From an uncultured Methanosarcinales archaeon (lineage in GTDB: Archaea; Nanobdellota; Nanobdellia; Woesearchaeales; ARS49), in NCBI GenBank assembly GCA_964572035.1, contig CAZNDX010000005.1, positions 1 to 56,570 on the forward strand: DNA of 56,570 nucleotides. The letters run 5' to 3'. How positions within the stretch are numbered: the stretch's first letter is position 1; every line of letters starts with the position of its first letter. Below are positions 1 to 56,570 of this stretch, piece by piece. The translations under genes and the position numbers were made by a program. The notes beneath the pieces were generated by a model. That model was not told the DNA's origin. It searched no databases and worked only from the letters and a program-made list of their open reading frames with translations.

Positions 1-93
1 AAGAATATCCCTCTTCTTAATGCCAAATTGACGACATCTTCATATTTGCCCATAAAGAAAAGCGATGTTGGAGTGTTTTTAAAGGTTTTGGGA

Positions 94-1284
94 TTACTTC
101 CCCATCCACTCAACTTGCTCTTCATCCAATTCCAATTCCTGAGTTAGCAAATCAGCCGAAGCGTGTTTTTTAGAATACAGTTCTCGTAAGTATGGCAGTG
201 TTGATGTTATCGCTTTTTTAGTTGATGTATGCGTTGCGCTTCCTAATTTTCCTGCTATTGCTTTTCGTTTTGCGTATTTGTTGTTGGCCATCCATATTTT
301 CAAAATCCTTTGCGTTCTCCCGTATTGCACAAATGCGGGACTTTTCTTATCCTTGGCGACGGCGACTCCCGCAGTCATTAAGTCATAAACATAAACAAGA
401 TATCTCCAGTATTGCCATTTTCTGATTCGTCCTTTGAATACGTCCGCTCGTGATAATGAGTTGTAAGCCCGCGCCAAATCCTGAGGATTCGTATACTCTT
501 TAGGTAAGTTTTCATCTATCCATAGCATTGCTTCGTCTGCGTCCTCTCCGACAGATTCCAAAGCTGATTTCGCGACCATTGGGTCTGTGCTTTTGAGTAT
601 TTTTACTAGTGCGTTCATTATTGTGTCGCCTTTCTCTCTGTCAGACAGGGTGTTAACCCCTTCAGCCGTTAACTCTTTTGAGTACGCGAGTGTTTGAAGG
701 TCTGTTATGGCGCCGCGCAAGTCCCCGCCGGAACGGCGAGCGATCGTTTTCAGTACTTCTTCAGTTACTGTTAGTTTTTCTTTGTCAGCAATATTCTTCA
801 GTAGCATAGTTAATTTGGAAACTTCCACCGCTGGAAATTCTACCATTTGACTTTTTGACCTTAAAGAGCTGAATTTTGAGTCGAACGGGTCGTTTGCGCA
901 AAGAATCACCGGAAACGCTGGTTCTTTTACCAAATCAGCTATTGCTCCGACGCCTCCTCTGTCTTGTTGTCCTGATATTCCGTCGAGTTCATCAACGTAG
1001 ATGAGTTTTGCCCCTCCAAACAAACTTTGTTGTTTCAAAGCAACGCCTAATTTTGCCTCTATTTCCCCTGCTGTTCGATAATCTGAAGCGTTAACCTCTA
1101 CGAGTTCTAGGTTCATCTTGCGAGCGAGGGCGTGTACTGCTGCTGTTTTCCCTGTTCCTGTCGGACCGTATAATAGAAGTGCTTTTTTCTTTTGTTTTTT
1201 GAAATTTGAAACAAAATCTACTATTTGTTTTGTTTCATGCGGTATTTGTTCTATTTCTGGTCTGTATTTTAGTGTCCAAATCAT
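94..1284 (-). CDS. rfcL: Replication factor C large subunit (clamp loader)
   Basis: N-terminal WTLKYRP (RFC box II), Walker A GPTGTGKT, Walker B VDELD, GDLRGAI sensor motif and C-terminal Rfc1-like region. TATA box TATTAATA at 1307-1314, 22 nt upstream. Confidence 0.95.
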   Translation of the reverse strand: MIWTLKYRPEIEQIPHETKQIVDFVSNFKKQKKKALLLYGPTGTGKTAAVHALARKMNLELVEVNASDYRTAGEIEAKLGVALKQQSLFGGAKLIYVDELDGISGQQDRGGVGAIADLVKEPAFPVILCANDPFDSKFSSLRSKSQMVEFPAVEVSKLTMLLKNIADKEKLTVTEEVLKTIARRSGGDLRGAITDLQTLAYSKELTAEGVNTLSDREKGDTIMNALVKILKSTDPMVAKSALESVGEDADEAMLWIDENLPKEYTNPQDLARAYNSLSRADVFKGRIRKWQYWRYLVYVYDLMTAGVAVAKDKKSPAFVQYGRTQRILKIWMANNKYAKRKAIAGKLGSATHTSTKKAITSTLPYLRELYSKKHASADLLTQELELDEEQVEWMGK

Positions 1285-1362
1285 CCAGTTCTTCGCAAAA
1301 AGTCCATATTAATAATGGTTTGGCATAATGTTTAAATACGACTAAGGATGTGCGTTGTTGTT

Positions 1363-1752
1363 ATGAAAGCGGTTGATGTTTCATTCAAAAAGATTGACGT
1401 TCTGGACTATTATTCTCAGCTTGACCAGGTTAAAGTTCGTGTCCTAATAAATGATGGTCAGGATAAGCAGCTCATAAAGCAAATTACGATTGCCGATCCT
1501 TCTAAGCACGCGATGGAGTTTTTTAATGAGATTAAGTCTAAAATCAAGGAAGCTCACACAGAGCGTACTTTGGATGACCATCCTTTGGCTGGAGCTCTTA
1601 TAATCAGAGTTCAGCAGGAAGAGGATGTTGTGCTTGAAAAAATGGCTAAATTCTTTGGTATGGTGAGGGAGCGCATCCGTTCAGGCAAACTTTCCAAATT
1701 GTCATATTTTGATTTGGAAAAGAAGATTGTTGGGACGAAAAGTGAGTTTTAG
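1363..1752 (+). CDS. Hypothetical protein (~129 aa)
   Basis: Clean ORF divergent from rfcL. Start moved to ATG 1363 because TTTAAATA (1331-1338) lies 24 nt upstream. No recognisable motif. Confidence 0.7.
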   Translation: MKAVDVSFKKIDVLDYYSQLDQVKVRVLINDGQDKQLIKQITIADPSKHAMEFFNEIKSKIKEAHTERTLDDHPLAGALIIRVQQEEDVVLEKMAKFFGMVRERIRSGKLSKLSYFDLEKKIVGTKSEF

Positions 1753-1756
1753 TTAA

Positions 1757-2359
1757 ATGAACAAGAAAATTCTCTCCTTTGGCGCTCATCCCGACGATGT
1801 TGAGTTTGGTTGCGCTGGAACTCTGCTTATTTTAAAAGAAAAAGGATACGATATTACAATAATCGATTTAACAAAGGGAGAGGCCGCAAAATTTGGGGCT
1901 TCTGAAAGAATAAAAGAATCCAAAAAAGCGTCCAAAATTTTAGGCATTCCTAGAATAACGCTTGACTTTGGTGACAAAAAAGTATCTTTATCTGAGGAAC
2001 ATAAGGCTCAAATTAAAAAAATCATTGAAGAATTTGACCCTTTATTCGCTTTCGCGCCTTATTTTATAGACGAGCATCCCGATCATGTAAATACTGCTAA
2101 ATTAGTGTCAGAATTTGTTTCCACTGTTCATTATTACATTTCAAATATTGAAAATCCCAATTTCGGTGTTGATATATCTGAAACATATCCAAAAAAATTA
2201 AACGCTATCAATTCTTATCAAACTGCAATAAAACCCGGCGATAAAAAATGGTTTGAGAAAAGAAATGAGGAAAGTGGTCAAAAATTGGGAACAAAATATG
2301 GAGAATTGTTTTTTGTGGGAAAAAACTTAATATTGCCCGGAATTTTCAAAAAAATATAA
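1757..2359 (+). CDS. PIG-L/LmbE family N-acetylglucosaminyl deacetylase (BshB/MshB-like)
   Basis: Metal-binding motifs GAHPDDVEFG and HPDH, plus VDISETYPKKLNAI. The substrate cannot be determined from sequence. Confidence 0.85.
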   Translation: MNKKILSFGAHPDDVEFGCAGTLLILKEKGYDITIIDLTKGEAAKFGASERIKESKKASKILGIPRITLDFGDKKVSLSEEHKAQIKKIIEEFDPLFAFAPYFIDEHPDHVNTAKLVSEFVSTVHYYISNIENPNFGVDISETYPKKLNAINSYQTAIKPGDKKWFEKRNEESGQKLGTKYGELFFVGKNLILPGIFKKI

Positions 2360-2361
2360 AA

Positions 2362-4749
2362 TCATAACTCTATCGTTACTTTCAATTCTGGCGCTAATTC
2401 TTCACTCGCAGAACCAAACTCAATTTCTTGCGCTTGTGTTGCCGCTTTCAAGTCAAACAAGTATCCTTTCAAATCAGCAGTTGTCTGAATCACGAGTTTC
2501 TTTACTGGTGCTTTCATTGAGACTTTGGCTTCTGATTTTTTCTTGCGAACCGCACCTAAAACTTTACAAATAATATCTCCCGCTTGGCGTGTTTTCTCGT
2601 CGTATGCTGGTGCTGTTGGCCATGATGCCAAATGCACGCTTTCAGTTTTCTCGCGAGATTTCAAGAATGTGTGATAAACTTCCTCGGTAATAAAACAAGT
2701 AAACGGTGCCATTAGGCGTACAATCGCTGACAAGCATATCGCAAGTGTCGCTTGGGCGCTTTTTTTCTGTTGTTCGTTTTCAGGTGTGTATGTTCTTTGT
2801 TTAATTAGTTCCAAGTAATTATCGCAGTAGTCCTGCCAGAAGAATTCTTCTATTCGTGTTTTTGCTTTGGAATATTCGTATTTGTCAAACGCTTCTGTGG
2901 CGTCTTTAATCGCGAGAGCCAATTTGCTGAGAACCCATTTGTCTGTTTCTTCTGTTATTTTTCCTTTATAGTCATATCCTTGTAATTGCAAATCGACAAA
3001 CTTCGCCGCGTTCCACAATTTGTTGACGAATTTCTCGCCAGTAATCAATTCCTTTTCCTGATAAGCGATGTCCTCGCCCAACTTGCAACCGCTTGCCCAA
3101 TATCTCATAGCGTCCGCGCTGTACTTCGCTAAAACTGTATGCGGGTCTACGACGTTTCCTTTGCTTTTGCTCATTTTTTCGCCTTTCGGATCTGTTACGT
3201 ATCCAGATAAAGCGACATCCTTAAACGGAATCGTGCCAAAGTGCAATTGAGACTTTATCATTGTATTAAACAGCCAGAAACTAATAATTTCGTGAGCCTG
3301 AGGCCGCAAACTCATTGGATACATATTTTTCCGAACATTTTCAGGCAATAATTGTAAAGAGATTTGTGGTGTTAAGCTGCTTGTTGCCCATGTGTCCAAA
3401 ACATCCTTTTCAGGAATAAACTCTTTGTTTTTACATTTTGGACATTCTGAAACGGGAGCTTTATCCTTTAATGGGTCTACTGGTAGTTTTTTCTCGTCAG
3501 CCAAAACAGGATGTTCGCATTTAGAGCAATACCATACAGGGAATGCGACTCCGAAGAATCTTTGTCGTGATATTAGCCAGTCCCATTGCAAACCATTAAC
3601 CCAGTTGTTGTATCGGTGTTTCATGAAGTCCGGGTACCAGTTTAATTCTTCGCCCCAGCGTATCATGTCGTCTTTCAAATCGAGGTATTTGATGAACCAT
3701 TGTTTGCTTTGGACTATCTCGATGTCTGTTCCGCATCTTTCGTGTGTTTTAACAGCGTGAGTAATCGGTTTTTGCGCTCGAAGAAGTCCCGCGTCTTTCA
3801 AGTCAGTTAAAATCTGTTTTCGTGCATCATTTATCTTCAAGCCCTGGTATTTTCCAGAAAGTGATGTCATTACTCCGTGTCTGTCTATTGCTTCTTTTAG
3901 TGGCAGGTTGTACTTACGATACCATTCTATGTCTGTTTGGTCGCCGAATGTGCAGCACATTACGATCCCTGTTCCTTTGGCTGGGTCTACTCGTTCGTCC
4001 GCCATTATGGGGACTTCGACTCCAAACAATGGTGTTTTTCCTTTTTTCCCAAACAGTTTCTTGTATCTGTCGTCGCTTGGGTGGGCGAACATCGCGACGC
4101 AGGCAGGTAATAATTCGGGTCGTGTAGTTGCAATCACTACTTCTTTTCCTTCGCAAGTAAATACTATGTCGTTGAACGTGCTTGCTTTGTCTGCGTCTTG
4201 GCATTCTACTTGTGATACTGCTGTTCCGCAGAGCGGGCACCAAAGTGAGGGGGCTTCTTTTCGGTATGCTCTTCCTTTGTTGTACAAATCGATAAAGCTC
4301 CATTGGCTTATTCTTCTCGAGTGTTCATTTATGGTGGAATAAGAGTGTTTGAAGTCGCAGCTCATTCCGATTCTTTTCCAATCGCCAATAAATCCTGGAA
4401 GCAACTCCTTCAATGTTTCTTCGCAAAGTTTGATGAACGCGCCTCTTTCCATTCGCGCGCCTTTTACGTTTTTCATTTTTTCAACCAGTCTTTCGGTTGG
4501 AAGTCCGTTATCGTCAGTTCCCCAAGGGTAATAAACGTTGAATCCTCTCATTCGTTTGTATCTTGCGATGATGTCTTGTTGTGTGTAAGAAAACGCATGT
4601 CCGATGTGCATTTTTCCGCTTACTGTTGGCGGCGGTGTGTCTATGGAGTATATGTTTCCTTTTTTCGGGTCGAATACATATGTTCCTTTTTCTTCCCAAG
4701 TTTTTACCCAGTGTGGTTCTTGTGTTTTCGCGTCGTATTTGTCCGCCAT
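2362..4749 (-). CDS. valS: Valine--tRNA ligase (archaeal type)
   Basis: DTPPPTVSG, HIGH, DWLISRQR and KMSKS motifs, Zn-knuckles, no bacterial C-terminal coiled coil. Start moved to MADKY (4749), downstream of a TATA-like box at ~4771-4778. Confidence 0.97.
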   Translation of the reverse strand: MADKYDAKTQEPHWVKTWEEKGTYVFDPKKGNIYSIDTPPPTVSGKMHIGHAFSYTQQDIIARYKRMRGFNVYYPWGTDDNGLPTERLVEKMKNVKGARMERGAFIKLCEETLKELLPGFIGDWKRIGMSCDFKHSYSTINEHSRRISQWSFIDLYNKGRAYRKEAPSLWCPLCGTAVSQVECQDADKASTFNDIVFTCEGKEVVIATTRPELLPACVAMFAHPSDDRYKKLFGKKGKTPLFGVEVPIMADERVDPAKGTGIVMCCTFGDQTDIEWYRKYNLPLKEAIDRHGVMTSLSGKYQGLKINDARKQILTDLKDAGLLRAQKPITHAVKTHERCGTDIEIVQSKQWFIKYLDLKDDMIRWGEELNWYPDFMKHRYNNWVNGLQWDWLISRQRFFGVAFPVWYCSKCEHPVLADEKKLPVDPLKDKAPVSECPKCKNKEFIPEKDVLDTWATSSLTPQISLQLLPENVRKNMYPMSLRPQAHEIISFWLFNTMIKSQLHFGTIPFKDVALSGYVTDPKGEKMSKSKGNVVDPHTVLAKYSADAMRYWASGCKLGEDIAYQEKELITGEKFVNKLWNAAKFVDLQLQGYDYKGKITEETDKWVLSKLALAIKDATEAFDKYEYSKAKTRIEEFFWQDYCDNYLELIKQRTYTPENEQQKKSAQATLAICLSAIVRLMAPFTCFITEEVYHTFLKSREKTESVHLASWPTAPAYDEKTRQAGDIICKVLGAVRKKKSEAKVSMKAPVKKLVIQTTADLKGYLFDLKAATQAQEIEFGSASEELAPELKVTIEL

Positions 4750-4768
4750 ATAGAAATCGCCGTTTGGC

Positions 4769-5227
4769 TTATTTAAAAACATTACGAGGCTTTCTTATAG
4801 TTCTTCTCAACAAATCGCCAATATCATACAATCTTTGCACTACCACGTTTTTTCCCGTGATTTCGGATACCATTCTTCCAAGTCCTATTGCTTCTTTGTG
4901 CTTATTCAAGATAACTACAAATTCTCCCATTCCAGGGTTGTTGTGAGAAACTACGCTTGTTCCGAACAAGTCTCTTCCGCAGATTGTCATCCATTCTCCT
5001 TTGTCATCTACAATTACGTGTCGTTTGGCGTTTTTCGCCATTTTTTGCAGGAAGTCTACTGATGGCGCCCAGCTGTCTTTTTTCTGGAAAGCGATCAATT
5101 CTCCGCTGTATATTGGCTGTTTTGATAGCAAAGTGTGCTCTACATTCGTAAACTGTGATCTTCCTATTTGTGTTAATTGAGGAACTTTAATGCTTCCATA
5201 TTGTTTTAGCCATTCTTCGAAATTCAT
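4769..5227 (-). CDS. Nip7-like PUA-domain ribosome biogenesis protein
   Basis: C-terminal PUA-like segment (GRDLFGTSVV...VVILNKHKEAIGLG...DIGDLLRR). ATGA overlap with the upstream NOP2/RsmB gene, a known archaeal gene pairing. Confidence 0.72.
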   Translation of the reverse strand: MNFEEWLKQYGSIKVPQLTQIGRSQFTNVEHTLLSKQPIYSGELIAFQKKDSWAPSVDFLQKMAKNAKRHVIVDDKGEWMTICGRDLFGTSVVSHNNPGMGEFVVILNKHKEAIGLGRMVSEITGKNVVVQRLYDIGDLLRRTIRKPRNVFK

Positions 5228-6117
5228 TGTTTCACCAGTTTTGCGATAAAGAATCCTTCTGTTCCTGTTTTGTGCGGCCATAGTCTTTTGCATAGGGCGA
5301 CGTCTTTGTGTAGTTGTGTTCCGAACACGTTTGTCAACCCATTATCTCCTATGGAAAGATTTACTTTTTCTAGTCTGACTGGCAGTGTGTGTATTGCCCA
5401 GTGCATGTTTATTTCGTTTTCTTCTGGTTCAAGGGAACATGTGCTGTAAATTAGTGTCCCTCCGGGATTCAACAAATCAACCGCTGTTTTTATCAATTTT
5501 TGTTGTATTTGGGCGCTTCTTTCTATTCCTTGTTGTGTTCTTTTGTCAAACCAGTCTGGTTCTGATAAGTAGTTTCCTGCGCATGGCGCGTCAAGTAGTA
5601 TTTTGTCAAATGTTAAACCTAATTTCTTCGCTTTCGTCACGTCTTCGTTGAAGAGTGTGCAGTTTTGCACTCCCATTCTTTCTAAATTAACCGTCAAGCT
5701 TGTCAGTCTGTGCGGCTTCAACTCAAATGATATGATTGTTCCTTTGTTGTCCATGTGCGCCGCCATTTGTGTTGTTTTTCCGCCCGGCGCCGCGCACATG
5801 TCAAGTATTGTTTCTCCCGCTTTTGGATCTAATACTTCAACTGGCAGTTGCGCCGCGGCTTCCTGCAAATAATAATACCCCAATAAATTTTCAGTTATTG
5901 CGCCTAACGAGAATGGCGAGCTCAAGACTCTGTATCCGTTTTTTGTGAATGGAACCCTTTCAAGTTTAACTCCCAATCCTTCAAGGCGCGAAATTATTTT
6001 TTTCGCTGTTGTTTTTAGAGTGTTGACTCTTATTGTTGGGTGAAGAGATATTTGTTTTAAGTCTCCACCTAATTTCTTATACCTATTTAGAAAGTATTCT
6101 TTTCCATCGTTGTCCAT
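5224..6117 (-). CDS. RsmB/NOP2 family RNA (cytosine-C5)-methyltransferase
   Basis: YYLQE, LDMCAAPGGKT, ILLDAPC and YSTCSLEPEENE motifs. Confidence 0.94.
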   Translation of the reverse strand: MDNDGKEYFLNRYKKLGGDLKQISLHPTIRVNTLKTTAKKIISRLEGLGVKLERVPFTKNGYRVLSSPFSLGAITENLLGYYYLQEAAAQLPVEVLDPKAGETILDMCAAPGGKTTQMAAHMDNKGTIISFELKPHRLTSLTVNLERMGVQNCTLFNEDVTKAKKLGLTFDKILLDAPCAGNYLSEPDWFDKRTQQGIERSAQIQQKLIKTAVDLLNPGGTLIYSTCSLEPEENEINMHWAIHTLPVRLEKVNLSIGDNGLTNVFGTQLHKDVALCKRLWPHKTGTEGFFIAKLVKQ

Positions 6118-7504
6118 TTGGTGTGTCTTCCACGGCGATTCCGTGTTTTTTTAGTTCGTCTCGTAATTCGTCCGCGAGTTTGAAGTTTTTGCTCGCTCTT
6201 GCTTCTTCTCTTTGTTTCACCAGTTTTGAGATGTTGGCAGGAAGTTTTTCTTCTTTTGCCAAAACGCCAAGAACAGAATCTATTTTTAGCATAAATTCAT
6301 GGACTTTTTTGGCGTCTTTTTTGGATAATTCTAATTTGTTAATGGAATTCATGAATTCAAACACTGATGCGAGAGCCGCGCTCATTTCCAGGTCGTCGTT
6401 TAGCGCGTTTTCAAATTGTTTTTGCGCTGTTTCTATTGCCTTGTCAACTTCTTTGTTATCTTTGCCTTTCGCCTCATCTAATTTTAGTACAAAATCGTTA
6501 ATTCTTTGAACAGCCACAGTGGCTGCTTCAAGGCTTTCAAATGTGAAGTTTAGTTTTTGTCTGTAGTGCGTTGAGATTAGCAAATATCTTATTGCCAGAG
6601 GGTTGTATCCCTTTTTCAGCAGGTCGCGCAATGTGTAGAAATTTCCTAGCGATTTGCTCATTTTTTTGTTATCAACTAAAAGATGTTCGGCGTGCATCCA
6701 GTATTTTGTGAATGGTATATGCGTGCAGGCTTCCGTCTGGGCGATTTCATCTTGGTGGTGTGGGAATATCAAGTCTACCCCGCCGGTGTGAATGTCTATT
6801 GTTTCAAATTTTTCTGGGTTGTATCCTTTGTCAAACATTTTTGTCAGGAGTTTTGCGCTCATCGCTGAGCATTCTATGTGCCATCCTGGTCTTCCTTTGC
6901 CGAATGGGGCTTCCCAGTATACGTCTCCGTCTTCTTTGTCCCAGAATTTCCATAGCGCGAAGTCTGATGCGTTTTCTTTGTCGTATTCGTCTTTTTTGAC
7001 TCGTCCTGACGCGCCTTCTTTTAGTTCTGCTTTATTGATGCCTGCTAGCTTGCCGTAATCTTTGAATTTTGATATGGAATAATACACGCCGTCGTCTGTT
7101 TTGTACGCGACTCCTGTGTCGAGCAGGTTCTGTATCATTTGTATCATTTCTGGTATGTGTTCTGTTGCTTTTGGATATTCTTTGGCTCGTTTTATTCCAA
7201 GCGTGTCTGTGTCTTCAAAGAAAGCGTCTGCGTATTTTGTTGTGAACGCTTTGAGGCTCATTTTTTCTTTTCGTGAGTCTCGTATTGTTTTATCATCTAC
7301 ATCTGTCAAATTCTTAATCAACGTGACTTTATACTCGTTGTACTCTAGCCATCTGCGTAGTATGTCTTCAAATAAGAACGTGCGTAGGTTTCCAATATGA
7401 ACGTAATTGTACACTGTTGGTCCGCAGGCGTACATTTTGACTTTTGGCGGGTTTTGTGGAACAAACTCTTCTTTCTTTCTTGTGAGTGTGTTGAATACTT
7501 TCAT
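6083..7504 (-). CDS. cysS: Cysteine--tRNA ligase (class I)
   Basis: CGPTVY, HIGN, GRPGWHIECSAM, DIHTGGVDLIFPHH and KMSKS motifs. Start set to MKVFNTL (7504), 22 nt from box CTTATAAA (7527-7534, minus strand). Confidence 0.97.
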   Translation of the reverse strand: MKVFNTLTRKKEEFVPQNPPKVKMYACGPTVYNYVHIGNLRTFLFEDILRRWLEYNEYKVTLIKNLTDVDDKTIRDSRKEKMSLKAFTTKYADAFFEDTDTLGIKRAKEYPKATEHIPEMIQMIQNLLDTGVAYKTDDGVYYSISKFKDYGKLAGINKAELKEGASGRVKKDEYDKENASDFALWKFWDKEDGDVYWEAPFGKGRPGWHIECSAMSAKLLTKMFDKGYNPEKFETIDIHTGGVDLIFPHHQDEIAQTEACTHIPFTKYWMHAEHLLVDNKKMSKSLGNFYTLRDLLKKGYNPLAIRYLLISTHYRQKLNFTFESLEAATVAVQRINDFVLKLDEAKGKDNKEVDKAIETAQKQFENALNDDLEMSAALASVFEFMNSINKLELSKKDAKKVHEFMLKIDSVLGVLAKEEKLPANISKLVKQREEARASKNFKLADELRDELKKHGIAVEDTPNGQRWKRILSK

Positions 7505-7527
7505 AGGCATATCGTCCTATAAGCGGT

Positions 7528-9312
7528 TTATAAGCGTTTCTTCCTGAATGGAAGTTTTGAGAATACGGCGAATTGTTTGGTGAACTGCTGGAATGTGTAG
7601 TGTTTAGTCATGTAATATACTCCGAAGCATATGAATCCCATCGCGATTGCGTAGCCTATTAATATCGCTAAGTCTGGGGCGATTGACAAGAATCCTTGTT
7701 CAAATAGTATTGTTCTTCTGACAAGCGAGCTTGCCAATACGAATGGGTTGAAGCGCGCGATGTATGATATGATTTCCGGCATGCTTTCTATTGGTATTAT
7801 GACGTCTGAAATGAAAAGCATCAGGGCTCCTAGGCTTACGGCTCCGAGTGTTGCTGTTTCTTCTGATGAGAACAAGTATCCTATTGTTTGTCCTATGAAC
7901 GCGAACAAAGCGCTGGCGAATATCAATACAATCATGGCAAGCGGCGCGTGTGATATCAGTCCTGGATAGAATATGCTTGCTATTGCCAAAATTACTATTG
8001 TTTGTAAAACCAGGACAAATACTGATGTGAGCCATGTCGCGATGACGAAGTCTGACTCATTTGTTGGTGTCATATAAGTTCTAAAGAGTGCAGGGCTGTT
8101 TTTGTCCATCATTACGAGAGTTGAAGTCAAAAGCAGCGCTGTGAACATTATGACCAACACAATCAATACAGGGAAAAGATAATTCAAATATGTCTTCTCT
8201 TGCGCTATTGGTTTGATTATTGTTCTGATTGGTTGTGTTATTCCTTCCGCGTCTCTGATGGAAAGCTGGTTTATTTTATGGTCTATTTCGTTTATTGCGC
8301 TTTGGACGCTGGCTATGGAAATTAGGCTTTGGTCTAGTAAGTGAGTTACGGCTTCAAGGATTCTTATGCTTGAGTCCCTGCTCGCGTCTGCTTCTCCAAG
8401 TCTTTCTTTTGTTACCTGCAAATTCAAGCTTAAATTCGCGAGTCTCTGCTCAAATGTATTGAATGAGCTCAGAGTAAGATTTTTGGTCTGTATTAGGTCC
8501 GCTTCTATTGCTTTTATATCGTCCACTGATTTTTTAAAAGCGTTTAAAAGATTTGTTTTCGATTCCGTGCTTACCGCGCTCTGTCTGACAATTGCGTCCG
8601 CCGCGTCTATGAAACTTGTCGCTTTAGATAGTCCTTGTGTTGATTTAGCTAGCGCGTTGTCAACCCATTGTTTTACTTGAGTGTTTGATTTTGCGAGTTC
8701 TTCTATTGGGAAGTCTTGTTCATTGAGGCTTAAATCAATATCTCCGAGGTCCGCTATCAAGTCCAGCGTATTCTGTCTCATCAATTCGTTTTCTGTTGTG
8801 AGTGCAACTAGTCTGTTTCTTTGGTCGTTTATTTTTTGTTGTGTGAAATCTATTGTTGTTAGTAATTCTCGAGTGTAATTTTCGCTTGCGGCGAGTGTTT
8901 GTTCTCCAACTTCTGAGGACATTGCGGATCTTATTGTCCAGACGAGGTTTACTTTTGAGTAATCAACGTAGAAGGTTATGTTGTTGTGGAGAGGGTCTCC
9001 TATGCTAAAATCGGTGGGAAACACCAGACAAGTGTTGATGTCCGCATTTTTGATGTTTTCAACGCATTCTTCTTGCGTGTTGAATTTCAAAACGTTGTAC
9101 TGAGTTGCTAATTGTTTTGTTATTTGTTCCGTTTGCGCGTTTTCAGTTGGGATGTATGTTCCTATTTTGACTGCGTATATGTTGCTGTTGTCAAACGCTA
9201 GTCCTGCCAGAAATATGATGAGCAATGGTCCTAATATTATTACGAGGGCGCTTGTTTTGGCGCGGACGAGGTTTTTGATGTTTTTTTGTATGAGCTGCAA
9301 TATTCTGTTCAT
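7528..9312 (-). CDS. ABC-2 type exporter permease with a long extracytoplasmic helical domain
   Basis: N-terminal TM (GPLLIIFLAG), ~300-aa heptad-rich segment, then a 5-6 TM C-terminal block with ABC-2 motifs (IIPIESMPE, NPFVLAS). Translationally coupled to an ABC ATPase. Confidence 0.85.
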   Translation of the reverse strand: MNRILQLIQKNIKNLVRAKTSALVIILGPLLIIFLAGLAFDNSNIYAVKIGTYIPTENAQTEQITKQLATQYNVLKFNTQEECVENIKNADINTCLVFPTDFSIGDPLHNNITFYVDYSKVNLVWTIRSAMSSEVGEQTLAASENYTRELLTTIDFTQQKINDQRNRLVALTTENELMRQNTLDLIADLGDIDLSLNEQDFPIEELAKSNTQVKQWVDNALAKSTQGLSKATSFIDAADAIVRQSAVSTESKTNLLNAFKKSVDDIKAIEADLIQTKNLTLSSFNTFEQRLANLSLNLQVTKERLGEADASRDSSIRILEAVTHLLDQSLISIASVQSAINEIDHKINQLSIRDAEGITQPIRTIIKPIAQEKTYLNYLFPVLIVLVIMFTALLLTSTLVMMDKNSPALFRTYMTPTNESDFVIATWLTSVFVLVLQTIVILAIASIFYPGLISHAPLAMIVLIFASALFAFIGQTIGYLFSSEETATLGAVSLGALMLFISDVIIPIESMPEIISYIARFNPFVLASSLVRRTILFEQGFLSIAPDLAILIGYAIAMGFICFGVYYMTKHYTFQQFTKQFAVFSKLPFRKKRL

Positions 9313-10388
9313 TTTGTGACCAAGTGTTCAAACACTTCCCCGAGTGATGGCTTTGTGACGTGCAGTGATAGCAAGTCTCCTTTTTTGATTGATGAGTTGA
9401 TAATGTCAATTATTTTGTCTGGTTCTGTTGTGCTTATTTTTAGGTCGCCGCTTGGCTGAATTTCTGTTTTTGTTTTTCTTTTCTTCAGCTCCTTATTTAG
9501 CGGCTCGTAATTTTCTGACTGCAGTGTTAGTGTTATGTCGAAGTTTTTGCTGTACGCGTTTCGTAATTCTTCGGCTGTTCCTAATTCCGCGATTTTTTTG
9601 TTGTGGAGTATTGCTATCCTGTCACATAGCAATTCTATTTCGGCGAGGAAGTGTGATGCGAGAATTATGGTGGTTCCTTTCGCGTTGATTTGTTTGATCA
9701 GTCCCCAGAGGTGTTTTCTCATTATTGGGTCTAAGTCCGCTGTTGGTTCGTCCAGAATCAATATTTCCGGGTCTGATAGTAAGGCGCAGGCGATGTCTAG
9801 TCTTTTTTGCATTCCGCCTGATAGTTGCCCTCCTTGGACGTGTTTGGCGTCAGTTAATCCTACTAAGTCTAGCAGTGCGTTCGTTCTTCGTCGCAAGTCG
9901 TTTTCTTCAAGTCCTAATAGTGTTCCGAAGTGTTCTAGGTTTTCCAAGACTGTTAATTTTGGGTAGAAGCTTGGTGTTTGTGTGCTGAATCCAATGTGTT
10001 TTTTGATTTCTTCTGGGTTGTTTTGTAGGCTTATGCTTGCTCCTCCGGATTTGGCGAGATACACATCTCCCAGTTCCGGTCGTAGAAATCCCACCAGCAC
10101 GTTTAGTAGTGTTGTTTTTCCTGCGCCCGAGCTCCCTATTAGTCCGAATATTTCTCCTGCACGTATATCCAAATCCACATTTTGTAGGACTAATTTTGTT
10201 CCAAATAATTTTGTGATGCTGTGCGCGGTTAGTACAACGCCGGAGTCAAGGTTTTTGTATGTTTTTTCTATGTAAGAATTAACTGTGTTTTCTGGCCAGC
10301 CGGCGCTAAGCAAAAGTGTCTTGATTTCCTTTTTGGAGAGCCCTTTCTCTACTCCGGTGCGGATGCGTTCTTCAATTGCTACATCCAT
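9309..10388 (-). CDS. ABC transporter ATP-binding protein with an extra ~50-aa N-terminal domain
   Basis: Walker A GSSGAGKT, signature LSGGMQ, Walker B ILILDEP and H-loop ASH. TATA box TTTATAAA at 10411-10418, 22 nt upstream. Confidence 0.95.
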   Translation of the reverse strand: MDVAIEERIRTGVEKGLSKKEIKTLLLSAGWPENTVNSYIEKTYKNLDSGVVLTAHSITKLFGTKLVLQNVDLDIRAGEIFGLIGSSGAGKTTLLNVLVGFLRPELGDVYLAKSGGASISLQNNPEEIKKHIGFSTQTPSFYPKLTVLENLEHFGTLLGLEENDLRRRTNALLDLVGLTDAKHVQGGQLSGGMQKRLDIACALLSDPEILILDEPTADLDPIMRKHLWGLIKQINAKGTTIILASHFLAEIELLCDRIAILHNKKIAELGTAEELRNAYSKNFDITLTLQSENYEPLNKELKKRKTKTEIQPSGDLKISTTEPDKIIDIINSSIKKGDLLSLHVTKPSLGEVFEHLVTK

Positions 10389-10519
10389 AGGATGTTTTCA
10401 GGCAAGTATCTTTATAAACAAAAGCAACTATTCCCTAGTAGTTTCAATATTGTTTTTGTCGTCTTAAAGTAATGGTTTGATGAGCAATGTTTTTATAGGT
10501 GGGAAAAAGAAGAAGTCAT

Positions 10520-10960
10520 ATGACAGTTTGCGAGATGTGCGGGAAGGCTGGTCCTTTGTATACCGCGATGGTTGAGGGTACTGAGCTTAAGGTCTGTGAG
10601 GGCTGTGGCAAGTTTGGAAGGGTTATTGGACGGCCTGTTGTTGTTCAAAAGAAGCAAACTGCGCAAAAAACTCCAGAGCTTGTTGAGGAGTTGGTTGAAG
10701 ATTTCGCTAAAATCATCCGTGAAGCTAGAGAAAGGCAGGGTGTTACTCAAAAGGATTTCGCTCTTAAGCTGAACGAGAAGGAAAGTGCCGTTCAAAAGTG
10801 GGAATCTGGCTCCATGGCTCCAAGCATTGACACCGCAAAAAAATTGGAAAAACTTCTAAAAGTTAAACTTGTTGTGAAAGAGACTCCTGAAACTGCAGTT
10901 CTTGAGAAAAAAGCCAGCGGTCCTTTGACTATTGGTGATTTGTTGATTAAGAAGAAATAA
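10520..10960 (+). CDS. mbf1: Archaeal multiprotein bridging factor 1 (aMBF1)
   Basis: N-terminal Zn ribbon CEMCG...CEGC, Cro-type HTH (IREARERQGVTQKDFALKLNEKES) and C-terminal TIGD motif. TTTTATAG at 10491-10498 supports the start at 10520. Confidence 0.93.
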   Translation: MTVCEMCGKAGPLYTAMVEGTELKVCEGCGKFGRVIGRPVVVQKKQTAQKTPELVEELVEDFAKIIREARERQGVTQKDFALKLNEKESAVQKWESGSMAPSIDTAKKLEKLLKVKLVVKETPETAVLEKKASGPLTIGDLLIKKK

Positions 10961-12350
10961 TCCAGATTTTGTACCAGCATCTTCCATATTCCAAGTCAAG
11001 ACTTCTGTTCATTGTTGAATCCAAATACCTTATAGTTTGTTCCGTTCTTTGTTCGCAAACTAAATCGTATGGCGGGCAGATTATTCCGCCTCCGCAGTTA
11101 TCCAATGCTACAGCGCCGATTTTGTCTGAATTTTGTTGCAAATAATCATAAAAGTCGCCAGCTAACCCTTCGTCGTAAATTGGGTAGTACAGCTTGTGTA
11201 GTTTCAAATCAGTGTATGCCGCATGTATTGGGTTTGATATCCAGATTTCTTTGTCCGTAGCAAAATCATAATTGAAGTATTGTTCTTCCGCGAGATTGTA
11301 TGATGCTCTTTCGTTTGCGTTATAGAATAGCCAGGTTGTGTGCGCCATCCAAACGAAAATTACTAAGAGCAAAACGTAAAACCATTTTTGTTTTTTGGTT
11401 ATTTTTTCGAATAAATAAACAACACCGAGCGATGTTAGCATTGCGAAGAATGGCAAAAACAGTGTCAAATACCGATAATCTCTGCACGACAATGGTAAAA
11501 AGTAAAGAAATGGGAGAAGTAAACACAATGTGAAAAGCGTCCATTTTTTGTTCCAGTTTTTAAACAGAACAAATCCTCCAACGAGAGAAAACAAGTGCAA
11601 TTTTGTTTCGGAGAATATTAACCAGTTGAAGTATTGCCACCACGGTTGCGCTCTTATCACGTTACACCCTAAAGCGCGATTAATTGCGTCCTGCGCCGCG
11701 AGCAATGGCCCTATTGGGCTTCCAAAATAAACCCAATTTGTAATAAAATATGGAATAACTGGCAGTGAAAAGCCTATTCCAACAAGCAGTCCTTCTTTCC
11801 ATTGTTTGTGCAAAATCAAGAACAGCCCTATGACTGCGAGCATTATTCCTGCTGGAAATTTTGAGAGGAAGCAGAGTCCTATGCTGATTCCTGACCAGAT
11901 GTATTGTTTTTTGACAAGTAAAAACAGGGCAAGTAATGCAAAAAACGCGCTTGGTATTTCGGTGTATTGATGAAAGCTCAGATAGAAAAATATTGGGCTG
12001 ACGGAAATAATAAGTGCAGATAGCAGCGCCGCTTTTTCGTTGAACCATTCTTTTGCGAGTAAATAAGTCAGTGCTACTATTCCAAGCATTAATGCGATTT
12101 CAAATAATCTTCCAAATAATGCAGGATTAAGTCCTAGTGACCAAAAGCTTCCTAAAACTATTGGAACAAGCGGGGGCCTTATGTGTTCGTATAGACCGCT
12201 TTCTCCGCCTGAGAATATTGTTTTTCCCATTCCAATATATACGCCTGAGTCCCACCATATTTCGTGGAATCCAAACGCGAACATTAGGCGTAAAACCAAA
12301 GCTAGAAACAATACAATCAAAAACGCCGTACTAAATGTTTGTTTTTTCAT
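10947..12350 (-). CDS. GT-C fold membrane glycosyltransferase (GT39/PMT/ArnT-like)
   Basis: ~11-12 TM segments, first-loop WWDSGVY, RPPLVP, and GLCFLSKFP (ArnT-like K motif). Confidence 0.85.
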   Translation of the reverse strand: MKKQTFSTAFLIVLFLALVLRLMFAFGFHEIWWDSGVYIGMGKTIFSGGESGLYEHIRPPLVPIVLGSFWSLGLNPALFGRLFEIALMLGIVALTYLLAKEWFNEKAALLSALIISVSPIFFYLSFHQYTEIPSAFFALLALFLLVKKQYIWSGISIGLCFLSKFPAGIMLAVIGLFLILHKQWKEGLLVGIGFSLPVIPYFITNWVYFGSPIGPLLAAQDAINRALGCNVIRAQPWWQYFNWLIFSETKLHLFSLVGGFVLFKNWNKKWTLFTLCLLLPFLYFLPLSCRDYRYLTLFLPFFAMLTSLGVVYLFEKITKKQKWFYVLLLVIFVWMAHTTWLFYNANERASYNLAEEQYFNYDFATDKEIWISNPIHAAYTDLKLHKLYYPIYDEGLAGDFYDYLQQNSDKIGAVALDNCGGGIICPPYDLVCEQRTEQTIRYLDSTMNRSLDLEYGRCWYKIWIISS

Positions 12351-14473
12351 TGGAATATCGGGTTAGGGTCGTCAAAGCTTGTTTGATTGACGAATTCTCT
12401 AAAGAGCAGCTGTCCATATGGATAGCTTGCGGTGTGGAATAATATTGCCTTCCTGTTGGCGTCCTCTGATAGCCAGGCGCCTAATTTTTCGTAGTCGTCT
12501 TTGCTGAATACTCTTGTAGCGATTATGTTTGCGTTATGTCTTTTTGCTGTGTTGATTATTTCGTCCTGTGTTCCAAAAGCATCAAGTGTGACATACGTTG
12601 CATCTAATGGAATCGCTTGAGTTATTGTTGAGAAATAGCTTGCTGGTGTTTGGTAATACCACAGTGCGTACGCGTTGTCAGTGCTGTTCGCGACGACCAG
12701 TTTGTCTTTTGTTGTTATGTTTATTGGCCTGTTGCCTATTGTTGCGTGATTTTCAAAAAATGTTGTTGGCGCGCTTCCAACTATTGATGTATTGTGCCCC
12801 ATCAATAAAAATAAGTATTTGTCTGGGTACGCTATTACGCTGATTTTTCTGTCGCTTAGGTATTTGGCGGCATACGCTTTTCCTGGATGGTCTATATCTG
12901 ATAGAATATGTGTCGCGTTATGCCTTATTGCTTGTTCTACGAGCATATTTACGCCGTGGGAGTCTATTATTACCGCGACGTCTGGTCGCAAGAATCTTGT
13001 TGTTGGATAATAAACTTTGTCCAGTGGAACTTCAAATCTGAATATTCCGTTTTCATCGCTTGCGAACCATCTGCCATTCTTTTTGGCGACTAATGTCCCT
13101 ACTGCAGGAATATGAGTCAAGTTCAAGTAAAGTAGTTCTTTTGTTCTTCCGCCTTCGTGCCATCCTATGTCTGTTCTTAATTCAGTTTCGTTGTATGTTC
13201 TTTTTTCTGAGAATGTTGTGAGTATTTTTGGTCCGTAAGGATTTGCGATTTGTCCGCCAAGCCAGTCTCTGAATACTCTGTCATCCTGTGTTATTAATCT
13301 GCTGTTATTGTCTAGGTTAATTGATGTAGCCCCTATTGTTACGCTTGTGAAATTTCCTTTTGACAAAATCGATTTTATTGGAGTGTAGTATCCTGATATT
13401 ACTGTTTCATTAGCTGTTACCGCGCTTTCGTCAAAATTCAATATTGGTTTTTTTCCTTGCGCGATTGTTTCAAGTAATCGCGCGCGGTAATTGTTTCCCG
13501 CTTTTTTCCACTGTTTTGCCGCTTCATTTAGGAATGCGTTTCTGTTTCTTCCGCATCCTAGGGCTGCAGATGTTTCGTAGACGAGAGCCATTTCCTCAGT
13601 GTTTGTGCTGTTTATTTTGTCAAAATATTGCAGGGATTCGCAGGTTTTTTGATTGTTTTTTGTGAGTCTTCCGAGTATTATTGTCGCGTCTCCCCTTGCC
13701 CAATTATCTTCGCTTTGATTGTTCGCTATTTTTTCCATATCAGAAGCCAAAAGTGTCATATTCACCCCTGTCGCCAGAGGAGTAAATGAAAAATCAATCT
13801 CGTACGCGTATGGATCGGGGCGTCTCAAAAATTGCTGAACTGTGCTGTTTATTTGTCCAACATAGTGCAATCCAAATGTCACTTCTTCGTTTATCACGAC
13901 AGCCGGAGTTCTGGTTATTCCGTAATGTTCTACAAGTAACGGCACTAGAGGCTCGTCTTTGTAATCTTTGTCTATGGCCAATATTACTACTTGGTTTTTG
14001 TAGCTGTTCGCGAGGTCTTCCAGTATGAATCCCTGTCTTTCGCTTTCGTCTTCGTCTATTGTGTAAAAAAATAGCACTGGGAGGTATGGTTGTCCGCAGT
14101 CCGTGTTTAATTGTTTTAGAAGTGCGTAAAATTTGAGTTGCAGGAGTATGTATTCTCGTTTTAATAAATCATAGTCTGTTTTTCTAAATATGCTGAAACG
14201 GGAATAAGTTCCCAGGTCCGCCCCGACTTTTTTTATTTCTTCTTTAAGCCCAAAGAATCTTGCAGTCATTATGTCGCAGGCTTCTTCGTCAAATACTTCA
14301 CTAAAGAGTCTTTCAACTCTATACGCGTCAGAGTCGAGTTCATGGTCCCTCATTACCGAATTTATTTCATTTATTCTGTAAAAATCAAAGAAGTGGTTCA
14401 ATATTACTCCTGAAGAAAATATTAGTATTGTTATTAGAAGACTTTTCCAGATAATTGCGTGTTTTTTATTCAT
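12347..14473 (-). CDS. Membrane-anchored 708-aa protein: N-terminal thioredoxin-like domain plus an uncharacterised C-terminal region
   Basis: N-terminal TM. Residues ~30-210 align by eye with the 207-aa neighbour, including YGITRTPAVVIN (cis-Pro Trx-type strand). The C-terminal region has several His/Asp motifs. Confidence 0.7.
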   Translation of the reverse strand: MNKKHAIIWKSLLITILIFSSGVILNHFFDFYRINEINSVMRDHELDSDAYRVERLFSEVFDEEACDIMTARFFGLKEEIKKVGADLGTYSRFSIFRKTDYDLLKREYILLQLKFYALLKQLNTDCGQPYLPVLFFYTIDEDESERQGFILEDLANSYKNQVVILAIDKDYKDEPLVPLLVEHYGITRTPAVVINEEVTFGLHYVGQINSTVQQFLRRPDPYAYEIDFSFTPLATGVNMTLLASDMEKIANNQSEDNWARGDATIILGRLTKNNQKTCESLQYFDKINSTNTEEMALVYETSAALGCGRNRNAFLNEAAKQWKKAGNNYRARLLETIAQGKKPILNFDESAVTANETVISGYYTPIKSILSKGNFTSVTIGATSINLDNNSRLITQDDRVFRDWLGGQIANPYGPKILTTFSEKRTYNETELRTDIGWHEGGRTKELLYLNLTHIPAVGTLVAKKNGRWFASDENGIFRFEVPLDKVYYPTTRFLRPDVAVIIDSHGVNMLVEQAIRHNATHILSDIDHPGKAYAAKYLSDRKISVIAYPDKYLFLLMGHNTSIVGSAPTTFFENHATIGNRPINITTKDKLVVANSTDNAYALWYYQTPASYFSTITQAIPLDATYVTLDAFGTQDEIINTAKRHNANIIATRVFSKDDYEKLGAWLSEDANRKAILFHTASYPYGQLLFREFVNQTSFDDPNPIFQ

Positions 14474-15089
14474 TTACGGCACTCAATATTTCTTCTTTAG
14501 TTGATAGCCCATTCAGTACTTTCTCATAATTTATCACAAGTGATGGAGAGGTCGTGATGTTATAATATTGCTCTAGAAAGCTAAGCGAGGGAGAGTATCC
14601 TTGTTCTACCGCGAATACTACAACGTCTTGTTCGGACACGAGTTCGTCAAGTATTATTCCCTGGTCGTGGCTTTGGGGGTCTAATCTTGTGAAATAATAT
14701 AGTATAACGTTTGTTGTTTTTCCGCAGTCGTCGTGGAGTTTTTTGTAAAGTATGTATGTTCTTAACTGCATAAGGTGATATTTTAGTTTCAAGTAATGAT
14801 AGTTCTCAGGTCCGAGGCTTTGTTCGGCGTCAATTGATGATAATAGCTGGCCTAAATTCGCGAGTTCTGAGCTTTGCCCCGCAAGTCTGCTTTCTGTTAG
14901 CGGGCAGTTTGTTTTGAATGTGTCAAATAATTGTTCTTCGACAAGGAAGCTTTCTGCGTCAAGCTCGCTTTGCTCCAGTATTCTGGTTATTTCTGTTGAT
15001 TCGTTTGTGTTCCACGTGTTGCCAACTATTACTCCGATTATGAATACGATAATCACCAAAAATAGAGTTGTTATGAATGTTGATTTCAT
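14466..15089 (-). CDS. Membrane-anchored thioredoxin-fold-like protein lacking CxxC
   Basis: N-terminal TM, Cys pair (TNC...DDCG), YNITTSPSLVIN. Paralog of the N-terminal part of 12347-14473. Confidence 0.7.
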   Translation of the reverse strand: MKSTFITTLFLVIIVFIIGVIVGNTWNTNESTEITRILEQSELDAESFLVEEQLFDTFKTNCPLTESRLAGQSSELANLGQLLSSIDAEQSLGPENYHYLKLKYHLMQLRTYILYKKLHDDCGKTTNVILYYFTRLDPQSHDQGIILDELVSEQDVVVFAVEQGYSPSLSFLEQYYNITTSPSLVINYEKVLNGLSTKEEILSAVNE

Positions 15090-16432
15090 TTTACCTCATA
15101 TAGCTCTATTTGATTGTCGGTTGGAATTCTTTTAAATGTTTCGTTGTTATTGACGAGAAATACAAGGCCGAAATTTTCTTCTTCCCAAACGAGACCTTTT
15201 TTCATTTCAGGAGTTATTAGGACGTAATCTACTTGGTGTTTTTTGAGCAATTGTTTGGTTTTTTCTAAATCGTTGCTGAAAAAAATCGCGTTCGCGTCAT
15301 TTTGTTGTTCCAATATTTTTTCTTTGTCAATAAGAGGATGAAGAAGTGTCTTGTGATGGTAGCTGGCGAAATTCGCGTATTCTTTGGCTGTTAAAATCAC
15401 TCCTGATTCGGTCAAAGATAATGTTTTTATCATTTCGTTGGATGGGTTGTCTCTCGCGTGAGTTGTGCTATAGGATATCGCCGAAAATAAAAGTCCTAAA
15501 AATATTACGAATAACGTGAGCGTTCTTAAAGATTTTAATTCCCATTTTCTCCTGAACAAATATGATAGTGCGTATCCTGCTAAAATGCCGGAGATGGGAA
15601 GTAAAAATGGCAAAAGAGCGGGATAAATTATCGCCAGTGCTATGAACGAAGAAATTGAGAAAAATGAAACATATTCTTTTTTTGGCCATAACAGAACTGC
15701 GGATATGGTCATTAAAATTATCGTGAATGCTCCTATTCCGTGAATTCCTCCCAAGTCGGAAAAATAATTTATCGGTGTTGTGAGCAGCCTGAACGGCAAA
15801 TTGTAGTTCAAGAAAACAACGCAGGCGACTGGTATTAAACCCAAAATTAATGTTTTAAGGTTTTTCTTTTTGTCGGTCAAAATGTAATATGCTATGCAGA
15901 ATAGTGACGCGATTGCCCCTGACAATGAATCCGCGCTTGCTAACAAAAACGGTATTGCTGAATAAAATGGTTTTGTTGAGTGTAAAATTAGCAGTCCAAG
16001 AAGAACCATTGAAAGTTCGAATGAGTATGGCGTATTGTAGAATCCTAATGAAATAAACGCTGGAGACAGAACAAAAACCAGGAGTGTCCAAAGCTGAGTC
16101 TGCTCATCTATTTTTAATTTCTTTAAAAGAAGGTAAAATAATAGCAAAGAAAGCAATGCGAATATTATTGGAGTTATGGCGAACGCAGTATCACCGGTTA
16201 TTTTATGCATTCCTGCCAAAAGTAAATGATACGGCTGGATTGTGTAAGAGGTTAAAATGTTCGCAAAATTTATCTCGGATATTATTCCTTGTTCCGATAT
16301 CGTCTGCGCTATTTTTGAGTGATAATATGTTTCATCTCCGGCAAAAGTGTGATTCCCTGAGAAATAGCGCAAGTGGTAGGGTAATGCCAGCATTATAAGC
16401 GCCAATATAATTACGAACGCGTATTTTTTCAT
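15086..16432 (-). CDS. Multi-pass membrane protein, GT-C/STT3-like
   Basis: First-loop GDETYYH, ~11 TM segments, AglB-like soluble C-terminal tail (LLKKHQVDYVLIT). Start MKKYAF overlaps the upstream stop (ATGA). Confidence 0.65.
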   Translation of the reverse strand: MKKYAFVIILALIMLALPYHLRYFSGNHTFAGDETYYHSKIAQTISEQGIISEINFANILTSYTIQPYHLLLAGMHKITGDTAFAITPIIFALLSLLLFYLLLKKLKIDEQTQLWTLLVFVLSPAFISLGFYNTPYSFELSMVLLGLLILHSTKPFYSAIPFLLASADSLSGAIASLFCIAYYILTDKKKNLKTLILGLIPVACVVFLNYNLPFRLLTTPINYFSDLGGIHGIGAFTIILMTISAVLLWPKKEYVSFFSISSFIALAIIYPALLPFLLPISGILAGYALSYLFRRKWELKSLRTLTLFVIFLGLLFSAISYSTTHARDNPSNEMIKTLSLTESGVILTAKEYANFASYHHKTLLHPLIDKEKILEQQNDANAIFFSNDLEKTKQLLKKHQVDYVLITPEMKKGLVWEEENFGLVFLVNNNETFKRIPTDNQIELYEVK

Positions 16433-17898
16433 GCCACTACCTCTATTTTGCATTCTTTGTCCTTTTGATATATGTGAACGTTTAGATAGTCCGTTCTCAT
16501 GAAGCATTTGCTTGTAAACTTGATGTTCGGAAGATAGGATGGAACAAAAAGGTGCGTCGCGTTGTATTTTTCAAATATGGTGAGCGCTTCTATTTCCGAT
16601 GTGGTTGTATAAAGCTTGATGACGTCGTCATATCTTTCATTTATGTTTTTTTGCAGTAAAAATTGAGTGTCAATTATGTTTGATCTGTTTGCAATTCCTG
16701 TTATATAATGTCCAAAGGCGGGTGGCGCGATTATTTTCGAGTCTATTGGAGATAGATGTTTCAGAGCGGACAGAGCCAAATAATCGTTGTCTGTTATTGT
16801 AGTCGCGAGTTCTTCTTTTGAGAGCGTGTATGCTGGAAATGCGGTTGTCATCGCTAAAAAGAAGATTAGTCCGAACATTGCAAGTGTCGAGTGTTTTTTT
16901 ATTTTTGTTGATTTGAAAAATTCATTTATGGTTGTCAGGGAATGTGATAATAGTATCGCGAAGGTTATTCCCAACAATGTGAGCGCGGTGTTTAGTGGTA
17001 ATAACTTAAGCCAGAGGCATATGAACGACACGATTGTTAGGCTAAACAGTAGAGTGTCCTCTTTTTTTGGCGTTTTGATGGCGTATTTGTAAATGGAATA
17101 TATGCCTAAAGGAACTATCAGTATTCCCAGGGAAAATATTATCGCGATTATGTTAGTTTCCGCGTAGTATTGTCCAAGAAGTTCTGATGGTATGTTTTGC
17201 CAGATTATTCCAAGTCCATGAACTAAAAGCGCTTCTTTGTAAAACAGGAAGTGCGCCCAAAGAGTTAAGGCGATTGTAAACAGCCCTAATTCATAATCTG
17301 CTAGTCTGAGATTTAGTCTGTCTATCGCGCAAAGCGCGAAATATACCGCGAGTGTTGCGACAAAGATCAAGGACAAAGGAGTTAGGAATATGAAAAATGT
17401 CGTTATGCCCAAGAACCAGTTTAAATGTTTTGGTGCCTGTGTCCAAAGATACAGCAGAAAGTATAGAAGCGGGATTGACAGAGACAGCGCTGACAAGTGA
17501 TTTGTTGTTTGCGCGAAAAAGAAAGGGGTTATGCTTGCGAGTGTCGCGCTTACTATGCTCATTGTTTTGTTTTTTGTTAATGAATACGCCAGAAGGTACG
17601 TTGGAAAAACCAGAAAACTTGCGAATACTGCTGGAATTATTTTGGTTGCGAGTCCGATAGGCATAATAAACGTGAATGCCGCGATTATCAGGTCAAATAA
17701 AGGGCTGTGTATGAATGCTCTTCCGCCATATCCTAGAGAGTCATCGAAAATCAAGTTTCCTGAAAGAAGGTTTTCAATGATTCTTGTATGAAGGTATGCG
17801 GTGTCAGATGTTAAGTATGGCGTTTGAAACGCGAAAAAAAGTCGTGCCGCTATGACTAAAAAAAATATGCAAAAGAGCCAAAGCCACCGTTTTTCCAT
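16429..17898 (-). CDS. Multi-pass membrane protein, AglB/STT3-like GT-C fold
   Basis: First-loop SDTAYLH, ~13 TM segments, C-terminal PPAFGHYITGIANR (degenerate WWDYG region) and EKYNATHLFV. Start MEKRW is 22 nt from TTTATAAA. Confidence 0.7.
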   Translation of the reverse strand: MEKRWLWLFCIFFLVIAARLFFAFQTPYLTSDTAYLHTRIIENLLSGNLIFDDSLGYGGRAFIHSPLFDLIIAAFTFIMPIGLATKIIPAVFASFLVFPTYLLAYSLTKNKTMSIVSATLASITPFFFAQTTNHLSALSLSIPLLYFLLYLWTQAPKHLNWFLGITTFFIFLTPLSLIFVATLAVYFALCAIDRLNLRLADYELGLFTIALTLWAHFLFYKEALLVHGLGIIWQNIPSELLGQYYAETNIIAIIFSLGILIVPLGIYSIYKYAIKTPKKEDTLLFSLTIVSFICLWLKLLPLNTALTLLGITFAILLSHSLTTINEFFKSTKIKKHSTLAMFGLIFFLAMTTAFPAYTLSKEELATTITDNDYLALSALKHLSPIDSKIIAPPAFGHYITGIANRSNIIDTQFLLQKNINERYDDVIKLYTTTSEIEALTIFEKYNATHLFVPSYLPNIKFTSKCFMRTDYLNVHIYQKDKECKIEVVA

Positions 17899-17920
17899 AA
17901 GGGGTTTGGGAAGAGGAGGC

Positions 17921-17928
17921 TTTATAAA
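17921..17928. promoter_or_regulatory. Palindromic TATA box shared by two divergent genes
   Basis: TTTATAAA lies exactly 22 nt from ATG 17898 (minus) and 22 nt from GTG 17951 (plus). Confidence 0.75.
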
Positions 17929-17950
17929 GGTTTTCGGAGTGAGGAAGCTT

Positions 17951-18631
17951 GTGAGCGAGAGGGTTTCAACAGGGGTTGATTTTGTAGACAAATTGCTTGG
18001 TGGTGGTTTTGAGATAGACGCTATTACGACTATTTACGGTCCTGCGGGTGCTGGAAAGACTAATCTTGCTCTTCTTGCTGCGGTTGAGACAATCAAACGT
18101 AAAAAGAAGGTTATCTATATCGACACGGAGGGGGGTTTTAGCGTTGAGCGTCTTTCTCAAATCGCGAAGGACCCTAAAGAAGTTTTGGAAAACATTTTGT
18201 TTCTTCGCCCTGTGACTTTTGATGAGCAAAAAGATTTCATTCTGAAGTTAAAAGAATCAATTAATGACAAAGTTGGTTTGATTGTTGTTGATACTCTTAA
18301 CATGCTTTACAGAATGCAGAGAAGTTATGGTGAGGATGACAAAGGCATCCATGATTTGAACGCTCAACTTCTCGCGCTCAATGAGCTCGCGAGAAAGCAC
18401 AAAATTCCTGTTCTTCTGACCTCGCAGGTTTATTCCGCGTTTGAAAACAAAAAAGTGAAGATTGTTGGTGGTGACGTTATGCTTTACACAAGCAAATGCC
18501 TTCTTGAGATTGAGCCTCTTTTGCACGGCAAGAGGCGAATTGTTTTGCACAAGCATCGAAGTGTTGGTTCTGGTAAGGAAGTTGTTTTCAAAATTGTTCA
18601 GGATGGTGTCGAAGAAGTTAAAATTGATTAA
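17951..18631 (+). CDS. radB: DNA repair and recombination protein RadB
   Basis: STGVDFVDKLLGGG, Walker A GPAGAGKT, YIDTEGGFSVERL and the RadB-specific KHR motif. No N-terminal HhH domain. Confidence 0.93.
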   Translation: MSERVSTGVDFVDKLLGGGFEIDAITTIYGPAGAGKTNLALLAAVETIKRKKKVIYIDTEGGFSVERLSQIAKDPKEVLENILFLRPVTFDEQKDFILKLKESINDKVGLIVVDTLNMLYRMQRSYGEDDKGIHDLNAQLLALNELARKHKIPVLLTSQVYSAFENKKVKIVGGDVMLYTSKCLLEIEPLLHGKRRIVLHKHRSVGSGKEVVFKIVQDGVEEVKID

Positions 18632-18655
18632 AAAATAAAGTTAAAAATTAAAAAT

Positions 18656-19252
18656 TTATTCCTCGGTGAATTCGTCCAAGGAGAATGGCGGTTCATCGCC
18701 TGTTATTTTTCCGCGTTTTTTCAAGTATTCGCGCGCGAGGATATAGAACACAAGTCCCAATGACTTCTTTCCTTTGTTGTTGCATGGAACAATCAAGTCA
18801 AGGTCGTTGCTTTGGTTGTTTGTGTCGCATAGAGCGATTACCGGTATTCCAATTTGCGCTGCGTCTTTGACCGCGTTCTTGTCCGGCCAGGCGTCTGTTA
18901 CCAAAATGAGCTTGACTTCAATGTAATCATTTAATTTTGGATTCGTAAGGATTCCTGGCGAGTATCTTCCTGCAAAGAATTTTACTCCTGTGTGTTTTCC
19001 AAACGCCTTTACTGCTTTCCAGCCGTTTTCTCTTCTTGAAACAACCAGTATATCTTCTGGCGCGTATTGTGACAGCATGTTCGCCGCGTTTCCGATTCTC
19101 TCATCTATTTTTTGTAAATTCAAAACAGATAGTCCGTCCGGTCTTGTTTTGTAGATGAACGAGTCCATGTGTTTCGTTCGGAATTTTGTTCCTATGTGTA
19201 TTCCTGATTTTAGGTATACGTCTTGTGGTACTAAAAATGCTTCTTCGCTCAT
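18656..19252 (-). CDS. rps2: 30S ribosomal protein uS2 (archaeal)
   Basis: YLKSGIHIGTK, GRYSPGILTNP, IPVIALCDTNN, DLIVPCNNKGKKS. Confidence 0.97.
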   Translation of the reverse strand: MSEEAFLVPQDVYLKSGIHIGTKFRTKHMDSFIYKTRPDGLSVLNLQKIDERIGNAANMLSQYAPEDILVVSRRENGWKAVKAFGKHTGVKFFAGRYSPGILTNPKLNDYIEVKLILVTDAWPDKNAVKDAAQIGIPVIALCDTNNQSNDLDLIVPCNNKGKKSLGLVFYILAREYLKKRGKITGDEPPFSLDEFTEE

Positions 19253-19329
19253 TTGTTTGTCTCCCGGTGATTTCTATCGCCTCACACCGTGTTTGTTCAA
19301 CCCTTAGCCAGGCTGAACGTTTGGCTTTA
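19253..19329 (-). promoter_or_regulatory. Structured 5' leader of rps2 (candidate H-type pseudoknot plus hairpin)
   Basis: TATA box at 19352-19359 implies a start near 19329. The leader pairs AGCCA/UGGCU and GUUCAGCC/GGUUGAAC in pseudoknot order, then CGGUG/CACCG just before the GGGAG SD. Confidence 0.55.
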
Positions 19330-19352
19330 GAGAATAAACCCTTGAAGGCGCT

Positions 19353-19943
19353 TTATAAAGGTTGTGTTTTTTGTGAGTAAATAGTGGCCCAGTTTCCCGT
19401 CGTTTTTTCTTCTGTGTATTTTATAAGCGATTCAAATCCTGCGTCTTGTAGAAAGCTTTCAATTCCATCTAACGTATGATAGGAGAAGTATCTTCCGTTT
19501 TCAATTTCGTCTCCTGTTCCTATTTTTACTGATGTGTACATTATTCCTTTATTTTTTAGTATTTTTCTAAAACTGGCCAAAACAGAATTTAACTCGTGCT
19601 TTGGTATGTGTAAAAGTGATGCGCACGCCCATATTCCGTCAAAGCTTTCAGGACCAAAAATTATTCGACGCAGGTCCATTTTAATGAATTGAGCGCTGCA
19701 TCTTTTTTTGGCGTATTGTAAAAACTCGTCAACTAAATCAATTCCAACTACTTCATAACCTCTTTGTGAAAAATACTGGGCGTTTGTTCCAGTTCCGCAG
19801 CCGGCATCAAGTATCCTTTTTCCCTGTAAAGTATCAAGAATTCTCAAAAAATCTTCCTGATCACTCTCAACCATATTTTTTTCATATTTTTTTATGAAAT
19901 TTTGATGTTCTTTTTTGTACGCGCGAATTGTTTCTTCTATCAT
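19353..19943 (-). CDS. Class I SAM-dependent methyltransferase
   Basis: ILDAGCGTG motif I, VVGID, FDGIWACASLLH. Confidence 0.9.
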   Translation of the reverse strand: MIEETIRAYKKEHQNFIKKYEKNMVESDQEDFLRILDTLQGKRILDAGCGTGTNAQYFSQRGYEVVGIDLVDEFLQYAKKRCSAQFIKMDLRRIIFGPESFDGIWACASLLHIPKHELNSVLASFRKILKNKGIMYTSVKIGTGDEIENGRYFSYHTLDGIESFLQDAGFESLIKYTEEKTTGNWATIYSQKTQPL

Positions 19944-20461
19944 TTTGAGTGAAACTCCGCCAGTTCATTATAAGTGCTTCCTTCCGGGCCGAGTGTGCTT
20001 TGATAAAGAATTATTTTGTCAACTATGAACGTGTAAGGTTTTACCGGTATTTTCTTCAATAAATCAAGAAATCCTTGTTTTTCATTTATTTCCTTTATTC
20101 GCGCGAGAGTGATGTGCGGATGGAATCTTTCTTCTTTTGGATATAATTTTGAAAGCATTTTTTCTATTTTCTGCTGCAATTTTTCAAACGGCGCGTGAGG
20201 CTCAACTCCCAGCCAAACTACTTTGTCTGTGAACGTTCCTATTCCCTTTAGTTTTGCCTGGAATTGTTCAAATTCAACAAGTGATAGAGCTTGTTTTGTT
20301 TTTTCCAAGTCTTCAGGCATTACTTCGCCCAGGAATTTCAGAGTTAAATGTGGATGTTTTGATATTGTTAATTTTGCCTGTGTTTTGGGTAAGTGTTGCT
20401 GCAATTCTTCTATGTGTTTATTGATTTCATCCGATAGTGGAACCGCGATAAAAAGCCTCAT
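19940..20461 (-). CDS. thpR: RNA 2',3'-cyclic phosphodiesterase (2'-5' RNA ligase, LigT/ThpR)
   Basis: MRLFIAV N-terminus, two 2H motifs (HLTL, HITL), and QSTLGPEGSTY. Confidence 0.92.
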   Translation of the reverse strand: MRLFIAVPLSDEINKHIEELQQHLPKTQAKLTISKHPHLTLKFLGEVMPEDLEKTKQALSLVEFEQFQAKLKGIGTFTDKVVWLGVEPHAPFEKLQQKIEKMLSKLYPKEERFHPHITLARIKEINEKQGFLDLLKKIPVKPYTFIVDKIILYQSTLGPEGSTYNELAEFHSK

Positions 20462-20493
20462 ATAGAAATAAAAAATAAAAGAAGAATAAAAAT

Positions 20494-20889
20494 TTACTGC
20501 TGGTCTTCGCCGAAGTCTTCTGAGCCTTCGTCTGAAGCTTCTTCGGATGATTCGTCTCCAAATTCTTCTGAAGAAGATTCTTCAACTTGCTCGTCGCCAG
20601 AGTCGCTGCCCTCGTCTGCTGACGCTGCGCCTGCTCCGCCGACTACTTCGCCAAAGCCAACTTTGCGCAATACGCGCGTGACTTTGATTTTGACTTGCTG
20701 TCCTGCTTTTACGCCGGGTACGAAGATAACGAATCCGTTTTTCTTCGCGATGCCGTCGCCTTTTTCGCCGACTGCCTCTATGGTCACGTCTAGTTCTTCT
20801 CCAACCTTTACTGGTGGTGTTGGGCCGCCGAAGCCGCCGCCGTTTCCTCCGCCGCGGGAGAAGTTATTTCTTGGTCTATTTCCGTACAT
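20494..20889 (-). CDS. Single-TRAM-domain RNA-binding protein with Gly-rich N-terminus and acidic C-terminal tail
   Basis: PPVKVGEELDVTIEAVGEKGDGIAK..GFVIFVPG. Start ATG 20889 follows the SD AGGTGA. Confidence 0.9.
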   Translation of the reverse strand: MYGNRPRNNFSRGGGNGGGFGGPTPPVKVGEELDVTIEAVGEKGDGIAKKNGFVIFVPGVKAGQQVKIKVTRVLRKVGFGEVVGGAGAASADEGSDSGDEQVEESSSEEFGDESSEEASDEGSEDFGEDQQ

Positions 20890-20966
20890 GTTTTTTTTCA
20901 CCTATGTTCTGTATTTTTATGGGGTTACCCCCATAAGTTCGTCGCGTTTTTGTGGGTATATAAATG

Positions 20967-21107
20967 TTATGAAGAATCTAATTGATTTTCGTAAATCCAC
21001 TTTTTGAGAGTTGTCTTTACATTTGTTTGTCTTTTTTCACGACAGCAACCGCATTGCGCAAGATTTTTGTCATTTGTTATTCTCGCGTGCTCTACTCGCT
21101 TCCACAT
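20967..21107 (-). CDS. Small ORF of 46 aa, not in the ORF track (MWKRVEHARITNDKNLAQCGCCREKRQTNVKTTLKKWIYENQLDSS)
   Basis: SD GAGGT 6 nt before the ATG. It fills the gap between the radA stop and the TRAM promoter. Confidence 0.5.
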   Translation of the reverse strand: MWKRVEHARITNDKNLAQCGCCREKRQTNVKTTLKKWIYENQLDSS

Positions 21108-21135
21108 CTTGATACCTCTAAATTAAAAGAAAAAA

Positions 21136-22194
21136 TTAAGCGTCTTTGACGCCTTGTTCTGTTACTTGGAAGATTGCTTCTCCTTCTGGCATGCTTGGCG
21201 AGTCAACCATTTTCGCGACTCTTGTTCCTTTTTTGCCTCGGCGAAGGTATAATCTGTATGTGCTGTTGTGCGCAACGACGTGGCCTCCGATTGCCTCGGT
21301 TGGGTCGCCGAAGAACTGATCTGGTTTTGACATTACTTGATTGGTAACATAAACTGCCAGGTTGTGTTTCTCTGCGAGTTTCATCAACGCGTGCATGTGT
21401 TTGTTGATTCTTTGTTGTCTGTCTGCGAGTGTTCCTCTTCCAATGAATTCCGCTCTAAAGTGGGCGGTTAAGGAGTCAACAACAACCAACTTTACATTAA
21501 TTCCTTGCTTAATCAAGTCTTCAACTTTTTCGGCGAGAAGCATTTGGTGGTCTGAATTGAATGCTCTTGCGACTTTGATGTTTTTTAGCGCTGTTTGTGG
21601 GTCTAATCCACATCCTTCAGCGATTTGTTTAATTCGTTCCGGTCTGAATGTTCCTTCTGTATCTATATAGACAGCTGCGCCTTCAGCTCCTCCTTTTTCT
21701 TTTGGAAGCTGTACTCTTACCGCAAGTGTGTGCGCAATTTGTGATTTTCCTGAGCCGTATTGTCCGTACGCTTCAGTTATTGCGCCTGTTTCAAACCCGC
21801 CCATCATTAGAGTGTCAAACTCTTTACTGCCTACTGTGATTTTCATCATTTGTTCGCGCTTTTTAAGTAATTCTTCGCCTGTGGTGAATTCCATCTCCAA
21901 GTTTGCGCGTGCGATTGCGATTATTTTTTTGGCTGTCGCTTCTGATAATTCAGTTGCGCCAACTATTTCTCCAGGCGTAGCTACTGCAATTGATAGCAAG
22001 TCGTTGAATCCTGCTGCTGATAGTTTTTCTATGCTTGCGGGTCCTACTCCTGGAAGGTCTTCTACGCTTGAGATTTTCTTTTTTGGCTTTTCTTCATCCA
22101 TTTCTGTTGGTTTTTTCATGATTTCAACCGTTCCTTCTGGAGTATCAATAACTAGTGTGTTTTCTTCGTTGTCTATATACTTTTTGTTTGCCAT
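21136..22194 (-). CDS. radA: DNA repair and recombination protein RadA
   Basis: HhH N-domain (LPGVGPA), Walker A GQYGSGKS, YIDTEGTFRPER, VDSLTAHFRAEFIGRG, AVYVTNQV. SD GAAGGTGA. Confidence 0.98.
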   Translation of the reverse strand: MANKKYIDNEENTLVIDTPEGTVEIMKKPTEMDEEKPKKKISSVEDLPGVGPASIEKLSAAGFNDLLSIAVATPGEIVGATELSEATAKKIIAIARANLEMEFTTGEELLKKREQMMKITVGSKEFDTLMMGGFETGAITEAYGQYGSGKSQIAHTLAVRVQLPKEKGGAEGAAVYIDTEGTFRPERIKQIAEGCGLDPQTALKNIKVARAFNSDHQMLLAEKVEDLIKQGINVKLVVVDSLTAHFRAEFIGRGTLADRQQRINKHMHALMKLAEKHNLAVYVTNQVMSKPDQFFGDPTEAIGGHVVAHNSTYRLYLRRGKKGTRVAKMVDSPSMPEGEAIFQVTEQGVKDA

Positions 22195-22229
22195 GTTGTA
22201 TCACCTTCGGTTTTTATTGAATTTTTTTC

Positions 22230-22268
22230 AAAAAAATAAAAAAAAAATTCGGCAGCGGGGTACTGCCG
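22230..22268 (-). terminator. Hairpin plus U-tract terminator-like element between the 90-aa gene and radA
   Basis: Minus strand reads CGGCAG-taccccg-CTGCCG followed by a ~18-nt T-rich run. Confidence 0.6.
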
Positions 22269-22293
22269 GGGTTTTCGGTAGTGGTCTCACCTC

Positions 22294-22566
22294 TTAGTCG
22301 GCTGAAACCGAATCATCGGAATGTCCTGATAAGACGAGGTACTTGTACGCCTCTTCAAGAACAAGTGCTGCTTTTGGCAAGTCAGCGAGTCTTAGAGTGC
22401 TGCTAGTCTGCCATTGCCCGCTTTTGTCTGTGTAGCGGCGCTGTAAGCTGACAGTTTTTACTTCAAACGCCTTGCCGTCCTTTGTCTGGTGGGCGTTCTT
22501 CCATATCGTGGCACTGATTGCTCCAGTGCTGAATTTCTTTTCCGGTATGTTTTTTTGGTTTTCCAT
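22294..22566 (-). CDS. Small protein (90 aa), putative ssDNA/RNA-binding (PC4/SpoVG/Whirly-like beta-sheet plus helix)
   Basis: Pattern SATIWKN...VSLQRRYTDKSGQW..S.TL..DLPKAAL, i.e. aromatic/basic beta strands then a helix. SD GAGGT. Fold assignment is inference. Confidence 0.6.
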   Translation of the reverse strand: MENQKNIPEKKFSTGAISATIWKNAHQTKDGKAFEVKTVSLQRRYTDKSGQWQTSSTLRLADLPKAALVLEEAYKYLVLSGHSDDSVSAD

Positions 22567-22573
22567 GTTTTTT

Positions 22574-22660
22574 ACCTCTTGCTACCCTTTTTGGGTTCCT
22601 TTCGGATTCGCTTTTTGTTTCATCCCAAGGAAGGGGTTTCCCCCAAGCCCTGGGCGAGGT
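22574..22660 (-). promoter_or_regulatory. Structured 5' UTR whose closing stem covers the SD of the 90-aa gene
   Basis: ACCUC(GC) pairs with (GC)AAGAGGU, enclosing CCCAGGG..GGGG-GAAA-CCCC..CCUUGGG, UCC-GAAA-GGA and ACCC-AAAAA-GGGU. TATA box at 22689-22696. Confidence 0.55.
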
Positions 22661-22779
22661 GCTCTGATTTTGTTATTGTCTTGATTTGTTTATATATCTC
22701 AGGACGAATGCTGTCTAGTGTCCAGTGGTGTTTTATCGTCGAAGAAAGTATTTTATAGTTCAAATTCTGAAATTCTTTC

Positions 22780-23022
22780 ATGGATTTGAAAATAGGAAAA
22801 TATCGCCATTACAAGGGCAAATTATACGAAGTTGTTGGAGTGGCCAAGCATAGCGAAACACTTGAAGATTTGGTTGTTTACAAAGCATTATACAAGGGCG
22901 ATTTTCCTGAAGGTCAATTGTGGGTTCGTCCTAAATCGATGTTTCTTGAGACATTTGAGATTGGCGGTAAAAAAATTCCCCGCTTTGAATTTGTTGAGAA
23001 AGTTATAAAAAGCAGTTGTTAG
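22780..23022 (+). CDS. DUF1653-domain protein
   Basis: GKYRHYKGKLYEV..VAKHSETLEDLVVYKALY...LWVRP..MF...RFE family pattern. TTTTATAG 21 nt upstream. Confidence 0.85.
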   Translation: MDLKIGKYRHYKGKLYEVVGVAKHSETLEDLVVYKALYKGDFPEGQLWVRPKSMFLETFEIGGKKIPRFEFVEKVIKSSC

Positions 23023-23036
23023 TTTGTTGCGTTTCT

Positions 23037-23225
23037 ATGCCAGAATACAAAGCCAGCTACACAGTGTACAAAGATAACAAAACGACGACAGAAAACCGAA
23101 CTTATCATGCGAACAACCGTTCGGATGCTGAAAGAAAGGGTAAAGATTTAGTTGAAGTATTATCCAATAGTTTGGAAGCCCGTGTTGAGTTTCAATCTGT
23201 TAGCCTTAATGTAAGAAAAAAGTAA
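23037..23225 (+). CDS. Hypothetical protein (62 aa)
   Basis: Protein-like ORF between co-oriented genes. ATG 23037 follows TTATAAAA (23003-23010). Confidence 0.55.
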   Translation: MPEYKASYTVYKDNKTTTENRTYHANNRSDAERKGKDLVEVLSNSLEARVEFQSVSLNVRKK

Positions 23226-23271
23226 AAAGGTTTTTAATCTTATTTTCATTCTTTGACCTAGAGGTGATGTT

Positions 23272-23517
23272 ATGTTGAATCAAAAAGCGTTCGGTCTTGC
23301 GGGAGGTATTGTTTGGGGTCTTGGTTTAGCTATTTCAACCGCGATTTCTTTGTTTACTGGTTACGCGGGTTCCGTCCTTAGTTTGATTTCAAGTATCTAC
23401 CCGGGTTATTCCGTTTCAGGTCTTGGTATTTTGACCGGGGCGGTTTATGGTTTTATCGACGGCTTTATTGGCTGTTGGTTGTTCGCGTGGATTTACAATA
23501 AATTTGCGAAAAAATGA
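23272..23517 (+). CDS. Small Gly-rich 2-TM membrane protein (family often labelled 'bacteriophage holin')
   Basis: AFGLAGGIVWG...SIYPGY.....G..GAVYGFIDGFIG.WLFAWIYN. SD GAGGTGA. Confidence 0.7.
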   Translation: MLNQKAFGLAGGIVWGLGLAISTAISLFTGYAGSVLSLISSIYPGYSVSGLGILTGAVYGFIDGFIGCWLFAWIYNKFAKK

Positions 23518-23753
23518 GAAGAATATTTTTCGTTTTTATTTTGTTGTTGGTTGTTATAGCTTGCAAATCTCAAGGCAGAGCTTTTGAAATGCCCAAAGAC
23601 GAAGTCGCGAAAAGCGAGATAATTTCTCCACCTCCCGTTGTTGACTTAAGAGATTTGCCGAAACAAACTCCTCCTGGCCAGTTTGGTGAGGAGCAGCAAA
23701 AGTATTCTCATTTTGGCAGGGCGATAGAAACTTCTGATGGAGCGTCTCGTTAG
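23514..23753 (+). CDS. Putative lipoprotein/secreted protein (79 aa)
   Basis: MRR, hydrophobic core, then VIAC (lipobox-like). ATGA overlap with the upstream gene. Confidence 0.55.
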   Translation: MRRIFFVFILLLVVIACKSQGRAFEMPKDEVAKSEIISPPPVVDLRDLPKQTPPGQFGEEQQKYSHFGRAIETSDGASR

Positions 23754-24211
23754 ACGAAATTTTTTACGACAAAAAATAAGTTCAAAGCTATCATTATGAA
23801 GAATACTGCGTATTCCATTGCTCCATTTGTCATTATTGGTCCTCTTATTCGTAATGTCGTGATTGGGTAAAGGAGGTTGCATCCCATTCTGGTCAAACAA
23901 TCGCTAAGTAGGTGAGCCAAATATCCAGCGGCAAGAGGTATTCCTATTATGTCGTATCCTGTGAAGTGAAACAGTGCCCAAATTCCGATTGCTGGAAATA
24001 TGCTGTGAAAGAACCCTCTGTGCTTGAATAGTGTGGGTATCCAGCGGGTTAATGGCATCATTCTGTTTATTTTGCTGTTTTCGTGGTCTACGTCCGGCAA
24101 GAGACTGCCCAAGACCGCCAGCGGGATAAAAGTGTACCACGGTTGGTGCGCTATTGAGAATCCAACTAGTCCAGCGAGAAGTCCGAATTGCATATGTGTG
24201 CGGCCCATCAT
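23750..24211 (-). CDS. YdjM-like membrane-bound metal-dependent hydrolase
   Basis: MMGRTH, GSLLPDVDH, HRGFFHS, GYLAHLLSD motifs. Confidence 0.88.
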   Translation of the reverse strand: MMGRTHMQFGLLAGLVGFSIAHQPWYTFIPLAVLGSLLPDVDHENSKINRMMPLTRWIPTLFKHRGFFHSIFPAIGIWALFHFTGYDIIGIPLAAGYLAHLLSDCLTRMGCNLLYPITTLRIRGPIMTNGAMEYAVFFIMIALNLFFVVKNFV

Positions 24212-24244
24212 TTTAGAAAATTAGATTTTGTTTAGAATAAATAT

Positions 24245-25219
24245 CTATGGTTGTACTTTCGCAACTTCTTCTTCAGCTTTGGCTTTTTCTACCATATTTG
24301 CGACGAATTCTATTCTGTTGAAGAATGTGTTTTTCTTTGCTCTGCCGATGAACTTGTATTGTTCTCCCAATAATTCGGTTTTCATGTGTTCGAATGTGTG
24401 TGGTTCTTGTTTGTACGCTATCATTTGCTCTTTTGTTTTTGAAAGCAGTCTTTCCGCTTGATTTCTGAACAATACGATTCTCATGCTGTCTGTTCCGTCG
24501 TCCAAAAATACATTTACCAAATAACTGTAGTCTTGGTTTACCGCTCCGTGTTCTTCGCAGGTCCAGTGTCCTTCAACATCTTTTAGTCTGCCGCTGCATT
24601 GAGGGCATACTTCGAAGAATTTTGGGTCGAATACTTGTACGATTGTTCCCATTACTTCTACTGATTCGTCGCTTTCCTGTAAGTCTTTGAGATTTTTGCG
24701 TGTAGCTCCTATTTTGGCAGGTATTTCTGGCGCGCCTTCAGCGTTTAATGTGATTTTGCTTTGTTCGTTTAAGTGTAATTCTTTGTATCCGCGTTGGTTT
24801 TCTCTTACCATTGCGTTTGTTATTTTAATGCTCATTCCTTGCGTTAAGTTCTTGAGTATGTCCGCTTGGTTTCCCCAGGCTACAATGCGTATGACTCCCG
24901 TGTCATCTCCCACTAAAAAGTTGCCTACTTTGCCGCCTGTTCCGTCGGCTCTTTTGAATTCGCGTAGTTCGTATATTTGTGTTACTCTGCCTAGGGCTTC
25001 TGCGTTTCGCATTCCTGGCAGAAGGTCTCTGATTTTTCCGCTGTTTTCAACGAGTTTTACACCTAATTCGTTGGCGATTATGTGCGCGGCTCCTTCTTTG
25101 CTGATTAGTCCTGATAGTGATGCGCATTTTTCTTCTATTTTTTTGAGAAGTTCCGCTTCCGAGAGTCCTGACTGCTTTGTTATGCGGGCAATCATGTCAG
25201 GCAGTGGCATTCGTATCAT
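24245..25219 (-). CDS. Replication protein A-like OB-fold ssDNA-binding protein with Zn ribbon
   Basis: N-terminal GLISKEGAAHIIANELGV, OB folds (GDDTGVIRIVAWG, LDDGTDSMRIVLF) and CPQC...CEEH. Start MIRM follows SD GGGGGA. Confidence 0.87.
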   Translation of the reverse strand: MIRMPLPDMIARITKQSGLSEAELLKKIEEKCASLSGLISKEGAAHIIANELGVKLVENSGKIRDLLPGMRNAEALGRVTQIYELREFKRADGTGGKVGNFLVGDDTGVIRIVAWGNQADILKNLTQGMSIKITNAMVRENQRGYKELHLNEQSKITLNAEGAPEIPAKIGATRKNLKDLQESDESVEVMGTIVQVFDPKFFEVCPQCSGRLKDVEGHWTCEEHGAVNQDYSYLVNVFLDDGTDSMRIVLFRNQAERLLSKTKEQMIAYKQEPHTFEHMKTELLGEQYKFIGRAKKNTFFNRIEFVANMVEKAKAEEEVAKVQP

Positions 25220-25274
25220 TGTATCCCCCGTTTGCAAATAAATTTCATTCACAAGTGGTTTATTAAGATTTAGG

Positions 25275-26054
25275 TTATAGAGTAGGGCTTGTTTGGCTTG
25301 TTTTTTCCATTTTTATTGTGAAACATATTCTTTGGTGGAATGTTGTTCCAAAGAATTCTTGTGTCGATATCGGTATTATAAGGTTGTAGAAGTTGGGGGT
25401 TGCTGTTTCGTTTATTGCCCATCCATAAATGTCGGTGAAAACTTTGCTGCATTCTGCGGGGTTTTGATTTTTGTCGCAGATTTTCGTTATTGTTCCTATT
25501 GTGTCTGCCCAGCTTTCATATTCGCGTAGTTTGTTTGCTCTGTCAATTTCAACTACAGGTCTGTAACTGAATTGTCCAACATCGTCAACGAAGTTTATCG
25601 TTATTTGTTTTTTCGAGCTGACTAGTATGTCTGTTCCATCAACTCCCAGTAAAAAGTCTGTTTCTATTGGCTCGAATCCTTCATCTTGTCCAAGGTATGA
25701 GAGGTATGGTTTTAGGTAATAGTTGAATCTGTTTGTTAGCTCTGGTTCGAATGTTTCAGGCAGTCGGGGCGCTGTGCATTCTTGTGGGTTGGGTTCTTCT
25801 GTTTGTGAGCTTGTTATTTTCGCGTTTAATACGTCAAGCAAAGCGCTGTCAAACGCTTCTTTGCTGGCTGTTTTCAAATATGATTCAAAGAACTTCATTT
25901 CGTTGTTTGTGTTTAATATTTTTGTCTGGTGTTCTCCCAGTGTTGAGACTTGGTTGAATTTTGTTTGTACTTGGATGAATATTATGACTAGTCCTATTAT
26001 TACAACAAGCAATAGAAGCGCGGCGTAATCAATTCCTTTTTTGTTCAAACGCAC
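25275..26054 (-). CDS. Pilin-like protein, class III signal peptide (KKG|IDY)
   Basis: Basic leader, G cleavage site, 20-aa hydrophobic helix and soluble domain with Cys. The start may be TTG 26048, overlapping the upstream TGA. Confidence 0.7.
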   Translation of the reverse strand: MRLNKKGIDYAALLLLVVIIGLVIIFIQVQTKFNQVSTLGEHQTKILNTNNEMKFFESYLKTASKEAFDSALLDVLNAKITSSQTEEPNPQECTAPRLPETFEPELTNRFNYYLKPYLSYLGQDEGFEPIETDFLLGVDGTDILVSSKKQITINFVDDVGQFSYRPVVEIDRANKLREYESWADTIGTITKICDKNQNPAECSKVFTDIYGWAINETATPNFYNLIIPISTQEFFGTTFHQRICFTIKMEKTSQTSPTL

Positions 26055-26512
26055 ACCTCTGAGAATAAGTATATTTTTTGTGGAGGTAATGGTATGTATC
26101 TTCCTTCGTTATATGTTGATTGGGCTGTGTAAAAGTATGTGTTGAAGTTTTTGTTGCAGTTTTCTGAGTCCGTTTTGGCTTTTACTTTGAATGTGCAGTC
26201 AACTATTGGTGGTTTTCCTTCTTTTTTATTGCAGTTTGTTACTTCAACAACATCGTATTTTTGTTTTAGAACGTCTGTTAGTTTTTGTTGTATTGATTGT
26301 GGTTCTCCTTCAAAGATTGAGGGGTTTTGGGATATTTGTTCGCTCAGGTATGTTTCCATTGATTGGAATGCAATTTCGCCGTCTATGCTGCTTTGTTGTT
26401 TGGCCGTTCCTGATATTCCCAACCAGATATAAAATATCATTATTAACAATGCTATCGCTAATGATGAAAAAATTAATGATATTGCGTCTACTTCTGCTTT
26501 TTTATTGGTCAT
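26045..26512 (-). CDS. Pilin-like protein, class III signal peptide (KKA|EVD)
   Basis: MTNKKA followed by a hydrophobic helix; three Cys. Start moved from 26536 to 26512. Confidence 0.7.
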   Translation of the reverse strand: MTNKKAEVDAISLIFSSLAIALLIMIFYIWLGISGTAKQQSSIDGEIAFQSMETYLSEQISQNPSIFEGEPQSIQQKLTDVLKQKYDVVEVTNCNKKEGKPPIVDCTFKVKAKTDSENCNKNFNTYFYTAQSTYNEGRYIPLPPQKIYLFSEVCV

Positions 26513-26945
26513 ATCGTGGCGCGTATATTTGGTCAACGTATATTGTTGGATAGCTTGTTCCTGAGACGTAAAAGAGACCTTGATAATTTTTGTAACCGAC
26601 TCCTGCTAATGGTCTCGCGTCTTCATAGTATTGTTTATTGATGTACAATGTTTCTCCTGCTTCTATTTTTACTCCAAAGTCTTTCTTCTGTGGTGTCGAG
26701 TAAGCTATCGCTTGTTTTGGATCGAAGTAGGGTTGTCCTTCTTGATATCCTAGAGTTGGTGATGTTGGCGTTAAACTATTCAATATTCTTTGTTGCATTA
26801 TTGTAGCGTCAAGATTGGTTGGTTGTACTGATGAGTTTAGAACTGATGTTGGTACGACAATTAAAGCAACTATTACAACTAATGTTAAGGGTATGTAAAA
26901 GAACCATCCTATCAAATCCCAATCAGCAAACGCTTTTTTGTTCAC
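26502..26945 (-). CDS. Pilin-like protein, class III signal peptide (KKA|FAD)
   Basis: MNKKA followed by a hydrophobic helix. GTGA overlap with the upstream gene. Confidence 0.65.
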   Translation of the reverse strand: MNKKAFADWDLIGWFFYIPLTLVVIVALIVVPTSVLNSSVQPTNLDATIMQQRILNSLTPTSPTLGYQEGQPYFDPKQAIAYSTPQKKDFGVKIEAGETLYINKQYYEDARPLAGVGYKNYQGLFYVSGTSYPTIYVDQIYAPRYDQ

Positions 26946-27790
26946 GTGCTGCCTCCCGGAATTACTACTTTTTGTATCGCGTCGTAAAACACCAGTTCAA
27001 GTCCTGGTAATAGTTCTGGTTGTTGTAGTTGTATGTATATTGCGGGCGCTTCTGTTGACGTTATTTGTTTTGTCGCGTCGTTAAACGCTAGTATTGACGT
27101 TATTGGCACAATTGAATAGCCATCAAATAATATTCTGTTTTCTCTTAGTTTTTTCGAGAAATGGCAGGCTAGATTGTTGGCATATTCTTTGTTGTTTGTG
27201 TAAATTATTAGTTGTGCTGGTCCTTTTTTGATTTCCGCGAATATTAATGGTGTCGGTCCTGTGAGCTGTATTGTTTGTTCTGTTTTCAGTTGCGTTCTGT
27301 CAACAAGATTCGCGTTAATTATAGGTAATTCTTCTTCGCAGATTATGACTGGCTCATTTTTTGGTATGTTGCTTATTTTATCCGTCATCCCAATTTGATT
27401 TTCAACTCTATAGAATAATAATGAAGTTCCCGGCTCGAAATTTCCGTAATTATTCACATATTTGTTATCTTGTGTGTAATAGAATTTGTTTCCTTCTGGC
27501 GCATCTTTTGTATATGCGGTTACTGTGTGTGGCTCGATCTTGAAACCAATGTTTTCAGGCGTCAAATAAATATAATAAAGATTCGCGTCTTTTCGAACTG
27601 AATATATGCTGTCTATCAACAATGCGGCGTCAGCGGCGTAATATTTTTGTTCATATGTCGTGTCCGAGCCTATTTTTGTTGCCGCGTTGAGTATTGTTAG
27701 CCCGACTATTCCTAAAGCTACGATTGTAATGAATAGTGGAGAAGTCATTAAGTCTATGACATTTCCTTTTTTAGCTGAGAGTAATTTCAT
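26942..27790 (-). CDS. Pilin-like protein, class III signal peptide (KKG|NVI)
   Basis: SAKKG followed by a hydrophobic helix and a 240-aa soluble domain. Confidence 0.65.
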   Translation of the reverse strand: MKLLSAKKGNVIDLMTSPLFITIVALGIVGLTILNAATKIGSDTTYEQKYYAADAALLIDSIYSVRKDANLYYIYLTPENIGFKIEPHTVTAYTKDAPEGNKFYYTQDNKYVNNYGNFEPGTSLLFYRVENQIGMTDKISNIPKNEPVIICEEELPIINANLVDRTQLKTEQTIQLTGPTPLIFAEIKKGPAQLIIYTNNKEYANNLACHFSKKLRENRILFDGYSIVPITSILAFNDATKQITSTEAPAIYIQLQQPELLPGLELVFYDAIQKVVIPGGST

Positions 27791-28247
27791 TGCAGTTGCG
27801 CGTTATTGTTACTGATGTTGGCGAGCTTCTTACAAGTGGATATGATTGCGTTACGCATACTGTTCCGCAGGTTGAACCGCAGGTGTTTTTTATTTCTGGG
27901 TATACGTTACAAATTGGTGTGTCTTGTCCTTCTGGCATAATGCATATGCAAGCATTTTTACGGCACTCCGCCGGTGAAGTTTCAGAAGAGTATACTATCA
28001 TGTTCAAATTTGAGTCTCTTTGTACAGGAACTGTGATTGATATTGGAACTCCAGGGTATGGCGCTTCAAGTAGTGCTTTGAATTCTGAATTTATTCTTTC
28101 AAAGTCTTCTATTTCTGGTGTTGTTTCTTTCGCGATAAAAGAGTTAACAAGCATTACGAAAACGGCGAATACCACAACTCCAACAATTACCCCTAAAACA
28201 ACTTTTACCAGCATCTCCATTGAGAACGCCGCTTGCCCCTTTTTCAT
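27771..28247 (-). CDS. Pilin-like protein, class III signal peptide (KKG|QAAFSME), Cys-rich C-terminus
   Basis: +1 Gln, hydrophobic helix, 8 Cys. Own TATA box TTTATAAA at 28270-28277. Confidence 0.8.
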   Translation of the reverse strand: MKKGQAAFSMEMLVKVVLGVIVGVVVFAVFVMLVNSFIAKETTPEIEDFERINSEFKALLEAPYPGVPISITVPVQRDSNLNMIVYSSETSPAECRKNACICIMPEGQDTPICNVYPEIKNTCGSTCGTVCVTQSYPLVRSSPTSVTITRNCNEITLS

Positions 28248-28280
28248 AGAAGAATATAGAGAAAGTTTGTTTATAAAGGT

Positions 28281-28580
28281 TTATGCCGTTTCACAGCATA
28301 TCTGCCCTGAGCCGCAGTCCTGCCATTTCCCTTGTGTAGAGAATACTTCCCTTCCATTAGCTTTTGCACATTGGTCAACTGTCGCGCAACTTCTGCCCAA
28401 TATCAAATTGGCGCATTTTGTTGGGTTTAGGTCTGTTTGATTTGCTATGCCTGTGTATCCTTGCGCTCCTTTTGTTACTTGTTGTCTTACAACCAATATT
28501 AGAATTATTAGCACCGCAAGTCCTAATACGACCATTACGACCGTTCCTATGGCAAATTCAGCTCCTTTTTTGTTTTTCAT
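28281..28580 (-). CDS. Short pilin-like protein (KKG|AEF), C-terminal GQICC
   Basis: Class III leader, hydrophobic helix, 6 Cys. Own TATA-like box at ~28604-28611. Confidence 0.8.
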   Translation of the reverse strand: MKNKKGAEFAIGTVVMVVLGLAVLIILILVVRQQVTKGAQGYTGIANQTDLNPTKCANLILGRSCATVDQCAKANGREVFSTQGKWQDCGSGQICCETA

Positions 28581-28613
28581 TGTTTTGAGTTATTTCTTTT
28601 GATTATTTAAAGT

Positions 28614-29240
28614 TTACTCGCAATCAAAAGGTAAGTTGCGAGCCATGTACAAATCATCTGTATCATCCAAAGTTCCCGTGTCACGTCCGCTGTCCAAGTC
28701 TGCGCAGATGAGATAAGTAATTCCGACATCTACAGTTCCGCTCTCTGTTGGGTCCTCATCGTACAAATCTTCCCATCCTGATTTAAGTCCAGCAATCACC
28801 AAATCTCTGTATGATTGAGCGTATCCTATGCTATTTTCTGGATTTTCCTTAATGATATTAACTACCTCTTTTATTGGAATATCGGTGCTTGAATCAGATA
28901 ATGAGGTTACTTCTATTTTTTCGCATTCAAAGTTTTCCGCTCCTTTTTCATTGTTTTGCGCTCTCATTCTGCTGTAACAACTTACAAGTTTTCTAGCTAT
29001 TGATAATTTAACAGAATCCGGTGTTCCTGATAATTCGTTTACAGGCAATTCGAGTTTTCCGGTACCAGCAGGAGTGCCTGTTGTGTATGTCGTGTCCGGT
29101 TTTACTGGTTTAAATGGTCCAACTTCAAATTGTTTAGTTACATAATCTTTCAGTGGAACTCCAAACACCAGTAGAACTATTATTATGAATATTATTCCAA
29201 GCGCGATTGCGAGCATTGGTGTGCTTATTCCTTTTTTCAT
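28614..29240 (-). CDS. Pilin-like protein, class III signal peptide (KKG|IST)
   Basis: Class III leader. IARKLVSCY resembles the IA..M/L.SC segment of the two upstream paralogs. Confidence 0.72.
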   Translation of the reverse strand: MKKGISTPMLAIALGIIFIIIVLLVFGVPLKDYVTKQFEVGPFKPVKPDTTYTTGTPAGTGKLELPVNELSGTPDSVKLSIARKLVSCYSRMRAQNNEKGAENFECEKIEVTSLSDSSTDIPIKEVVNIIKENPENSIGYAQSYRDLVIAGLKSGWEDLYDEDPTESGTVDVGITYLICADLDSGRDTGTLDDTDDLYMARNLPFDCE

Positions 29241-30212
29241 TTAGTCACCTATTATTGTGTGGCATTTTACTGGGACTCTCCACAAATAATTTGTGCCAAC
29301 TGTGAATAAAACAAATGGTGCGCCTATTGGTCCAAAAGCCAAAGAGCCCAATATTGCCTCGGCGTCTGTATTCGTGTACGAACCTATATAGTCTGCATAT
29401 CCGTATTGACTATTCATGTTTTCTTGTGTAGCTAGAAAATTTTTTGCGACAACTGATTCGCCAAGTTTGCTGGTTAGTTTAGAGTAGGGTGCTAAAAGAA
29501 CTGAGCCTTGCCCATTTGTATCTGCTACGAACATAACTGTAAGTGGGTCTTTTGTGGTTACGTAAGATCTGTACAAGTTTGTTTTCGCAAAATCGTCTTT
29601 GTCATCTTTTCGTAAATAATCATAAAACGTTCTTTCCTGAACAACATTTTGTTCAAGCCATGGTTTGATTGGAAAGCTTGGAATTGTTGATACATAATCG
29701 TCAAACGAGTATCTGTTGCATAATATGCATAAGTAGTCTTCGCCAAGTGTTCCTAGCGCTCCTCCGACAGCGCCTTTAACCCCAGATACAGAACCTAAGT
29801 CAAGCTGTCCTCTCCATCCTCGGTCATAGCAGCTTTTCATATCATTGGCAATCATATTCGCCAAAGCCCATTTATCTTTTCCTTCTTGTGTGTCTGTGAA
29901 TTCTTTTGCCGCGTCAGAATTTGGCGGGTATTTTGATATCGCTTGTGATGCTAAAGCAGTGTACCTTGCCAAATCATTTTGCGTTATTGTCTTTCTTGTT
30001 GTTTTGCATTCCACTGGCATTTCCTTGCCGAATCCAAACGTTACTGATTCTGCGGTTTTGCTGAGCAATAAGTTGAATTGGCATTGTGATTGTTCTCCTG
30101 AAGAGTACAATATCTCAATTAATTGTGGCATTACCGTAATTAACAGAATAACCAAAGTCGCGACTACCGCGATTACTCCTACTAGTATTCCTGGTGTTAA
30201 TCCCTTTTTCAT
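29241..30212 (-). CDS. Large pilin-like protein (KKG|LTP), paralog of 30340-31227
   Basis: Class III leader, KWALANMIANDMKSCYDRGWRGQLDL, and PWLEQNVVQERTFYDYL. Confidence 0.75.
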   Translation of the reverse strand: MKKGLTPGILVGVIAVVATLVILLITVMPQLIEILYSSGEQSQCQFNLLLSKTAESVTFGFGKEMPVECKTTRKTITQNDLARYTALASQAISKYPPNSDAAKEFTDTQEGKDKWALANMIANDMKSCYDRGWRGQLDLGSVSGVKGAVGGALGTLGEDYLCILCNRYSFDDYVSTIPSFPIKPWLEQNVVQERTFYDYLRKDDKDDFAKTNLYRSYVTTKDPLTVMFVADTNGQGSVLLAPYSKLTSKLGESVVAKNFLATQENMNSQYGYADYIGSYTNTDAEAILGSLAFGPIGAPFVLFTVGTNYLWRVPVKCHTIIGD

Positions 30213-30343
30213 CCGAATGGTAGTAGTTGTTCAGCACCTGTTCTTCCTGACTTGACTGCTAGCCAAATCAGAAATATAAGGGCGAATAGTCCTAATATTA
30301 GCGCTACAATGTACGCCCATCCCGGCAGTTCTTGTGCTTTCAT
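30209..30343 (-). CDS. Micro-pilin, 44 aa, not in the ORF track (MKA|QELPGWAYIVALILGLFALIFLIWLAVKSGRTGAEQLLPFG)
   Basis: ATGA overlaps at both ends, class III leader with +1 Gln, and one hydrophobic helix. Confidence 0.8.
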   Translation of the reverse strand: MKAQELPGWAYIVALILGLFALIFLIWLAVKSGRTGAEQLLPFG

Positions 30344-31227
30344 ACTTCACCTATGATTTTTCCGCAGATCTTTCCTGTTTCTGGTCTTTCTGTTATTAAT
30401 TCTTTTAATGGTTGCGCTGTTGCGAACGCGCCTCCGTCTTTGAATATTACGAGCATTACTGATGTTGGTTGGTTTGTGTCAACGTACGGTGAGCTGACGA
30501 AAACTCTGGTGCTAATTGATTTTATCAAAGTGTCGTCAACGTTCGGAATTCGTAGGAACGCGCTGAGCGTCGCTTTTGGTCCGTATATTTTTACTGATTG
30601 CCAAAAGTCAACATCAAACAACGCGGAAGAAAGATAATCGTAATATGTTCTTCCCCCAATAATATTGTTTTCAAGCCAAGGATACAATTCCATTTGTATG
30701 TTCATGTTTTTTACATCTTCAGTGTATTCTATTCTTGAACAGTATAGACAGAGGGCTCCGGATGGAGGATAAAAATCAAGAAGACCTGTTTGTTCCAAAT
30801 CCAGTTGTCCTTCCCATCCTTTTTTATTGCACGAAACCAGTTCGTCCGCGACTATTTTGCTTAGCGCCCATTTTCTTTGCCCTAATGCATCATTTTGATA
30901 TTCCGTAATTAATGGCGAGTTTTGTTGCAAATAAAGTTTAGTTGATTGTTCCGCAAGAGGCATTAATCTGTTTATTGCGTTTTCATCAACTTTTACTTTT
31001 TTAACTTCACAATTTACCGGAACATCTCCGTATCCGAATGATACCTTTTTTACAAGAGAGCGCAATAATAATTCTGAACTGCACTCCGCTGACCCTTCCG
31101 CGCCCCCTTCAGTTGCTCCTCTCCATTGTGGATACAATATTATGAGAAATATCACCGCGGTTGCCAGTAAGGATATCATTATCACCAGCGCTTCCGGCCC
31201 CATCCCCTTTTTGGAGGTTCTTTTCAC
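30340..31227 (-). CDS. Large pilin-like protein (KKG|MGPE), paralog of 29241-30212
   Basis: GTG start overlapping the upstream TGA, KWALSKIVADELVSCNKKGWEGQLDL, and PWLENNIIGGRTYYDYL. Confidence 0.75.
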   Translation of the reverse strand: MKRTSKKGMGPEALVIMISLLATAVIFLIILYPQWRGATEGGAEGSAECSSELLLRSLVKKVSFGYGDVPVNCEVKKVKVDENAINRLMPLAEQSTKLYLQQNSPLITEYQNDALGQRKWALSKIVADELVSCNKKGWEGQLDLEQTGLLDFYPPSGALCLYCSRIEYTEDVKNMNIQMELYPWLENNIIGGRTYYDYLSSALFDVDFWQSVKIYGPKATLSAFLRIPNVDDTLIKSISTRVFVSSPYVDTNQPTSVMLVIFKDGGAFATAQPLKELITERPETGKICGKIIGEV

Positions 31228-31337
31228 GGTAGCACCTTTGTGTTAAGAATGTACAAAACCGTAATGAATATCACAAGGCATAGAACAAGAACTATAGCGT
31301 ATTCCATAAAATGGCTTTCCGCTTCACCTTTTTTCAT
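31224..31337 (-). CDS. Micro-pilin, 37 aa, not in the ORF track (MKKG|EAESHFMEYAIVLVLCLVIFITVLYILNTKVLP)
   Basis: Class III leader plus hydrophobic helix. GTGA overlap with the next gene. TTTTTAAT box ~22 nt upstream. Confidence 0.78.
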   Translation of the reverse strand: MKKGEAESHFMEYAIVLVLCLVIFITVLYILNTKVLP

Positions 31338-31369
31338 AATAAATAAGAAAGAAAACGTGTATTAAAAAG

Positions 31370-31627
31370 TTATGCCCTTCTGCAACAGATTTGCCCGGCT
31401 CCTACGTCTTTGAAACTACCGTACAAGACATCGCAGTCTGTTCCTATTGGTTTAATTTCGTTTTCTGGCGCGCAGGTTCCTTCGCTGACGTTTCTGAGCC
31501 CCGCTCCAAATAGGTTGGTTCTTTGTTGCACCATAACGATTAGTATTATCAAAACAATAAGCCCTAGGGCGATAATAATTATGGTGTTAATCTGGAGCCC
31601 TTGTCCTTTTATGTTGTTATGCAGCAT
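31370..31627 (-). CDS. Short pilin-like protein (IKG|QGLQINTII), C-terminal GQICC
   Basis: +1 Gln and hydrophobic helix. Start set to ATG 31627 after GGAG; exact start uncertain. Confidence 0.8.
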   Translation of the reverse strand: MLHNNIKGQGLQINTIIIIALGLIVLIILIVMVQQRTNLFGAGLRNVSEGTCAPENEIKPIGTDCDVLYGSFKDVGAGQICCRRA

Positions 31628-31911
31628 TGGTCGCATCTCCATGCGGATGGGTCGGCTCCTGTTGGCATGTTTTGTGGTATGTATCCTCTGCCTAGGTTGC
31701 GCTCAAATTCTGGATTGCACGTATTCGCGCTGTAGTATCCTTCTCCGCCTGTTGGAACGTCTGCTTTGTAGCATCTTCCTGGGCAGGCGTTTGCTGCCGT
31801 GCTAAACTTGCCTATTTGTCCTGAGAATATCGCTGCGAGTACTACTAATACTAGTATTCCTAGCGCGGCGATGATAATTGTGCTGATTGGTAATCCTTGT
31901 GCTCGTTTCAT
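31609..31911 (-). CDS. Short pilin-like protein (KRA|QGLPISTII), C-terminal CDQCC
   Basis: +1 Gln, hydrophobic helix, 6 Cys. SD GAGGTG and TTTAAATA box at ~31951-31958. Confidence 0.82.
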   Translation of the reverse strand: MKRAQGLPISTIIIAALGILVLVVLAAIFSGQIGKFSTAANACPGRCYKADVPTGGEGYYSANTCNPEFERNLGRGYIPQNMPTGADPSAWRCDQCCITT

Positions 31912-31960
31912 ATATGCACCTCTCTAATAAGGACAAGTTGGCTTTAGTGCTATTTAAAGG

Positions 31961-32422
31961 TTACTTGCTGAATGAGACAGGTATACTTTCTCTCAAAAAA
32001 GCCTCGCGTTTAAGCTCGTCAAGAGTGTAGTGTATGTCTTTTTTGGTTATTTTAAACTGATTCTCAAGTTTATCTATAAAGTCTTCAAGGGAGTGCATAT
32101 CTGAAAATATGCACTCCGCGAGAAGATTCCAGCCGTTGTTTATGCGAAATAGGCTGTTTACGTGGGGGTGGTGTTCTAGGTGGGAGAATAGTTTCGCTCT
32201 ATCGTCTTGTTCCACGGCAAGTAGCACATGAGCTCTTGCTATTTGTCCTAATTGGCCAAATGACAGTAGAGCGATTGGTTTTATGAGTTCATTTTTGATG
32301 TGTTTTTTTATTCGCTCGTGGAGTGTGCTGATTGGCAGCCCTATTTTCCTTGATAGTTCGGTTAATGGCATTCTGCCGTTTTGTCTTAAGTAGGATAAAA
32401 TTGTTATGTCCGTTTTTTTCAT
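31961..32422 (-). CDS. Lrp/AsnC family transcriptional regulator
   Basis: DITILSYLRQNGRMPLTELSRKIGLPISTLHERIKK wHTH plus RAM-like C-domain. SD GGAGGA. Confidence 0.93.
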   Translation of the reverse strand: MKKTDITILSYLRQNGRMPLTELSRKIGLPISTLHERIKKHIKNELIKPIALLSFGQLGQIARAHVLLAVEQDDRAKLFSHLEHHPHVNSLFRINNGWNLLAECIFSDMHSLEDFIDKLENQFKITKKDIHYTLDELKREAFLRESIPVSFSK

Positions 32423-32486
32423 GGTGCTCCTCCGCGTTTTTCAGCGCTGAGTGTAAGAATTCCAATTGTTTGCTTAGTTTTTGTTC

Positions 32487-34103
32487 TTAAGAAGTATAAG
32501 GTTTCTTCAAAAACTCTTTGAAATTTTTAACATATCCCGTTAGCCTTTCTAGACTTCCTTTAGACTCGCTTGAAGAAAATTCTCGTTTCAACTGCCAAAT
32601 GTTTAAAATAATCCTATCGAGTGCGTCTTCTCTTCGGGCAGCATATTTTTGTCGGCCTGGATCAGACCAAGCACTTACCAAACAAAACAAACGATGAATT
32701 AGCGAACTTTTATAGCGAGGCCAAAGATTTTCAGAGTTTATTTCAACTCCTACTTCTTTTGACTTTGTAATGTAATGTGAGATATATTCCTTTATTTTTT
32801 TATCATCAAAAAAGGTTTCATAGTCTAATAAATTCGCCAAATCAAATGTGAACGGCACTAGGTGAGTTGCCTCAAAATCTATGGCAGTTACTTTATCAGA
32901 AATAATCCAATTCTCAGGATGCGCATCCTTATTATAAACCCAATAATCGACCGAATTAATCAAATCTGCAACAAGAGAATAGTTGTCAAGAATTCCTTGA
33001 GCTATTTTCAAAGGCAGATCAAGATTTTTATTTTTCAGCTTCGACTCTAAGTTCTCAACAATTGATAGTTTTGGAAGGTCTTTGGAAATTTTAGAATGTA
33101 GTTCTGCAAGGGAAAGTAAAACTCTTTCAACAACAACATCGCAATTCAAACGTTCAGGCCATGAATTTCGTTTTTTTAACAACTGAAACGGATTATTCAA
33201 ATAATCATTTAAAGTTTCACCAGAGCAAAACTTCATTACCAAAACGTACCTTTCATTCAAAGGCTTTTCGGATAAATAAAGAATTTGAGGTAGTTCGGCA
33301 AATTTCAATTTACTTGTCAGAAATTGTATTGTTTCCTTTTCTCTTTCAAGTTGCTTTCTATCCGCACTCTCCTTGAAAAATAAAGTTTGCTCGAAAAACT
33401 TATTATCTTCTATTTTTCTTACAACATTTCTAGTTTCTCCTATTCTTTGCCAGCTTTCTTTTTGTTGGAGAATAACTAAAGCTTTCATCCACGCTTCTTC
33501 ACTATTTTGTTTTGTTGCATCCAATAACAAGGATTCAAGAACTGATTTTTCAGACATAAAACTTTTTTCATCCGATTTTTGACTCTCAAAATACAAATTC
33601 ATTAGCGGATTTCTAAAAAAAAGTTTTTCAAACAACAATAAAGGTGCTAATTTTATTTTAAAAAAAATAGAAGAATGATCTCCATATTGCTTCGAAAATT
33701 CCATTCCATCCCTTATTACTTCGAAACACTCATCAGATTTTCCTCTAGCCGCATATCCCAAAGCGGATAAATATAGAAAGAAAGGACTCTTTGATTTATT
33801 TCCTATTTTTCTAGTTAAATTAGGAAAAGGAGTGAAGAAATAGGCCAAAAATGGCGTTTTTTGTGTTTTTGAGGTTTCAATTTTGGCCTCTTCTAATTCA
33901 TTCTCTGAATTTATCACAACTGTTTTGTCAATCAAACTTTCCAAATCAGAATCATCATTAAGTTGAGTAGAGGATAAAAATAAATCACCTATTGTGCTCC
34001 TATCGGGCTGTAATTTGTACTGTGCCCTGAACACGTTCTTAAAAAAATGCTTAGTAAATGAAAAGAGCTTGCGTTTTTGTGATTCTTGAATTTCTTCCCC
34101 CAT
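32487..34103 (-). CDS. APH/choline-kinase-like phosphotransferase with an uncharacterised N-terminal half
   Basis: FFKE (Lys), LEREKE (alphaC Glu), LVMKFCSGETL hinge, NKDAHPENW catalytic loop, IDFE and FDLANLL. Low GC. Start moved to MGEEI (34103). Confidence 0.8.
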   Translation of the reverse strand: MGEEIQESQKRKLFSFTKHFFKNVFRAQYKLQPDRSTIGDLFLSSTQLNDDSDLESLIDKTVVINSENELEEAKIETSKTQKTPFLAYFFTPFPNLTRKIGNKSKSPFFLYLSALGYAARGKSDECFEVIRDGMEFSKQYGDHSSIFFKIKLAPLLLFEKLFFRNPLMNLYFESQKSDEKSFMSEKSVLESLLLDATKQNSEEAWMKALVILQQKESWQRIGETRNVVRKIEDNKFFEQTLFFKESADRKQLEREKETIQFLTSKLKFAELPQILYLSEKPLNERYVLVMKFCSGETLNDYLNNPFQLLKKRNSWPERLNCDVVVERVLLSLAELHSKISKDLPKLSIVENLESKLKNKNLDLPLKIAQGILDNYSLVADLINSVDYWVYNKDAHPENWIISDKVTAIDFEATHLVPFTFDLANLLDYETFFDDKKIKEYISHYITKSKEVGVEINSENLWPRYKSSLIHRLFCLVSAWSDPGRQKYAARREDALDRIILNIWQLKREFSSSESKGSLERLTGYVKNFKEFLKKPYTS

Positions 34104-34126
34104 CTTACTACTGCTCAGCAACAACA

Positions 34127-34134
34127 TTTATATA
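34127..34134. promoter_or_regulatory. Bidirectional TATA box between the kinase and PhoU genes
   Basis: TTTATATA lies 23 nt from ATG 34103 (minus) and 24 nt from ATG 34159 (plus). Confidence 0.65.
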
Positions 34135-34158
34135 TTAAAATATCGATTTTCGTCTATT

Positions 34159-35061
34159 ATGAAGCGTAAAGTCATTCAGTTGGCGGGGAAAACGTATGTT
34201 GTAACTCTGCCGACCGAGTGGGTTAAGGAGTGGGGCATTAAAAAAGGTGAAGAGGTCGACGTTAAGGAAGCCGGTCCAAGGCTCATCGTCAGCACTGGCC
34301 AAACTCGTGATTTAAACCGCGGCGAAGTTGATGTCAACGGTTCTTCCGAGCGTTCTTTGCGCTGGATTCTTTCTTCTTTGCACAAAAAAGGTTACGATGA
34401 GTTTGAATTGAAAACTGAAAATCCAGAACACTCAAAAATTGTTGAGGAATTGTTGAAAGATTTGTTTCTTGGTTTTGCAATAGTCAACAAAACTTCTAAA
34501 TCAATGACTGTGCGCGCAGTATCTAGAGAGCTTGATGAACAGTTATCCGCCGTTACTAGACGCGCCTTTCTAGTTACTGTTCAAATGGCTGATGATTTGG
34601 CGAGAATCGCGAAAAGTAAAGGTTTCAATGAGCTTGAGAATGTTATCGCTCAGGAAAAAACCAACAATCAATTAACCAACTTTGTTCAAAGAATCATCAA
34701 TAAGAAAGGTCTTGACGAACCTGTCAAGAACACTTTTTTGTACGCGATTATGTGGAATTTGGAGAAAGTCGCTGACCAATTCAAGTATGTTGGAGAGCAT
34801 ATGAAGTCAAAGAAAGATGTTGACAAAAATTCTCAAGTTTTGATTGAGCGTTCCGCGAAGTTGTTGAGAGAATATTATGAGTTGTTTTACAACTTCAATG
34901 TTAAGGAATTGAGCCGTTTGTCCGATGAGTTTAAAATTTTAAGAAAAGATGTTGAATCCGAGTTAGAAAAATCAAAAAATCCTGTTTTGTTAAGTCATCT
35001 TCACGCCGCGGTTCTAAAAATAGCTGACTTCTCTTCATCAACATTCGCCCTTAACGATTAA
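34159..35061 (+). CDS. Archaeal phosphate uptake regulator (AbrB/MazE N-domain plus PhoU-like domains)
   Basis: RKVIQLAGKTYVVTLPTEWVKEWGIKKGEEV (AbrB) and helical PhoU-like repeat ending NLEKVAD. Confidence 0.85.
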   Translation: MKRKVIQLAGKTYVVTLPTEWVKEWGIKKGEEVDVKEAGPRLIVSTGQTRDLNRGEVDVNGSSERSLRWILSSLHKKGYDEFELKTENPEHSKIVEELLKDLFLGFAIVNKTSKSMTVRAVSRELDEQLSAVTRRAFLVTVQMADDLARIAKSKGFNELENVIAQEKTNNQLTNFVQRIINKKGLDEPVKNTFLYAIMWNLEKVADQFKYVGEHMKSKKDVDKNSQVLIERSAKLLREYYELFYNFNVKELSRLSDEFKILRKDVESELEKSKNPVLLSHLHAAVLKIADFSSSTFALND

Positions 35062-35549
35062 CAAAGGTCAAGCGTCAGTGTCGCGGTTCTTGCTGTTTTG
35101 ACTATTTTCCACGTGCCCCGTTCTCTTTCGCCTGTGCATTGCCCGTTTGAGGCATTCAAAGTTCTTAGCACGTCATTGTCCGGTATGCTGAATTCGTATG
35201 TGTATCCCCAGTTTCCGAATGTTTGAGAGAGTGTTGTTGAAATTATGTTTTTCGCTTTTGTGCACGTGTTCGTTCCGTCAAAGCAGTTGTTAGCGCCGAC
35301 GTATTGTCCGCCAGTGTAGCTTGAGTCCATGCAGTTTTCAAGCAGTTGGCGGACGCTTTGCTTTCCGCATTCCGTTACTGTTGTTCCTGATAATGTGCTG
35401 AGGTATGTTCTTGCTTGTATGCTTTCTTTGGTGCTTATGGTTGGTTGTTGTTTTGTTAGTATGACCACGGCAAACAATAAGCCCAGCGCTAGAAGTATGA
35501 CAATAATAACCAATCCAAAAATCTCCATCTGCCCTTTACGCATAAACAT
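35058..35549 (-). CDS. Pilin-like protein (RKG|QMEIFGL)
   Basis: Class III leader, +1 Gln, hydrophobic helix, 6 Cys. Confidence 0.82.
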   Translation of the reverse strand: MFMRKGQMEIFGLVIIVILLALGLLFAVVILTKQQPTISTKESIQARTYLSTLSGTTVTECGKQSVRQLLENCMDSSYTGGQYVGANNCFDGTNTCTKAKNIISTTLSQTFGNWGYTYEFSIPDNDVLRTLNASNGQCTGERERGTWKIVKTARTATLTLDLC

Positions 35550-36012
35550 TCACCTGCATTATTCCAAAGTCGTACGCGTCGCGAAGGGGATTGTAAATTA
35601 GTATGGGATTTTTGTTTGTCAAGTTTTGGCTGTATTCGTTCGGTATATTGTTGTACAAAATTAGGGGCGTTCCCTGTGGATAAATTGGTTGTATTGTTAT
35701 TGTGCTGTATCCGAATTCTGGGAAATATTGCTCGAGTGTTTGTTGTTCTGTTAATAATTTTGAAAAGACGTTTAGTTTGAACGCGTCCACGCAGTTGTCT
35801 CGTTGTGTTACAAGGAATGAGCAGTCTAGTTCAGGTAAGTTCAGAGCCCTTAACGTCATTTGGTATGCGTATTGGTCTTGTGCTTCTCTTTTTTCTTTTT
35901 CTACCGCGCTTGTTTGTGATGCGAAATAAAATGAAATTCCTGCGAATAATAGTACAAAAAACACGACAAGAACTCCGATGGTTTCAAACATCTTTACTTG
36001 GCCCCTCATCAA
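35536..36012 (-). CDS. Pilin-like protein (MRG|QVKMFETI)
   Basis: Class III leader, +1 Gln, hydrophobic helix, ELDCS...CVD. ATGA overlap. Confidence 0.8.
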   Translation of the reverse strand: MMRGQVKMFETIGVLVVFFVLLFAGISFYFASQTSAVEKEKREAQDQYAYQMTLRALNLPELDCSFLVTQRDNCVDAFKLNVFSKLLTEQQTLEQYFPEFGYSTITIQPIYPQGTPLILYNNIPNEYSQNLTNKNPILIYNPLRDAYDFGIMQVNVYA

Positions 36013-37121
36013 AACACCTCTGGGCAGCTTTGTTGGAGGAGTTTTCTATTTTCGGTGCCTAATCTGTTTTTCAAAAGGTCTAATGAATTAACGTCAAGTT
36101 GTCCCAGCGATGAACTTGCCATTCTGTTTTGTTGGCATAACAAATCAATTATGCTTCCAGGTATCGCGTTTTGACAAATGTCAATGTTTGGGCTTTGGCA
36201 GATTGTTATTGGCGCTCCGAAGAGACATCCGCCTTCTGTTTCTGTGCAGAGTGTTTCTTTTTGTATTTCAGCCGCCCTGTACGCTAATACTTTTGATGTT
36301 GTTGCGAGTTTTCCTAGCGCGTTTTCTATTCCGCAGGTATACATTGCTCCGTCTTGTGCGAAGATTGCTGCGTATATGCTTGTCAGTCCGATGTGCCTTT
36401 GTATGTCGTTTTCTTGGAATGTGTTTTGTCTTGTTGTTTTTGACAGGAATGTTATTGTTGTTTCACCAACTTGTATCGCTTGTGCCGCGATTCTATTAAA
36501 GTCCGTAGGAACTGTTGGATTTGTTTGTATGAATATGAATTTGTGTTCAAAGTCTTCCGCTTCCAAATTGGATAATTCTCCTACTGTGACATTCTGATAA
36601 TTGAATTGTGTTATTGTCTCATTATTTTGAACAATTGAGGGAGGTATGTTTCTGGTTAGTTCAGAATGCAGTTTTACACTATTGCTTTTTTGCGGATCGT
36701 AAACCAAATAGTATTTGTGCTCTGGGTTTGTTAAAAACAAAAAGTTTGTAACTCTGTATGGCTGTTCCCATTCCATGCTCCAGATGAAAGTATCCTGCCC
36801 TCTAATTAGTTCAGGAGAAAATATCGGCAAATTAAATTGTCTTTGGGCGTTGTCTATTTGGAATGCGCAGTCGCATCCTTGTGTGCAGCTGAATCCTATT
36901 CCTTGTCTTGGTGTTGGTATGTGCTGGGCTGTTCCGCCTTTTAGTTGGCTTTTCGCGAGGATGTCGTCAACTTGTGAAAGCACTGTATATTGCAGTCTTT
37001 CCTGCCCTACTGCTCGTTGTTTTAGGGCGAATGAAAAGAAGAATCCCAGAATGAGAGCGCCGGCAATTAATATAAATATCCAGTGAAATTGCATTTCCAC
37101 CGCTTTTTTGTTTATTGCCAT
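36009..37121 (-). CDS. Large pilin-like protein (KKA|VEMQFHWIF)
   Basis: Class III leader, hydrophobic helix, 330-aa soluble domain with Cys clusters. Confidence 0.78.
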   Translation of the reverse strand: MAINKKAVEMQFHWIFILIAGALILGFFFSFALKQRAVGQERLQYTVLSQVDDILAKSQLKGGTAQHIPTPRQGIGFSCTQGCDCAFQIDNAQRQFNLPIFSPELIRGQDTFIWSMEWEQPYRVTNFLFLTNPEHKYYLVYDPQKSNSVKLHSELTRNIPPSIVQNNETITQFNYQNVTVGELSNLEAEDFEHKFIFIQTNPTVPTDFNRIAAQAIQVGETTITFLSKTTRQNTFQENDIQRHIGLTSIYAAIFAQDGAMYTCGIENALGKLATTSKVLAYRAAEIQKETLCTETEGGCLFGAPITICQSPNIDICQNAIPGSIIDLLCQQNRMASSSLGQLDVNSLDLLKNRLGTENRKLLQQSCPEVF

Positions 37122-37609
37122 GCGCTGATTTTTGCTTTTCTTCCTGTGCCTTCAAGTTTTAGCGTGACGCCGTTGTTGTTTGGAACGCAGACGTATCCTC
37201 CGTCTACTGTTATTTCAGTCATGGAGAGTCCTGGTGTCCTTGGCACTGTGAATACGTTTTCGCTTCCTGCTTTGCAGGCGTCTATTCCCCATAGTACTTT
37301 TGTGTCTTGGTTTGGTTCAGGTAAATTTGCATCTGTTAAGCTTCCGCAGGTTTCGTAATCAAAGAAGCATATTGCGTCATATTCCGCGGGCAGTTTCAAA
37401 ATTAGTTTGCGAATGCTTCCTTGGCTTCTTTTAATGCCCTCCACCGCGACGTCTAGGTCTGTTTTTATATCTACCATTACAACTTCCTGCTGTCGTTCCA
37501 AAAAATAGCTGACTGCTTTGTAGCCGTAGGAAATAATTAGTACGAAAATTAGTCCCGCGAGTATGAATATGAATACTTGTCCTATCATTTCTGCTTTATT
37601 TTTTGCCAT
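37112..37609 (-). CDS. Pilin-like protein (NKA|EMIGQVFIF)
   Basis: Class III leader, hydrophobic helix, 4 Cys. Confidence 0.78.
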   Translation of the reverse strand: MAKNKAEMIGQVFIFILAGLIFVLIISYGYKAVSYFLERQQEVVMVDIKTDLDVAVEGIKRSQGSIRKLILKLPAEYDAICFFDYETCGSLTDANLPEPNQDTKVLWGIDACKAGSENVFTVPRTPGLSMTEITVDGGYVCVPNNNGVTLKLEGTGRKAKISAWQ

Positions 37610-40600
37610 GCCCGTATCGTTTTAGTTCTTGTTCGAATTCTTTTTTGTGTTCTTCGTAATATTCTGCGGTAATTTTGAGTTTTCTGAACAATTCTTCTAT
37701 TTCTTTTTTAGTTAGGGCTCCTTCATGCAATAACTTAAGTTTTTCAAGGAGTTCTTTTCTTTCTTGCCTGCCTGTTTCCTCAAGTATTGCGTGTAATCTT
37801 TCTATTGGGTCTTTTGATGTTTCTTTTTTGGCGAGTTTTCGCAATCTTTCGAGCGCCGCTTCGAATTTTTTGGGTGGTATTGGTTTTTTCTTGATTTGTT
37901 TTTCAAGGTCTATCCAGTCTTTTTCCTCGAGGTCTTCTTTTTTAGCGAAGGTTCTTAGTTTGTCTAATTCTTCTGTTTTTGTGTATTCTGGTTGTTCTTT
38001 TCTTTGCGCTTTTGTTTCTTCTTTTGGTTTTGGCAAGTGTTGGTAGAGTAAGTATGCTCCTATTCCAACTCCTGCTATGGCGAACAATATCATTAATACT
38101 TTGAGGGCTCCGAGTATTATGCTTGGCGGGTGGCTTTTTGGATTGAGCGGGTCTGTTCCTTCTTCAACTTCTTTTCCGTCGTTCCATCTGTCTTTGTCCG
38201 TGTCTCGCAGGGCAGGGTTTGTGCGGAGGTCGTATTCTTGTTTGTTTGTTAGTCCGTCTTTGTCAAAGTCTGTTCCTTCGGCCGCTTCCGCGCAGTCTAT
38301 GCATCCGAAGTGGTCTAGTCTCCATTTGTCGTCTATTGTGTCTCCGAGGCTGAAGGTTTGTGATAGTCCGCATCCTTTTTCATCAACTTGTTCCCCTACT
38401 GGTGTTCCGAGGCACGCGTCGAATGGGTCGTATATTCCGTCGTAGTCTTCGTCGCCTACTGGTTTATCTGTGCAAATGTTGAATTGTATGTCGCACTTTA
38501 GTCCGTCCGCGCAGTCTTCGTTGACTTCACAGGCGCTCTTTGCCGGGCATAGAGTTGGGCACGCTCTTCCGCAATCCACTCCTGCTTCTCCGACATCGAG
38601 TTGTCCGTTGCTGCAGTGGCTTGCGTCTTCGCAAACTTTGCTGTCGTATCCGCAATATCCTGTTTCACAGTCGGAGTGTAATATGCATTCTTGTCCTTGC
38701 GTGCAGGCGCTGCAGGTTGTTCCTCCGCAGTCTACGTCTGTTTCGAATCCGTTTTTAACTTCGTCATCGCACACCGCTAGTGTGCATACGTCGTTTACAC
38801 AGCTGTTTGTTTCGCAGTCGCCGTCAACAACGCACGCTTTTCCTATCGCGCAGGATGAGCATTCGCTTCCGCCGCAGTCTTCGTCTGTTTCGTTTCCGTC
38901 AACATCCCCGTTAACGCAGGCGGCCGGTTCAAGTGTTACGTCTATTGTAACTCCGTCGCTTTCCATCTCCTCGCTGATGAGTCCTACTTTGTTTACCGCC
39001 TTTACTTTGAAAATGTACGTGCGCCCGTTGACCAAATTGAGTGGTCCGCCGTCGTTTCGTGTTCTTATGTAAGTGTAATTTCCGTCTGTTACGTTGCTGA
39101 CTAGATTACTGACAATCAATTGTCTGTTGTTTCTGTCTTGTATTGTAACAAGGTAATGGTCTATTGATGACTCTAAATCGTTTCCTTTGAATGCTGCTCG
39201 TAGTTTTGTTTTGCTCCACGATAGTTCTGGGTCTTCAAATGGTCCGTCGTCGAGCACGTATTCCATTGTTGGTGGTGTTGTATCTACCAGTACTGGTATT
39301 GTTATTGGTCCGACTTTTTCTTGTGTGCTTGGCTGCACGCAGGATACGAAGTATGTGTGTTCTCCTTCTCCTGCGACCTGTATTGGTTGCCATTGAACGT
39401 AATCTGCCGAGCAAGACCCCATGCACGTGCTTTGGTCGTCTTCTTGTGTTCCAAAGTAGCAGAATGTTCTTTTGTTTGACGCGACTCCTATTGTTACGTT
39501 TGTCGTGCTGAATCCTCTTGGTGTTACGCTTGTTATGTTGAGGTCCAAGCTGAGGTCCACAACGACGTCAAATTCAGCGGGCTCAGAGACTAGTTGGTTT
39601 GTCGCTTTGCAGGATATGTAGTATCTGTATGTTCTTTCTTCTGTTACGTTGATTTGTGCGCTGTGTGTTGTTTTTGGTACTAAATCATATCCCGGGAACT
39701 GTCCTGTCATTTGTGAGAATTGTGATGTTGTTGTGCTGTATTTGCAGAATCCTGGTTTGTCAAGTTCTACTTTCATTGTTGTGACGTACAGGTCTTTGTC
39801 CGGGAGATATTTCTCGGCAATGATTGGTGGCTCTGCTATTACGCGTTTGATTACGGGCGGTTCCGTATCGAGTGTTATGGTGAATGTTTTTTGGTTTATT
39901 CCCCAGTTTGTTCTGCAGTACGCGTGCAGTTGCGCGCTTTCTACTCCGCTTGGTATTGTTAGTTGTTGTGATGTGTGTTTGTTTCCTGCGTCGGTGAATT
40001 TTTGGAATAGGTCGAAATCGCTTGCGTTTGGCGCTGTTGGCGTATTGTATATGTATGCGCATTCCGCTGGCAGTTCTGTTTCTATTTCGGCGATGAATTG
40101 TGAGGTGTTTGCAGAGCCGAATGGAGGCACGGTCATTCGCATGTCTGGGGCTCTTGTTGCCATGTAGAATTGTGTTCTTGCTTCTATTGGCAAATTGTTG
40201 TAGCCTCGTGCGTAAACGTGTATTGCGTTTGTTCCTCCGCTTATGTTTCCTACGCGCGCTTTGTAGTTTATTTTATCCGTGCTGGTCAGGACTGGTTTTA
40301 TGCTTCGTGGTGTTTCAAGTATTGAGAAGTCTAAGTATCTCATTGATATTACGTCAGCTACATCGAGTTGTACAGGTTTGCTGAAAGTTAGATTGACATC
40401 AATCTGAGAAGTGTTTAGTATCGCGTTCGCGGGTTGTATTGTTACTGTTGGCGCGACATTGTCTACGATTAGCGTGTATGTTGGTCCAGGTGGTGTGAAG
40501 AATATGTTTTTGTCATTTTTGCCGTTGAAACCGAATGTATACGTTCCTAATGTTAGAGTTGGAGCGGCAAATGTGTGGCTTAGTTGCATTCCTGATGTTT

Positions 40601-42626
40601 GTTGCGTGAATGATGGGTTTCCTGGCCCCTGCAATTGAAGGAATGTTATTTCTGTTGGCACGTCAAAAGTTACAGTTATTACCGGTGAGAAACTGCTTGT
40701 GTATATTGTGTTGTTTAGCGCTGCCCCGTCTGTTATTGTCAAGTTCAATATTTGTGGTCCGTTGCACGCTGCGCAGGCGAAGAATGTTACTGTTTTCACA
40801 ACTTCAATGTTGTTGTGGTTGTCTCTGCTGTAATAGTATAGCGTGTTTGTTCCTTCTGGCAGTGTTGTAAGTGTTGTTTGTCCTTGTTTTAGCTGTCTGT
40901 TGCTGATTATTAGTTCGTTTGCGCTGACTTGTATTGGGTATGTTTTTGCGTTGTTGCAGTTTGTTGTGGTGTTTTGTACGCAGAGGTATGTTGTGAAGTT
41001 TGGCTGTCCTGCGTAGTCTTGTGTTGCTCCGCTTGTTGTTTGTTGGTCGAATATTTTGATGATGAGTTTGTCTATTTTTCCTGCGATTCCTGTTGGTATT
41101 ATTGTGGTTTCTGGTGGGAAATAATCGCGCTCGCAGGTGTAATCTCCCGCTGGGCAGTCTTTGAATGGGTCTCCTGTTGTTCCGTCGGCGTTTTTGACGC
41201 ATCCTGCGGTGTCTGACCATTGGCATACTCCGATTCCGCATTGGTCTGAGCTGGTTACAACGACTGAATTGTCCGTTCCAAGTTGCACTCCTCCTGAAGG
41301 TGAGCCACATTGCATTTGTGTGTAATCTGCGCACGATACTTGTTCGCAGGTTTTCGCTTGTTTCAAGTTTCTGTCAAAGAAGCAGGGGTTGTCTTGTGTG
41401 CTTAGCGCTTCGCTTTTTTGTTCTGTGCACGCGTCCCATATTGTGCTGGTTACTTGTGTTGTTTCTACTCCTGTTGTTCCGTTTTTGGCGCAGAATATGC
41501 AGTTGCTTGCCTGTTGGTCGATGCATACTCCTATCCCCAAATCAGCAAACACGCTGTTCCATTGGCAGTCTCCTGCGTTGCAATTGTCTCGTTGGCACGC
41601 TCCTTGTGTTTTGTAGTCGGCGCACGCCATTTGTTGTTTGCACGCGTAGCATTTGTTTGTTGGTCCTAGGCTTTTGTCAAAGAAGCAATAAGAGTTTGTT
41701 TCGCAGGTTGAGGATGATGAGTATAGTCCGAATGGGTCGCCTGTATCGCATGCTGTGGGGCTTACGCATTTTGGTCCTTGTTCATCGGCGACGCAGTATT
41801 CTCCTGTTGTGCACGCGACTCCTGCGCTTGTTAGCTTGTTTTGCGCGTTGCATTGGTATGCCTTATTCAACTTGCCTGCGAATACGCTGTTTACTGTTCC
41901 GGTGAATTGCGTGTTGAATCCGCTGCCGCTTATTCCACCGTATCCAAACGTTGTCAGATACGTTCGATATTTTTCATAATAACTTGAGCTGATGCAGAAC
42001 GCGTTGCTTGATTGTTGGTAGCATTCTATGTCTCCAGCGTTTCCTGTTGCTGTTGTGTTTGCGCTGTTTCCTGCAAGTTGGTAGTATGCTGATATCGCGT
42101 AAGTGTAGTCGACGTTGAATTCGAGGTTTGCGTCGTTGTCAATGAATTGCCCTGTTGGTTGTCCTTGTGTTATTGTTTGTGTTGGCGTGCAGGATGTTCC
42201 TTTGCATCGGTATATTGTGACGTAGTCTGGTGTGCATGCGGTTGTATAAGTTAGCAGGAGTGATTTTTGCGCGCGAACTGGTGAAACGGAAAGTGTTGGT
42301 GCCGGCGCGTAATTGGGGCTTCCGCATCCTGATATTACCGCGCAGTCTTGGGCGCAGTTTGTTGCTGTTTCTCCTGTTTCGCAGATGTTGTTTCCGCAAA
42401 CCGGCTGGCTTGGCTGATATCCTTGCGCTCCGCAGAATTGTGAGCAGGTTTGTGATGAGTTTGTTGGGACGCCAAATATGTATGTTGCTGGACAGCTTGA
42501 TTGTGGCATGAAGCTTCCGTTTTTCGTGACTGGGTCGCAGCAGCATCCGACGGATTGCGCGCTGACTATTGCTGAAAGCGCCAGTGTTAATGCGATGCAT
42601 ATTCCTATTGTTATTGCGGTGCGCAT
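37596..42626 (-). CDS. Giant Cys-rich single-pass surface protein (1676 aa), putative adhesin
   Basis: Sec signal (IVSA|Q), Cys-rich modules, several Ig/FN3-like repeats (DTEPP, DTTPP, DNVAP), three E(T/A)(D/G)xDCG repeats, Ca-binding DxDxDG repeats, C-terminal TM and charged cytoplasmic tail. Confidence 0.85.
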   Translation of the reverse strand: MRTAITIGICIALTLALSAIVSAQSVGCCCDPVTKNGSFMPQSSCPATYIFGVPTNSSQTCSQFCGAQGYQPSQPVCGNNICETGETATNCAQDCAVISGCGSPNYAPAPTLSVSPVRAQKSLLLTYTTACTPDYVTIYRCKGTSCTPTQTITQGQPTGQFIDNDANLEFNVDYTYAISAYYQLAGNSANTTATGNAGDIECYQQSSNAFCISSSYYEKYRTYLTTFGYGGISGSGFNTQFTGTVNSVFAGKLNKAYQCNAQNKLTSAGVACTTGEYCVADEQGPKCVSPTACDTGDPFGLYSSSSTCETNSYCFFDKSLGPTNKCYACKQQMACADYKTQGACQRDNCNAGDCQWNSVFADLGIGVCIDQQASNCIFCAKNGTTGVETTQVTSTIWDACTEQKSEALSTQDNPCFFDRNLKQAKTCEQVSCADYTQMQCGSPSGGVQLGTDNSVVVTSSDQCGIGVCQWSDTAGCVKNADGTTGDPFKDCPAGDYTCERDYFPPETTIIPTGIAGKIDKLIIKIFDQQTTSGATQDYAGQPNFTTYLCVQNTTTNCNNAKTYPIQVSANELIISNRQLKQGQTTLTTLPEGTNTLYYYSRDNHNNIEVVKTVTFFACAACNGPQILNLTITDGAALNNTIYTSSFSPVITVTFDVPTEITFLQLQGPGNPSFTQQTSGMQLSHTFAAPTLTLGTYTFGFNGKNDKNIFFTPPGPTYTLIVDNVAPTVTIQPANAILNTSQIDVNLTFSKPVQLDVADVISMRYLDFSILETPRSIKPVLTSTDKINYKARVGNISGGTNAIHVYARGYNNLPIEARTQFYMATRAPDMRMTVPPFGSANTSQFIAEIETELPAECAYIYNTPTAPNASDFDLFQKFTDAGNKHTSQQLTIPSGVESAQLHAYCRTNWGINQKTFTITLDTEPPVIKRVIAEPPIIAEKYLPDKDLYVTTMKVELDKPGFCKYSTTTSQFSQMTGQFPGYDLVPKTTHSAQINVTEERTYRYYISCKATNQLVSEPAEFDVVVDLSLDLNITSVTPRGFSTTNVTIGVASNKRTFCYFGTQEDDQSTCMGSCSADYVQWQPIQVAGEGEHTYFVSCVQPSTQEKVGPITIPVLVDTTPPTMEYVLDDGPFEDPELSWSKTKLRAAFKGNDLESSIDHYLVTIQDRNNRQLIVSNLVSNVTDGNYTYIRTRNDGGPLNLVNGRTYIFKVKAVNKVGLISEEMESDGVTIDVTLEPAACVNGDVDGNETDEDCGGSECSSCAIGKACVVDGDCETNSCVNDVCTLAVCDDEVKNGFETDVDCGGTTCSACTQGQECILHSDCETGYCGYDSKVCEDASHCSNGQLDVGEAGVDCGRACPTLCPAKSACEVNEDCADGLKCDIQFNICTDKPVGDEDYDGIYDPFDACLGTPVGEQVDEKGCGLSQTFSLGDTIDDKWRLDHFGCIDCAEAAEGTDFDKDGLTNKQEYDLRTNPALRDTDKDRWNDGKEVEEGTDPLNPKSHPPSIILGALKVLMILFAIAGVGIGAYLLYQHLPKPKEETKAQRKEQPEYTKTEELDKLRTFAKKEDLEEKDWIDLEKQIKKKPIPPKKFEAALERLRKLAKKETSKDPIERLHAILEETGRQERKELLEKLKLLHEGALTKKEIEELFRKLKITAEYYEEHKKEFEQELKRYGHGKK

Positions 42627-43789
42627 AGTGTTACGGTTAGTGTGATTTGTTGGTAGTCCGCGCTTTTTGCTGGATGCGTGTCGTGCGCGTAAATTTGGAC
42701 TATTTTTTGTGGTATATCGTTTGCGCTTATTTCAATGGCTTGCGCGTCGTTTATGCTGAATGTTGTTGTGTCGTTGTCTGGATCGTTTGCTTTGAGTTGT
42801 ATTGTTGTGAAGGATTCGCACGGCTGTTGCGCCGATAGCTGGTTTCCGCTTATTCGTAGCGTTGTTGTTCCGCTTGGCGGAACGTAAATTGTGTCTGCGT
42901 TTTCTATAAACCATAGAGCTGGCGCTCTGTTTTGTCGTTTTATCGTGAAAGAATAAGGTATTCCTTGGACTGTGCTTGTTGTGTCTGTTAAGATTATGTT
43001 GCTTCCTTTTTCTGTTGTTTTTGTTTCAATTACAAATGGCAGTTGTGTTGTTGGTTCGTATGTTATGTCTGTTACGTCTGCGTCGGCGTACTCTTTTGCG
43101 GTGTAATACATTGTTCCTAATCTCACTGGCAGTCTTGCGCTGAACTTTTCGAATTGTGCTGTGTTTCCGTCCAAGTTTGTTGCTTTAATGTTCCAATTTA
43201 GCTCAATTGTTAGTGCTTGTTCTGTTTTCAATTGCTCGATATTTTGCGCAAAAATTAGAGTAACTGCTGGTTCTCCTGCAATTATTTCGTATAAATCGAA
43301 TTGCGCGAAGTTTGTGCATTCCGGTAGTTTGGTTTCAATGTAGTGTTCTAAATTCTCGCTGACTGATGTTTGACCTTGTGAAGGATTTAATGGCGGCAAG
43401 TTATTGATGCCATAGTATCCTTCAAATGTTGTTTCTCCTCCTCTAAATGGATAGGTTTGGAATGGATACTCTGGCGGTGTGCTGTAAAAGAATGTTCCTA
43501 CGTTTCCGACTGGCGGAGTGATTGTGATGCTTGTTTCTTGGAGGCTATCAGATGTGAGTCCTCCTTGGTTTTCAAAGATGTGTCCTCCCTGCTTTCCGAG
43601 TAAAATTAATCCTTCTTCTGTTGTTTGTCTTAAGCAGGATGTCACTGTTTCTTCTATTTCTTCTGCACTGATGGTTTTCGCTGTTGCCAGTTCTTTTTTT
43701 ACCGTTCCTGCGACGTATATCGCGATTCCTAAAGAAACAACTATCAATAATCCGATGATGATGAAAATAGTTATTTGCCCGCGTTTCAT
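42611..43789 (-). CDS. Large pilin-like protein (KRG|QITIFIIIG)
   Basis: Class III leader, +1 Gln, hydrophobic helix, and a C-terminal Ig/cadherin-like segment (NRAP...ANDPDNDTTTF). Confidence 0.8.
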   Translation of the reverse strand: MKRGQITIFIIIGLLIVVSLGIAIYVAGTVKKELATAKTISAEEIEETVTSCLRQTTEEGLILLGKQGGHIFENQGGLTSDSLQETSITITPPVGNVGTFFYSTPPEYPFQTYPFRGGETTFEGYYGINNLPPLNPSQGQTSVSENLEHYIETKLPECTNFAQFDLYEIIAGEPAVTLIFAQNIEQLKTEQALTIELNWNIKATNLDGNTAQFEKFSARLPVRLGTMYYTAKEYADADVTDITYEPTTQLPFVIETKTTEKGSNIILTDTTSTVQGIPYSFTIKRQNRAPALWFIENADTIYVPPSGTTTLRISGNQLSAQQPCESFTTIQLKANDPDNDTTTFSINDAQAIEISANDIPQKIVQIYAHDTHPAKSADYQQITLTVTLCAPQ

Positions 43790-44892
43790 GGAATCACCCG
43801 CAGGCGTGTTGTTTGGTTCCAGTTTTGTACGAGTCCTGATGGTCCTGTTTGGAAGTATTGTGATACGGTCAGAATTTCATTTGTTGTTTGTTTGCAGTTT
43901 GCGTTTCCTCCGTATGGTACGAATAGATTGTTGCATATGTTTGAGAACAATGGAATGTTGGTTATGTGCCATCCTGCGAATTCTTTTTGCGCTGCTCCCC
44001 ATGGTCCTACTTTGAATGTGTAGAATTGTTTGTTTCCATTTTTGGCGACGTAAACTTGTTTATAGTTTGGCGTGTTATTGAATAGTTCGTAATTAAACAG
44101 CGAGCTTGTTGCGTCGTGTACTTCTGTAAATACGTAGTTGTTGAGTTGGTTGTATGACGCGCTTAGAATATTTTTGGCCGTGGCTGTTGCTTGAGGTATT
44201 GTTGTGACAACTGGTCCGTTGATTATGCTTTGCGTGTCGTGGTTGTACCATATGTTGTTTCCGCATAGGTCGTAGTCGTTGTCAAAGTTTTTGGCGCTGT
44301 TGCAGTATGACGTTGGCTGATTTAATGCTTTTAGTATGCTTTTGTCCGCTCCATCAACCGGGTAGTTCAGGCTTGTTCCTACGATTGTGTTTGTGCCGTA
44401 ATGAAGTACGCATACGTTGTTTATGCACGGGCGTGATACTGTTGTGCTCATTGGGCAGCTTCCGATTACGAGTGGAGCGACTTGTCCGTATGTCGTTGTG
44501 TATTGATATCTGTTTAGAACTTCCTGCGGTTTGTCGCAATACAAGGCAAAGTCTGAAGGAGTTTGCGATAACCCAATTGTCAGCATTGTTTCTGCGAGCA
44601 GTTTTGTTCGCGATGCCCATTTTCCTAGGTCGCAGTAATCGTCAAGCAAATATTGGCCGCTCATTATGCATTTTGGTTTGTCGTTGTTTGTTTGTCCTGT
44701 CCAATATCTGTCTGGGAAATTGTCATTGGCAGGATTGCAGCTTGGACAGATGAGGCATTGGTTCGCTGTCGCGCAAAAATTTCCTTGTTCTGGAATAAAA
44801 TTTGGAGTGTGTCTTACGTCTACTTGTACCCAGCTTGCCGCGTAGGCTGAAGTTGCTAAAAGTAGGAGGAGGAAAATTGTTTTTATGGGCAT
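43786..44892 (-). CDS. Cys-rich secreted protein (~368 aa)
   Basis: Sec signal MPIKTIFLLLLLATSAYA. Start moved from 45009, which lies inside the upstream gene. Confidence 0.78.
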   Translation of the reverse strand: MPIKTIFLLLLLATSAYAASWVQVDVRHTPNFIPEQGNFCATANQCLICPSCNPANDNFPDRYWTGQTNNDKPKCIMSGQYLLDDYCDLGKWASRTKLLAETMLTIGLSQTPSDFALYCDKPQEVLNRYQYTTTYGQVAPLVIGSCPMSTTVSRPCINNVCVLHYGTNTIVGTSLNYPVDGADKSILKALNQPTSYCNSAKNFDNDYDLCGNNIWYNHDTQSIINGPVVTTIPQATATAKNILSASYNQLNNYVFTEVHDATSSLFNYELFNNTPNYKQVYVAKNGNKQFYTFKVGPWGAAQKEFAGWHITNIPLFSNICNNLFVPYGGNANCKQTTNEILTVSQYFQTGPSGLVQNWNQTTRLRVIP

Positions 44893-46733
44893 CTGTATCC
44901 TTTTCCTCCAAAGCTTACGAAGTGTCCTGACGCTCTGCATTGGTTGCCGTCCCAGCACATGTTTGTTGGACAGCATCCAGTTTGAATTTGTGAGGATGTT
45001 GGCATCCATCCTGTTTGTTCAACTACGCTTGTCTGCGTAAATTCTACGAATTGCCAGGTTCCTTGGGGTGTGCAGATTGCGTTCTTGTCCGCGCCAGTTG
45101 GTTTTACGTTTAGTAATGGCGTTCCGCAAAATCCTCTTTCGTTAATTTGAACTCCTGGGAAGTCTGCTATTGTTGTTGTTCCTGTGTATCCTATTGTTCT
45201 TTGTTCATTGCAGAAATAATATGCTCCGTTGTGAATTAGTATATCTTGTTCTATTCCTGTTACGCTTCCTTGTGATATGACTTGGTTGTTTACGCATACC
45301 CCTGTTCCGCTTGGATCATTATAATTTTTGAGTGGGTCGTCTGGTTCTCCGCAGCATTTTGTTCCTGTCCAGCTAAATCCCGCCGCTGTGCATCCTAATT
45401 CATCTCCATCTAATGATTTTGTGAGCGCTCCTGTGCTTTTGCAATAATATGCTTCATTGTTTATGTCGACTCGCGTTCCTGTTGTTTTGGTGTATTGTGA
45501 TGGCGAGTATGGACTGCTTCCTCCGCATTCTCGTAATTGTGGTCCTTCGCACCAATAGGTGTGTCCCGCGATGTCTGTTGTTCCCTGTAATTGATTGACC
45601 GTTATTCCTGCTGTGTTTTGCGTGTTTCCGCACGTCAGGAATCCTGTTGTTGTCGCGACGACTTGCGTCATTGCTCCGCAACTTGTAAAGTCAGTAATAA
45701 CTCCTGGGTCTAGTTGTCCTGCCCATACCCAATTGGTTCCGCTTTTTCCGCAGATGGCGTTCATTACTCTATTGCCTAATCCGGCGACTGTTCCATAGTA
45801 TTTGCAGTCGCTTGGAGGGCTTTCAGCGTTTGGATTTACGTATGCGTCTCCGCAGCAGACTCCGTTGTACCAGTCGCTTCCCAGGTTCGCGCAAGTTTGC
45901 TCGTGTTGGTAGTCGCAGATTGGGTTTCCTAAGCTGTCAACTGATGTTGAGGGGAATGAGTTTATGCAGGCGATTACTTGTTCTGGAAATGAGGGGTTGT
46001 ATGTGATTTGTGTTTCGCCTGATGATGGGTCATATGATTGGTCTGGTGCGAAGTATGCTGCGACTTTATTGTCGCTGCTTGTTACTTTCAAATCTCCAAG
46101 ATACCCTTGTAGCGAAACAATTCCTGTCAGAGGACCAAGGGTTACCGGTCCTGTTTTGTTTCTGAAAAAGTTGAACGGTTTAACTGCGCTTCCGCTTATT
46201 CCTCCATCCCATCTAACTGTTCTTATTCTGAATGATGGTAGGTTGTTTGTTCCGTGGGTGTAATAATTGTAAGTTATCGATTGAACTGATTTCGCGGGAA
46301 TTACTGGAAAACTAAGTTGTGTGTATGTTCTTTTTTGCGGAACTGGTGAGCCGACCATTTCAAGGAATGTTTTGCATTGTGTCGCGACTATTGGTTCGTT
46401 GTCAAATTGAACGCATAGTTGGTAAGTTCCGCATTGCTCGGGTCCTGGAATCATTGTGCCTGTTCCAGATCCGTCATCCACCATTGGCCTGTAACATTGG
46501 CCTATATTGTCTATTGTTATGTTCAGTTGGGAAATTGTTATTGGTGTTGAGAACAGGTTATTGTCCGTTCGAATTAGTGGGCTTGTCCCGCCCATTGTGT
46601 ATTGAGAGGCTCCTGATGTTGGATAGTTATAGCTTCCGCTTCCGCCAAAAACAGTTATCGTGACTTGTTGCGCGAGAGCGATTCCGCTAAGAATTACTGA
46701 TAGTAATGCCAATACTAGTAATAACCGTTTCAT
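44883..46733 (-). CDS. Cys-rich secreted protein (616 aa), first gene of the 46733-35058 gene string
   Basis: Sec signal MKRLLLVLALLSVILSGIALA, repeated CCG(D/E) and CxxxGxxW modules. SD AGGGG and ATTTAAAA box at ~46770-46777. Confidence 0.82.
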   Translation of the reverse strand: MKRLLLVLALLSVILSGIALAQQVTITVFGGSGSYNYPTSGASQYTMGGTSPLIRTDNNLFSTPITISQLNITIDNIGQCYRPMVDDGSGTGTMIPGPEQCGTYQLCVQFDNEPIVATQCKTFLEMVGSPVPQKRTYTQLSFPVIPAKSVQSITYNYYTHGTNNLPSFRIRTVRWDGGISGSAVKPFNFFRNKTGPVTLGPLTGIVSLQGYLGDLKVTSSDNKVAAYFAPDQSYDPSSGETQITYNPSFPEQVIACINSFPSTSVDSLGNPICDYQHEQTCANLGSDWYNGVCCGDAYVNPNAESPPSDCKYYGTVAGLGNRVMNAICGKSGTNWVWAGQLDPGVITDFTSCGAMTQVVATTTGFLTCGNTQNTAGITVNQLQGTTDIAGHTYWCEGPQLRECGGSSPYSPSQYTKTTGTRVDINNEAYYCKSTGALTKSLDGDELGCTAAGFSWTGTKCCGEPDDPLKNYNDPSGTGVCVNNQVISQGSVTGIEQDILIHNGAYYFCNEQRTIGYTGTTTIADFPGVQINERGFCGTPLLNVKPTGADKNAICTPQGTWQFVEFTQTSVVEQTGWMPTSSQIQTGCCPTNMCWDGNQCRASGHFVSFGGKGYRCP

Positions 46734-46802
46734 GTTCCCCCTTTTTATGAGGATAAAAATGGTTGTTGCTTTTAAATACTTTCCTATGTTTATTTATAAA
46801 CC

Positions 46803-47387
46803 CTATTTAAATGGATTTAGAACCAGCGCTTTTTTGGCTTCTTCAAGTCTCATACCCAGCGAAACGAAGAGCGAGCCGACGTCCGATGGCGCTCGCATTT
46901 CGTATGGGTTTGTTGCGAAACTCGCTATTTTTGTTGTTGTTTTGTATTTGCGCAGGAAGATTATGTTTTGCATTATTCTGCCCATTATCATCGCTCGTTT
47001 TCTTCCCTCTGCGGACAACAAAGTGTGAAGCGAAAACCCTATTGCGACTTTTTTTTCAGTCGCGAGTTTGCACAATACTTGATTTAATCCCGACCTTCTG
47101 TAGTGCGTGTGGTCTTTGTCTTCTGTTGTTTCAAACGCGAAAACTAACGGCGCTCCTCTCTCAATTGCTTCCCTGCTCGCTGGGCAAAAGTATGGAATTT
47201 TTTTGGATTTCAGCGACGGGATTTTTGACGGCTGGCAAAGCACTGCGCAGTCATATTTTATTTCCGCTTTTTTTGTGTAAAACTGTTTTTGGTCCGAATA
47301 AACGAATGTGAGTGATTTTATTCCTAGCCGCTCCGCTATTTTAAGGAATTCCTCTTCGTTTCCCTGTGGAAAAACAATGTCGTGCAT
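46803..47387 (-). CDS. rnp3: Ribonuclease P protein subunit Rpp30
   Basis: PHP/TIM-barrel-like layout, SGLNQVLCKLATEKKVAIGFS and ASFATNPYEMRAP. TATA box at 47410-47417. Confidence 0.8.
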   Translation of the reverse strand: MHDIVFPQGNEEEFLKIAERLGIKSLTFVYSDQKQFYTKKAEIKYDCAVLCQPSKIPSLKSKKIPYFCPASREAIERGAPLVFAFETTEDKDHTHYRRSGLNQVLCKLATEKKVAIGFSLHTLLSAEGRKRAMIMGRIMQNIIFLRKYKTTTKIASFATNPYEMRAPSDVGSLFVSLGMRLEEAKKALVLNPFK

Positions 47388-47425
47388 AGTAAAGGTTTTA
47401 TTCTGATGGCTTTTAAATGTTATTG

Positions 47426-48121
47426 ATGATGCGTGTTCAAAGAATTTTGGCTATGGCTGGTGTCGCTTCCAGAAGAAAATGCGAGGATTTAATCAAAGCT
47501 GGTCGCGTTAAAGTCAATGACAAAGTTGTTGAAATAGGCGCGACTGCCAATCCTGTTAAAGACAAAATTTGCGTTGATGAAAAGCCAATAATTCTCGAGA
47601 GGAAAGTTTACATTTTGCTTAACAAGCCGCGCGGTTTTGTGACGACTGTTTCCGAACAGCACGGTATGAAGACTGTTCGCGATATTGTTAAAATCAAAGA
47701 GCGGGTTTTTCCTGTTGGCCGTCTTGATAAGGAGACCAGAGGTCTTCTATTATTGACGAATGATGGTGATTTCGCGAATAAGCTTACGCATCCTAGTTTT
47801 GAAATAAAAAAAGAATACGTTGCGACTTTGGACAAGTCTTTCACCAAAGATTCTTTTGAGAAATTAAGGAAGGGCGTGAAGGTTGAGGGCAGAAAAGTTG
47901 ATGTCAGGGACATCGCGGTTAATGGTAAAAAGGTCACGTTAAAAATCCATGAAGGCAGGAAGCACATAGTGCGTAAATTGTTCTTTCATTTGGATTATAG
48001 GGTTGTTGATTTACAGCGTACAAAGGTTGGAAATTTGGGCATTTCCGATTTGAAAGAAGGTGAATGGCGCAATTTAACCCCTAACGAGCTTAATATATTG
48101 AAAAAACCATCATCTTTATAA
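47426..48121 (+). CDS. RsuA/RluB/RluF family pseudouridine synthase with S4 domain
   Basis: RVQRILAMAGVASRRKCEDLI (S4), LLNKPRG, catalytic GRLD, GLLLLTNDG, EGRKHIVR. TTTTATTC 22 nt upstream. Confidence 0.95.
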   Translation: MMRVQRILAMAGVASRRKCEDLIKAGRVKVNDKVVEIGATANPVKDKICVDEKPIILERKVYILLNKPRGFVTTVSEQHGMKTVRDIVKIKERVFPVGRLDKETRGLLLLTNDGDFANKLTHPSFEIKKEYVATLDKSFTKDSFEKLRKGVKVEGRKVDVRDIAVNGKKVTLKIHEGRKHIVRKLFFHLDYRVVDLQRTKVGNLGISDLKEGEWRNLTPNELNILKKPSSL

Positions 48122-48145
48122 ACCCCCTCTTTACCTTTTGTGTGT

Positions 48146-48421
48146 ATGGTAGCGCCAAGATATCGTTCAAGAACCTTCCGTCGTGTGAAGGTCAGAGTGC
48201 CAAGCGGCAAGGTAGTTACACAGTACAAAAGGCGAAAGCCTGGTCGTGCGACCTGTCCAGTTACTGGTCAGGAATTGCACGGTGTGCCTCAAATGTTGCC
48301 TCGCAAGTTGTCTGGCGTTCCAAAGTCATCTCGCCGTCCTTCAAGACCGTATGGTGGTGTGCTTTCAAGCAAGGCCATGCGTGCTAAGATGGTTGAGAAG
48401 GCGCGAAAGTTGGACCTTTAA
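48146..48421 (+). CDS. rpl34e: 50S ribosomal protein eL34
   Basis: RSRTFRRVKVRVPSG...RPSRPYGG. TTTATAAA at 48115-48122. Confidence 0.95.
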   Translation: MVAPRYRSRTFRRVKVRVPSGKVVTQYKRRKPGRATCPVTGQELHGVPQMLPRKLSGVPKSSRRPSRPYGGVLSSKAMRAKMVEKARKLDL

Positions 48422-48488
48422 ATTGCTCTGTGAAATCGCGGTGACGCGTTTTCGCGATGAACCTTGAAGTGTCCTGGAGGAAAACAAA

Positions 48489-48830
48489 ATGATTGAAGTC
48501 GGAAGAGTTTGTATGAAAATAGCTGGCCGTGATGCTGGCCAAGTTTGCGCTGTTGTCGAAATTATTGACAAGAATTATGTTTTAATTGACGGCCAAACCA
48601 GACGAAGAAAGTGCAATGTTGATCACCTTGAACCGTTGATGAAAGTTGTTGACATTTCAGAAGGCGCTAGCCATGAGGATGTTGTTTCTGAGCTGAAGAA
48701 GCTTGGCGTTGAAACCAAGTCGAAATCTTCAAAGCCAAAGAAAGCAGCTGAGCCAAAAGCGCCATCAAAAGCCGCTAAGGAAGCTCCTGCAAAGAAAGCG
48801 CCTAAGAAAAAGGCGGCAAAGTCAGAATAA
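48489..48830 (+). CDS. rpl14e: 50S ribosomal protein eL14
   Basis: IEVGRVCMKIAGRDAG..CAVVEIIDKNYVLIDG..RRRKCNVDHLEP, Lys/Ala-rich tail. SD GGAGG. Confidence 0.96.
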   Translation: MIEVGRVCMKIAGRDAGQVCAVVEIIDKNYVLIDGQTRRRKCNVDHLEPLMKVVDISEGASHEDVVSELKKLGVETKSKSSKPKKAAEPKAPSKAAKEAPAKKAPKKKAAKSE

Positions 48831-48842
48831 ATTTTTATTTTT

Positions 48843-50474
48843 TTAGAACAAATTGTTTAAATTTATCTCGCATCCGACTGTCGGCATTTGTATTCCGAAA
48901 TTTTCAAGAACTGCGGGATGTATTTCTCCGCAGATTCCTATTTCTTTTTTGTTGACTATGATTCGTGCTGCTCTTCCCGCTATGAAGCTTGGGTGTTCCA
49001 GTTCTTCAAAGTGGGCTTTGTGTCCTGAGCTTCGCAAACAGAACTCTATCGATTGTTTTATCTCAGTAAATGTTGCGCCCGTGTGGCTGCTGACCGCCGA
49101 TAAGTGCTGTTCATCGGTTATATTGTTCTTGTTTCGCGCGCTTATTATGCCCTGTTCAAACACTTTTTGTGGATAATCGTAATGTTTGTTTTTTGACAGG
49201 AAGTCTAGAAGTATTGGAAGTATCCATGAGCGTACGCAGTTGTACGTGCTGCTTACAGGATTCAAAATTTCGATTGTTCCTTTGTCTTTCGCGTTCATTT
49301 TTTCGTAGAGTAATTCTTTGTTTGAGAGTACCGCGCTCATTACTTCTTGGTGTTCTAGGCCTACGAAAAATTCTCTCCACGCGTCGATTATGTTTTGGTT
49401 TGGTAGCGCTGAGCCTGTTGTGTAGCTTGTCAATGGCAGGGCTTCAAAGTTGTTGTATCCGTAAGCTATCGCGATATCCTCTATTGCGTCGACCGCGTGC
49501 ATTGCGTCCGCACGATATGATGGTATTGTGAATGTTCCTGATTTGTATTCAAGCCCCATTTTAGCCGCGAGTTGTTGCACATCTGATGTTTTAAGAGAAA
49601 GTCCCGTAATTTTTTTGATGTCTTCTTCTTTGACTTTTATTGTAGCCGCTTTATCGGTTGGTGTCTGAACTTTTTTGTTTGGATATTCTATTGTGAGTGT
49701 TTGTATTTGGAATCCTCTGTCAGATAGGGCGTAAGCGAATATGTTTGCTACTAGGTTTACAGCGCTCTCGTCTGTTCCTGTTGTGTCAAACAGTATTGCG
49801 TCATCTCCCGCTTTTACGCGTCCTGTTTTTTCGCTGTTGATTATTGGTATGAGTGATAGTATGTTTTTATTTGCGTCAACGAATACAGGATAAACTTTGC
49901 TTTCCTCAAGTATGTGTCCGTATTCCTTTCCTTTTGGATGTTTTTCCAGTGTTTTCTTTAATGTTATTGGTTCGTGAAAGTCGAGAGGTATGAATTCTTC
50001 TGCTGGACTCGCCGCCTTGCATTGCAGTGGGAATGTTATCCCGCGTAATGGATATATTCCTACGCTTATTTTTTGTCTTTTTTTGCCGAAATTTTCAGCG
50101 AGTTTTTCTTGTAATTGTATGAGTTGTTTTAGAAGTTGCTCGTCTATTTTTTTGCCTGTTGCTGTGAAGCACGCTATGTATGGCCTTATTGCTGAAAGTT
50201 TTCTGTCGTAAACTACTTTGTCTTTTCCCTTGACCAAGTTTATTTTTGAAAGGTTTTTGTCAATTCCTAGGTAATTTCTGAACAGTCTAGCCAGTCCTTC
50301 AACGCTCCAAAGATATGGTTGGTTTGTATCGTTGTACTTTATTGTGATTTCTTTTCCGTATGGTGATTCCAGTTCTGCTTTGGCGATGTCCAGCAGTTCA
50401 AGTAGTTTTTTCTCGTCTAATCTTTTTCCTATTAGGTTGTATAAGTCGTCCGTGTTGCAGGTTATCGTTGGCAT
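48843..50474 (-). CDS. pheT: Phenylalanine--tRNA ligase beta subunit (archaeal)
   Basis: MPTI N-terminus, LWSVEGLAR, RPYIAC, PSYRADAMHAVDAIEDIAIAYG, GEIHP. Confidence 0.96.
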   Translation of the reverse strand: MPTITCNTDDLYNLIGKRLDEKKLLELLDIAKAELESPYGKEITIKYNDTNQPYLWSVEGLARLFRNYLGIDKNLSKINLVKGKDKVVYDRKLSAIRPYIACFTATGKKIDEQLLKQLIQLQEKLAENFGKKRQKISVGIYPLRGITFPLQCKAASPAEEFIPLDFHEPITLKKTLEKHPKGKEYGHILEESKVYPVFVDANKNILSLIPIINSEKTGRVKAGDDAILFDTTGTDESAVNLVANIFAYALSDRGFQIQTLTIEYPNKKVQTPTDKAATIKVKEEDIKKITGLSLKTSDVQQLAAKMGLEYKSGTFTIPSYRADAMHAVDAIEDIAIAYGYNNFEALPLTSYTTGSALPNQNIIDAWREFFVGLEHQEVMSAVLSNKELLYEKMNAKDKGTIEILNPVSSTYNCVRSWILPILLDFLSKNKHYDYPQKVFEQGIISARNKNNITDEQHLSAVSSHTGATFTEIKQSIEFCLRSSGHKAHFEELEHPSFIAGRAARIIVNKKEIGICGEIHPAVLENFGIQMPTVGCEINLNNLF

Positions 50475-51997
50475 GGTGTTACCGGTGTGTTTCTTAGGAA
50501 TTCCAGGTCGTGGCTGAATAAGTTTCTTATGTCTTTGAATCCTAGGTTGAACATTCCTAGTCTGTCAAGTCCTAATCCCCAGGCCGCGACTGTTATGTTT
50601 TTTCCTGTGAGTGGGACTGTGACTTCTGGTCTGAATATTCCCGCGCCGCCCAATTCTACCCATCCTAGTTGTGGGTGTTTGGCGTATAATTCCACACTTG
50701 GTTCTGTGAATGGGAAGTATCCTGGCACGAGTTTTATTTCTTCAGTTCCTGCGAATTCTTTTGCGAACATCCTTAGTAGTCCGATTAAATGTCTGAACGT
50801 CATTCCTTCTTCAATTACTATTCCTTCCACTTGATTGAAATCTGGAAGGTGCGTTGCGTCTATGACGTCATGTCTGAATACTCTTGTTATTCCAAAGTAT
50901 TTTCCGGGTATTTTGAGGTCTTTGGATGCGAGTTTGTGTGAGCTGCACGCTGTTCCTTGCGTTCGTAGGACGTGTCTTTGTGTTCGTTTCACGTCAAAAT
51001 TGTATCCCCAGCCTAAACTGTCACATCCTTGTCCTGTTTCGTGAGCTGCTTTGACTCGTTTCATCACGCTTGAATCTACTTCGCCATATTGCGGTTCTTT
51101 AACGTAATACGCGTCTTGTATATCTCTTGCGCTGTGAAATTGAGGCATGTAAAGAGCGTCCATGTTCCAGAGCTCTGTTTCGACAAGTGGTCCGTCCATT
51201 TCTGTAAATCCCAGTCCGATGAATTTTTGGCGAACCATGTCCAAGTAGGCGCGGTATGGTTGTTTTTTTCCTGCGTTTATTTCAGGGACGTTGACCGAGA
51301 CATCGTATCTTCTGAACGTTTTGTTTTTCCAGCTTCCTGTCGCGAGCTGTTGGGCTGTGAGAGTGTCAATTACTTTTGAGTCTTCTATTCCAAGCGTAAG
51401 AAGTTTTCTGCCTACATCAGTTAGCTGGGCTTTTTTGACTTTTTTTATTTCTACTTTGATTATTTCTTTTCTTTTACGGAGTTCCGCGAGTGTTCTTTTT
51501 TCTTCAGCGTTCAAGCTGGATGTTTCTAATGGGAATTTCTTTTTCAAAAAGTGTTCTTCTGGGAATATTTTGTCAAGTAGTTCTTTCCCGGTGTCGGTTA
51601 TTTTAACTGTTAGTTCTTTGTCTGTTGTGAGAATTATGGCTCCTTGTCTCCTTAGAAGTCCTATGCAGCTGTTTACTTCTTCTTTGCTTAGTTTTGTTTT
51701 GTCGGCCAGTTTGCTTATTGTTATCGTGTTGTCTTTTAATGATTCTAAAAATCGTCGTTCCGGCATTCCATTTTTTGCGTACGCTATTCCGTTTTTATCG
51801 AGATTTACTTCTTCGTGCGGCTCTGTTGTAACTAGAATTGCTTTTTTGTTTTCAAGCCATTGCAGAGCGCGGGTTACTTCTATGTCTTTTAGTCCGGTCG
51901 CGCGCGAAAGCTCATCTAGAGTTGGATGGTGCTCTATTTCTGGCAAGACGCGTCGTTCGTATGTGTGTAATCCCTGCGCGAGTTTCTTGATGTCCAT
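50462..51997 (-). CDS. pheS: Phenylalanine--tRNA ligase alpha subunit (archaeal long form)
   Basis: WNMDALYMPQFHSARDIQD, LRTQGT, RVFRHDVIDATHLPDFNQVEG, YFPFTEPS, ELGGAGIFRPE. Start moved to MDIKK (51997). Confidence 0.97.
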   Translation of the reverse strand: MDIKKLAQGLHTYERRVLPEIEHHPTLDELSRATGLKDIEVTRALQWLENKKAILVTTEPHEEVNLDKNGIAYAKNGMPERRFLESLKDNTITISKLADKTKLSKEEVNSCIGLLRRQGAIILTTDKELTVKITDTGKELLDKIFPEEHFLKKKFPLETSSLNAEEKRTLAELRKRKEIIKVEIKKVKKAQLTDVGRKLLTLGIEDSKVIDTLTAQQLATGSWKNKTFRRYDVSVNVPEINAGKKQPYRAYLDMVRQKFIGLGFTEMDGPLVETELWNMDALYMPQFHSARDIQDAYYVKEPQYGEVDSSVMKRVKAAHETGQGCDSLGWGYNFDVKRTQRHVLRTQGTACSSHKLASKDLKIPGKYFGITRVFRHDVIDATHLPDFNQVEGIVIEEGMTFRHLIGLLRMFAKEFAGTEEIKLVPGYFPFTEPSVELYAKHPQLGWVELGGAGIFRPEVTVPLTGKNITVAAWGLGLDRLGMFNLGFKDIRNLFSHDLEFLRNTPVTPCQR

Positions 51998-52017
51998 ATC
52001 ACAAAAAAAGAAATAAA

Positions 52018-52824
52018 TTACTCCTTGACGGGTTTCATTGTTTTCCAGGCTGTGTTGAACATTCCTTCCATCGCGTTGGCGAAGAATGGTGTGTTCACCC
52101 AAATTCCTACGTCATATGTTGGGTGCACGTCTTGGTCGTCCATTATCATGAAGACGAGTTCTTTTCCGTCGACAATGCAGAACCTGCTTCTGTTATCTGT
52201 GTGCCTGACTTCCGCCACGTTCCCAAGCTCCTTTAATGAGTCTTTGGATTCTTTTGTTATTGGCGCCGCGATTCTGATTGAGACTCCTTTTTTCCTGAGT
52301 TTTTCAAAGACTGGTTTGAGTCCTTCTACTTTTCTCATGAAACCTTGCGATGTTGTGTGTATTGTTACGCTTTTTTGCGCGTTTCTTATCGCGAGTTCAA
52401 GGTGCGAGTATAAGTTATGTCTTCCTCGCAGTGAGCCCGAAAGTTCTGACGGCTCAACAAGCTCAACTCCTTGTGTATGAAGTGAATTGAGTTCGCCCAA
52501 GACATCTGTGCTTTTCAAATCGTCAAGTCGTTTGACGTGTGAGTCTGCTTCTTCTTTGAGATTTTTCTTGACTCTTTCCAAAACTTCGGCTGGTGGCACC
52601 GCGATGTATTTGATTGGTTTGCCTAGCTTCATTATTACGAATCCTTTTCTTTCAAGTGATTCTAGAACGTCGTATGATCGTGAGCGTGGTACGTTTGCGA
52701 TATCGGAAAGTTCTCCCGCTGTTGCTACTCCTCTTGATAATAGCGCGGTCCAAATTTTAACTTCGTATAAGTTTAAAACGAAGTATCTTCGTAGTTTGTT
52801 TAAAAAGTCTTCTTTGACAATCAT
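52018..52824 (-). CDS. TrmB family transcriptional regulator/chromatin protein
   Basis: LNLYEVKIWTALL, ATAGELSDIANVPRSRSYDVLESLERKGFV wHTH, and C-terminal FCIVDGKE PLD-like domain. SD GGAGGT. Confidence 0.93.
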   Translation of the reverse strand: MIVKEDFLNKLRRYFVLNLYEVKIWTALLSRGVATAGELSDIANVPRSRSYDVLESLERKGFVIMKLGKPIKYIAVPPAEVLERVKKNLKEEADSHVKRLDDLKSTDVLGELNSLHTQGVELVEPSELSGSLRGRHNLYSHLELAIRNAQKSVTIHTTSQGFMRKVEGLKPVFEKLRKKGVSIRIAAPITKESKDSLKELGNVAEVRHTDNRSRFCIVDGKELVFMIMDDQDVHPTYDVGIWVNTPFFANAMEGMFNTAWKTMKPVKE

Positions 52825-53087
52825 GTGCTACCTCCCCCTTTTTTATGTCACGGCACAATGCTCGTAACACGTTTTTGTTATCAGCTTGAAGTAAATCCCG
52901 CCGATATTAAAATGTTTGGTCGTACTGTTTTTCGAGATTTGTTTTTTATCGTCGATAAACTCGCGTCCAAACGGGGTTGTCACTTAACAGGAAAACAGAC
53001 TTGATTTGATATATAAACATTTGTTAGATGCAATATCTATATGGTATGAGTTGTGAGTGAAAAAATATTTGAAAATACTCAAAAAAT

Positions 53088-54137
53088 TCATTCGTAAGAA
53101 AGCTGGTAGCGAAGCAATGCGCCGATTCCGCCAAGGCCGTCAAGTCTTTTTCCGCCTGTGTGTTCGCTGTTGATTATGATTATTGTTCCTTTTTGTTTAT
53201 CAACAAGTTTTAATATCGCGTCAACGCGCGCGAATGTTTCTTCTTGTTTGTTTTTATGTATGAAATTTGTTGTGACCAATACTGTTTCCGCCGCGCCTGA
53301 GCTTGCTGCTTCTTCTGTTGCTTTTATTCCGTAAACCGCTTTTCCTTTTTTGGAAATCTCAGTTAATAATTTGTCAACCGCGAGTATTTCTTTGGTTGTT
53401 TTTTCCGCGTGCAACGCTTGTTGCACTTCCGCTCGTTTCATCACTTCGTCGATTGCGCGCTCGTCGCATGAACTGCACGTCGCCTGTATGATTTTTTTCT
53501 TTAGCGCGTCGCTTTTCAAAACTTTATACAATTCCTCTTTCCAAAATGACGGGCTTGCCAAAATTATAGTGTCTAACTTGTATCTGTCGTTGTATTCTTC
53601 CAATTGTTTGATTATATTTTCATAGAAGTTTCCTTTTGCTGTTGTTGTTACTCTTTTTCTTTGTACGTCTCCCTTCAAATGCAATATCATTTCCACGCCT
53701 TTTCTTTTGAGCATTGCGAAATACGCTTCTTCCCTGTCGAACACGCAAATAAGTATGGCTGGTTGTTTTGTGCTTGCCGCTTCTTCTAGTTGGTCCAATT
53801 GATATCCGTACCAATGTTCTTTTTGTAGTGTGGCTGTTGTTCCTGGTTCAAGGTTGAATGTATGAAAGCTTCCTCTTGGCACGTCTTCAGGACCGTCCAG
53901 GACCGTCCCAGAAACTCGCAGTGCGCTGGCGTCGTATTCTGTTTTATCCACTTGTATTTTCATGAAAACCGCGCGTTTTGTGGCGTCAGCTTCCTCGTTG
54001 ACTTTGATTTTTCGTATTGTTTTGCCTGATATTTTGTCTCCTTTCTCTATTAATTGTGATAAATACCATAATTCCTCAGCTATCTCTATTTGAAACGTGA
54101 TTTCTCCTTGCTTGAGATTTTTTGATAGTATTTTCAT
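53088..54137 (-). CDS. pelA: Pelota/Dom34 ribosome rescue factor
   Basis: EELWYLSQLIEKGD, LRVSGTV...GSFHTF, ILASPSFWKEE, GKRLDGLGGIGALLRY. Start moved to MKILS (54137). Confidence 0.96.
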   Translation of the reverse strand: MKILSKNLKQGEITFQIEIAEELWYLSQLIEKGDKISGKTIRKIKVNEEADATKRAVFMKIQVDKTEYDASALRVSGTVLDGPEDVPRGSFHTFNLEPGTTATLQKEHWYGYQLDQLEEAASTKQPAILICVFDREEAYFAMLKRKGVEMILHLKGDVQRKRVTTTAKGNFYENIIKQLEEYNDRYKLDTIILASPSFWKEELYKVLKSDALKKKIIQATCSSCDERAIDEVMKRAEVQQALHAEKTTKEILAVDKLLTEISKKGKAVYGIKATEEAASSGAAETVLVTTNFIHKNKQEETFARVDAILKLVDKQKGTIIIINSEHTGGKRLDGLGGIGALLRYQLSYE

Positions 54138-54229
54138 ATGCAGTCCTTTCTCTTCTGTCTTTAAAAGAGTTGCCTCGCAAAACATTTATATACTATCCTC
54201 CCGAAAAGAATACGTAAAAAAGGTGACAT

Positions 54230-55387
54230 ATGAGACGTAAAGCGCAAGCGGCAAGTGGAGCGGCAACTTTAATCGGCATTATACTTGTGCTTTTCATTTT
54301 TTACATTCTATTTTTGCCTCCTGAGGAAAGAAAGAGTTTGCTTGATGAGGGAACCTTAACTGCTCCAGGAGATAGCGCGATTGGGAACAAATTGCTTGAT
54401 GTCGCTCCTGGTCGTCTGACTTTTACTGATAAAAAAGTGATTGATCACAGTATTCCGAATATTTATCTTGAGTCCGCGCGTGAGAGTGTGATTTTGGCGC
54501 AGGAGAATCCATTTACGATTTACAAGGGTTTGTTTGGCGAGCAAAAGAAAAGAATGGTGTTTAGCGTTGATAATTTGAACAATCTTGAGAGTGTCATGCT
54601 TGGCTTTTCAGCTCCTTATAGAAAGGGAATTCTTACAATCACTTTGAACGGAATGCCTGTTTTTGAGAACGCTGTTCCTGTTCAGAATGTTCCGCCTATT
54701 GTTCTTCCTAAGAGTTTGATTCGTGAAGCTAATGAGCTTGAATTTTCAGTTCAGGGTTCTTGGTTTCAGAGGAAAAAATTCGAACTTTCAGATATCAAAG
54801 TTGTTGGTGAACTGACTGACGCTGCGAGACAGCGCGCCGAGAGCAGTTTCACTATTTCGCCGACTGAGTTTGACAATTTGGAATCTGTCTTCCTTGACTT
54901 TTTCCCTATTTGTGACCAGTCGCAAGTTGGAATTATGACTGTTGGATTGAATGGAAAATTGTTGTTCGCCGCGCCTCCTGCGTGCGATAGTTTGAACAGA
55001 CAGGAAGTTTTCAAGGAAGATTTGAATGAAGGCAAAAACACAATTTATTTCCAAATCGACAGAGGTTCCTATAGAATTGAGCAGGTTCGCGTAAGATCAA
55101 CTTTGAAGCCAGTTCAGTCTTACATACAATACTTTGATGTCAAACAAAGTCTTTACAATGACGTTCTTGACAAGAAGCGCAAGGTTATTTTGAAGATTGA
55201 GTTTGTGAATGATGGGCTTTCAAAGCGCGCGGATGTAAGCGTTAATGGCAAGCTTCTTTCGTTGGACCAAAAGACAAATGTGTTTGAGCGTGATGTTTCG
55301 ACCGCCATGCGAGAGGGCAATAACTATCTTGAAATCCGTCCGCTGTCTGAGATGAATATCGTGCGTGTTGAAGCGCGCGTTGAGTAA
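54230..55387 (+). CDS. Class III signal peptide protein (RKA|QAASGAA) with three internal beta-sandwich-like repeats
   Basis: +1 Gln leader, hydrophobic helix, and three (L/V)NG...NxLxF-type units. SD AGGTGA. Confidence 0.78.
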   Translation: MRRKAQAASGAATLIGIILVLFIFYILFLPPEERKSLLDEGTLTAPGDSAIGNKLLDVAPGRLTFTDKKVIDHSIPNIYLESARESVILAQENPFTIYKGLFGEQKKRMVFSVDNLNNLESVMLGFSAPYRKGILTITLNGMPVFENAVPVQNVPPIVLPKSLIREANELEFSVQGSWFQRKKFELSDIKVVGELTDAARQRAESSFTISPTEFDNLESVFLDFFPICDQSQVGIMTVGLNGKLLFAAPPACDSLNRQEVFKEDLNEGKNTIYFQIDRGSYRIEQVRVRSTLKPVQSYIQYFDVKQSLYNDVLDKKRKVILKIEFVNDGLSKRADVSVNGKLLSLDQKTNVFERDVSTAMREGNNYLEIRPLSEMNIVRVEARVE

Positions 55388-55402
55388 TGGCCAAGGTGTT
55401 TT

Positions 55403-56570
55403 ATGGCTGAGCAACCGACTAACATTATTGTTGAAACTGGTGGGGAAAGCGGTCCAAAAAAAGCGTTTTCAACTATTCTTGGTTTTTTGACGCATGAAAA
55501 GCTTGGACGTTTTTTGCTTGCCTGTTTGTTTGCATTTATTGTTTATGTCATCAGTCAAAATTTCATTAAGTTTGTTTGGCCGCTTAGCTTGTTTTGGACT
55601 GTTCTGATATTTGCGTTGGTTATTTTGGGTGTTTCGTTTGGAGCCAATTCAGTTATTCTGGTTCTGAGCGTTATTGGTTTGCCTTTGTTATTCATCCTAC
55701 TGGGAAGCACTCTTCCTGGCCTTTCTCCTTTGTTCAAGTTAAATCCTATTGTTATGGTCATTATAGTTTTGTTTTGGATCGCTTTTGTGTTCATAGCGAC
55801 TCAAAGCGCGTATCAGAACAAGAAGAGCGCTTTGCCCTTGCTTCTTGTTTTGTTTAACATCGCGATTTACGTTTTGTTGATGTGGCCTCTGACTAGCCAG
55901 ATGCTTTTTGCCGGTTTCCAGGTTGATGCGCCAATTCGTAATGCCGTTGAAAGTCAACAGGCCGAATGGGGGAACATTTGGGAAAATCTAGGAACCAGTT
56001 TGTCAAAAGCGGAAATGGAAGCTCGACGTCAAATCAATATGGCGAGTGGTAATTATGAGGCGGGTGTTGAGGCTCAAAGCCAGAAACCTCTTGGTATTTT
56101 CTTGGAGAATACTGGAACTAACAGCCCCATCAGATATCCTGGTGATTTGAATTTGAAAATTTTTGGTTATATCAAAGCCATAACTCCAAATCCGCAGGAT
56201 AAGTTCAAAATTAGCGCGGAGTGTTACGGCGTTTCATCAAAGGATAAAAAGCACAGAGCGACTTTCTATCCTCCTGGCGATGAGCTTGAATCGAATGACT
56301 ACAAGAGTGTTGACTGTTTAGTTCCAATTTCTGATCTTTCTTTGGCGACCGCGAACACGCAGGCTGTTTTGGAAACCACTTTCGACTTCAAGACAAGCGC
56401 TTTTGTTAAGACTTACTTTATGGAGCAGGACGTTATTCGTTCGTATAGAATGCAAAATCTTGACCCTCTCAAGGAATATGGTATTGAAGACAAGAATCCT
56501 GTCGCGGTTTATACTGGCGGTCCTTTGATGGTTGGTATGCGAGCTGGCGCTCAGCAGCCTGTTCCTCTTG
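55403..56570 (+). CDS. Multi-pass membrane protein with a C-terminal extracellular domain, truncated by the window end (not in the ORF track)
   Basis: ATG 55403 after AAGGTG and open for 389 codons to the end: MAEQPTNIIV..., ~5 hydrophobic helices, then a soluble region (...NPVAVYTGGPL...). Confidence 0.85.
   Translation, partial: MAEQPTNIIVETGGESGPKKAFSTILGFLTHEKLGRFLLACLFAFIVYVISQNFIKFVWPLSLFWTVLIFALVILGVSFGANSVILVLSVIGLPLLFILLGSTLPGLSPLFKLNPIVMVIIVLFWIAFVFIATQSAYQNKKSALPLLLVLFNIAIYVLLMWPLTSQMLFAGFQVDAPIRNAVESQQAEWGNIWENLGTSLSKAEMEARRQINMASGNYEAGVEAQSQKPLGIFLENTGTNSPIRYPGDLNLKIFGYIKAITPNPQDKFKISAECYGVSSKDKKHRATFYPPGDELESNDYKSVDCLVPISDLSLATANTQAVLETTFDFKTSAFVKTYFMEQDVIRSYRMQNLDPLKEYGIEDKNPVAVYTGGPLMVGMRAGAQQPVPL

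Follow-up and report, generated by a model that had tools for sequence, protein, structure and literature searches.

The rps2 gene in the window analyzed here (the whole 56,570-nucleotide stretch) is preceded by an uncatalogued structured leader that, on comparative sequence evidence, is confined so far to the Woesearchaeota-type order. Covariation among related leaders identifies its conserved core as an H-type pseudoknot, in which the 5' strand AUURCC is predicted to pair with GGYNAU in the loop of a hairpin, P2, that in the window abuts the Shine-Dalgarno (SD) sequence. We hold with moderate confidence that the element is an r-leader of the rps2 mRNA with this pseudoknot and a role in feedback regulation by uS2.

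Results

The features of the locus are collected in Table 1, together with the strings that a preceding sequence-only reading had quoted, all of which were found on the minus strand where it had placed them. The leader spans 19329-19253, between the TATA box (19359-19352) and the AUG of rps2, and its length of about 76 nt agrees with the ~75 nt originally estimated. The TAA stop of the upstream methyltransferase gene (19355-19353) falls within this TATA box, which has the archaeal consensus, and the rps2 promoter is thus embedded in the end of that coding region. AAAGCC (19328-19323) begins 23 bases past the TATA box and is followed by AAAC and then by hairpin P1; AAACA separates the 3' arm of P1 from the 5' arm of P2, and CAAACAA separates GGAGA from the AUG. 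A genome search found the leader stretch as a single copy in its own 906-kb genome, which ruled out a reading as a repeat or mobile element.

Table 1. Features of the rps2 locus and its leader in the window
Feature	Position	Strand	Basis or remark
Upstream methyltransferase gene	19943-19353	minus	Pfam Methyltransf_25
TATA box of rps2 promoter, TTTATAAA	19352..19359	minus	sequence
Putative pseudoknot strand S1a, AAAGCC (family consensus AUURCC)	19323..19328	minus	covariation
AGCCA	19326-19322	minus	letters; followed by aac
Predicted hairpin P1 (S2 of the sequence-only reading)	19295..19318	minus	MFE fold and covariation
P1 arms, GUUCAGCCU and GGGUUGAAC	19318-19310 and 19303-19295	minus	9 bp
P1 loop, GGCUAA	19309-19304	minus	invariant C and U
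GUUCAGCC	19318-19311	minus	letters; directly 5' of UGGCU
UGGCU	19310-19306	minus	letters; followed by aag
GGUUGAAC	19302-19295	minus	letters; 3' of UGGCU-aag
Predicted hairpin P2 (pseudoknot stem S2)	19265..19289	minus	covariation; top mutual-information pairs
P2 arms, CGGUG and CACCG	19289-19285 and 19269-19265	minus	sequence
P2 loop, UGAGGCGAUAGAAAU, 15 nt	19284-19270	minus	sequence
Near-invariant UGA before S1b	19284-19282	minus	pseudoknot L2
Putative pseudoknot strand S1b, GGCGAU, within P2 loop	19276..19281	minus	covariation
A-rich loop 3, AGAAAU (consensus AAAAAU)	19270..19275	minus	joins S1b to P2 3' arm
Shine-Dalgarno GGAGA (GGAG, 19264-19261)	19260..19264	minus	abuts P2 3' arm
rps2 start codon, AUG	19252-19250	minus	sequence
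rps2 (uS2, 198 aa)	18656..19252	minus	Pfam PF00318 Ribosomal_S2, E = 2.6e-22

When the 96-nt stretch was folded alone, the gain in stability was modest (z = -1.98, with 7 of 200 shuffles as stable); the lone sequence therefore settles nothing, and relatives were needed. The minimum free energy (MFE) structure holds the CGGUG/CACCG hairpin and a 9-bp version of the stem that the sequence-only reading had called S2. A further MFE helix, UCUCU (19333-19329) with GGAGA (19264-19260), was taken as an artefact of folding promoter DNA, since UCUCU is located at the predicted transcription start or before it and the pyrimidine run falls within the promoter spacer in relatives. Pairing of UCUCU with the SD would matter only for read-through transcripts of the upstream gene.

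Loci containing rps2 were taken from 40 related genomes, each of a different genus, and 80 loci were obtained from GTDB species representatives with uS2 as the query. These gave 102 non-identical upstream regions, at least 80 of which share one design, which reads from 5' to 3' AUURCC(A/G)A, a variable P1, AAA, P2, the SD, and the AUG, the consensus loops being N-R-C-U-N-N for P1 and UGAGGYNAUAAAAAU for P2. A MAFFT alignment of 40 P1-containing leaders (A1) was the source of a covariance model, R1, made of P1 and P2 only, and realignment of 100 loci with R1 (A3) yielded 92 matches, of which one is false and one misaligned. Three genomes flagged as unpublished (G009, G135, and G155) enter as single tally rows only, and no conclusion rests on them; G009 also supplies row L015 in A1 and A3.

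Both hairpins covary. Among 91 leaders in A3, an alignment that was fitted to P1 and P2 so that both helices lean toward the model (the untouched MAFFT alignment agrees, more weakly), 78.7% of the cells of P1 are paired, with compensatory changes at 9 of 9 pairs, as are 79.8% of those of P2, with compensatory changes at 7 of 7 model pairs. The observed covariation score, 0.571, compares with 0.183 for column shuffles, none of 500 of which reach it, and with at most 0.118 when the partners are slid by 1-3 columns. The alignments thus place the predicted P1 and P2 hairpins far beyond chance. The two stems of the sequence-only reading that correspond to them, its 8-bp S2 (78% paired, each of the 8 pairs showing compensatory changes) and the CGGUG/CACCG hairpin abutting the SD (80% paired and covarying), were in this way borne out by the 91 leaders. 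Across the Woesearchaeota rps2 upstream regions, covariation upheld P1 and P2 and did not extend to S1, the proposed pairing of AGCCA with UGGCU.

The evidence for the pseudoknot centers on the pair of columns 6 and 91, the R of RCC and the Y of GGY, which is A-U in 50 leaders, G-C in 38, G-U in 1, and unpaired in none; the two neighboring C-G pairs are invariant in A3. Pairing at the three outer positions persists in 47-59 of 88 leaders, one of these positions showing U-A, U-G, A-U, and C-G variants. R1 contains no pseudoknot information. In an unbiased mutual-information scan of all column pairs, 6-91 ranks fourth and the rest of the top 13 are pairs of P1 and P2, and RNAalifold, run on a structure-free MAFFT alignment, predicts 6-91 with its two C-G neighbors and nothing else. 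When the A-U/G-C state of this pair is mapped on a maximum-likelihood tree built from the 91 uS2 proteins, at least 18 changes are required, so the signal is not that of two clades inherited once. A pseudoknot of the H-type is therefore present in the leader, as the sequence-only reading had proposed, but that reading assigned the wrong partners: it is the 5' RCC that pairs with the GGY of the SD-proximal P2 loop.

In the H-type layout, S1 is formed by the 5' end and the loop, S2 is P2, L1 holds P1, L2 is the UGA, and L3 is the A-run, and the P2 and S1 helices are likely to be present at the same time. Within the window the core GCC of S1a (19325-19323) would pair with the core GGC of S1b (19281-19279), and the family stem comprises only three G-C pairs and one outer A-U pair (AAAGCC with GGCGAU), whereas the closest relatives have six pseudoknot pairs (AUUGCC with GGCAAU). 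Several unpaired bases are near-invariant, namely the UGA, the A-run, and the C and U of the P1 loop. In A3, entropy falls to zero at columns 32 and 33, which lie in the P1 loop, and the loop 3 columns 95-97 and 99 are A, invariantly or nearly so; by analogy with classical H-type pseudoknots, the A-run may have a minor-groove (triplex) role along S1. A k-turn or L7Ae-type reading of the UGA...GA bases was dropped, as the covarying pseudoknot already occupies the neighboring loop bases.

Minimal leaders without P1 (e.g. L027, L050, and L082) keep the remaining motif. Since P1 lies in loop 1 of the real pseudoknot and is missing from several relatives, the stem that had been called S2 is, by this comparison, an optional and dispensable hairpin inserted in that loop. 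Larger variants were also seen. In L003 (2111-2228, minus strand) and L038 (1372-1489, plus strand), an insertion of ~48 nt in the P2 loop, between UGA and GGC, resembles one or two extra hairpins, and the strands AUUGCC/GGCAAU are intact. A further class (L062, L064, L080, L096, and L103) has the loop G-GGCGAUAAUAA and a conserved extra hairpin, approximately GUUCAAGAAUUCUUGRAC, between P2 and the SD, and is outside the coverage of the present model; leader forms with the GGGCGAUAAUA loop also carry an extra hairpin ahead of the SD. In the minimal variants L027, L073, L082, and L092, the true ribosome-binding site (e.g. CAUGAGGUAAUCAAAAUG) is closely like the P2 loop (UGAGGUAAUAAAAAC), and in L073 the covariance model aligned the ribosome-binding site as the P2 loop.

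The position of the element relative to the promoter is nearly fixed. In 75 of the 83 leaders with a recognizable TATA-like 8-mer, a spacer of 21-24 nt separates this 8-mer from the start of the pseudoknot strand, the most frequent value being equivalent to 22 nt after TTTATAAA, and the -1/+1 dinucleotide is TA in 57 leaders and CA in 19. Archaeal promoters have the TATA element centered near -26/-27. Given this usual geometry and the fixed spacing, transcription would be expected to start at the pseudoknot strand, and in the window the transcript would begin with that strand itself, at 19328 or 19329; the earlier proposal that the structured element starts within about 3 nt of the predicted transcription start is consistent with this promoter geometry. 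At the other end, 53 of 86 leaders have no more than 20 nt, and mostly 8-13 nt, between the P2 3' arm and the AUG, which places the SD at the foot of P2, as in the window. In the other 33 of 86, the element is placed farther from the AUG, 21-107 nt upstream, and the SD ahead of the start codon is a separate one.

Expression was examined in Logan assembled contigs of public runs, in which uncovered parts carry no meaning; the DNA runs among them were metagenomes of bioreactor, sludge, freshwater, and groundwater. Two metatranscriptomes cover parts of rps2, and one contig (depth about 2, wastewater metatranscriptome X17) spans 19225-19452, across the predicted transcription start. The contig runs from the 3' end of the upstream gene through the TATA box and leader into the beginning of rps2, and it could be read-through from that gene or DNA in the library.

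The element is specific to rps2. In its own genome, R1 has one match at E = 1.4e-14, and the next best is at E = 0.67. In a sample of the order, a match (E up to 0.01) occurs in 65 of 151 genomes, which is a lower bound because R1 is tuned to the P1-containing type and the filters were strict, and 63 of these 65 have exactly one. Of the best genome-wide matches, 29 were fetched, and each is found directly ahead of rps2, on its strand. A phylum-level sample gave a match in 66 of 151 genomes, including 14 of the 15 from the organism's own family; the sole match outside the order and the second matches in three genomes are inside unrelated open reading frames, away from rps2. Two of the marks of an r-leader were thus found, a covarying structure and a position in the 5' UTR of rps2 and not elsewhere. 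The expectation that this would prove to be a structured, conserved leader specific to archaeal rps2 accords with the covariation and with the rps2-only matches.

In a sister order of the same class (L188-L217, centered on G211), inspection by eye found the motif in none of 30 rps2 upstream regions. The TATA box of rps2 lies there ~25 nt ahead of the start codon, and the sequences suggest that rps2 mRNAs of the sister order are leaderless. The uS2 proteins of the sister order have long Lys/Glu-rich N-terminal extensions, and in L193, L197, L198, and L206 an apparent tRNA 3' end is found directly upstream of rps2.

A search of Rfam 15, which the sequence-only reading had recommended, disclosed no relevant family: cmscan of 18600-20000 with E up to 10 returned only a spurious lincRNA match on the other strand. 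Literature searches of full texts, aimed at leaders of archaeal uS2 and at RNA motifs in Woesearchaeota, disclosed nothing pertinent, in keeping with the earlier remark, whose author knew of no described equivalent for archaeal uS2.

Discussion

The reading of the leader as a site of autoregulation draws on its rps2-only association, the conserved unpaired bases, the position of the SD, and the bacterial precedent, and together these suggest that feedback by uS2 is probably its function. No conserved co-directional gene was found after rps2 across the loci of the relatives; an operon partner as an alternative ligand was rejected for this reason, and uS2 is the only candidate ribosomal protein for the regulation. 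In the proposed mechanism, the transcript would start about 22-23 nt past the TATA box with the strand AUURCC, which would pair with GGYNAU in the 15-nt P2 loop to give the H-type pseudoknot. When present in excess over free rRNA, uS2 would bind this fold and stabilize it, and the locked pseudoknot, with the protein bound at the foot of the SD, would deny the 30S subunit access to the ribosome-binding site and so lower uS2 synthesis. We infer from these features that uS2 is the ligand and that it would repress by blocking access to the SD. It should be noted that in the 33 of 86 leaders in which the element is far from the AUG, simple occlusion of the SD could not be the whole mechanism, and their arrangement suggests that something else is involved, such as protection or decay of the 5' end, or an additional hairpin.

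Several other explanations were weighed against regulation by uS2. The pseudoknot could be a constitutive cis element that guards the 5' end of the mRNA from 5'-to-3' decay, or that fixes the level of translation of a highly expressed gene, with no sensing of a protein. The pseudoknot strand is indeed predicted to form the very 5' end of the transcript, the motif is far from the SD in a third of the leaders, and neighboring lineages manage without any leader. However, a generic stabilizer would be expected on other abundant mRNAs, whereas the element is seen once per genome and always at rps2, and its near-invariant unpaired bases suggest a specific ligand surface over mere stability, so that we regard this explanation as unlikely. 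It is also conceivable, if quite unlikely, that the leader is bound by a factor other than uS2, which might be a neighboring small-subunit protein, a 30S assembly factor, or the 30S subunit itself; in the last case, the SD-like GAGG of the P2 loop would serve as a decoy or standby site, with the pseudoknot controlling access to it. The loop GAGGYNAU, often GAGGUGAU or GAGGUAAU, is complementary to the 16S 3' tail, GAUCACCUCC, which the 5' strand AUYRCC for its part resembles, and the P2 loop is similar to the true ribosome-binding sites of the minimal variants. Against such a role, the covarying Y and R keep the intramolecular pair but break the complementarity to 16S rRNA in the GGC half of the family, and the locus has no conserved partner gene.

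Small pseudoknot riboswitches combine a short pseudoknot with an A-rich L3 and near-invariant junction bases, an architecture that the leader resembles, and an H-type pseudoknot with an A-rich loop might sense a small molecule or an ion, as preQ1-I and SAM-II do. The association is only with a ribosomal protein gene, however; metabolic and transport genes are never involved, and no Rfam riboswitch matches, even at E up to 10; a riboswitch is accordingly very improbable. Equally little weight can be given to the possibility that the fold of the sequence-only reading, in which AGCCA (19326-19322) pairs with UGGCU (19310-19306) and P1 is stem 2, operates in this organism. That pairing, 5 bp and specific to the window, competes for the same 5' strand as the family pseudoknot and has five Watson-Crick pairs in the window versus three or four. 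Among the 91 leaders, however, only 45% of its cells are paired and compensatory change is absent: at its central pair, 34 leaders have G-C and 42 of 76 are unpaired, the loop base being still C where the 5' base is A. The closest relatives are able to form only 2-3 of its pairs, and relatives without P1 retain the rest of the motif. The particular AGCCA/UGGCU H-type pairing is, by this comparison, a peculiarity of the one sequence.

Returning to uS2 as the probable ligand, this protein contacts h35-h37 and h26 of 16S rRNA (PMC10931766), and mimicry of these sites was looked for on that account. The organism's own h36, GCC-GUGA-GGU, echoes the RCC...UGA-GGY of the leader, a short resemblance only, and its h26 is a UUCG-capped stem that is unlike the leader; GAGGY occurs five times in the same 16S rRNA. 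Variants of h36 in relatives do not track the R-Y state of the leader. Those noted with L165 (G007), L172 (G017), and L178 (G031) are GCC-GUGA-GGU, GUC-GUGA-GAU, GCU-GUGA-AGU, and GCU-GUGA-GGU, the first three of which (GCC/GGU, GUC/GAU, and GCU/AGU) keep the pairing by compensatory change. A likeness between the P1 loop CAGCUCGG of some relatives and CAGCUCGU of 16S rRNA was set aside, since only the C and U are invariant in that loop. The h36-like, extended-SD-like, and 16S-3'-tail-like resemblances are best treated as leads and not as findings. There is a small chance that the pseudoknot stem imitates part of the mRNA-docking helix of the ribosome, or h36, and that uS2 or a 30S subunit lacking uS2 reads the mimic. 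If this were true, the leader would form an archaeal feedback circuit that senses the completion of the small subunit by means of an SD/anti-SD-like or h36-like decoy, a circuit whose origin would be separate from that of the bacterial S2 leader.

An S2-interacting leader of bacterial rpsB-tsf, now RF00127 (t44) in Rfam, was reportedly described by Aseev in 2008. To our knowledge, archaea are without bS1. In bacteria, uS2 represses rpsB-tsf through a pseudoknotted element in the 5' UTR (PMC10931766, PMC3616713, PMC2704228); the motif (RF00127) consists of a long stem capped by a three-way junction, J2-3 of which pairs with the 3' tail (PMC2704228), and in Escherichia coli the ribosome-binding site is outside the operator and bS1 assists (PMC10931766). 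The leader described here resembles the bacterial one in lying in the 5' UTR of the uS2 gene, in having a pseudoknot with a short GG-containing segment (RF00127; PMC2704228, PMC3616713), in being associated with a protein that binds rRNA late in assembly and is not a primary binder, and in its presumed logic of translational feedback by excess uS2. It differs in having two tandem hairpins, with a 5' tail that pairs with the loop of the second, in the absence of similarity in sequence or covariance model (no RF00127 match at E up to 10), and in belonging to another domain of life.

Few feedback elements of archaeal ribosomal proteins are known; those in the sources consulted are for L1 (Methanococcus MvaL1 operon), S15, eL15, and L4 (PMC7247131, PMC3616713). 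The rps2 leader is, like these, a cis-acting structured RNA upstream of a ribosomal protein gene and is supported by covariation and by an exclusive gene association. The known elements, however, concern other proteins and structures, and neither uS2 nor the DPANN archaea are represented among them (PMC7247131); furthermore, rRNA sites are mimicked by the L1, S15, and eL15 leaders, but the search for such mimicry in the rps2 leader gave nothing convincing.

The fold itself is of a familiar kind. With classical H-type pseudoknots the element shares the order S1a-L1-S2a-L2-S1b-L3-S2b, short stems, and an A-rich L3. Classical representatives (preQ1-I, SAM-II, and viral frameshift pseudoknots) bind metabolites or stall ribosomes. 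The rps2 element, unlike them, is located at the extreme 5' end of a ribosomal protein mRNA and in most leaders accommodates a whole hairpin, P1, in L1.

The comparative support for the rps2 leader is unusually clean, and the element is short (about 40-70 nt) with an apparent start at the first transcribed base. Its natural minimal and expanded versions make it a convenient model for recognition of RNA by a late-assembling protein. Feedback by uS2 through this leader would show that bacteria and archaea independently reached pseudoknotted leaders for the same protein, and the element provides a new RNA family for annotating a very large group of uncultured archaea.

Follow-up and report, generated by a model that had tools for sequence, protein, structure and literature searches.

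Characterised archaeal pilins carry the cleavage sites RAQI (EpdA), KGQ[VLI] (EpdB-E) and KGIS (UpsB), and EppA requires Gln at +1 (PMC4371748). Model archaea have 16-47 FlaFind positives per genome, and the pilA1-6 genes of H. volcanii are a precedent for pilin loci separate from the machinery (PMC4371748); archaeal pilin loci that lie apart from ATPase/TadC loci are already known (PMC4858521). Class III-type leaders also occur on non-filament proteins, such as the sugar-binding proteins of Sulfolobus (10.64898/2026.04.22.720090), and T4P components are reportedly missing from DPANN genomes (10.1101/2020.05.14.094862).

Our analysis of a 56,570-nucleotide stretch of DNA from an uncultured archaeon (the window) showed that all 18 pilin-like genes of the original prediction (g01-g18) are open reading frames, co-oriented on the minus strand at 25275-31911 and 35058-43789, and we found no described system that matches the locus gene for gene, as had been anticipated. 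We give a probability of about 60% to the reading that the locus is a supercluster of subunits and accessory proteins of a type IV filament (TFF) system of a Woesearchaeote, the machinery of which is unlinked and encoded elsewhere in the genome. If this is true, a group that is frequently described as devoid of type IV pili has a type IV pilus-like appendage.

All 18 genes encode a basic leader of 3-14 residues ending in [KR][GA], with a hydrophobic stretch starting at most 10 residues further on and forming a helix of about 20 residues (mean Kyte-Doolittle 2.3-3.6 in the best 19-residue window). As predicted, the proteins range from 37 to 392 aa and seven of them (g05, g09, g12, g13, g14, g15 and g18) have Gln at +1; Glu at +5, described as almost absent, is indeed scarce, the exact count being none of the 18. 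Neighbouring genes within each block overlap by 4-35 nt or are at most 33 nt apart. A FlaFind-like rule that we wrote ourselves matched 18/18 locus genes versus 7 of the 462 other window ORFs of at least 35 aa, of which four are antisense, two encode polytopic membrane proteins and one, at 54230-55387, is a further candidate. The locus sites RAQ, KGQ and RGQ correspond to those of the Epd pilins (EpdA-E), and KGIS to that of UpsB. Of 372 distinct homologous N-termini, 335 have the motif, Gly and Ala interchanging at -1, and in 81 related loci it occurs at most 10 residues ahead of an N-terminal hydrophobic segment in 511/693 same-strand ORFs with such a segment, compared with 42/305 on the opposite strand; the -1 residue of the motif ORFs in these loci is Ala in 276 and Gly in 235, and +1 is Gln in 47%. 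The retention of the motif and its identity with characterised sites support the prediction that the leaders act like class III (prepilin-type) signals.

ORFs as short as 37 and 44 aa, and the lack of database annotation on any of them, could suggest that the small ORFs are chance or annotation artefacts rather than genes. Orthologues nevertheless keep order and sequence over many contigs, even for the 37-aa and 44-aa ORFs, and the motif is strongly enriched relative to antisense and other ORFs; synteny and conservation rule this explanation out.

The gene cluster is real and conserved across Woesearchaeota, tiny DPANN archaea: the proposed comparison with relatives found synteny, with conservation gene for gene, in over 25 metagenomic contigs, and the labels on the homologues read Candidatus Woesearchaeota or Nanoarchaeia, which agrees with the DPANN assignment made beforehand. 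The description of the locus as far more subunit-rich than known systems holds in part, since a total of 18 class III genes is ordinary for a genome against the 16-47 of model archaea, but the concentration of all 18 in one locus is not. Its best reading is as a conserved module (module B: g14-g18, a giant protein and two secreted Cys-rich proteins) and a fast-diverging one (g01-g08 and g10, within module A).

In the TFF reading, the 18 precursors would enter the membrane via the N-terminal hydrophobic helix, and a PibD/EppA-type peptidase would then cut the leader after [KR][GA]; the peptidase is probably EppA-like in specificity because +1 Gln dominates most families. Once processed, the helices may pack together as a core, either in a filament or in a short pseudopilus. 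The major subunit is likely g13, with its paralogues g12 and g06, because it is a small, Cys-knotted protein whose gene comes first after that of an Lrp-type regulator, and because it is the best conserved pilin-like protein among those comparable across distant loci.

The first gene of module A is g13 (31609-31911; 100 aa; MKRA/QGLPISTIIIAALGILVLVV, the slash marking the proposed cut), with six Cys and CC at the C-terminus. Its 70 homologue clusters are 41-96% identical to it and have an almost invariant N-terminus (the family's invariant or nearly invariant stretch is QGLPISTIIIAALG..VL), and a search of 1.84 billion representatives with its profile returned at least 3,084 clusters; neither Pfam nor NCBIfam has a model for this short Cys-rich g13/g12/g06 family. 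Its paralogue g12 (31370-31642; 90 aa; ..IKG/QGLQINTIIII; BLASTP against g13 1.3e-6, g13 profile E 5.9e-10 at whole-library Z) has homologues in 46/84 loci and, judging from orthologues, probably starts at 31627, giving 85 aa. The third member, g06 (28281-28580; 99 aa; ..KKG/AEFAIGTVVMVVLG, ending ..QICCETA), is matched by the g13 profile at E 1.6e-9 and has homologues in 20 loci. Two mini-proteins consist of the helix only: g11 (31224-31337; 37 aa; MKKG/EAESHF..) is 89-100% conserved in loci L006 and L009 and keeps [KR]G in 7/7 homologues, and g09 (30209-30343; 44 aa; MKA/QELPGWAYIVALILGLFALIFLIW) has homologues in 17 loci at 41-98% identity.

The paralogues g10 (30340-31227; 295 aa; ..SKKG/MGPEALVIMISLL) and g08 (29241-30212; 323 aa; MKKG/LTPGILVGVIAVV; conserved Cys and a C-terminal KCxTIIGD motif) are 33% identical (BLASTP 1.6e-33); in alignment, g08 has a conserved leader MK[KR]G[LIQ][TS]P, and it has just 13 clusters among 5.8 billion proteins. 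Divergence is fast in g07 (28614-29240; 208 aa; MKKG/ISTPMLAIALG), which is 34-84% identical to its orthologues in L006, L008 and L009, where housekeeping proteins mostly reach 92-98%, and in g02 (26045-26536; 163 aa; MTNKKA/EVDAISLIFSSLAIALLIM; 37-62% identity), the start of which we would move to 26512 (probably giving 155 aa) because orthologues begin at MTNKKA or MNNKA. The motif is kept in 11/11 homologues ([KR]G) of g05 (27771-28247; 158 aa; MKKG/QAAFSMEMLVKVVLG; eight Cys), in 9/9 of g04 (26942-27790; 282 aa; ..AKKG/NVIDLMTSPLFITIVALG) and in 12/12 of g03 (26502-26945; 147 aa; MNKKA/FADWDLIGWFFYIPLTLVVIV), among which KKA, RRA and KKG interchange. The last gene, g01 (25275-26054; 259 aa; MRLNKKG/IDYAALLLLVVIIG), is 40-58% identical to its orthologues. 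In the TFF reading, g01-g08 and g10 would be fast-diverging decorations or alternative subunits that probably set surface or host specificity, the archaeon being putatively host-associated. Other variants of the locus carry toxin-antitoxin insertions.

Module B, also on the minus strand, begins with a secreted Cys-rich protein of 616 aa (44883-46733; 28 Cys; predicted signal peptide MKRLLLVLALLSVILSGIALA/QQ), which has an orthologue in L014 and a TATA-like box upstream. It is followed by a 407-aa ORF with 14 Cys (43786-45009), in which an internal Met precedes the Sec signal peptide; it probably starts at 44892, giving 368 aa with the signal peptide MPIKTIFLLLLLATSAYA/AS, and its orthologues have 373 aa. 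The pilin-like genes of the module are g18 (42611-43789; 392 aa; MKRG/QITIFIIIGLLIVVSLG), with orthologues of 419 and 443 aa in L014 and L015, both with KAQ; g17 (37112-37609; 165 aa; MAKNKA/EMIGQVFIFILAGLIFVLI), with the motif kept in 25/26 homologues, mostly as KAQ; g16 (36009-37121; 370 aa; MAINKKA/VEMQFHWIFILIAGALIL), with 101 homologue clusters, several bearing Woesearchaeota names, and the motif in 26/26 homologues; g15 (35536-36012; 158 aa; MMRG/QVKMFETIGVLVVFFVLLF), with homologues in 29 loci; and g14 (35058-35549; 163 aa; MFMRKG/QMEIFGLVIIVILLALG), with homologues in 32 loci and 94-95% identity in close relatives, 35-42% in L014 and L015. Even Cys counts of locus proteins fit extracellular disulfide-bonded heads.

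The giant protein (37596-42626, minus strand; 1,676 aa) has a Sec signal peptide and 83 Cys, with Cys-rich N- and C-proximal regions, three Cys repeats of about 50 aa and TSP3-like Asp-rich repeats; its predicted C-terminus is a TM helix at about residues 1500-1520 followed by a Lys/Glu-rich cytoplasmic tail of about 160 residues. Pfam gave only sub-threshold fn3 and TSP3 matches and no adhesin domain, and a PDB sequence search returned no relative. The name giant adhesin was thus a guess, since a C-terminal TM anchor with a cytoplasmic tail poorly fits an adhesin at a filament tip. The three Sec-exported Cys-rich proteins do all exist, but are confined to the second block (37596-46733) rather than interleaved throughout. 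In the TFF reading, module B would be a conserved minor-pilin and accessory complex with a membrane-anchored giant protein, and we propose as its functional analogue the priming or tip complex that minor pilins and PilY1 form in bacterial pili.

The anchor and tail of the giant protein would also suit an unlikely, though not negligible, alternative, in which the 18 proteins are bitopic and assemble not into a filament but, together with the 1,676-aa protein and its C-terminal anchor, into an envelope complex anchored in the membrane. Their helices, cut or uncut, would remain in the membrane, without extrusion of a long polymer, and the resulting fixed structure at the cell surface could be a stalk of pseudopilus or bindosome type, an anchor for the S-layer or an attachment plaque, for which a TFF ATPase is perhaps dispensable. 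The length of the giant protein is nearly constant over deep divergence (1,687 aa in L014 at 46% identity, 1,674 aa in L015 at 38%) and therefore suits a fixed structural scaffold, and class III-type leaders on the Sulfolobus sugar-binding proteins (10.64898/2026.04.22.720090) point the same way. Substrate-binding or S-layer domains were, however, not detected in the locus proteins with Pfam or NCBIfam. Moreover, the bindosome itself needs a TFF ATPase and a platform. In the g13 and g16 families, conservation peaks in the N-terminal helix (14 of the 35 invariant or nearly invariant positions of g16 fall within its first 35 residues), the opposite of the pattern of a plain signal peptide or membrane anchor; this extreme conservation, with the strict retention of [KR][GA] and +1 Gln, indicates a constraint of processing and packing beyond anchoring.

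Matches to known pilins are missing, which counts in favour of an envelope complex. None of the locus proteins reached a curated pilin or class III model (Pfam Class_IIIsignal, Pilin_N; NCBIfam), sub-threshold Flp1_like matches of g01 and g06 being the sole hints. Both AF2 models, which favour the TFF reading, have a globular head behind a long N-terminal helix: in g13 (pLDDT 80.9), predicted helix 9-40 and a small beta head with three short strands, and in g16 (pLDDT 91.6, pTM 0.85), predicted helix 6-60, 53 residues of it beyond the proposed cut, then a beta-rich and helical globular head. The expected pilin fold was not recovered, as Foldseek of these two models against the PDB gave no pilin match (for g16, no match at all), and a profile search of PDB sequences returned an unrelated TM helix only.

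The noted absence of assembly machinery from the window was borne out: reading every window ORF of at least 110 aa, with Pfam on membrane and ATPase candidates, revealed no T2SSE/VirB11/TadA ATPase, no TadC/FlaJ and no A24 peptidase. Syntenic loci of the window type likewise have no ATPase, platform or peptidase at a distance of up to 10 kb from g13 or g16, and this absence near more than 25 loci again favours an envelope complex. Against it, g13-family genes lie beside TadA/FlaI-type ATPases in four other contigs. There, an ATPase (matching Pfam T2SSE at 1e-14 to 1e-16 in L070, L071 and L092, that of L070 being closest to the NCBIfam TadA and FlaI models; in L073 a candidate, a 319-aa Walker-A fragment at the ATPase position, outside the Pfam scan) is followed by a protein of 684-700 aa with 7-8 predicted TM segments and undetectable T2SSF/TadC similarity, and then by gene arrays beginning [KR][GA]QGLP... 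The g13 profile matched these ATPase-linked pilins at E 4.6e-8 to 2.9e-4 (Z = 1.84 billion sequences), and proteins of L071 are recorded in MAGs named Nanoarchaeota archaeon.

This tie to machinery-linked pilins is limited to the g13 family, the g16 profile having found nothing in the ATPase-linked loci, and for 15 of the 18 proteins the pilin reading draws on the leader motif and gene neighbourhood only. Conceivably, then, g13, g12 and g06 are the only pilins and the other 15 are unrelated secreted or membrane proteins with positive-inside N-termini in a variable envelope island, which the fast divergence of module A and the toxin-antitoxin insertions in variants would resemble. We regard this as improbable: Gly/Ala after Lys/Arg is kept in 20/29 to 26/26 homologues per family of module B and also in the majority of module A families, and the positive-inside rule makes no demand for Gly/Ala at that position. 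The continuous 55-residue N-terminal helix of the g16 model also resembles pilin alpha-1, and the genes share one operon-like array with g13 and g12, to which they are coupled in translation.

Three other genes lie between the two blocks. An Lrp/AsnC-family transcription regulator (31961-32422, minus strand; Pfam HTH_24 1.2e-11, AsnC_trans_reg) adjoins g13 upstream and has a homologue in 51/84 related loci. A cytoplasmic APH/protein-kinase-like protein of 546 aa (32487-34127, minus strand; Pfam APH 2.6e-5) is extremely divergent among related species, with 25-27% identity to the products of the same-position genes in L006, L008 and L009 and no nucleotide similarity to these genes. A 300-aa regulator with an AbrB/SpoVT-type (MazE_antitoxin) N-terminal domain (34159-35061, plus strand; Pfam PF04014 3.5e-8), convergent with g14, is found in 33/84 loci, including every long syntenic locus.

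All 18 pilin-like minus-strand genes of the locus (g01-g13 at 25275-31911 and g14-g18 at 35058-43789) encode proteins with a class III-type leader, a basic prepilin-like signal, as the original prediction had proposed from the sequence. Using a FlaFind-like rule written for this analysis, we found in 18/18 proteins a Lys/Arg-rich leader of 3-14 residues ending in [KR][GA], with a strongly hydrophobic stretch of about 20 residues beginning no more than 10 residues after it (mean Kyte-Doolittle value of the best 19-residue window 2.3-3.6, starting 1-8 residues past the site). This stretch is the predicted helix, and no other transmembrane (TM) segment is predicted for the 18 proteins. Seven of them have Gln at +1, the first residue after the proposed cut, which is the number first counted; Glu at +5, first described as almost absent, in fact occurs in 0/18. 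The number of Cys residues is even in 17/18, a pattern consistent with disulfide-bonded extracellular heads. Among the 462 other ORFs of the window, the same rule picked out one candidate at 54230-55387, two polytopic membrane proteins and four antisense ORFs.

The leader is also a conserved property of the families concerned. Of 372 distinct homologous N-termini, 335 have the [KR][GA] pair, the -1 residue switching between G and A, and Gln at +1 predominates in families g11-g15, g17 and g18. In a set of 81 loci, 74% of the N-terminal hydrophobic segments encoded on the pilin strand have the motif in front of them, versus 14% of those on the other strand; a chance origin of the pattern was excluded. 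Conservation in the g13 and g16 families is highest at the N-terminal helix, as expected for the alpha-1 helix of a filament-core pilin and unlike a signal peptide or a simple anchor. Ordinary Sec signal peptides were rejected as an explanation for the 18 proteins because of the conservation of the helix and the presence of [KR][GA] ahead of it. The sites in the locus are identical to those listed for characterised archaeal pilins, namely RAQI in EpdA, KGQ[VLI] in EpdB-E, KAIS in UpsA, KGIS in UpsB and RALS in AapA/B, and the peptidase EppA is known to need Gln at +1 (PMC4371748, PMC3875500). The best-supported reading, to which we give a probability of roughly 60%, is that the locus is a supercluster of pilin and accessory genes of a type IV filament (TFF) system whose assembly machinery is unlinked.

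The window is archaeal, with a G+C content of about 40%, and carries genes for RFC, ValRS, CysRS, two RadA-family proteins, RPA, ribosomal protein S2, PheRS alpha and beta, Pelota and TrmB; tRNA and Rfam scans of the window gave no match. Between 25275 and 46733 the minus strand carries all the long ORFs except one. Module A runs on this strand from g13 to g01 (31911 down to 25275) and module B (46733 down to 35058, also minus strand) encodes, in this order, two secreted proteins (616 aa and about 368 aa), g18, a giant protein of 1,676 aa, then g17, g16, g15 and g14. Between the two lie three genes of regulatory type, for an Lrp/AsnC regulator (31961-32422, minus strand), an APH/kinase-like protein (32487-34127, minus strand) and an AbrB/SpoVT-domain protein (34159-35061, plus strand). 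Within each module, neighbouring genes overlap by 4-35 nt or are separated by no more than 33 nt, and both g13 and the 616-aa gene are preceded by a TATA-like box and a GGTG-type ribosome-binding site, which suggests that modules A and B are two operons. Orthologues point to start codons later than those of the longest ORFs for g02 (26512, MTNKKA..) and g12 (31627, MLHNNIKG..), and shorten a 407-aa ORF of module B to 368 aa (start 44892, MPIKTIF..).

The giant has a Sec signal peptide and 83 Cys residues, which are densest towards the two ends of the ectodomain. It also has 19 N-glycosylation sequons, and its three Cys repeats of about 50 residues are followed by Asp-rich TSP3-like repeats. 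A TM helix near residue 1500-1520 precedes a Lys/Glu-rich tail of about 160 residues, features by which we predict type I membrane topology with the tail in the cytoplasm, and its length is held across divergence (1,676, 1,687 and 1,674 aa). Its initial designation as an adhesin is unproven, since Pfam gave only sub-threshold fn3 and TSP3 matches and NCBIfam a match at the level of the TSP3 repeats, no DUF2341 or PilY1 domain was detected and no sequence relative was found in the PDB; nor did the Pfam and NCBIfam scans place the giant, the two secreted Cys-rich proteins or any of the 18 pilin-like proteins in an informative family. In its combination of four to five unequal pilin-like proteins with one very large extracellular protein, module B resembles bacterial minor pilins with PilY1, GspH-K of the T2SS and archaeal clade 1/4A PilY-like loci, including clade 1 loci with at least five minor pilins and a DUF2341 adhesin (Makarova et al., PMC4858521). 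It differs from the PilY1/DUF2341 systems, however, in that the giant lacks those domains and is membrane-anchored, and the minor pilins of known systems have no sequence or fold similarity to g14-g18. The anchor argues that the giant is located at the base of the structure or beside it, and not at a filament tip unless it is processed. The main rival explanation is a non-filamentous structure anchored in the membrane and centred on the giant, either an envelope complex or a pseudopilus. The anchored giant and a locus free of assembly genes speak for it; the conservation of the N-terminal helix in the g13 and g16 families and the ATPase-linked relatives of g13 speak against it, and we consider this rival rather unlikely, if the strongest of the competitors.

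No pilin or class III model (Pfam PF04021 Class_IIIsignal, PF07790 Pilin_N and PF01917, or the NCBIfam archaeal flagellin N-terminal domain) matched any of the 18 proteins at E<=0.1 for Pfam and E<=1 for NCBIfam; g01 and g06 gave only sub-threshold Flp1_like scores (15-16 bits versus a cutoff of 33.5). AF2 models built from deep alignments consist, for g13, of a helix at residues 9-40 and a small beta head (pLDDT 80.9) and, for g16, of a 55-residue helix (residues 6-60) and a large head (pLDDT 91.6, pTM 0.85), a secondary-structure layout that fits the pilin scheme of an extended N-terminal helix followed by a head. Foldseek searches of the PDB with the g13 and g16 models yielded no significant match to any solved pilin, and the head domains look new. 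A profile search of PDB sequences with the g13 family found no relative; its only match, the TM helix of ErbB2, is one of composition.

As first noted, the window is devoid of assembly machinery: ORF reading and Pfam searches found no T2SSE/VirB11-family ATPase, no platform protein (TadC, FlaJ or PilC) and no peptidase of the PibD/FlaK/EppA type. The window-type loci likewise showed none of this machinery in the 10 kb on either side of g13 and g16, no peptidase gene was seen in the flanks of any locus, and the sequence just past the right end of the window (L002) had no machinery either. The location of pilin genes apart from ATPase and TadC genes has precedent in archaea (PMC4858521). TFF systems 1 and 4A have been reported in some DPANN archaea (10.64898/2026.04.22.720090), and according to one genome survey DPANN genomes lack the components of type IV pili (10.1101/2020.05.14.094862).

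A physical link to TFF ATPases was found through the relatives of g13. The g13-family profile recovers small proteins that form at least 3,084 clusters (50% identity; E<=0.001) and have the consensus KKAQGLSxNTIIIAAL..VLVVL..IFTGR.G.F..C.G.C..C..C..CC. Weak defensin-like matches of a few members are probably due to nothing more than Cys spacing. Of the 79 loci obtained in a metagenome scan for this family, four (L070, L071, L073 and L092) differ from the others, their similarity to g13 being limited to the N-terminus. Three of them encode a T2SSE-matching protein of 550-778 aa (Pfam 1e-14 to 1e-16), which in L070 is also matched by the NCBIfam TadA and FlaI models, and L073 has at the same position a 319-aa Walker-A fragment that is probably, by position, part of an ATPase. 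TadA/FlaI-like ATPases of 762-778 aa in total carry a long N-terminal extension. The ATPase is followed by a protein of 684-700 aa with 7-8 predicted TM segments, the two together lying at L070 1685-6748, L071 1253-7093, L092 12-3725 and L073 178-3396, and then by arrays of genes whose products start [KR][GA]QGLP[IL]xT... This polytopic protein could be a platform protein, either divergent or of a new type; no T2SSF/TadC similarity was detected, and with Pfam and PDB searches empty the proposed role rests on its position. The g13 profile matches the ATPase-linked pilins with E-values of 4.6e-8 to 2.9e-4 at a database size of 1.84 billion sequences, and proteins of the L071 locus are recorded in MAGs named Nanoarchaeota archaeon. 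When this locus was examined a second time (L099/L100), the T2SSE ATPase was seen again and no A24 peptidase was found nearby. These scores and the ATPase linkage place g13, g12 and g06 in a pilin family that is physically linked to TFF ATPases within the same broad lineage. With the g16 profile, the ATPase-linked loci yielded no relative, as would be the case if the g13 family alone were pilins; the leader common to all 18 proteins and the pilin-like layout of the g16 model run counter to this narrower explanation, which we regard as improbable. The ATPase-linked arrays, one of which (L092) has more than 12 pilin-like genes, share the g13-type N-terminus with the window, but have a TadA/FlaI-like ATPase and the 8-TM protein, and lack module B and the Lrp, APH and AbrB genes.

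Of the characterised systems, the Epd pilus of Methanococcus maripaludis (system 1/clade 1) comes close in its short [KR][GA] leaders with Gln at +1 (RAQ, KGQ and RGQ here, compared with RAQI and KGQ[VLI] in EpdA-E), in having several minor pilins and very small pilins, and in that part of its pilin genes are distant from the machinery. Unlike the Epd/DUF361 proteins, those of the locus lack Glu at +5 and a DUF361/Class_IIIsignal match. The Epd cluster comprises 11 genes including an ATPase and two platform genes, with EppA as a dedicated peptidase, whereas the locus has 18 pilin-like genes and zero machinery, and a globular head is missing from the major pilin of Epd, while g13 is predicted to have a small disulfide-rich one. 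The KGIS, KAIS and RALS leaders of Sulfolobus Ups/Aap and Haloferax PilA1-6 are similar to those of g07 (KGIS), g08 (KGLT) and g01 (KGID), but those systems have one to three pilins per locus, belonging to PilA/arCOG families with a DUF1628-type N-terminus that was not detected here. In the Sulfolobus bindosome (Bas), too, class III leaders occur on proteins other than classical filament subunits, encoded apart from ATPase and platform genes; the locus differs from it in having neither substrate-binding domains, none of which was found in the 18 proteins by Pfam or NCBIfam, nor a linked ABC transporter, the ABC genes at 7528-10388 being of the ABC-2 type and 15 kb away. Neither a bindosome nor an S-layer reading found support in the domains.

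Homologue searches gave 13 clusters for g08 (5.8 billion proteins searched), 101 for g16 and 70 for g13, several of those for g16 and g13 being labelled Candidatus Woesearchaeota or Nanoarchaeia; Woesearchaeota are placed in the DPANN kingdom Nanobdellati. A scan for the g08 family in 185,579 GTDB species-representative genomes gave spurious cyanobacterial matches only, perhaps because the lineage is unrepresented or the pattern scan missed relatives. The gene order of the window is found in close relatives (contigs L006-L009) and in two distant ones (L014, GCA_002762795.1; L015, GCA_974447225.1), and the synteny comparison proposed at the outset showed that more than 25 long loci among the 79 share the order giant-g17-g16-g15-g14-AbrB-APH-Lrp-g13-g12-...-RPA. 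To compare rates of change, we aligned the window with L006, L008 and L009, whose flanking DNA is 80-91% identical to it and which thus represent related species. RPA, YdjM, RadA, S2 and a 90-aa ORF beside RadA are 92-98% identical, with lower values for TRAM (78-92%) and LigT (78-83%). Identity is 78-96% for g12-g17 and the giant, and mostly 34-85% for g01-g08 and g10, g10 reaching 95% in L009. These figures indicate that module A past g12 is a fast-diverging cassette, and that module B with g13 and g12 forms the conserved core. The APH-like protein has only 25-27% identity, and no nucleotide similarity, to the product of the gene at the same position in the three relatives, and its region, 32487-34127, is the part of the window poorest in GC (34%). 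It seems to be a gene within the locus that was replaced or is hyper-divergent. Toxin-antitoxin genes are inserted into module A of other variants of the locus: pairs encoding a ParE toxin and an NTP_transf_2 nucleotidyltransferase occur within module A in L096 (5934-6364 and 7826-8810), L097 and L098, and a similar pair lies between the ATPase and 8-TM genes of the machinery-linked locus (L099/L100 8640-9766).

If the locus does encode TFF subunits, g13 would be the candidate major pilin, module B a conserved complex of minor pilins and accessory proteins, and the variable part of module A would supply specificity-determining subunits. We can also envisage, as a speculation with the odds well against it, a surface organelle, so far undescribed and common to Woesearchaeota, in which pilin-like subunits would be permanently coupled to the TM protein of about 1,680 residues. 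The conserved core would in that case be a host-contact or attachment machine signalling across the membrane, with partner specificity set by the rapidly replaced g01-g08 and g10 and by the hyper-divergent kinase-like gene, and assembly would either depend on a distant TFF motor or do without a motor of conventional type.

For DPANN archaea, which presumably live attached to other cells, the locus supplies candidates in three roles: g13 as a major pilin, an accessory complex that is conserved, and surface subunits that vary between species. As a kind of system, the archaeal type IV pilin locus is already known; undescribed in the literature searched are its protein families, the two-module architecture with an anchored protein of about 1,680 aa, the embedded Lrp, kinase-like and AbrB genes, the fast-diverging cassette and the lineage-wide synteny. 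That none of the 18 proteins, the g13-family members of the window among them, matched a Pfam or NCBIfam model and that 90 sampled members of the g13 superfamily matched none in Pfam suggests that standard annotation misses such subunits. The synteny beside the RPA gene provides a marker by which the apparatus can be traced across Woesearchaeota.

Other probable envelope genes lie around the locus. A minus-strand cluster 7 kb away (10947-17991) encodes three GT-C-like polytopic proteins, one of which alone has a Pfam match (PMT_2), and two proteins anchored at the N-terminus, of which one gave thioredoxin-like matches that are weak and sub-threshold; the cluster probably serves protein glycosylation or envelope maturation. 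The candidate at 54230-55387 (plus strand), a 385-aa protein starting MRRKA with QAASGAATLIGIILVLFIF after the proposed cut, lies outside the locus and brings the number of class III-like leaders to 19. After it come a polytopic protein of 519 aa and two proteins that resemble lipoproteins (L002 2729-5703), the four being without a significant Pfam match, and further envelope proteins are encoded beyond the right end of the window.

Follow-up and report, generated by a model that had tools for sequence, protein, structure and literature searches.

The window analysed here, a 56,570-nt stretch of DNA from an uncultured DPANN archaeon of the Woesearchaeota type, carries on its minus strand an operon in which 13 ORFs in a row have N-termini resembling class III signals. 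In the direction of transcription, an Lrp/AsnC-family regulator (31961..32422; HTH_24 at 1.2e-11, AsnC_trans_reg), which keeps its synteny with the cluster in every relative, is followed by two class-III-like proteins of 100 and 90 aa with Cys-rich C-termini (31370..31911), a 37-aa ORF termed micro2 (31224..31337), a 295-aa class-III-like protein termed big1 (30340..31227), a 44-aa ORF termed micro1 (30209..30343), a 323-aa paralogue of big1 with 33% identity over 237 aa termed big2 (29241..30212), and a 208-aa class-III-like protein (28614..29240), all on the minus strand. The neighbouring ORFs are alike in N-terminal style (MKRA/QGLP..., MKKG/LTPG..., with slashes marking putative cleavage sites), and these cluster proteins also have Pro at +3/+4. 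Going only by their size, the 100- and 90-aa proteins are candidate major pilins; neither has a match in Pfam.

The micro1 peptide, MKAQELPGWAYIVALILGLFALIFLIWLAVKSGRTGAEQLLPFG, has a leader MKA and the segment QELPGW ahead of a 22-residue transmembrane (TM) helix, after which come KSG and a short tail of amphipathic character. The micro2 peptide, MKKGEAESHFMEYAIVLVLCLVIFITVLYILNTKVLP, consists of MKKG, a short polar stretch (..MEY), a TM helix and a basic tail KVLP. Both are predicted to be single-helix membrane proteins, and in the AF2 model of micro1 the single helix covers residues 8–43 (pLDDT 84.8). The first-pass annotation had described both as essentially one hydrophobic helix without a head, which agrees with this model, and the coordinates, peptides, overlaps with neighbouring genes and TATA-like box ~22 nt upstream of micro2 that it gave were all reproduced. 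It had also presented the pair as missed by the ORF track; this is true of its own track, but the exact peptides of both are already present in NCBI, JGI/IMG and Logan, either without a name or as 'hypothetical protein'. No other small TM ORF of the coding strand lies between genes; the remaining small hydrophobic ORFs of the window are all on the plus strand. A profile comparison of micro1 with micro2 gave an hhalign probability of 13%, and we do not claim paralogy.

The genes are tightly packed, the junctions micro2/big1/micro1/big2/208-aa gene measuring −4, −4, −4 and 0 nt. The TGA of micro2 overlaps the GTG start of big1 (GTGA), the ATG of micro1 overlaps the TGA of big1 (ATGA), and the TGA of micro1 overlaps the ATG of big2 (ATGA). 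At the micro2/big1 and big1/micro1 junctions, motifs resembling Shine-Dalgarno sequences sit inside the codons of the upstream gene. The first, AAGGTG (31233..31238, minus strand), lies within the K-V codons of the C-terminal KVLP of micro2 and is a putative Shine-Dalgarno sequence of big1; AAGGT(G/A/T) is kept 5 nt ahead of the large-gene start (ATG, GTG or TTG) that overlaps the micro2 TGA. The second, GGTGA (30347..30351, minus strand), lies within the last big1 codons (IGEV) and could serve micro1 in the same way. Its region, ataGGTGAagtATG, is kept in every close locus (seven in all) except L008, in which micro1 does not overlap the large gene. As the first gene of this tightly coupled sub-operon, micro2 is preceded by a TATA-like box, TTTTTAATA (31360..31368, minus strand), centred ~27 nt and ending 22 nt upstream of its ATG. 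Motif and spacing are kept in all seven close loci, and we regard the box as a putative promoter; the established archaeal TATA-to-TSS spacing suggests that transcription begins at micro2 with little or no leader.

In each of the seven distinct close loci, both micro-ORFs are found in place with an unbroken frame. Nei-Gojobori dN/dS ranges over 0.007–0.20 for micro1, 0.05–0.55 for micro2 and 0.12–0.45 for big1. The check on relatives proposed in the first-pass annotation, which looked for preserved frames and dN/dS below 1, thus came out in favour of both ORFs. Conservation in the cluster is highest for micro1 (compared with locus L002, the window shows 17 synonymous codon changes and no non-synonymous one), and micro2 evolves much faster. 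Judged by these comparisons, micro1 and micro2 are genuine, presumably translated genes under strong purifying selection. The opposite reading, that both are chance ORFs or remnants of pseudogenes without a product, can appeal to their very small size, to the lack of matches to family models and to the absence of direct expression support. Against it stand the frames kept in every relative, the 17:0 ratio of synonymous to non-synonymous changes, dN/dS values down to 0.007 and a family of 66 representatives that are all small proteins. For practical purposes the conservation data refute it, and we give it almost no chance. As to expression, contigs of relatives with 90–95% identity span both micro-ORFs in three runs labelled 'METAGENOMIC RNA-Seq'; since these runs also hold contigs of 55–68 kb, they probably include DNA. 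A comparison of one true metatranscriptome run of the same studies (X32) with this stretch found nothing.

In more distant loci the arrangement persists. In all 11 with enough flanking sequence we found a homologue of micro1 and, in the micro2 slot upstream of the large gene, a positional analogue of 33–47 aa with one TM helix and a basic tail, nine of the 11 analogues having [KR][GA]. Between the tiny ORF and the micro1-family gene lies a big1 homologue with ~25–32% identity. The conserved order is a tiny ORF, one large pilin-like gene and a micro1-family gene, and these form a conserved three-gene module. The gene downstream of the micro1 family varies among loci; in many distant loci a gene of 177–215 aa, the orthologue of the 208-aa protein, directly follows micro1. 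The combination of big1 and big2 occurs only in the narrow clade of the window, where big2 is present in those close loci that are read through the downstream flank, and the distant loci hold a single large gene. The first-pass annotation had coupled each micro-ORF to the large pilin gene that follows. This holds for micro2, which does precede the large gene, but the invariant neighbour of micro1 is the upstream large gene, whose 3' end it overlaps. The suggested partnership of micro1 with the downstream big2 does not match the conserved arrangement: the gene downstream varies, and big1 and big2 are paralogues specific to the clade.

The big1 protein is modelled as an N-terminal helix and a Cys-rich α/β head (AF2 pLDDT 74.6). 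Fold and sequence searches against PDB returned nothing below E=1, so the head gives no functional lead. Its family is narrow, with eight clusters among 5.8 billion proteins, and a pattern scan of GTDB species-representative genomes yielded no relative, after which taxonomy was based on RadA. A wider search for micro2 found only four clusters; its slot changes quickly, and gene callers often pass over ORFs of this size.

The micro1 family is spread more widely than that of big1. Among 1.84 billion proteins it has 66 representatives at E≤1e-3. All are 41–71 aa long and none of the 66 is a domain of a larger protein. The hosts are Woesearchaeota/Nanoarchaeia-type assemblies, two divergent relatives being known only from contigs of ~1 kb, and the genes lie directly 3' of a class-III-like gene of 286–360 aa. 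Within its own 90% cluster, micro1 of the window is the representative sequence. The family signature, to which it conforms, is [KR](x)[GA]-(Q)-[ED]-[LIM]-P-G-W followed by a helix of ~22 residues ending in W-[LI]-[AS]-V-K-S-G. The Trp is invariant within a near-invariant Pro-Gly-Trp, and the TM helix is very conserved. The motif [KR](x)[GA] occurs 2–6 residues ahead of the invariant Trp in 84 of 92 family members, as [KR][GA] in 68 and as [KR]x[GA], with K/R at −3 and not at −2, in 16 more. Called leaders vary from 3 to 28 aa, these being upper bounds set by the start-codon calls, whereas the putative mature part measures 37–48 aa (41 aa for micro1 of the window). W9 is invariant, W27 is mostly kept and K31 stands just past the helix, one face of which hardly varies and carries small residues at positions i, i+4 and i+7 ([AG]14, G18, A21). 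K/R just after the helix had raised the concern of an N-out topology; we dropped it because positive charge across the family lies predominantly on the N side (net charge +3.1, against +0.46 on the C side). In PDB, a profile search with the family picked up TM helices that are designed or unrelated, and nothing else. The micro1 family comprises stand-alone small proteins with no curated Pfam or NCBIfam counterpart.

Whether these proteins belong to the pilins has to be judged from several features. A prepilin-type leader, [KR]-[GA] before the mature N-terminus, is found in micro1 (MKA/Q) and in micro2, where the putative cleavage motif is MKKG/E in the window and MK[KR]G/Q in close relatives, leaving a putative mature peptide of ~33 aa. 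The micro1 family pattern fits a putative archaeal prepilin (class III) signal. The hydrophobic stretch has the expected length of ~22 residues, but 3–6 polar residues including Pro-Gly separate it from the putative cleavage site, an arrangement that would presumably fail the FlaFind pattern. Of the features of Flp/Tad pilins, the size of ~40–60 aa with a single helix and no globular domain is seen in micro1, and micro2, with ~33 aa, falls below the usual range. The Flp motif G/XXXXEY was found in neither: micro1 has no E-Y pair, and that of micro2 stands 7–8 residues past the Gly, not 5–6. For micro1 and micro2, Pfam has no pilin match at E≤1 and gives only generic TM noise, and NCBIfam likewise has no archaeal pilin, Flp or class III signal match for either. 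In NCBIfam, 28 members of the micro1 family had no archaeal pilin, Flp or class III signal match at E≤10; the sole pilin-named match was a weak one of four members to the conjugal 'pilin-like' model of the Mbov_0395 family (best E 0.0032), and the remainder was generic TM noise. The rest of the cluster behaves similarly, with only a sub-threshold Flp1_like match on a 99-aa ORF, and none of the ~20 pilin-like ORFs of the window reaches a Pfam gathering threshold. The ORFs scanned in the 56.6-kb window include no secretion ATPase (T2SSE-type), platform protein (TadC/FlaJ-type) or prepilin peptidase. This is weak evidence, since archaeal pilin genes often stand apart from the assembly machinery (PMC4858521).

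Among known kinds, the headless Tad/Flp (type IVc) pilin comes closest. Headless pilins of 40–60 aa are well established as builders or members of filaments; Flp/Tad pilins such as Caulobacter crescentus PilA (PDB 8U1K) have 40–60 residues and no globular domain (PMC10710030). The micro-ORFs likewise encode very short proteins made up of a helix alone, hydrophobic in the N-half and polar at the short C-end, with a putative prepilin-type leader ending in G/A, and micro2 has an E-Y pair just ahead of the helix. They differ in having no Flp_Fap or Flp1_like match and no G/XXXXEY spacing (the micro2 pair is at ~+7/+8), in being shorter in putative mature form (~33 and 41 aa), and in that neither leads a tad-like locus with CpaF/TadBC; both are instead coupled to a large class-III protein. 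The nearest precedent for the pairing of a headless pilin with the product of an adjacent gene is the split pilin of Geobacter sulfurreducens (taken up in PMC10710030), where PilA-N is a short α1-only protein and the adjacent PilA-C, with which it works, supplies the globular part. However, PilA-C has no α1/TM helix, whereas big1 has a class-III-like N-terminal helix and is bracketed by two tiny genes. Minor-pilin complexes (GspH-I-J-K, FimU-PilVWX, TcpB and EpdB/C of Methanococcus) would resemble the proposed module in being a low-abundance set of pilin-like proteins with one outsized head, needed there to start or cap the filament. Known minor pilins carry globular heads and the micro-ORFs have none; to our knowledge, and in the literature searched, headless subunits of ~33–41 residues have not been described as minor pilins. 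In Methanococcus maripaludis, deletion of any of the 11 cluster genes abolishes piliation and removal of minor pilins reduces surface pilins (bioRxiv 10.64898/2026.04.22.720090). With archaeal class III signal proteins (FlaFind-positive; Pfam Class_IIIsignal/Pilin_N) the micro-ORFs share the short basic leader, [KR][GA], a hydrophobic helix of ~20 residues and a long operon of similar N-termini adjoining an Lrp/AsnC regulator, but they are unmatched by the curated models and have a polar x-x-P-G between the putative cleavage site and the helix.

We consider it most likely, at about an even chance, that micro1 and micro2 are processed headless pilin-like partners of the large class-III protein in a type-IV-pilin-like operon of this Woesearchaeota/Nanoarchaeia (DPANN) archaeon. 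The short basic leader would insert each micro-protein N-in, and a class III (prepilin) signal peptidase would cut after [KR][GA] (MKA/QELPGW..., MKKG/E...). The products would be α1-only pilin-like subunits of ~33 (micro2) and ~41 (micro1) residues that pack helix-to-helix on the α1 of the bulky-headed large protein, and could act as low-abundance partners or spacers letting this subunit enter or seat on the filament. Cleavage, membrane extraction, filament incorporation and a spacer, priming or capping role are steps that we infer. In favour of the proposal counts the dN/dS of both, far below 1 and in micro1 also far below that of big1. The translational coupling of both micro-ORFs to the large class-III protein argues for a minor or partner role. 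Against it counts the presence of Trp at both ends of the helix with K/R just after, which is also typical of membrane-resident proteins.

This last feature leads to the alternative in which the micro-proteins are unprocessed single-pass accessory subunits that bind the TM helix of the large protein, as a chaperone, anchor or stabiliser, or the assembly platform, and never enter a filament. The Trp 'belt' (W9 and mostly W27) with K31, the Pro-Gly turn ahead of the helix and the lack of matches to pilin models are all consistent with it. The extremely conserved helix face with small residues [AG]14, G18 and A21 suggests a fixed helix-helix partner, and the translational coupling with the large gene points to a complex in which the subunits are roughly stoichiometric. 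However, α1 is the most conserved part of true pilins as well, a simple anchor needs no conserved [KR](x)[GA] before a 'mature' part of constant length preceded by a variable leader, and the same N-terminal style is shared by 13 consecutive ORFs of the operon. We consider a purely membrane-resident role possible, if rather unlikely.

Two further readings assign the micro-ORFs separate functions. micro1 could be the major, Flp/Tad-like subunit of a helix-only pilus made chiefly of its mature peptide of 41 residues, and the large proteins minor subunits or adhesins. Its size, single helix, hydrophobic N-half and polar C-tail do resemble Tad pilins of 40–60 residues, and it is the most conserved in the cluster and belongs to a wider family than the large protein. 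Its position in mid-operon with no promoter of its own and a start overlapping the large-gene stop is, however, not the arrangement expected of a highly expressed major subunit. The polar tail of ~14 residues is too short to coat a filament as in Caulobacter PilA, the Flp motif and a Flp_Fap match are absent, and the upstream Cys-rich genes of 90–100 aa are better candidates for major pilins, which makes this reading improbable. micro2, in turn, could be mainly a leader or coupling ORF that loads ribosomes on a leaderless mRNA for reinitiation at the weak large-gene start, its peptide being unimportant. The TATA-like box centred ~27 nt before its ATG, a stop that overlaps a variable start (ATG/GTG/TTG), the use of the KVLP codons as an AAGGTG motif and an evolution much faster than that of micro1 would all fit such a role. 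A pure coupling ORF needs no membrane helix, yet very divergent loci keep in this slot an ORF of 33–47 aa with one TM helix, a basic tail and the pattern M.K[KR][GA], and dN/dS of 0.05–0.55 indicates selection on the peptide; we therefore regard a mere leader ORF as highly improbable.

A stronger form of the proposal of processed headless partners would make the triad a sub-assembly of type IV filaments of a new kind. After processing, micro2 and micro1 would be helix-only pilins of ~33 and 41 residues, below the size of every pilin described so far, and would serve as obligatory spacers or adaptors that complete the helical α1 core around a single adhesin-type subunit with a bulky head, placed at the tip or the base of the DPANN pilus. 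We hold this version to be doubtful; if true, it would represent a general solution for oversized heads on thin host-attachment filaments. Dependence on cell-cell contact is assumed for DPANN archaea such as Woesearchaeota, and pili are prime candidates for mediating it. If processed and assembled, the micro-peptides would lower the minimum size known for type IV pilins and provide helix-only subunits as partners of large archaeal pilins. This would bear on the proposal that Tad/Flp pili arose in archaea, Tad systems being reportedly derived from archaeal Epd-like systems.

The pilin repertoires of DPANN archaea are almost invisible to current models, and the micro1 family, as the most conserved element of the operon, could mark such loci in metagenomes. 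In several relatives, gene callers absorb both micro-ORFs into over-extended neighbours, so such ORFs are easily lost from annotation. An apparent fusion of micro1 with the large gene, a 372-aa gene in L006 and L007, was rejected: the micro1 frame is intact in these loci, and what was called as 372 aa is the large gene extended upstream in a different frame.

The two micro-ORFs between 30209 and 31337 are real genes. Both lie on the minus strand, micro1 (44 aa) at 30343->30209 and micro2 (37 aa) at 31337->31224, as read in the first-pass annotation, and they bracket the gene for a 295-aa protein. They had been described as missed by the ORF track, which holds for that annotation's own track only; public protein collections already contain both exact peptides, unnamed or as "hypothetical protein". 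Only eight relatives of the 295-aa protein, at 49-94% identity, occur among 5.8 billion clustered proteins, and on every fetched contig encoding them both micro-ORFs are intact at the same positions. The dN/dS ratio (Nei-Gojobori, all pairs) is below 1 for both, with ranges of 0.007-0.20 for micro1, 0.05-0.55 for micro2 and 0.12-0.45 for the 295-aa gene. Between the window and the close locus L002, where the 295-aa protein is only ~60% identical, micro1 shows 17 synonymous and no non-synonymous codon differences.

In the relatives, over-extended calls of large genes hide the tiny genes or make them appear fused. The apparent fusion of micro1 with the next gene, a 372-aa call in two close loci (L006 4899-6017, L007 2186-3304), was rejected, because the caller had extended the gene upstream across micro1 in another frame, leaving the micro1 frame intact. 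The relatives of the 295-aa protein called at 311 aa (P0009 and P0010) look like N-terminal over-extensions across the micro2 slot.

The micro1 family is a stand-alone family of small proteins. A profile of micro1 variants yielded 28 clusters of 43-66 aa from the 5.8-billion-protein collection, some of which are named at NCBI as coming from MAGs of Woesearchaeota or Nanoarchaeia. When 1.84 billion cluster representatives were searched exhaustively with HMMER, 66 members reached E<=1e-3, all of 41-71 aa and none of them part of a larger protein. Alignment of 92 members on the invariant tryptophan gives the pattern [KR]-[KR]-[GA]-(Q)-[ED]-[LIM]-P-G-W-x-[YF]-[IV]-[VI]-[AG]-L-I-[IL]-G-L-x-x-[LI]-x-[FL]-[LI]-I-W-[LI]-[AS]-V-K-S-G, after which comes an amphipathic tail of ~12 residues. 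The [KR][GA] pair stands 2-6 residues before this tryptophan in 68 of the 92 members, and [KR]x[GA] is found in a further 16; one subclade has K/R at -3 instead of -2. Upstream of this site the called proteins have 3-28 residues, which are upper bounds dependent on start-codon calls; downstream they have 37-48, with a mode of 40-42. Net charge averages +3.1 N-terminal to the helix against +0.46 C-terminal to it, in favour of an N-in orientation. AlphaFold2, given the family alignment, predicts micro1 as one continuous helix over residues 8-43 (mean pLDDT 84.8).

This pattern fits the anatomy of an archaeal class III (prepilin) signal, with a variable basic leader, a conserved G/A at -1, a constant putative mature part and a hydrophobic helix. 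The putative cut site is separated from the helix by a polar x-x-P-G stretch, which would not be expected to pass the FlaFind predictor. Proline at +3/+4 also occurs in neighbouring ORFs of the operon and thus appears to be a local style. A profile search of the PDB matched the micro1 family only with unrelated or designed transmembrane helices.

The micro2 family is narrow, with four clusters in the protein collection. In close relatives it reads MK[KR]GQE..[FM]MEY, then a variable transmembrane helix, then K..KVLP, and in the window one codon is inserted (MKKGEAES...). At all of the more distant loci the micro2 slot is filled by an ORF of 33-47 aa of like design, for example MHKRGILWEEWAWIILLLLVFGAIAVSLWKILS, MKRGAMPEVSKTLLWLTALLAFFLIIIAIVANMLKRGGG and MDKKAETPLEHIVRIALIVIVFIAIYFAVRKILGQ. 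The K-[GA]-Q-E N-termini of micro1 and micro2 are in register in hhalign, and homology between the two is not demonstrable by this comparison (probability 13%).

The tiny genes are tightly coupled to their neighbours. The junctions of micro2, the 295-aa gene, micro1, the 323-aa gene and the 208-aa ORF are -4, -4, -4 and 0 nt. The overlaps noticed initially are all present: micro1 begins in an ATGA that includes the 295-aa stop and ends in an ATGA that includes the 323-aa start, and micro2 ends in a GTGA that includes the GTG from which the 295-aa ORF starts. Micro1 cannot extend beyond 44 aa, because a TGA lies in frame two codons 5' of its ATG. The start of the 295-aa gene (31225-31227 in the window; also L001, L002, L004-L006 and L008) switches between ATG, GTG and TTG among close relatives with the micro2 TGA overlap constant, a pattern consistent with termination-reinitiation coupling. 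The conservation of the micro2 C-terminus is likely to be partly at the nucleotide level: its K-V codons (AAGGTG) resemble a Shine-Dalgarno motif and stand 5 nt ahead of the large gene's start. The 295-aa gene itself ends in ATA GGT GAA GTA TGA (I-G-E-V-stop), which places GGTGA just 5' of the micro1 ATG. The TATA-like box reported upstream of micro2 was also found (TTTTTAATA, 31368-31360), directly 3' of the stop of the upstream 90-aa gene, with its 3' end 22 nt and its centre ~27 nt before the micro2 ATG. The usual TATA-to-TSS spacing in archaea predicts the start site from the position of the box, and here it points to a putative leaderless transcript starting at micro2.

More divergent relatives show that the constant unit of the locus is a triad of tiny ORF, large gene and micro1-family gene. 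At each of the 11 distinct divergent loci whose flanks were long enough (L089, to which L098 and L100 are identical; L090, L091, L095, L097, L103, L105 and L107-L110), the order is an Lrp/AsnC regulator, one or two pilin-like genes (~90-115 aa), a tiny ORF, one large class-III-like gene (286-360 aa) and a micro1-family gene overlapping the 3' end of the large gene. The large gene is ~25-33% identical to both window paralogues, the 295-aa and 323-aa proteins, which are 33% identical to each other over 237 residues. Two paralogues occur only in the narrow clade of the window; the one large gene of the outgroup resembles the 323-aa copy slightly more than the 295-aa copy. The gene after micro1 varies, one form being a pilin-like gene of 177-215 aa orthologous to the 208-aa ORF of the window. 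The proposal that each micro-pilin is coupled to the large pilin following it is thus right only in part: it holds for micro2, which precedes the large gene, but the constant partner of micro1 is the large gene before it. In L105 (4116-7562) and L107 (3724-7038) a class-III-like giant of 1100-1150 aa directly follows the micro1-family gene in place of the ~200-aa protein. In one subclade (L095 4170-5099, L097 3000-3984, L101 811-1798) an unrelated pair of genes (174-179 and 134-151 aa), both without a transmembrane N-terminus, is inserted between the micro1-family gene and the pilin-like gene after it, and resembles a small mobile or toxin-antitoxin-like cassette.

For the 295-aa protein, AlphaFold2 predicts that residues 11-39 form a long helix, followed by a head of mixed alpha/beta structure (mean pLDDT 74.6); the head contains six invariant cysteines. 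Neither Foldseek nor a sequence profile search against the PDB gave a match below E=1. It may be a minor pilin or an adhesin-type subunit, to judge by its size, its cysteine content and its class-III-like N-terminus.

In the best-supported mechanism micro1 and micro2 would be low-abundance partner or spacer subunits for the large protein. A single sub-operon, probably leaderless, would serve for the co-translation of micro2, the large gene and micro1; all three products would be inserted N-in, and class III signal peptidase would cut the two small ones after [KR][GA]. The helix-only subunits, extracted from the membrane, would pack on the alpha1 helix of the large protein and so let this bulky-headed subunit into a type IV-like filament or onto its seat there. 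As the main rival, both would remain in the membrane as unprocessed accessory helices. In its favour are the tryptophan belt at both helix ends, the K-S-G that comes straight after the helix, a helix face of small residues, and the result that no pilin, Flp or class III signal model in Pfam or NCBIfam matches; the class III-like anatomy of the micro1 family speaks for processing.

Headless pilins as a kind are already established. Tad/Flp pilins, of 40-60 residues and with no C-terminal domain, build filaments of helices only, and the short Geobacter PilA-N works with the product of the adjacent gene, PilA-C (PMC10710030); an archaeal origin has been proposed for Tad systems (PMC10710030, PMC6668835). 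The architecture is similar, but micro1 and micro2 would be shorter still than Tad/Flp pilins and, unlike both systems, form a bracketing pair around a large pilin-like gene. Micro1 could share with Flp pilins the role of a major subunit; this is less likely, as the micro-ORFs lack the Flp motif spacing as well as a model match. It is also less likely that micro2 is mainly a coupling ORF, a role that its embedded Shine-Dalgarno-like motif would suit, when ORFs of like design fill its slot in distant loci. That both are spurious, as their small size might suggest, is likewise less likely given their intact frames. Literature searches on type IV filaments of archaea and on DPANN yielded no description of such ORFs.

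The surrounding sequence is a piece of archaeal chromosome (GC ~0.41) with RadA, an RFC-type AAA+ protein, RPA, aRF1, TrmB and several aminoacyl-tRNA synthetases. Its closest RadA genes in species-representative genomes are at most 85% identical and come mostly from MAGs labelled Woesearchaeota, Nanoarchaeia or Nanoarchaeota, that is, DPANN. Of 13 consecutive minus-strand ORFs (25275-31911), nearly all have at the N-terminus a short basic leader and [KR][GA], then ~20 hydrophobic residues, as in MKRAQGLPISTIII..., MKKGLTPGILVGV... and MKKGISTPMLAIALG..., and similar ORFs form a second group at 35058-43789; no ORF of either group reached a Pfam threshold. No secretion ATPase, platform protein or prepilin peptidase was found among the ORFs scanned across the window. 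This counts only weakly against the pilin reading, since in archaea the pilin genes are frequently unlinked from the assembly machinery (PMC4858521).

Three paralogous class-III-like proteins of 90-100 aa (31370-31911 and 28281-28580, minus) have Cys-rich ends (..CDQCCITT, ..GQICCRRA and ..GQICCETA) and probably provide the main structural subunits of the locus; between the first two genes there is an overlap of 34 nt. Upstream are genes for an Lrp/AsnC regulator (31961-32422), a 546-aa APH-type kinase-motif protein (32487-34127) and a 300-aa protein with an AbrB/MazE-type N-terminal domain (34159-35061). They are syntenic with the pilin operon in the examined relatives having enough upstream flank, and may be its regulatory set. 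The second cluster (35058-37609, 37596-42626 and 42611-46733, minus) has class-III-like ORFs of 163, 158, 370, 165 and 392 aa interleaved with very large secreted proteins with Sec-type signals (1676 aa with a Cys-rich N-terminus, and 616 aa); over 35058-46733 it shows no Pfam match and no micro-ORF. Elsewhere in the window, two Rad51/RadA-family genes (17852-18631, plus, and 21136-22194, minus) lie within 4 kb; one encodes RadA at full length, the other a RadB-like paralogue of only 259 aa. In an 875-kb relative, the counterpart of the 282-aa pilin-like ORF of the window (L090 7566-8516) matches Amidase_3 (N-acetylmuramoyl-L-alanine amidase) in Pfam, a hint that some operon subunits may carry cell-wall-degrading heads.

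Follow-up and report, generated by a model that had tools for sequence, protein, structure and literature searches.

A giant membrane-anchored, cysteine-rich surface protein with a family-specific cytoplasmic domain in a conserved pilin-like operon of Woesearchaeota

The window analysed here, a stretch of 56,570 nucleotides, encodes a Cys-rich surface protein of 1,676 residues, which belongs to an uncultured Woesearchaeota (DPANN) archaeon and is anchored by one membrane helix. On balance, we consider it somewhat more likely than not that this giant protein serves as the large, membrane-anchored stalk or adhesin of a pilin-based surface apparatus that is specific to Woesearchaeota and encoded by a fixed eight-gene operon. 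Few uncultured DPANN archaea are as widespread as the Woesearchaeota, whose genomes measure about 1 Mb and which are presumed to rely on other cells; to our knowledge, nothing is known of the mechanism by which they make cell contact. Type IV filament systems have been reported to be scarce in DPANN (PMC13705601). In this operon, a giant anchored protein is joined to a set of pilin-like genes that is conserved and inherited vertically, an arrangement that standard models miss. Its genes are as follows:

44883-46733 (-), gene A, Sec-signal Cys-rich protein, heading the operon with B and kept upstream of C
43786-44892 (-), gene B (from its likely true start), Sec-signal Cys-rich protein, heading the operon with A and kept upstream of C
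42611..43789 (-), gene C, pilin-like, 392 aa, upstream of the giant gene and overlapping its start by 16 nt
37596-42626 (-), gene D, the giant gene, ATG start, 1676 aa
37112-37609 (-), gene E, pilin-like, with its own conserved class III motif, downstream of the giant gene
36009-37121 (-), gene F, pilin-like, with its own conserved class III motif, downstream of the giant gene
35536-36012 (-), gene G, pilin-like, with its own conserved class III motif, downstream of the giant gene
35058-35549 (-), gene H, pilin-like, with its own conserved class III motif, downstream of the giant gene

The giant open reading frame is confirmed as a real gene, and the pilin-like genes that the initial annotation placed on both sides of it are indeed there: C and E both have class III-type N-termini (a short basic leader, a [KR][GA] cleavage motif and then an N-terminal hydrophobic helix) that are conserved in orthologues. 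In gene C, the motif kept in orthologues is [KR][GA]Q[IV]T[IV]F[IL]IIG, and the downstream genes E-H each keep a motif of their own across up to 28 loci. Translational coupling of the giant gene to C and E is suggested by the 16-nt overlap at its start and by a 14-nt overlap of the downstream gene with its stop. Two paralogues of gene C occur in the genome; each lies upstream of a further giant Sec/Cys-rich ORF and overlaps its start, and this arrangement argues for a pairing of pilin-like protein with giant protein. The giant itself does not qualify as a type IV pilin or class III signal protein, its N-terminus (MRTAITIGICIALTLALSAIVSAQ) being of the Sec type and devoid of the [KR][GA] pilin cleavage motif.

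Loci with an orthologue of the giant were recovered from a further 34 species-level genomes, and the order A-B-C-D-E-F-G-H holds in every case with readable flanks, with RNase P p30 upstream and AbrB-PhoU converging downstream. Genes A and B stand upstream of C in nearly all loci with a recovered upstream flank, and in divergent genomes they form one fused ORF. The type IV filament core of the genome consists of one A24 prepilin peptidase, one T2SSE-type ATPase and one platform gene, all unlinked to the operon. The 10-kb surroundings of the 34 orthologues (582 kb of loci) contain no ATPase, platform or peptidase gene, and TadA/TadC-type genes are absent both from the window and from these surroundings.

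Along the giant protein, the following segments were distinguished on the basis of conservation, profile searches and AlphaFold2 (AF2) models:

42555..42626 (-), residues 1-24, Sec-type signal peptide (hydrophobic N-terminus; conserved AQ before the mature end in orthologues)
42327..42554 (-), residues 25-100, N-terminal Cys module with GCCCDP and CGNNICETGETATNCAQDC (conservation; AF2 beta-hairpin, then low confidence; no Pfam match)
42027..42326 (-), residues 101-200, first beta-sandwich domain (AF2 strands ~111-196, pLDDT 84-92)
41127..42026 (-), residues 201-500, Cys-rich head composed of an alpha/beta and a disulfide-rich part (28 Cys, mostly invariant or nearly so)
39282..41126 (-), residues 501-1115, six Ig-like beta-sandwich domains (AF2 pLDDT mostly 80-92)
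38922..39281 (-), residues 1116-1235, FN3 domain (Pfam fn3, PDB profile, Foldseek)
38463..38921 (-), residues 1236-1388, three homologous 8-Cys repeats of ~50 aa (mutual HMM matches; AF2)
38127..38462 (-), residues 1389-1500, Asp-rich TSP3-type segment and juxtamembrane GTDPxxPxSHPPS motif (weak TSP3_bac; orthologue matches)
38043..38126 (-), residues ~1501-1528, single TM helix (hydropathy peak; AF2 helix 1503-1529; basic residues C-terminal to it)
37980..38042 (-), residues 1529-1549, variable cytoplasmic linker of 21 aa (dN/dS 1.04; AF2 pLDDT below 50)
37599..37979 (-), residues 1550-1676, conserved cytoplasmic helical domain (eight short helices, AF2 pLDDT 65-84; dN/dS 0.13)

Nearly all the features that had been listed for this ORF were recovered, the exceptions including the length of its tail. 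The hydrophobic N-terminus ends at AQ/S, with the AQ conserved in orthologues, as expected from the Sec signal that had been claimed, and the single TM helix is borne out by both the hydropathy peak and the AF2 model. Given the Sec-type signal, the one C-terminal TM helix and the basic residues on the tail side, about 1,475 residues (~1,475) are predicted to lie outside the cell and 148 inside. The protein contains 83 Cys, of which 1 is in the signal, 82 are in the ectodomain and 0 in the TM helix or tail; the ectodomain also has 19 N-glycosylation sequons.

The mature protein begins close to GCCCDP, found at residues 27-32 as annotated, in which orthologues show little or no variation at G27, C28-30, D31 and P32, and the CGNNICETGETATNCAQDC module follows at residues 77-95, with the family consensus CGDGICQxxETAxxCPxDC. 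The ~400-aa Cys-rich region described initially is a composite of the Cys module, a beta-sandwich and then the alpha/beta and Cys-rich head, for which the AF2 model is confident at 201-290 and 400-500 and poor at ~290-398. The predicted run of Ig/FN3-like domains is present as six AF2 beta-sandwiches over ~505-1115 plus the FN3 domain at 1116-1235, which together with the first sandwich brings the ectodomain total to eight. Foldseek returns only generic tandem Ig/FN3 strings for the Ig run, and Big_13 (PF19077) exceeds its cut-off in longer members of the family. For the FN3 domain, Pfam fn3 (PF00041) matches residues 1142-1215 with E 8.5e-5 and 23.1 bits, just below the 25-bit cut-off, the PDB sequence profile match is a titin FN3 (4e-8) and Foldseek finds the fold in 4wtw (E 1e-5, TMt 0.76).

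The three repeats noted earlier (1236-1284, 1285-1336 and 1337-1388) have 8 Cys each and are homologous, as an HMM built from any one of them recovers the other two (i-E 1e-9 to 1.5e-3); they are modelled as small disulfide modules with pLDDT 76-91 (AF2). The suggested kinship with Cys repeats of myxobacteria and CPR found no backing in Pfam or NCBIfam: no Myxococcus-type repeat (DUF4215 / TIGR02232) was detected in 25-100 or 1236-1388 at Pfam E up to 10 and NCBIfam E up to 0.1, in profile searches whose HMMER filters may hide very weak matches. The 8-Cys repeats match no Pfam family, even in a family member in which some two dozen copies were counted by eye, and at E up to 0.01 Pfam gave nothing over the repeats of variant P0078, which has many more copies, nor anywhere in P0050. 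The Ca-type motifs that had been read in the following segment were upheld in a weaker form. A degenerate TSP3-type segment is present, but when a TSP3 assignment is taken to demand a DxDxDGxxDxxE-type Ca-binding repeat above cut-off, the giant itself falls short, with 19.3 bits against the TSP3_bac (PF18884) cut-off of 25 and its Asp/Gly positions partly replaced (DTDKDRWNDGKE). PF18884 matches are precomputed in several orthologues, and the longer family variants P0078 and P0122 pass the cut-off with 35.2 and 31.3 bits. The juxtamembrane motif GTDPxDPxSHPPS is conserved in orthologues, and NCBIfam Amuc_1099 matches weakly at 1474-1503. From the tip inward, the ectodomain consists of a disulfide-rich head, eight beta-sandwiches, three 8-Cys modules and an Asp-rich TSP3-type segment at the membrane; in an extended state it may form a fibril some tens of nanometres long.

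Pfam, NCBIfam, PDB profiles and Foldseek gave no S-layer or enzyme family that matches over the whole length. Searches of Pfam and NCBIfam with the whole protein and with nine segments gave only sub-threshold fn3, TSP3_bac, OmpL47-barrel and Amuc_1099, and PDB sequence profiles of both halves and the tail gave only titin FN3 and noise. Among the best 50 PDB matches of each of the two AF2 models, Foldseek listed no enzyme, class II fusogen, propeller or S-layer lattice protein. The giant has no module in common with its two secreted Cys-rich neighbours or with the other giant ORFs at E up to 0.01.

On the inner side of the membrane, the giant consists of an unconstrained linker followed by a family-specific eight-helix domain under purifying selection. 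The charged helical tail of ~125 aa that had been reported is helical as stated, but the whole tail spans 148 aa (1529-1676), and it is the conserved helical part (1550-1676) that measures ~127 aa. Identity to orthologues is 0.17 over residues 1529-1552, whereas the domain beyond has invariant L1611, G1636, L1650 and H1660 and nearly invariant T1653, Y1656 and Y1657; far from being of low complexity and non-conserved, the tail is conserved and predicted to be folded (dN/dS 0.13, AF2). The domain has no relative in Pfam or the PDB and, among 1.84e9 representative proteins, is confined to the C-termini of the giant family (48 representatives, with one low-scoring repetitive match as the only exception). 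It occurs in one copy in its own genome and is confined to this family, and a shared sorting or anchor module was accordingly rejected. Within the GTDB family, 44 of 77 genomes match its profile, each of them except one with a single copy, and a second family from this order adds 3 genomes with the domain. Among the orthologues that have diverged most (L016, L021 and L027), the tail is itself divergent or truncated, and the profile finds no match in the remaining 33 of the 77 genomes; the tail is therefore not essential to the operon everywhere.

The family as a whole is restricted as well, with orthologues (31-96% identity) in Woesearchaeota only. A whole-length search returned 22 members and a head-region search 63 (identity 32-96%), all of them from Woesearchaeota or unnamed metagenomes; most are about 1,400-1,850 aa long, and the longest reach 2,600 aa. 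The head (25-500) is retained, entirely or for the greater part, in 63 proteins, from Woesearchaeota only, and we found no paper on this protein family in the literature. Head, Ig run and tail all show dN/dS of 0.09-0.13, the evolutionary rate is approximately that of the adjacent RNase P subunit, and no hypervariable host-range region was found by dN/dS or among relatives of 96%, 83% and 80% identity. Host-range adhesins do not usually show such slow and even evolution, which fits a structural part better.

As the giant is anchored, has a conserved and folded inner domain and lies in constant pilin-like surroundings, it is probably part of a cell-contact apparatus. In such an apparatus, the A24 peptidase would process the five pilin-like proteins and the single motor would assemble them into a short filament or a membrane-proximal complex, with which the giant may work in cell-to-cell, probably host, contact, while its conserved cytoplasmic domain would dock an intracellular partner. 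In this it would recall the way in which a large non-pilin protein acts together with minor pilins in type IV pili of bacteria, with the difference that the giant would remain in its own membrane. The proposal of the initial annotation that the tail could be linked to a motor or a signalling partner is purely conjectural. A bolder version, which we regard as doubtful, makes the giant the transmembrane coupler of a lineage-specific organelle built from type IV filament parts: its stalk would hold the five pilin-like and the two secreted Cys-rich proteins at the host contact, its tail would dock directly onto the only filament ATPase or platform of the cell or onto another intracellular machine, and contact outside would gate assembly, retraction or transfer inside. 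The stalk in this version is proposed to be stiffened by disulfides and Ca. If true, this would be an archaeal counterpart of integrin-type two-way coupling.

Several of the same features can be read in other ways. The signal peptide, the tandem Ig-like domains, the one C-terminal TM helix and the sequons, in a single-copy, slow-evolving protein inherited vertically beside housekeeping genes, would also suit an S-layer-like envelope protein, that is, a C-terminally anchored canopy or spacer whose pilin-like neighbours are N-terminally anchored envelope partners (bindosome-like) that form no filament. Large, Cys-containing, C-terminally anchored proteins of type IV pilus (T4P) loci have been so labelled by Makarova et al. 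2016 (PMC4858521), and SbsC is among the generic Foldseek matches. However, these matches are to unspecific strings of Ig domains at TM-scores near 0.1, neither Pfam nor NCBIfam gave an S-layer family, the genome has at least four further ORFs of more than 1,700 aa with a signal, S-layer anchors are not known to have a conserved folded cytoplasmic domain, and the rod of some eight domains (~eight) plus repeats would be longer than typical S-layer stalks, which makes an envelope role rather unlikely in our view.

The inner domain could also point to an outside-in receptor with an integrin-like logic, in which the ectodomain would sense contact and relay it across the TM helix to the tail, to be read or modified there by a cytoplasmic enzyme. 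The conserved tail offers the invariant H1660 and the nearly invariant T1653, Y1656 and Y1657, and an APH-like phosphotransferase (kinase) gene lies 3.5 kb downstream, occupies the corresponding position beyond the operon in 12 loci and stands on the tail's contig, about 3.5-8 kb away, in at least 16 family genomes holding both. Yet tail and kinase co-occur loosely (19 genomes, including all seven of one genus, have the tail without the kinase and 6 the reverse), their association is confounded by phylogeny and the tail has no recognisable signalling domain in Pfam or the PDB; the kinase, syntenic in many genomes and not strictly co-inherited, was rejected as an obligate partner, and a receptor appears quite improbable. 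A very slim chance is given to a PilY1-like tip adhesin, which would be held in the membrane until assembly, cut near the SHPPS motif and exported on a tip complex of five minor pilins. It is favoured by the conserved juxtamembrane motif and by the position of a large Sec-exported protein with Ca-type motifs inside a minor-pilin-like operon, as in fimU-pilVWXY1Y2E, and opposed by the lack of a beta-propeller or vWA domain and by the purifying selection that the tail is under, which an anchor due to be shed would not need. Release by an archaeosortase was rejected: no exosortase-family match (exosortase or archaeosortase) was detected in the genome, in a search that rang in only 1 of 14 controls, and the TM helix precedes 148 aa instead of the few basic residues of PGF-CTERM/archaeosortase substrates.

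Neither Pfam nor the PDB has an entry for the tail domain or the 8-Cys repeat. A tail with a defined partner would provide a tangible molecular entry point to the contact between archaeal episymbionts and their hosts, and clear targets in enrichment cultures for antibodies, for labelling in cryo-ET and for pull-downs.

One of the closest known systems is the fimU-pilVWXY1Y2E operon of Pseudomonas aeruginosa, in which PilY1 is encoded within a minor-pilin operon; ComZ or PilC take its place in other bacteria. Like PilY1, the giant is a large, Sec-exported non-pilin protein with Ca-type motifs amid about five minor-pilin-like genes and away from the motor: five class III-signal genes flank it in all readable loci. 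Unlike PilY1, it has no match to a PilY1/Neisseria_PilC domain in Pfam or NCBIfam, its AF2 models consist of beta-sandwiches and small Cys modules with no propeller or vWA domain, and the two proteins share no sequence or fold relationship. The analogy is only partial, because a protein whose C-terminal TM helix is followed by 148 aa in the cytoplasm cannot be at a pilus tip. ArlX (FlaX) of the crenarchaeal archaellum is a monotopic protein whose cytoplasmic helical part scaffolds the motor. It may resemble the giant in its single TM helix with a charged helical cytoplasmic region and its relation to a type IV filament, but it lacks a large ectodomain, and no sequence similarity was detected for the tail. 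The best Foldseek matches of the giant (E 1e-14 to 1e-9) are Ig/FN3 surface fibrils, such as the GhpA grappling-hook of Aureispira, a mastigoneme protein and SbsC, with TM-scores of ~0.1 and 8-12% identity; these lack the Cys-rich head, the 8-Cys repeats and the tail.

In archaeal loci, PilY-like adhesins have been noted (PMC13705601; PMC4858521), and the survey by Makarova, Koonin and Albers (2016; PMC4858521), which makes no mention of DPANN or Woesearchaeota, describes S-layer-like proteins of T4P loci (arCOG05471) that are large, carry a signal peptide, a single C-terminal TM helix and conserved Cys, accompany sets of putative minor pilins and have a function that is predicted only. The giant answers this description in size, signal peptide, one C-terminal TM helix, conserved Cys and pilin locus; it differs in its folded ~127-aa cytoplasmic domain, in its own 8-Cys repeat and in an operon never found beside the ATPase/platform. 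The giant with its operon is a variant of a predicted theme.

The giant protein D, read from an ATG start, comprises 1,676 residues, and in its hydropathy profile two stretches stand out as hydrophobic, the signal at the N-terminus (1-24) and one helix (~1501-1528). Its 83 cysteines are distributed between the signal (one) and the ectodomain (82), with none in the helix or the tail, and all 19 N-X-S/T sequons are likewise ectodomain residents. Every motif cited in the initial annotation was found in the protein at the position reported, but the cytoplasmic tail, put there at ~125 residues, measures 148 (1529-1676), about half of them K, R, D or E.

Operon genes in the window, with the class III-type N-terminal motifs of the pilin-like proteins
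43786-46733, reverse strand: A and B, Cys-rich proteins, both with Sec-type signals
42611-43789: C, pilin-like, upstream of the giant gene; [KR][GA]Q[IV]T[IV]F[IL]IIG
37596-42626, reverse strand: D, the giant protein
37112-37609: E, pilin-like, downstream of the giant gene; [KR][GA]Q[IM]IGQ[IV]F
F, pilin-like; [KR][GA][FI]E[LM]QFHWIF
G, pilin-like; [KR][GAS]Q[IV]KMFET
H, pilin-like; [KR][GA]Q[MT]EI[FM]GL

The earlier placement of pilin-like genes on both sides of the giant gene is borne out, as C overlaps its start by 16 nt and E its stop by 14 nt, both with class III-type N-termini, and each of the five pilin-like proteins carries a distinct and strongly conserved version of this N-terminus. 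For B, the orthologue alignment favours an internal Met (MPIKTIF..., ~44892), giving a 10-nt overlap with A. In more divergent genomes (L019, L020, L021, L027, L028, L033 and L034) A and B form a single fused ORF of ~670-1,270 aa, which argues that the two proteins would act together. A class III-like N-terminus (MRRKAQAASGAATLIGIILVLFIF) is also seen outside both pilin blocks, in a 385-aa ORF at 54230-55387 (forward strand) that weakly matches a galactose-binding-like domain.

A whole-length search with the giant protein recovered 22 family members (32-96% identity), mostly of 1,565-1,702 aa, two shorter entries (1,061 and 1,509 aa) covering about two-thirds of the query; the named relatives are all Candidatus Woesearchaeota or Nanoarchaeia. 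The head (25-500) retrieved 63 proteins at 32-96% identity, mostly matched over nearly its full length and all Woesearchaeota or unnamed. Stalk length differs among family members (P0078, 2,692 aa; P0122, 2,600 aa; P0050, 1,176 aa): P0078 has roughly two dozen copies, counted by eye, of the 8-Cys repeat present three times in the window protein, and in P0050 CGDGxxNxGExCDG-type repeats are inserted as an array. No Pfam family matches either type of repeat. Scanning genomes, one for each species, yielded 34 loci, and as far as their flanks can be read these retain the gene order A(616)-B(407)-C(392)-D(1676)-E(165)-F(370)-G(158)-H(163), with RNase P p30 upstream and a convergent AbrB-PhoU gene downstream. 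Identity of the giant protein is ~42-50% in the better-conserved orthologues, near that of the RNase P subunit from the same loci (~42-58%), and falls to 26-37% in the most divergent ones. Two orthologues, L018 and L014, were excluded from the alignments, being split or ending early relative to the tblastn match, which could reflect a frameshift or an assembly error. This comparison of loci shows the giant gene to lie in a vertically inherited operon with five predicted prepilin-type proteins. The G+C content is 0.44-0.47 over the operon (38001-46000) and ~0.34-0.42 in the remaining window, and AT skew is strongly negative over the same interval. The raised G+C is probably due to the residues encoded (Cys, Gly, Thr, Pro) and not to a foreign origin, which is disfavoured because the synteny is vertical. 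The housekeeping genes of the window (RNase P p30, RadA, RPA, aRF1 and several aminoacyl-tRNA synthetases) are archaeal, and the source genome comprises 906 kb and roughly 900 genes in 14 contigs with an estimated completeness of 100%.

Two AlphaFold2 models of the giant protein were built from 24-row alignments assembled from the orthologous loci, one for residues 25-1130 (mean pLDDT 78.5) and one for 1116-1676 (mean pLDDT 84.1).

Predicted structural units, N-terminal then C-terminal model
Beta-hairpin bearing GCCCDP
~111-196: confident beta-sandwich
~210-290: alpha/beta region
290-398: poorly predicted Cys-rich stretch
400-500: Cys-rich part of moderate confidence
~505-1115: six beta-sandwiches
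First unit of the C-terminal model: FN3 domain
Three small disulfide modules, and an Asp-rich segment
1503-1529: transmembrane helix
1531-1547: disordered stretch
Between 1550 and 1674: eight short helices, pLDDT 65-84

Foldseek comparison with the PDB matched FN3 domains to the C-terminal model, and to the N-terminal one, among the matches listed, only generic tandem Ig/FN3 strings with TM-scores near 0.1, including A2ML1, mastigoneme, titin, GhpA, contactins and SbsC. Searches of Pfam, NCBIfam and PDB sequence profiles returned fn3 and TSP3_bac, both sub-threshold, and nothing further. The three ~50-aa 8-Cys repeats are mutually homologous and matched no Pfam family, nor did those of the repeat-rich 2,692-aa family member. 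As predicted from its sequence, the giant protein is a fibril rich in disulfides that is exported through Sec and anchored at its C-terminus, and its cytoplasmic domain is under selection.

Conservation of that domain was assessed against 23 orthologues, with identities of 0.17 for 1529-1552, 0.53 for 1553-1600 and 0.46 for 1601-1676, the ectodomain segments ranging from 0.31 to 0.51 in the same comparison. Regional dN/dS was computed against one 83%-identical relative.

Regional dN/dS of the giant protein
25-500: head, 0.09
501-1235: Ig run, 0.10
1236-1500: Cys repeats and TSP3 segment, 0.22
1529-1549: linker, 1.04
1550-1676: tail domain, 0.13

The helical domain of the tail is thus conserved across homologues, as the initial annotation would expect, and the linker is not. 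Among the residues of the tail that are invariant or nearly so are P1607, L1611, G1636, L1650, T1653, Y1656, Y1657 and H1660. Neither Pfam nor the PDB gave a match to the tail, and its profile matched 48 of 1.84 billion representative proteins, mostly orthologue-sized proteins or fragments and always at the C-terminal end, bar one low-scoring repetitive match within a 1,482-aa protein. Its own genome has one copy; in the GTDB family the profile matched 44 of 77 genomes and 16 of 29 genera, once per genome except for one weak second match. Beyond the family it was detected in three genomes from a second family in the same order, and no genome of another order matched in a 401-genome phylum sample. 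On these comparisons the tail is, as judged from sequence, a real, selected and clade-specific domain of predicted cytoplasmic location. The most divergent orthologues (L016, L021 and L027) keep the ectodomain plan with divergent or truncated tails, and therefore the tail appears not to be universal to the operon.

An APH-like phosphotransferase (32487-34127), scoring just above the Pfam cut-off, was considered as an intracellular partner of the tail. In 12 loci the gene is kept 3' of the operon alongside Lrp and the second block of pilin-like genes, the block being inverted in two, and it lies ~3.5-8 kb from the tail on one contig in at least 16 family genomes. The segment 31961-35061, which encodes the phosphotransferase, the regulator Lrp and AbrB-PhoU, is not a local insertion, as it recurs downstream of the operon in related loci.

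Tail and kinase in 77 genomes of the GTDB family, tallied from profile matches
Both present: 25 genomes
Tail only: 19 genomes, among them all seven of one genus
Kinase only: 6 genomes
Neither: 27 genomes

Profile matches thus indicate that kinase and tail are associated without strict co-inheritance. With 19 tail-only and 6 kinase-only genomes the co-occurrence is loose, and the kinase was therefore rejected as an obligate partner of the tail.

Filament machinery is encoded elsewhere in the genome, and 582 kb of orthologous loci contained no A24 peptidase, T2SSE ATPase or T2SSF-like gene. The genome gave no exosortase-family match in a search that produced a signal in just 1 of 14 controls.

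Filament machinery, and cassettes in which a giant protein follows a C-type pilin-like gene
C2:110221-111075: A24 prepilin peptidase, one in the genome
C10:20331-22583: T2SSE ATPase, one in the genome
C10:22580-24715, adjoining the ATPase: gene of 711 aa, matching T2SSF weakly (17 bits)
Window 37596-43789: cassette of C and D
C2:174446-179757: paralogous cassette
C2:182011-190907: paralogous cassette

These genes show that the genome holds a putative minimal machinery for processing and assembling the five prepilin-type proteins. The ATPase is unusually long (750 aa), with a Cys-containing N-terminal extension (CGEYE...NCESC), the pair occupying C10:20331-24715; the long ATPase and the weak T2SSF match may explain the under-detection of type IV filament systems in DPANN by standard models. 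The two paralogues of C, at C2:174446-176608 (720 aa) and C2:182011-184068 (685 aa), are 26-27% identical to it over ~250 aa (E 1e-11 to 2e-13), and they overlap the starts of other giant Sec/Cys-rich ORFs of 1,050 aa (31 Cys) and 2,280 aa (50 Cys). Three such cassettes are thus present in a genome of 0.9 Mb, which suggests that every giant protein may have a dedicated pilin-like partner. Six signal-bearing ORFs exceed 1,600 aa in the genome, and no modules common to the giant protein and the other large ones were found.

The giant protein and its operon partners would form one surface apparatus serving cell contact, with the tail perhaps binding an intracellular partner. Substitutions are evenly spread among relatives at 96%, 83% and 80% identity, the linker being the sole exception, and this slow and even evolution argues for a probably structural protein rather than for one that sets host range and adapts rapidly; it may also play an S-layer-like part. 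No paper on this protein family was found in the literature. New, at least for this genome, are the difference in dN/dS that sets the linker apart from the tail, the restriction of the tail to one clade, the fusion of A with B, the cassette present in three copies, and the kinase link, examined here and found to be loose. In its arrangement the operon resembles the bacterial minor-pilin/PilY1 operon, although no PilY1 domain was detected in the giant protein and a free tip location is ruled out by its anchor plus tail; a further resemblance is to archaeal T4P loci, for which 'S-layer-like' and adhesin genes have been predicted (PMC4858521; PMC13705601).
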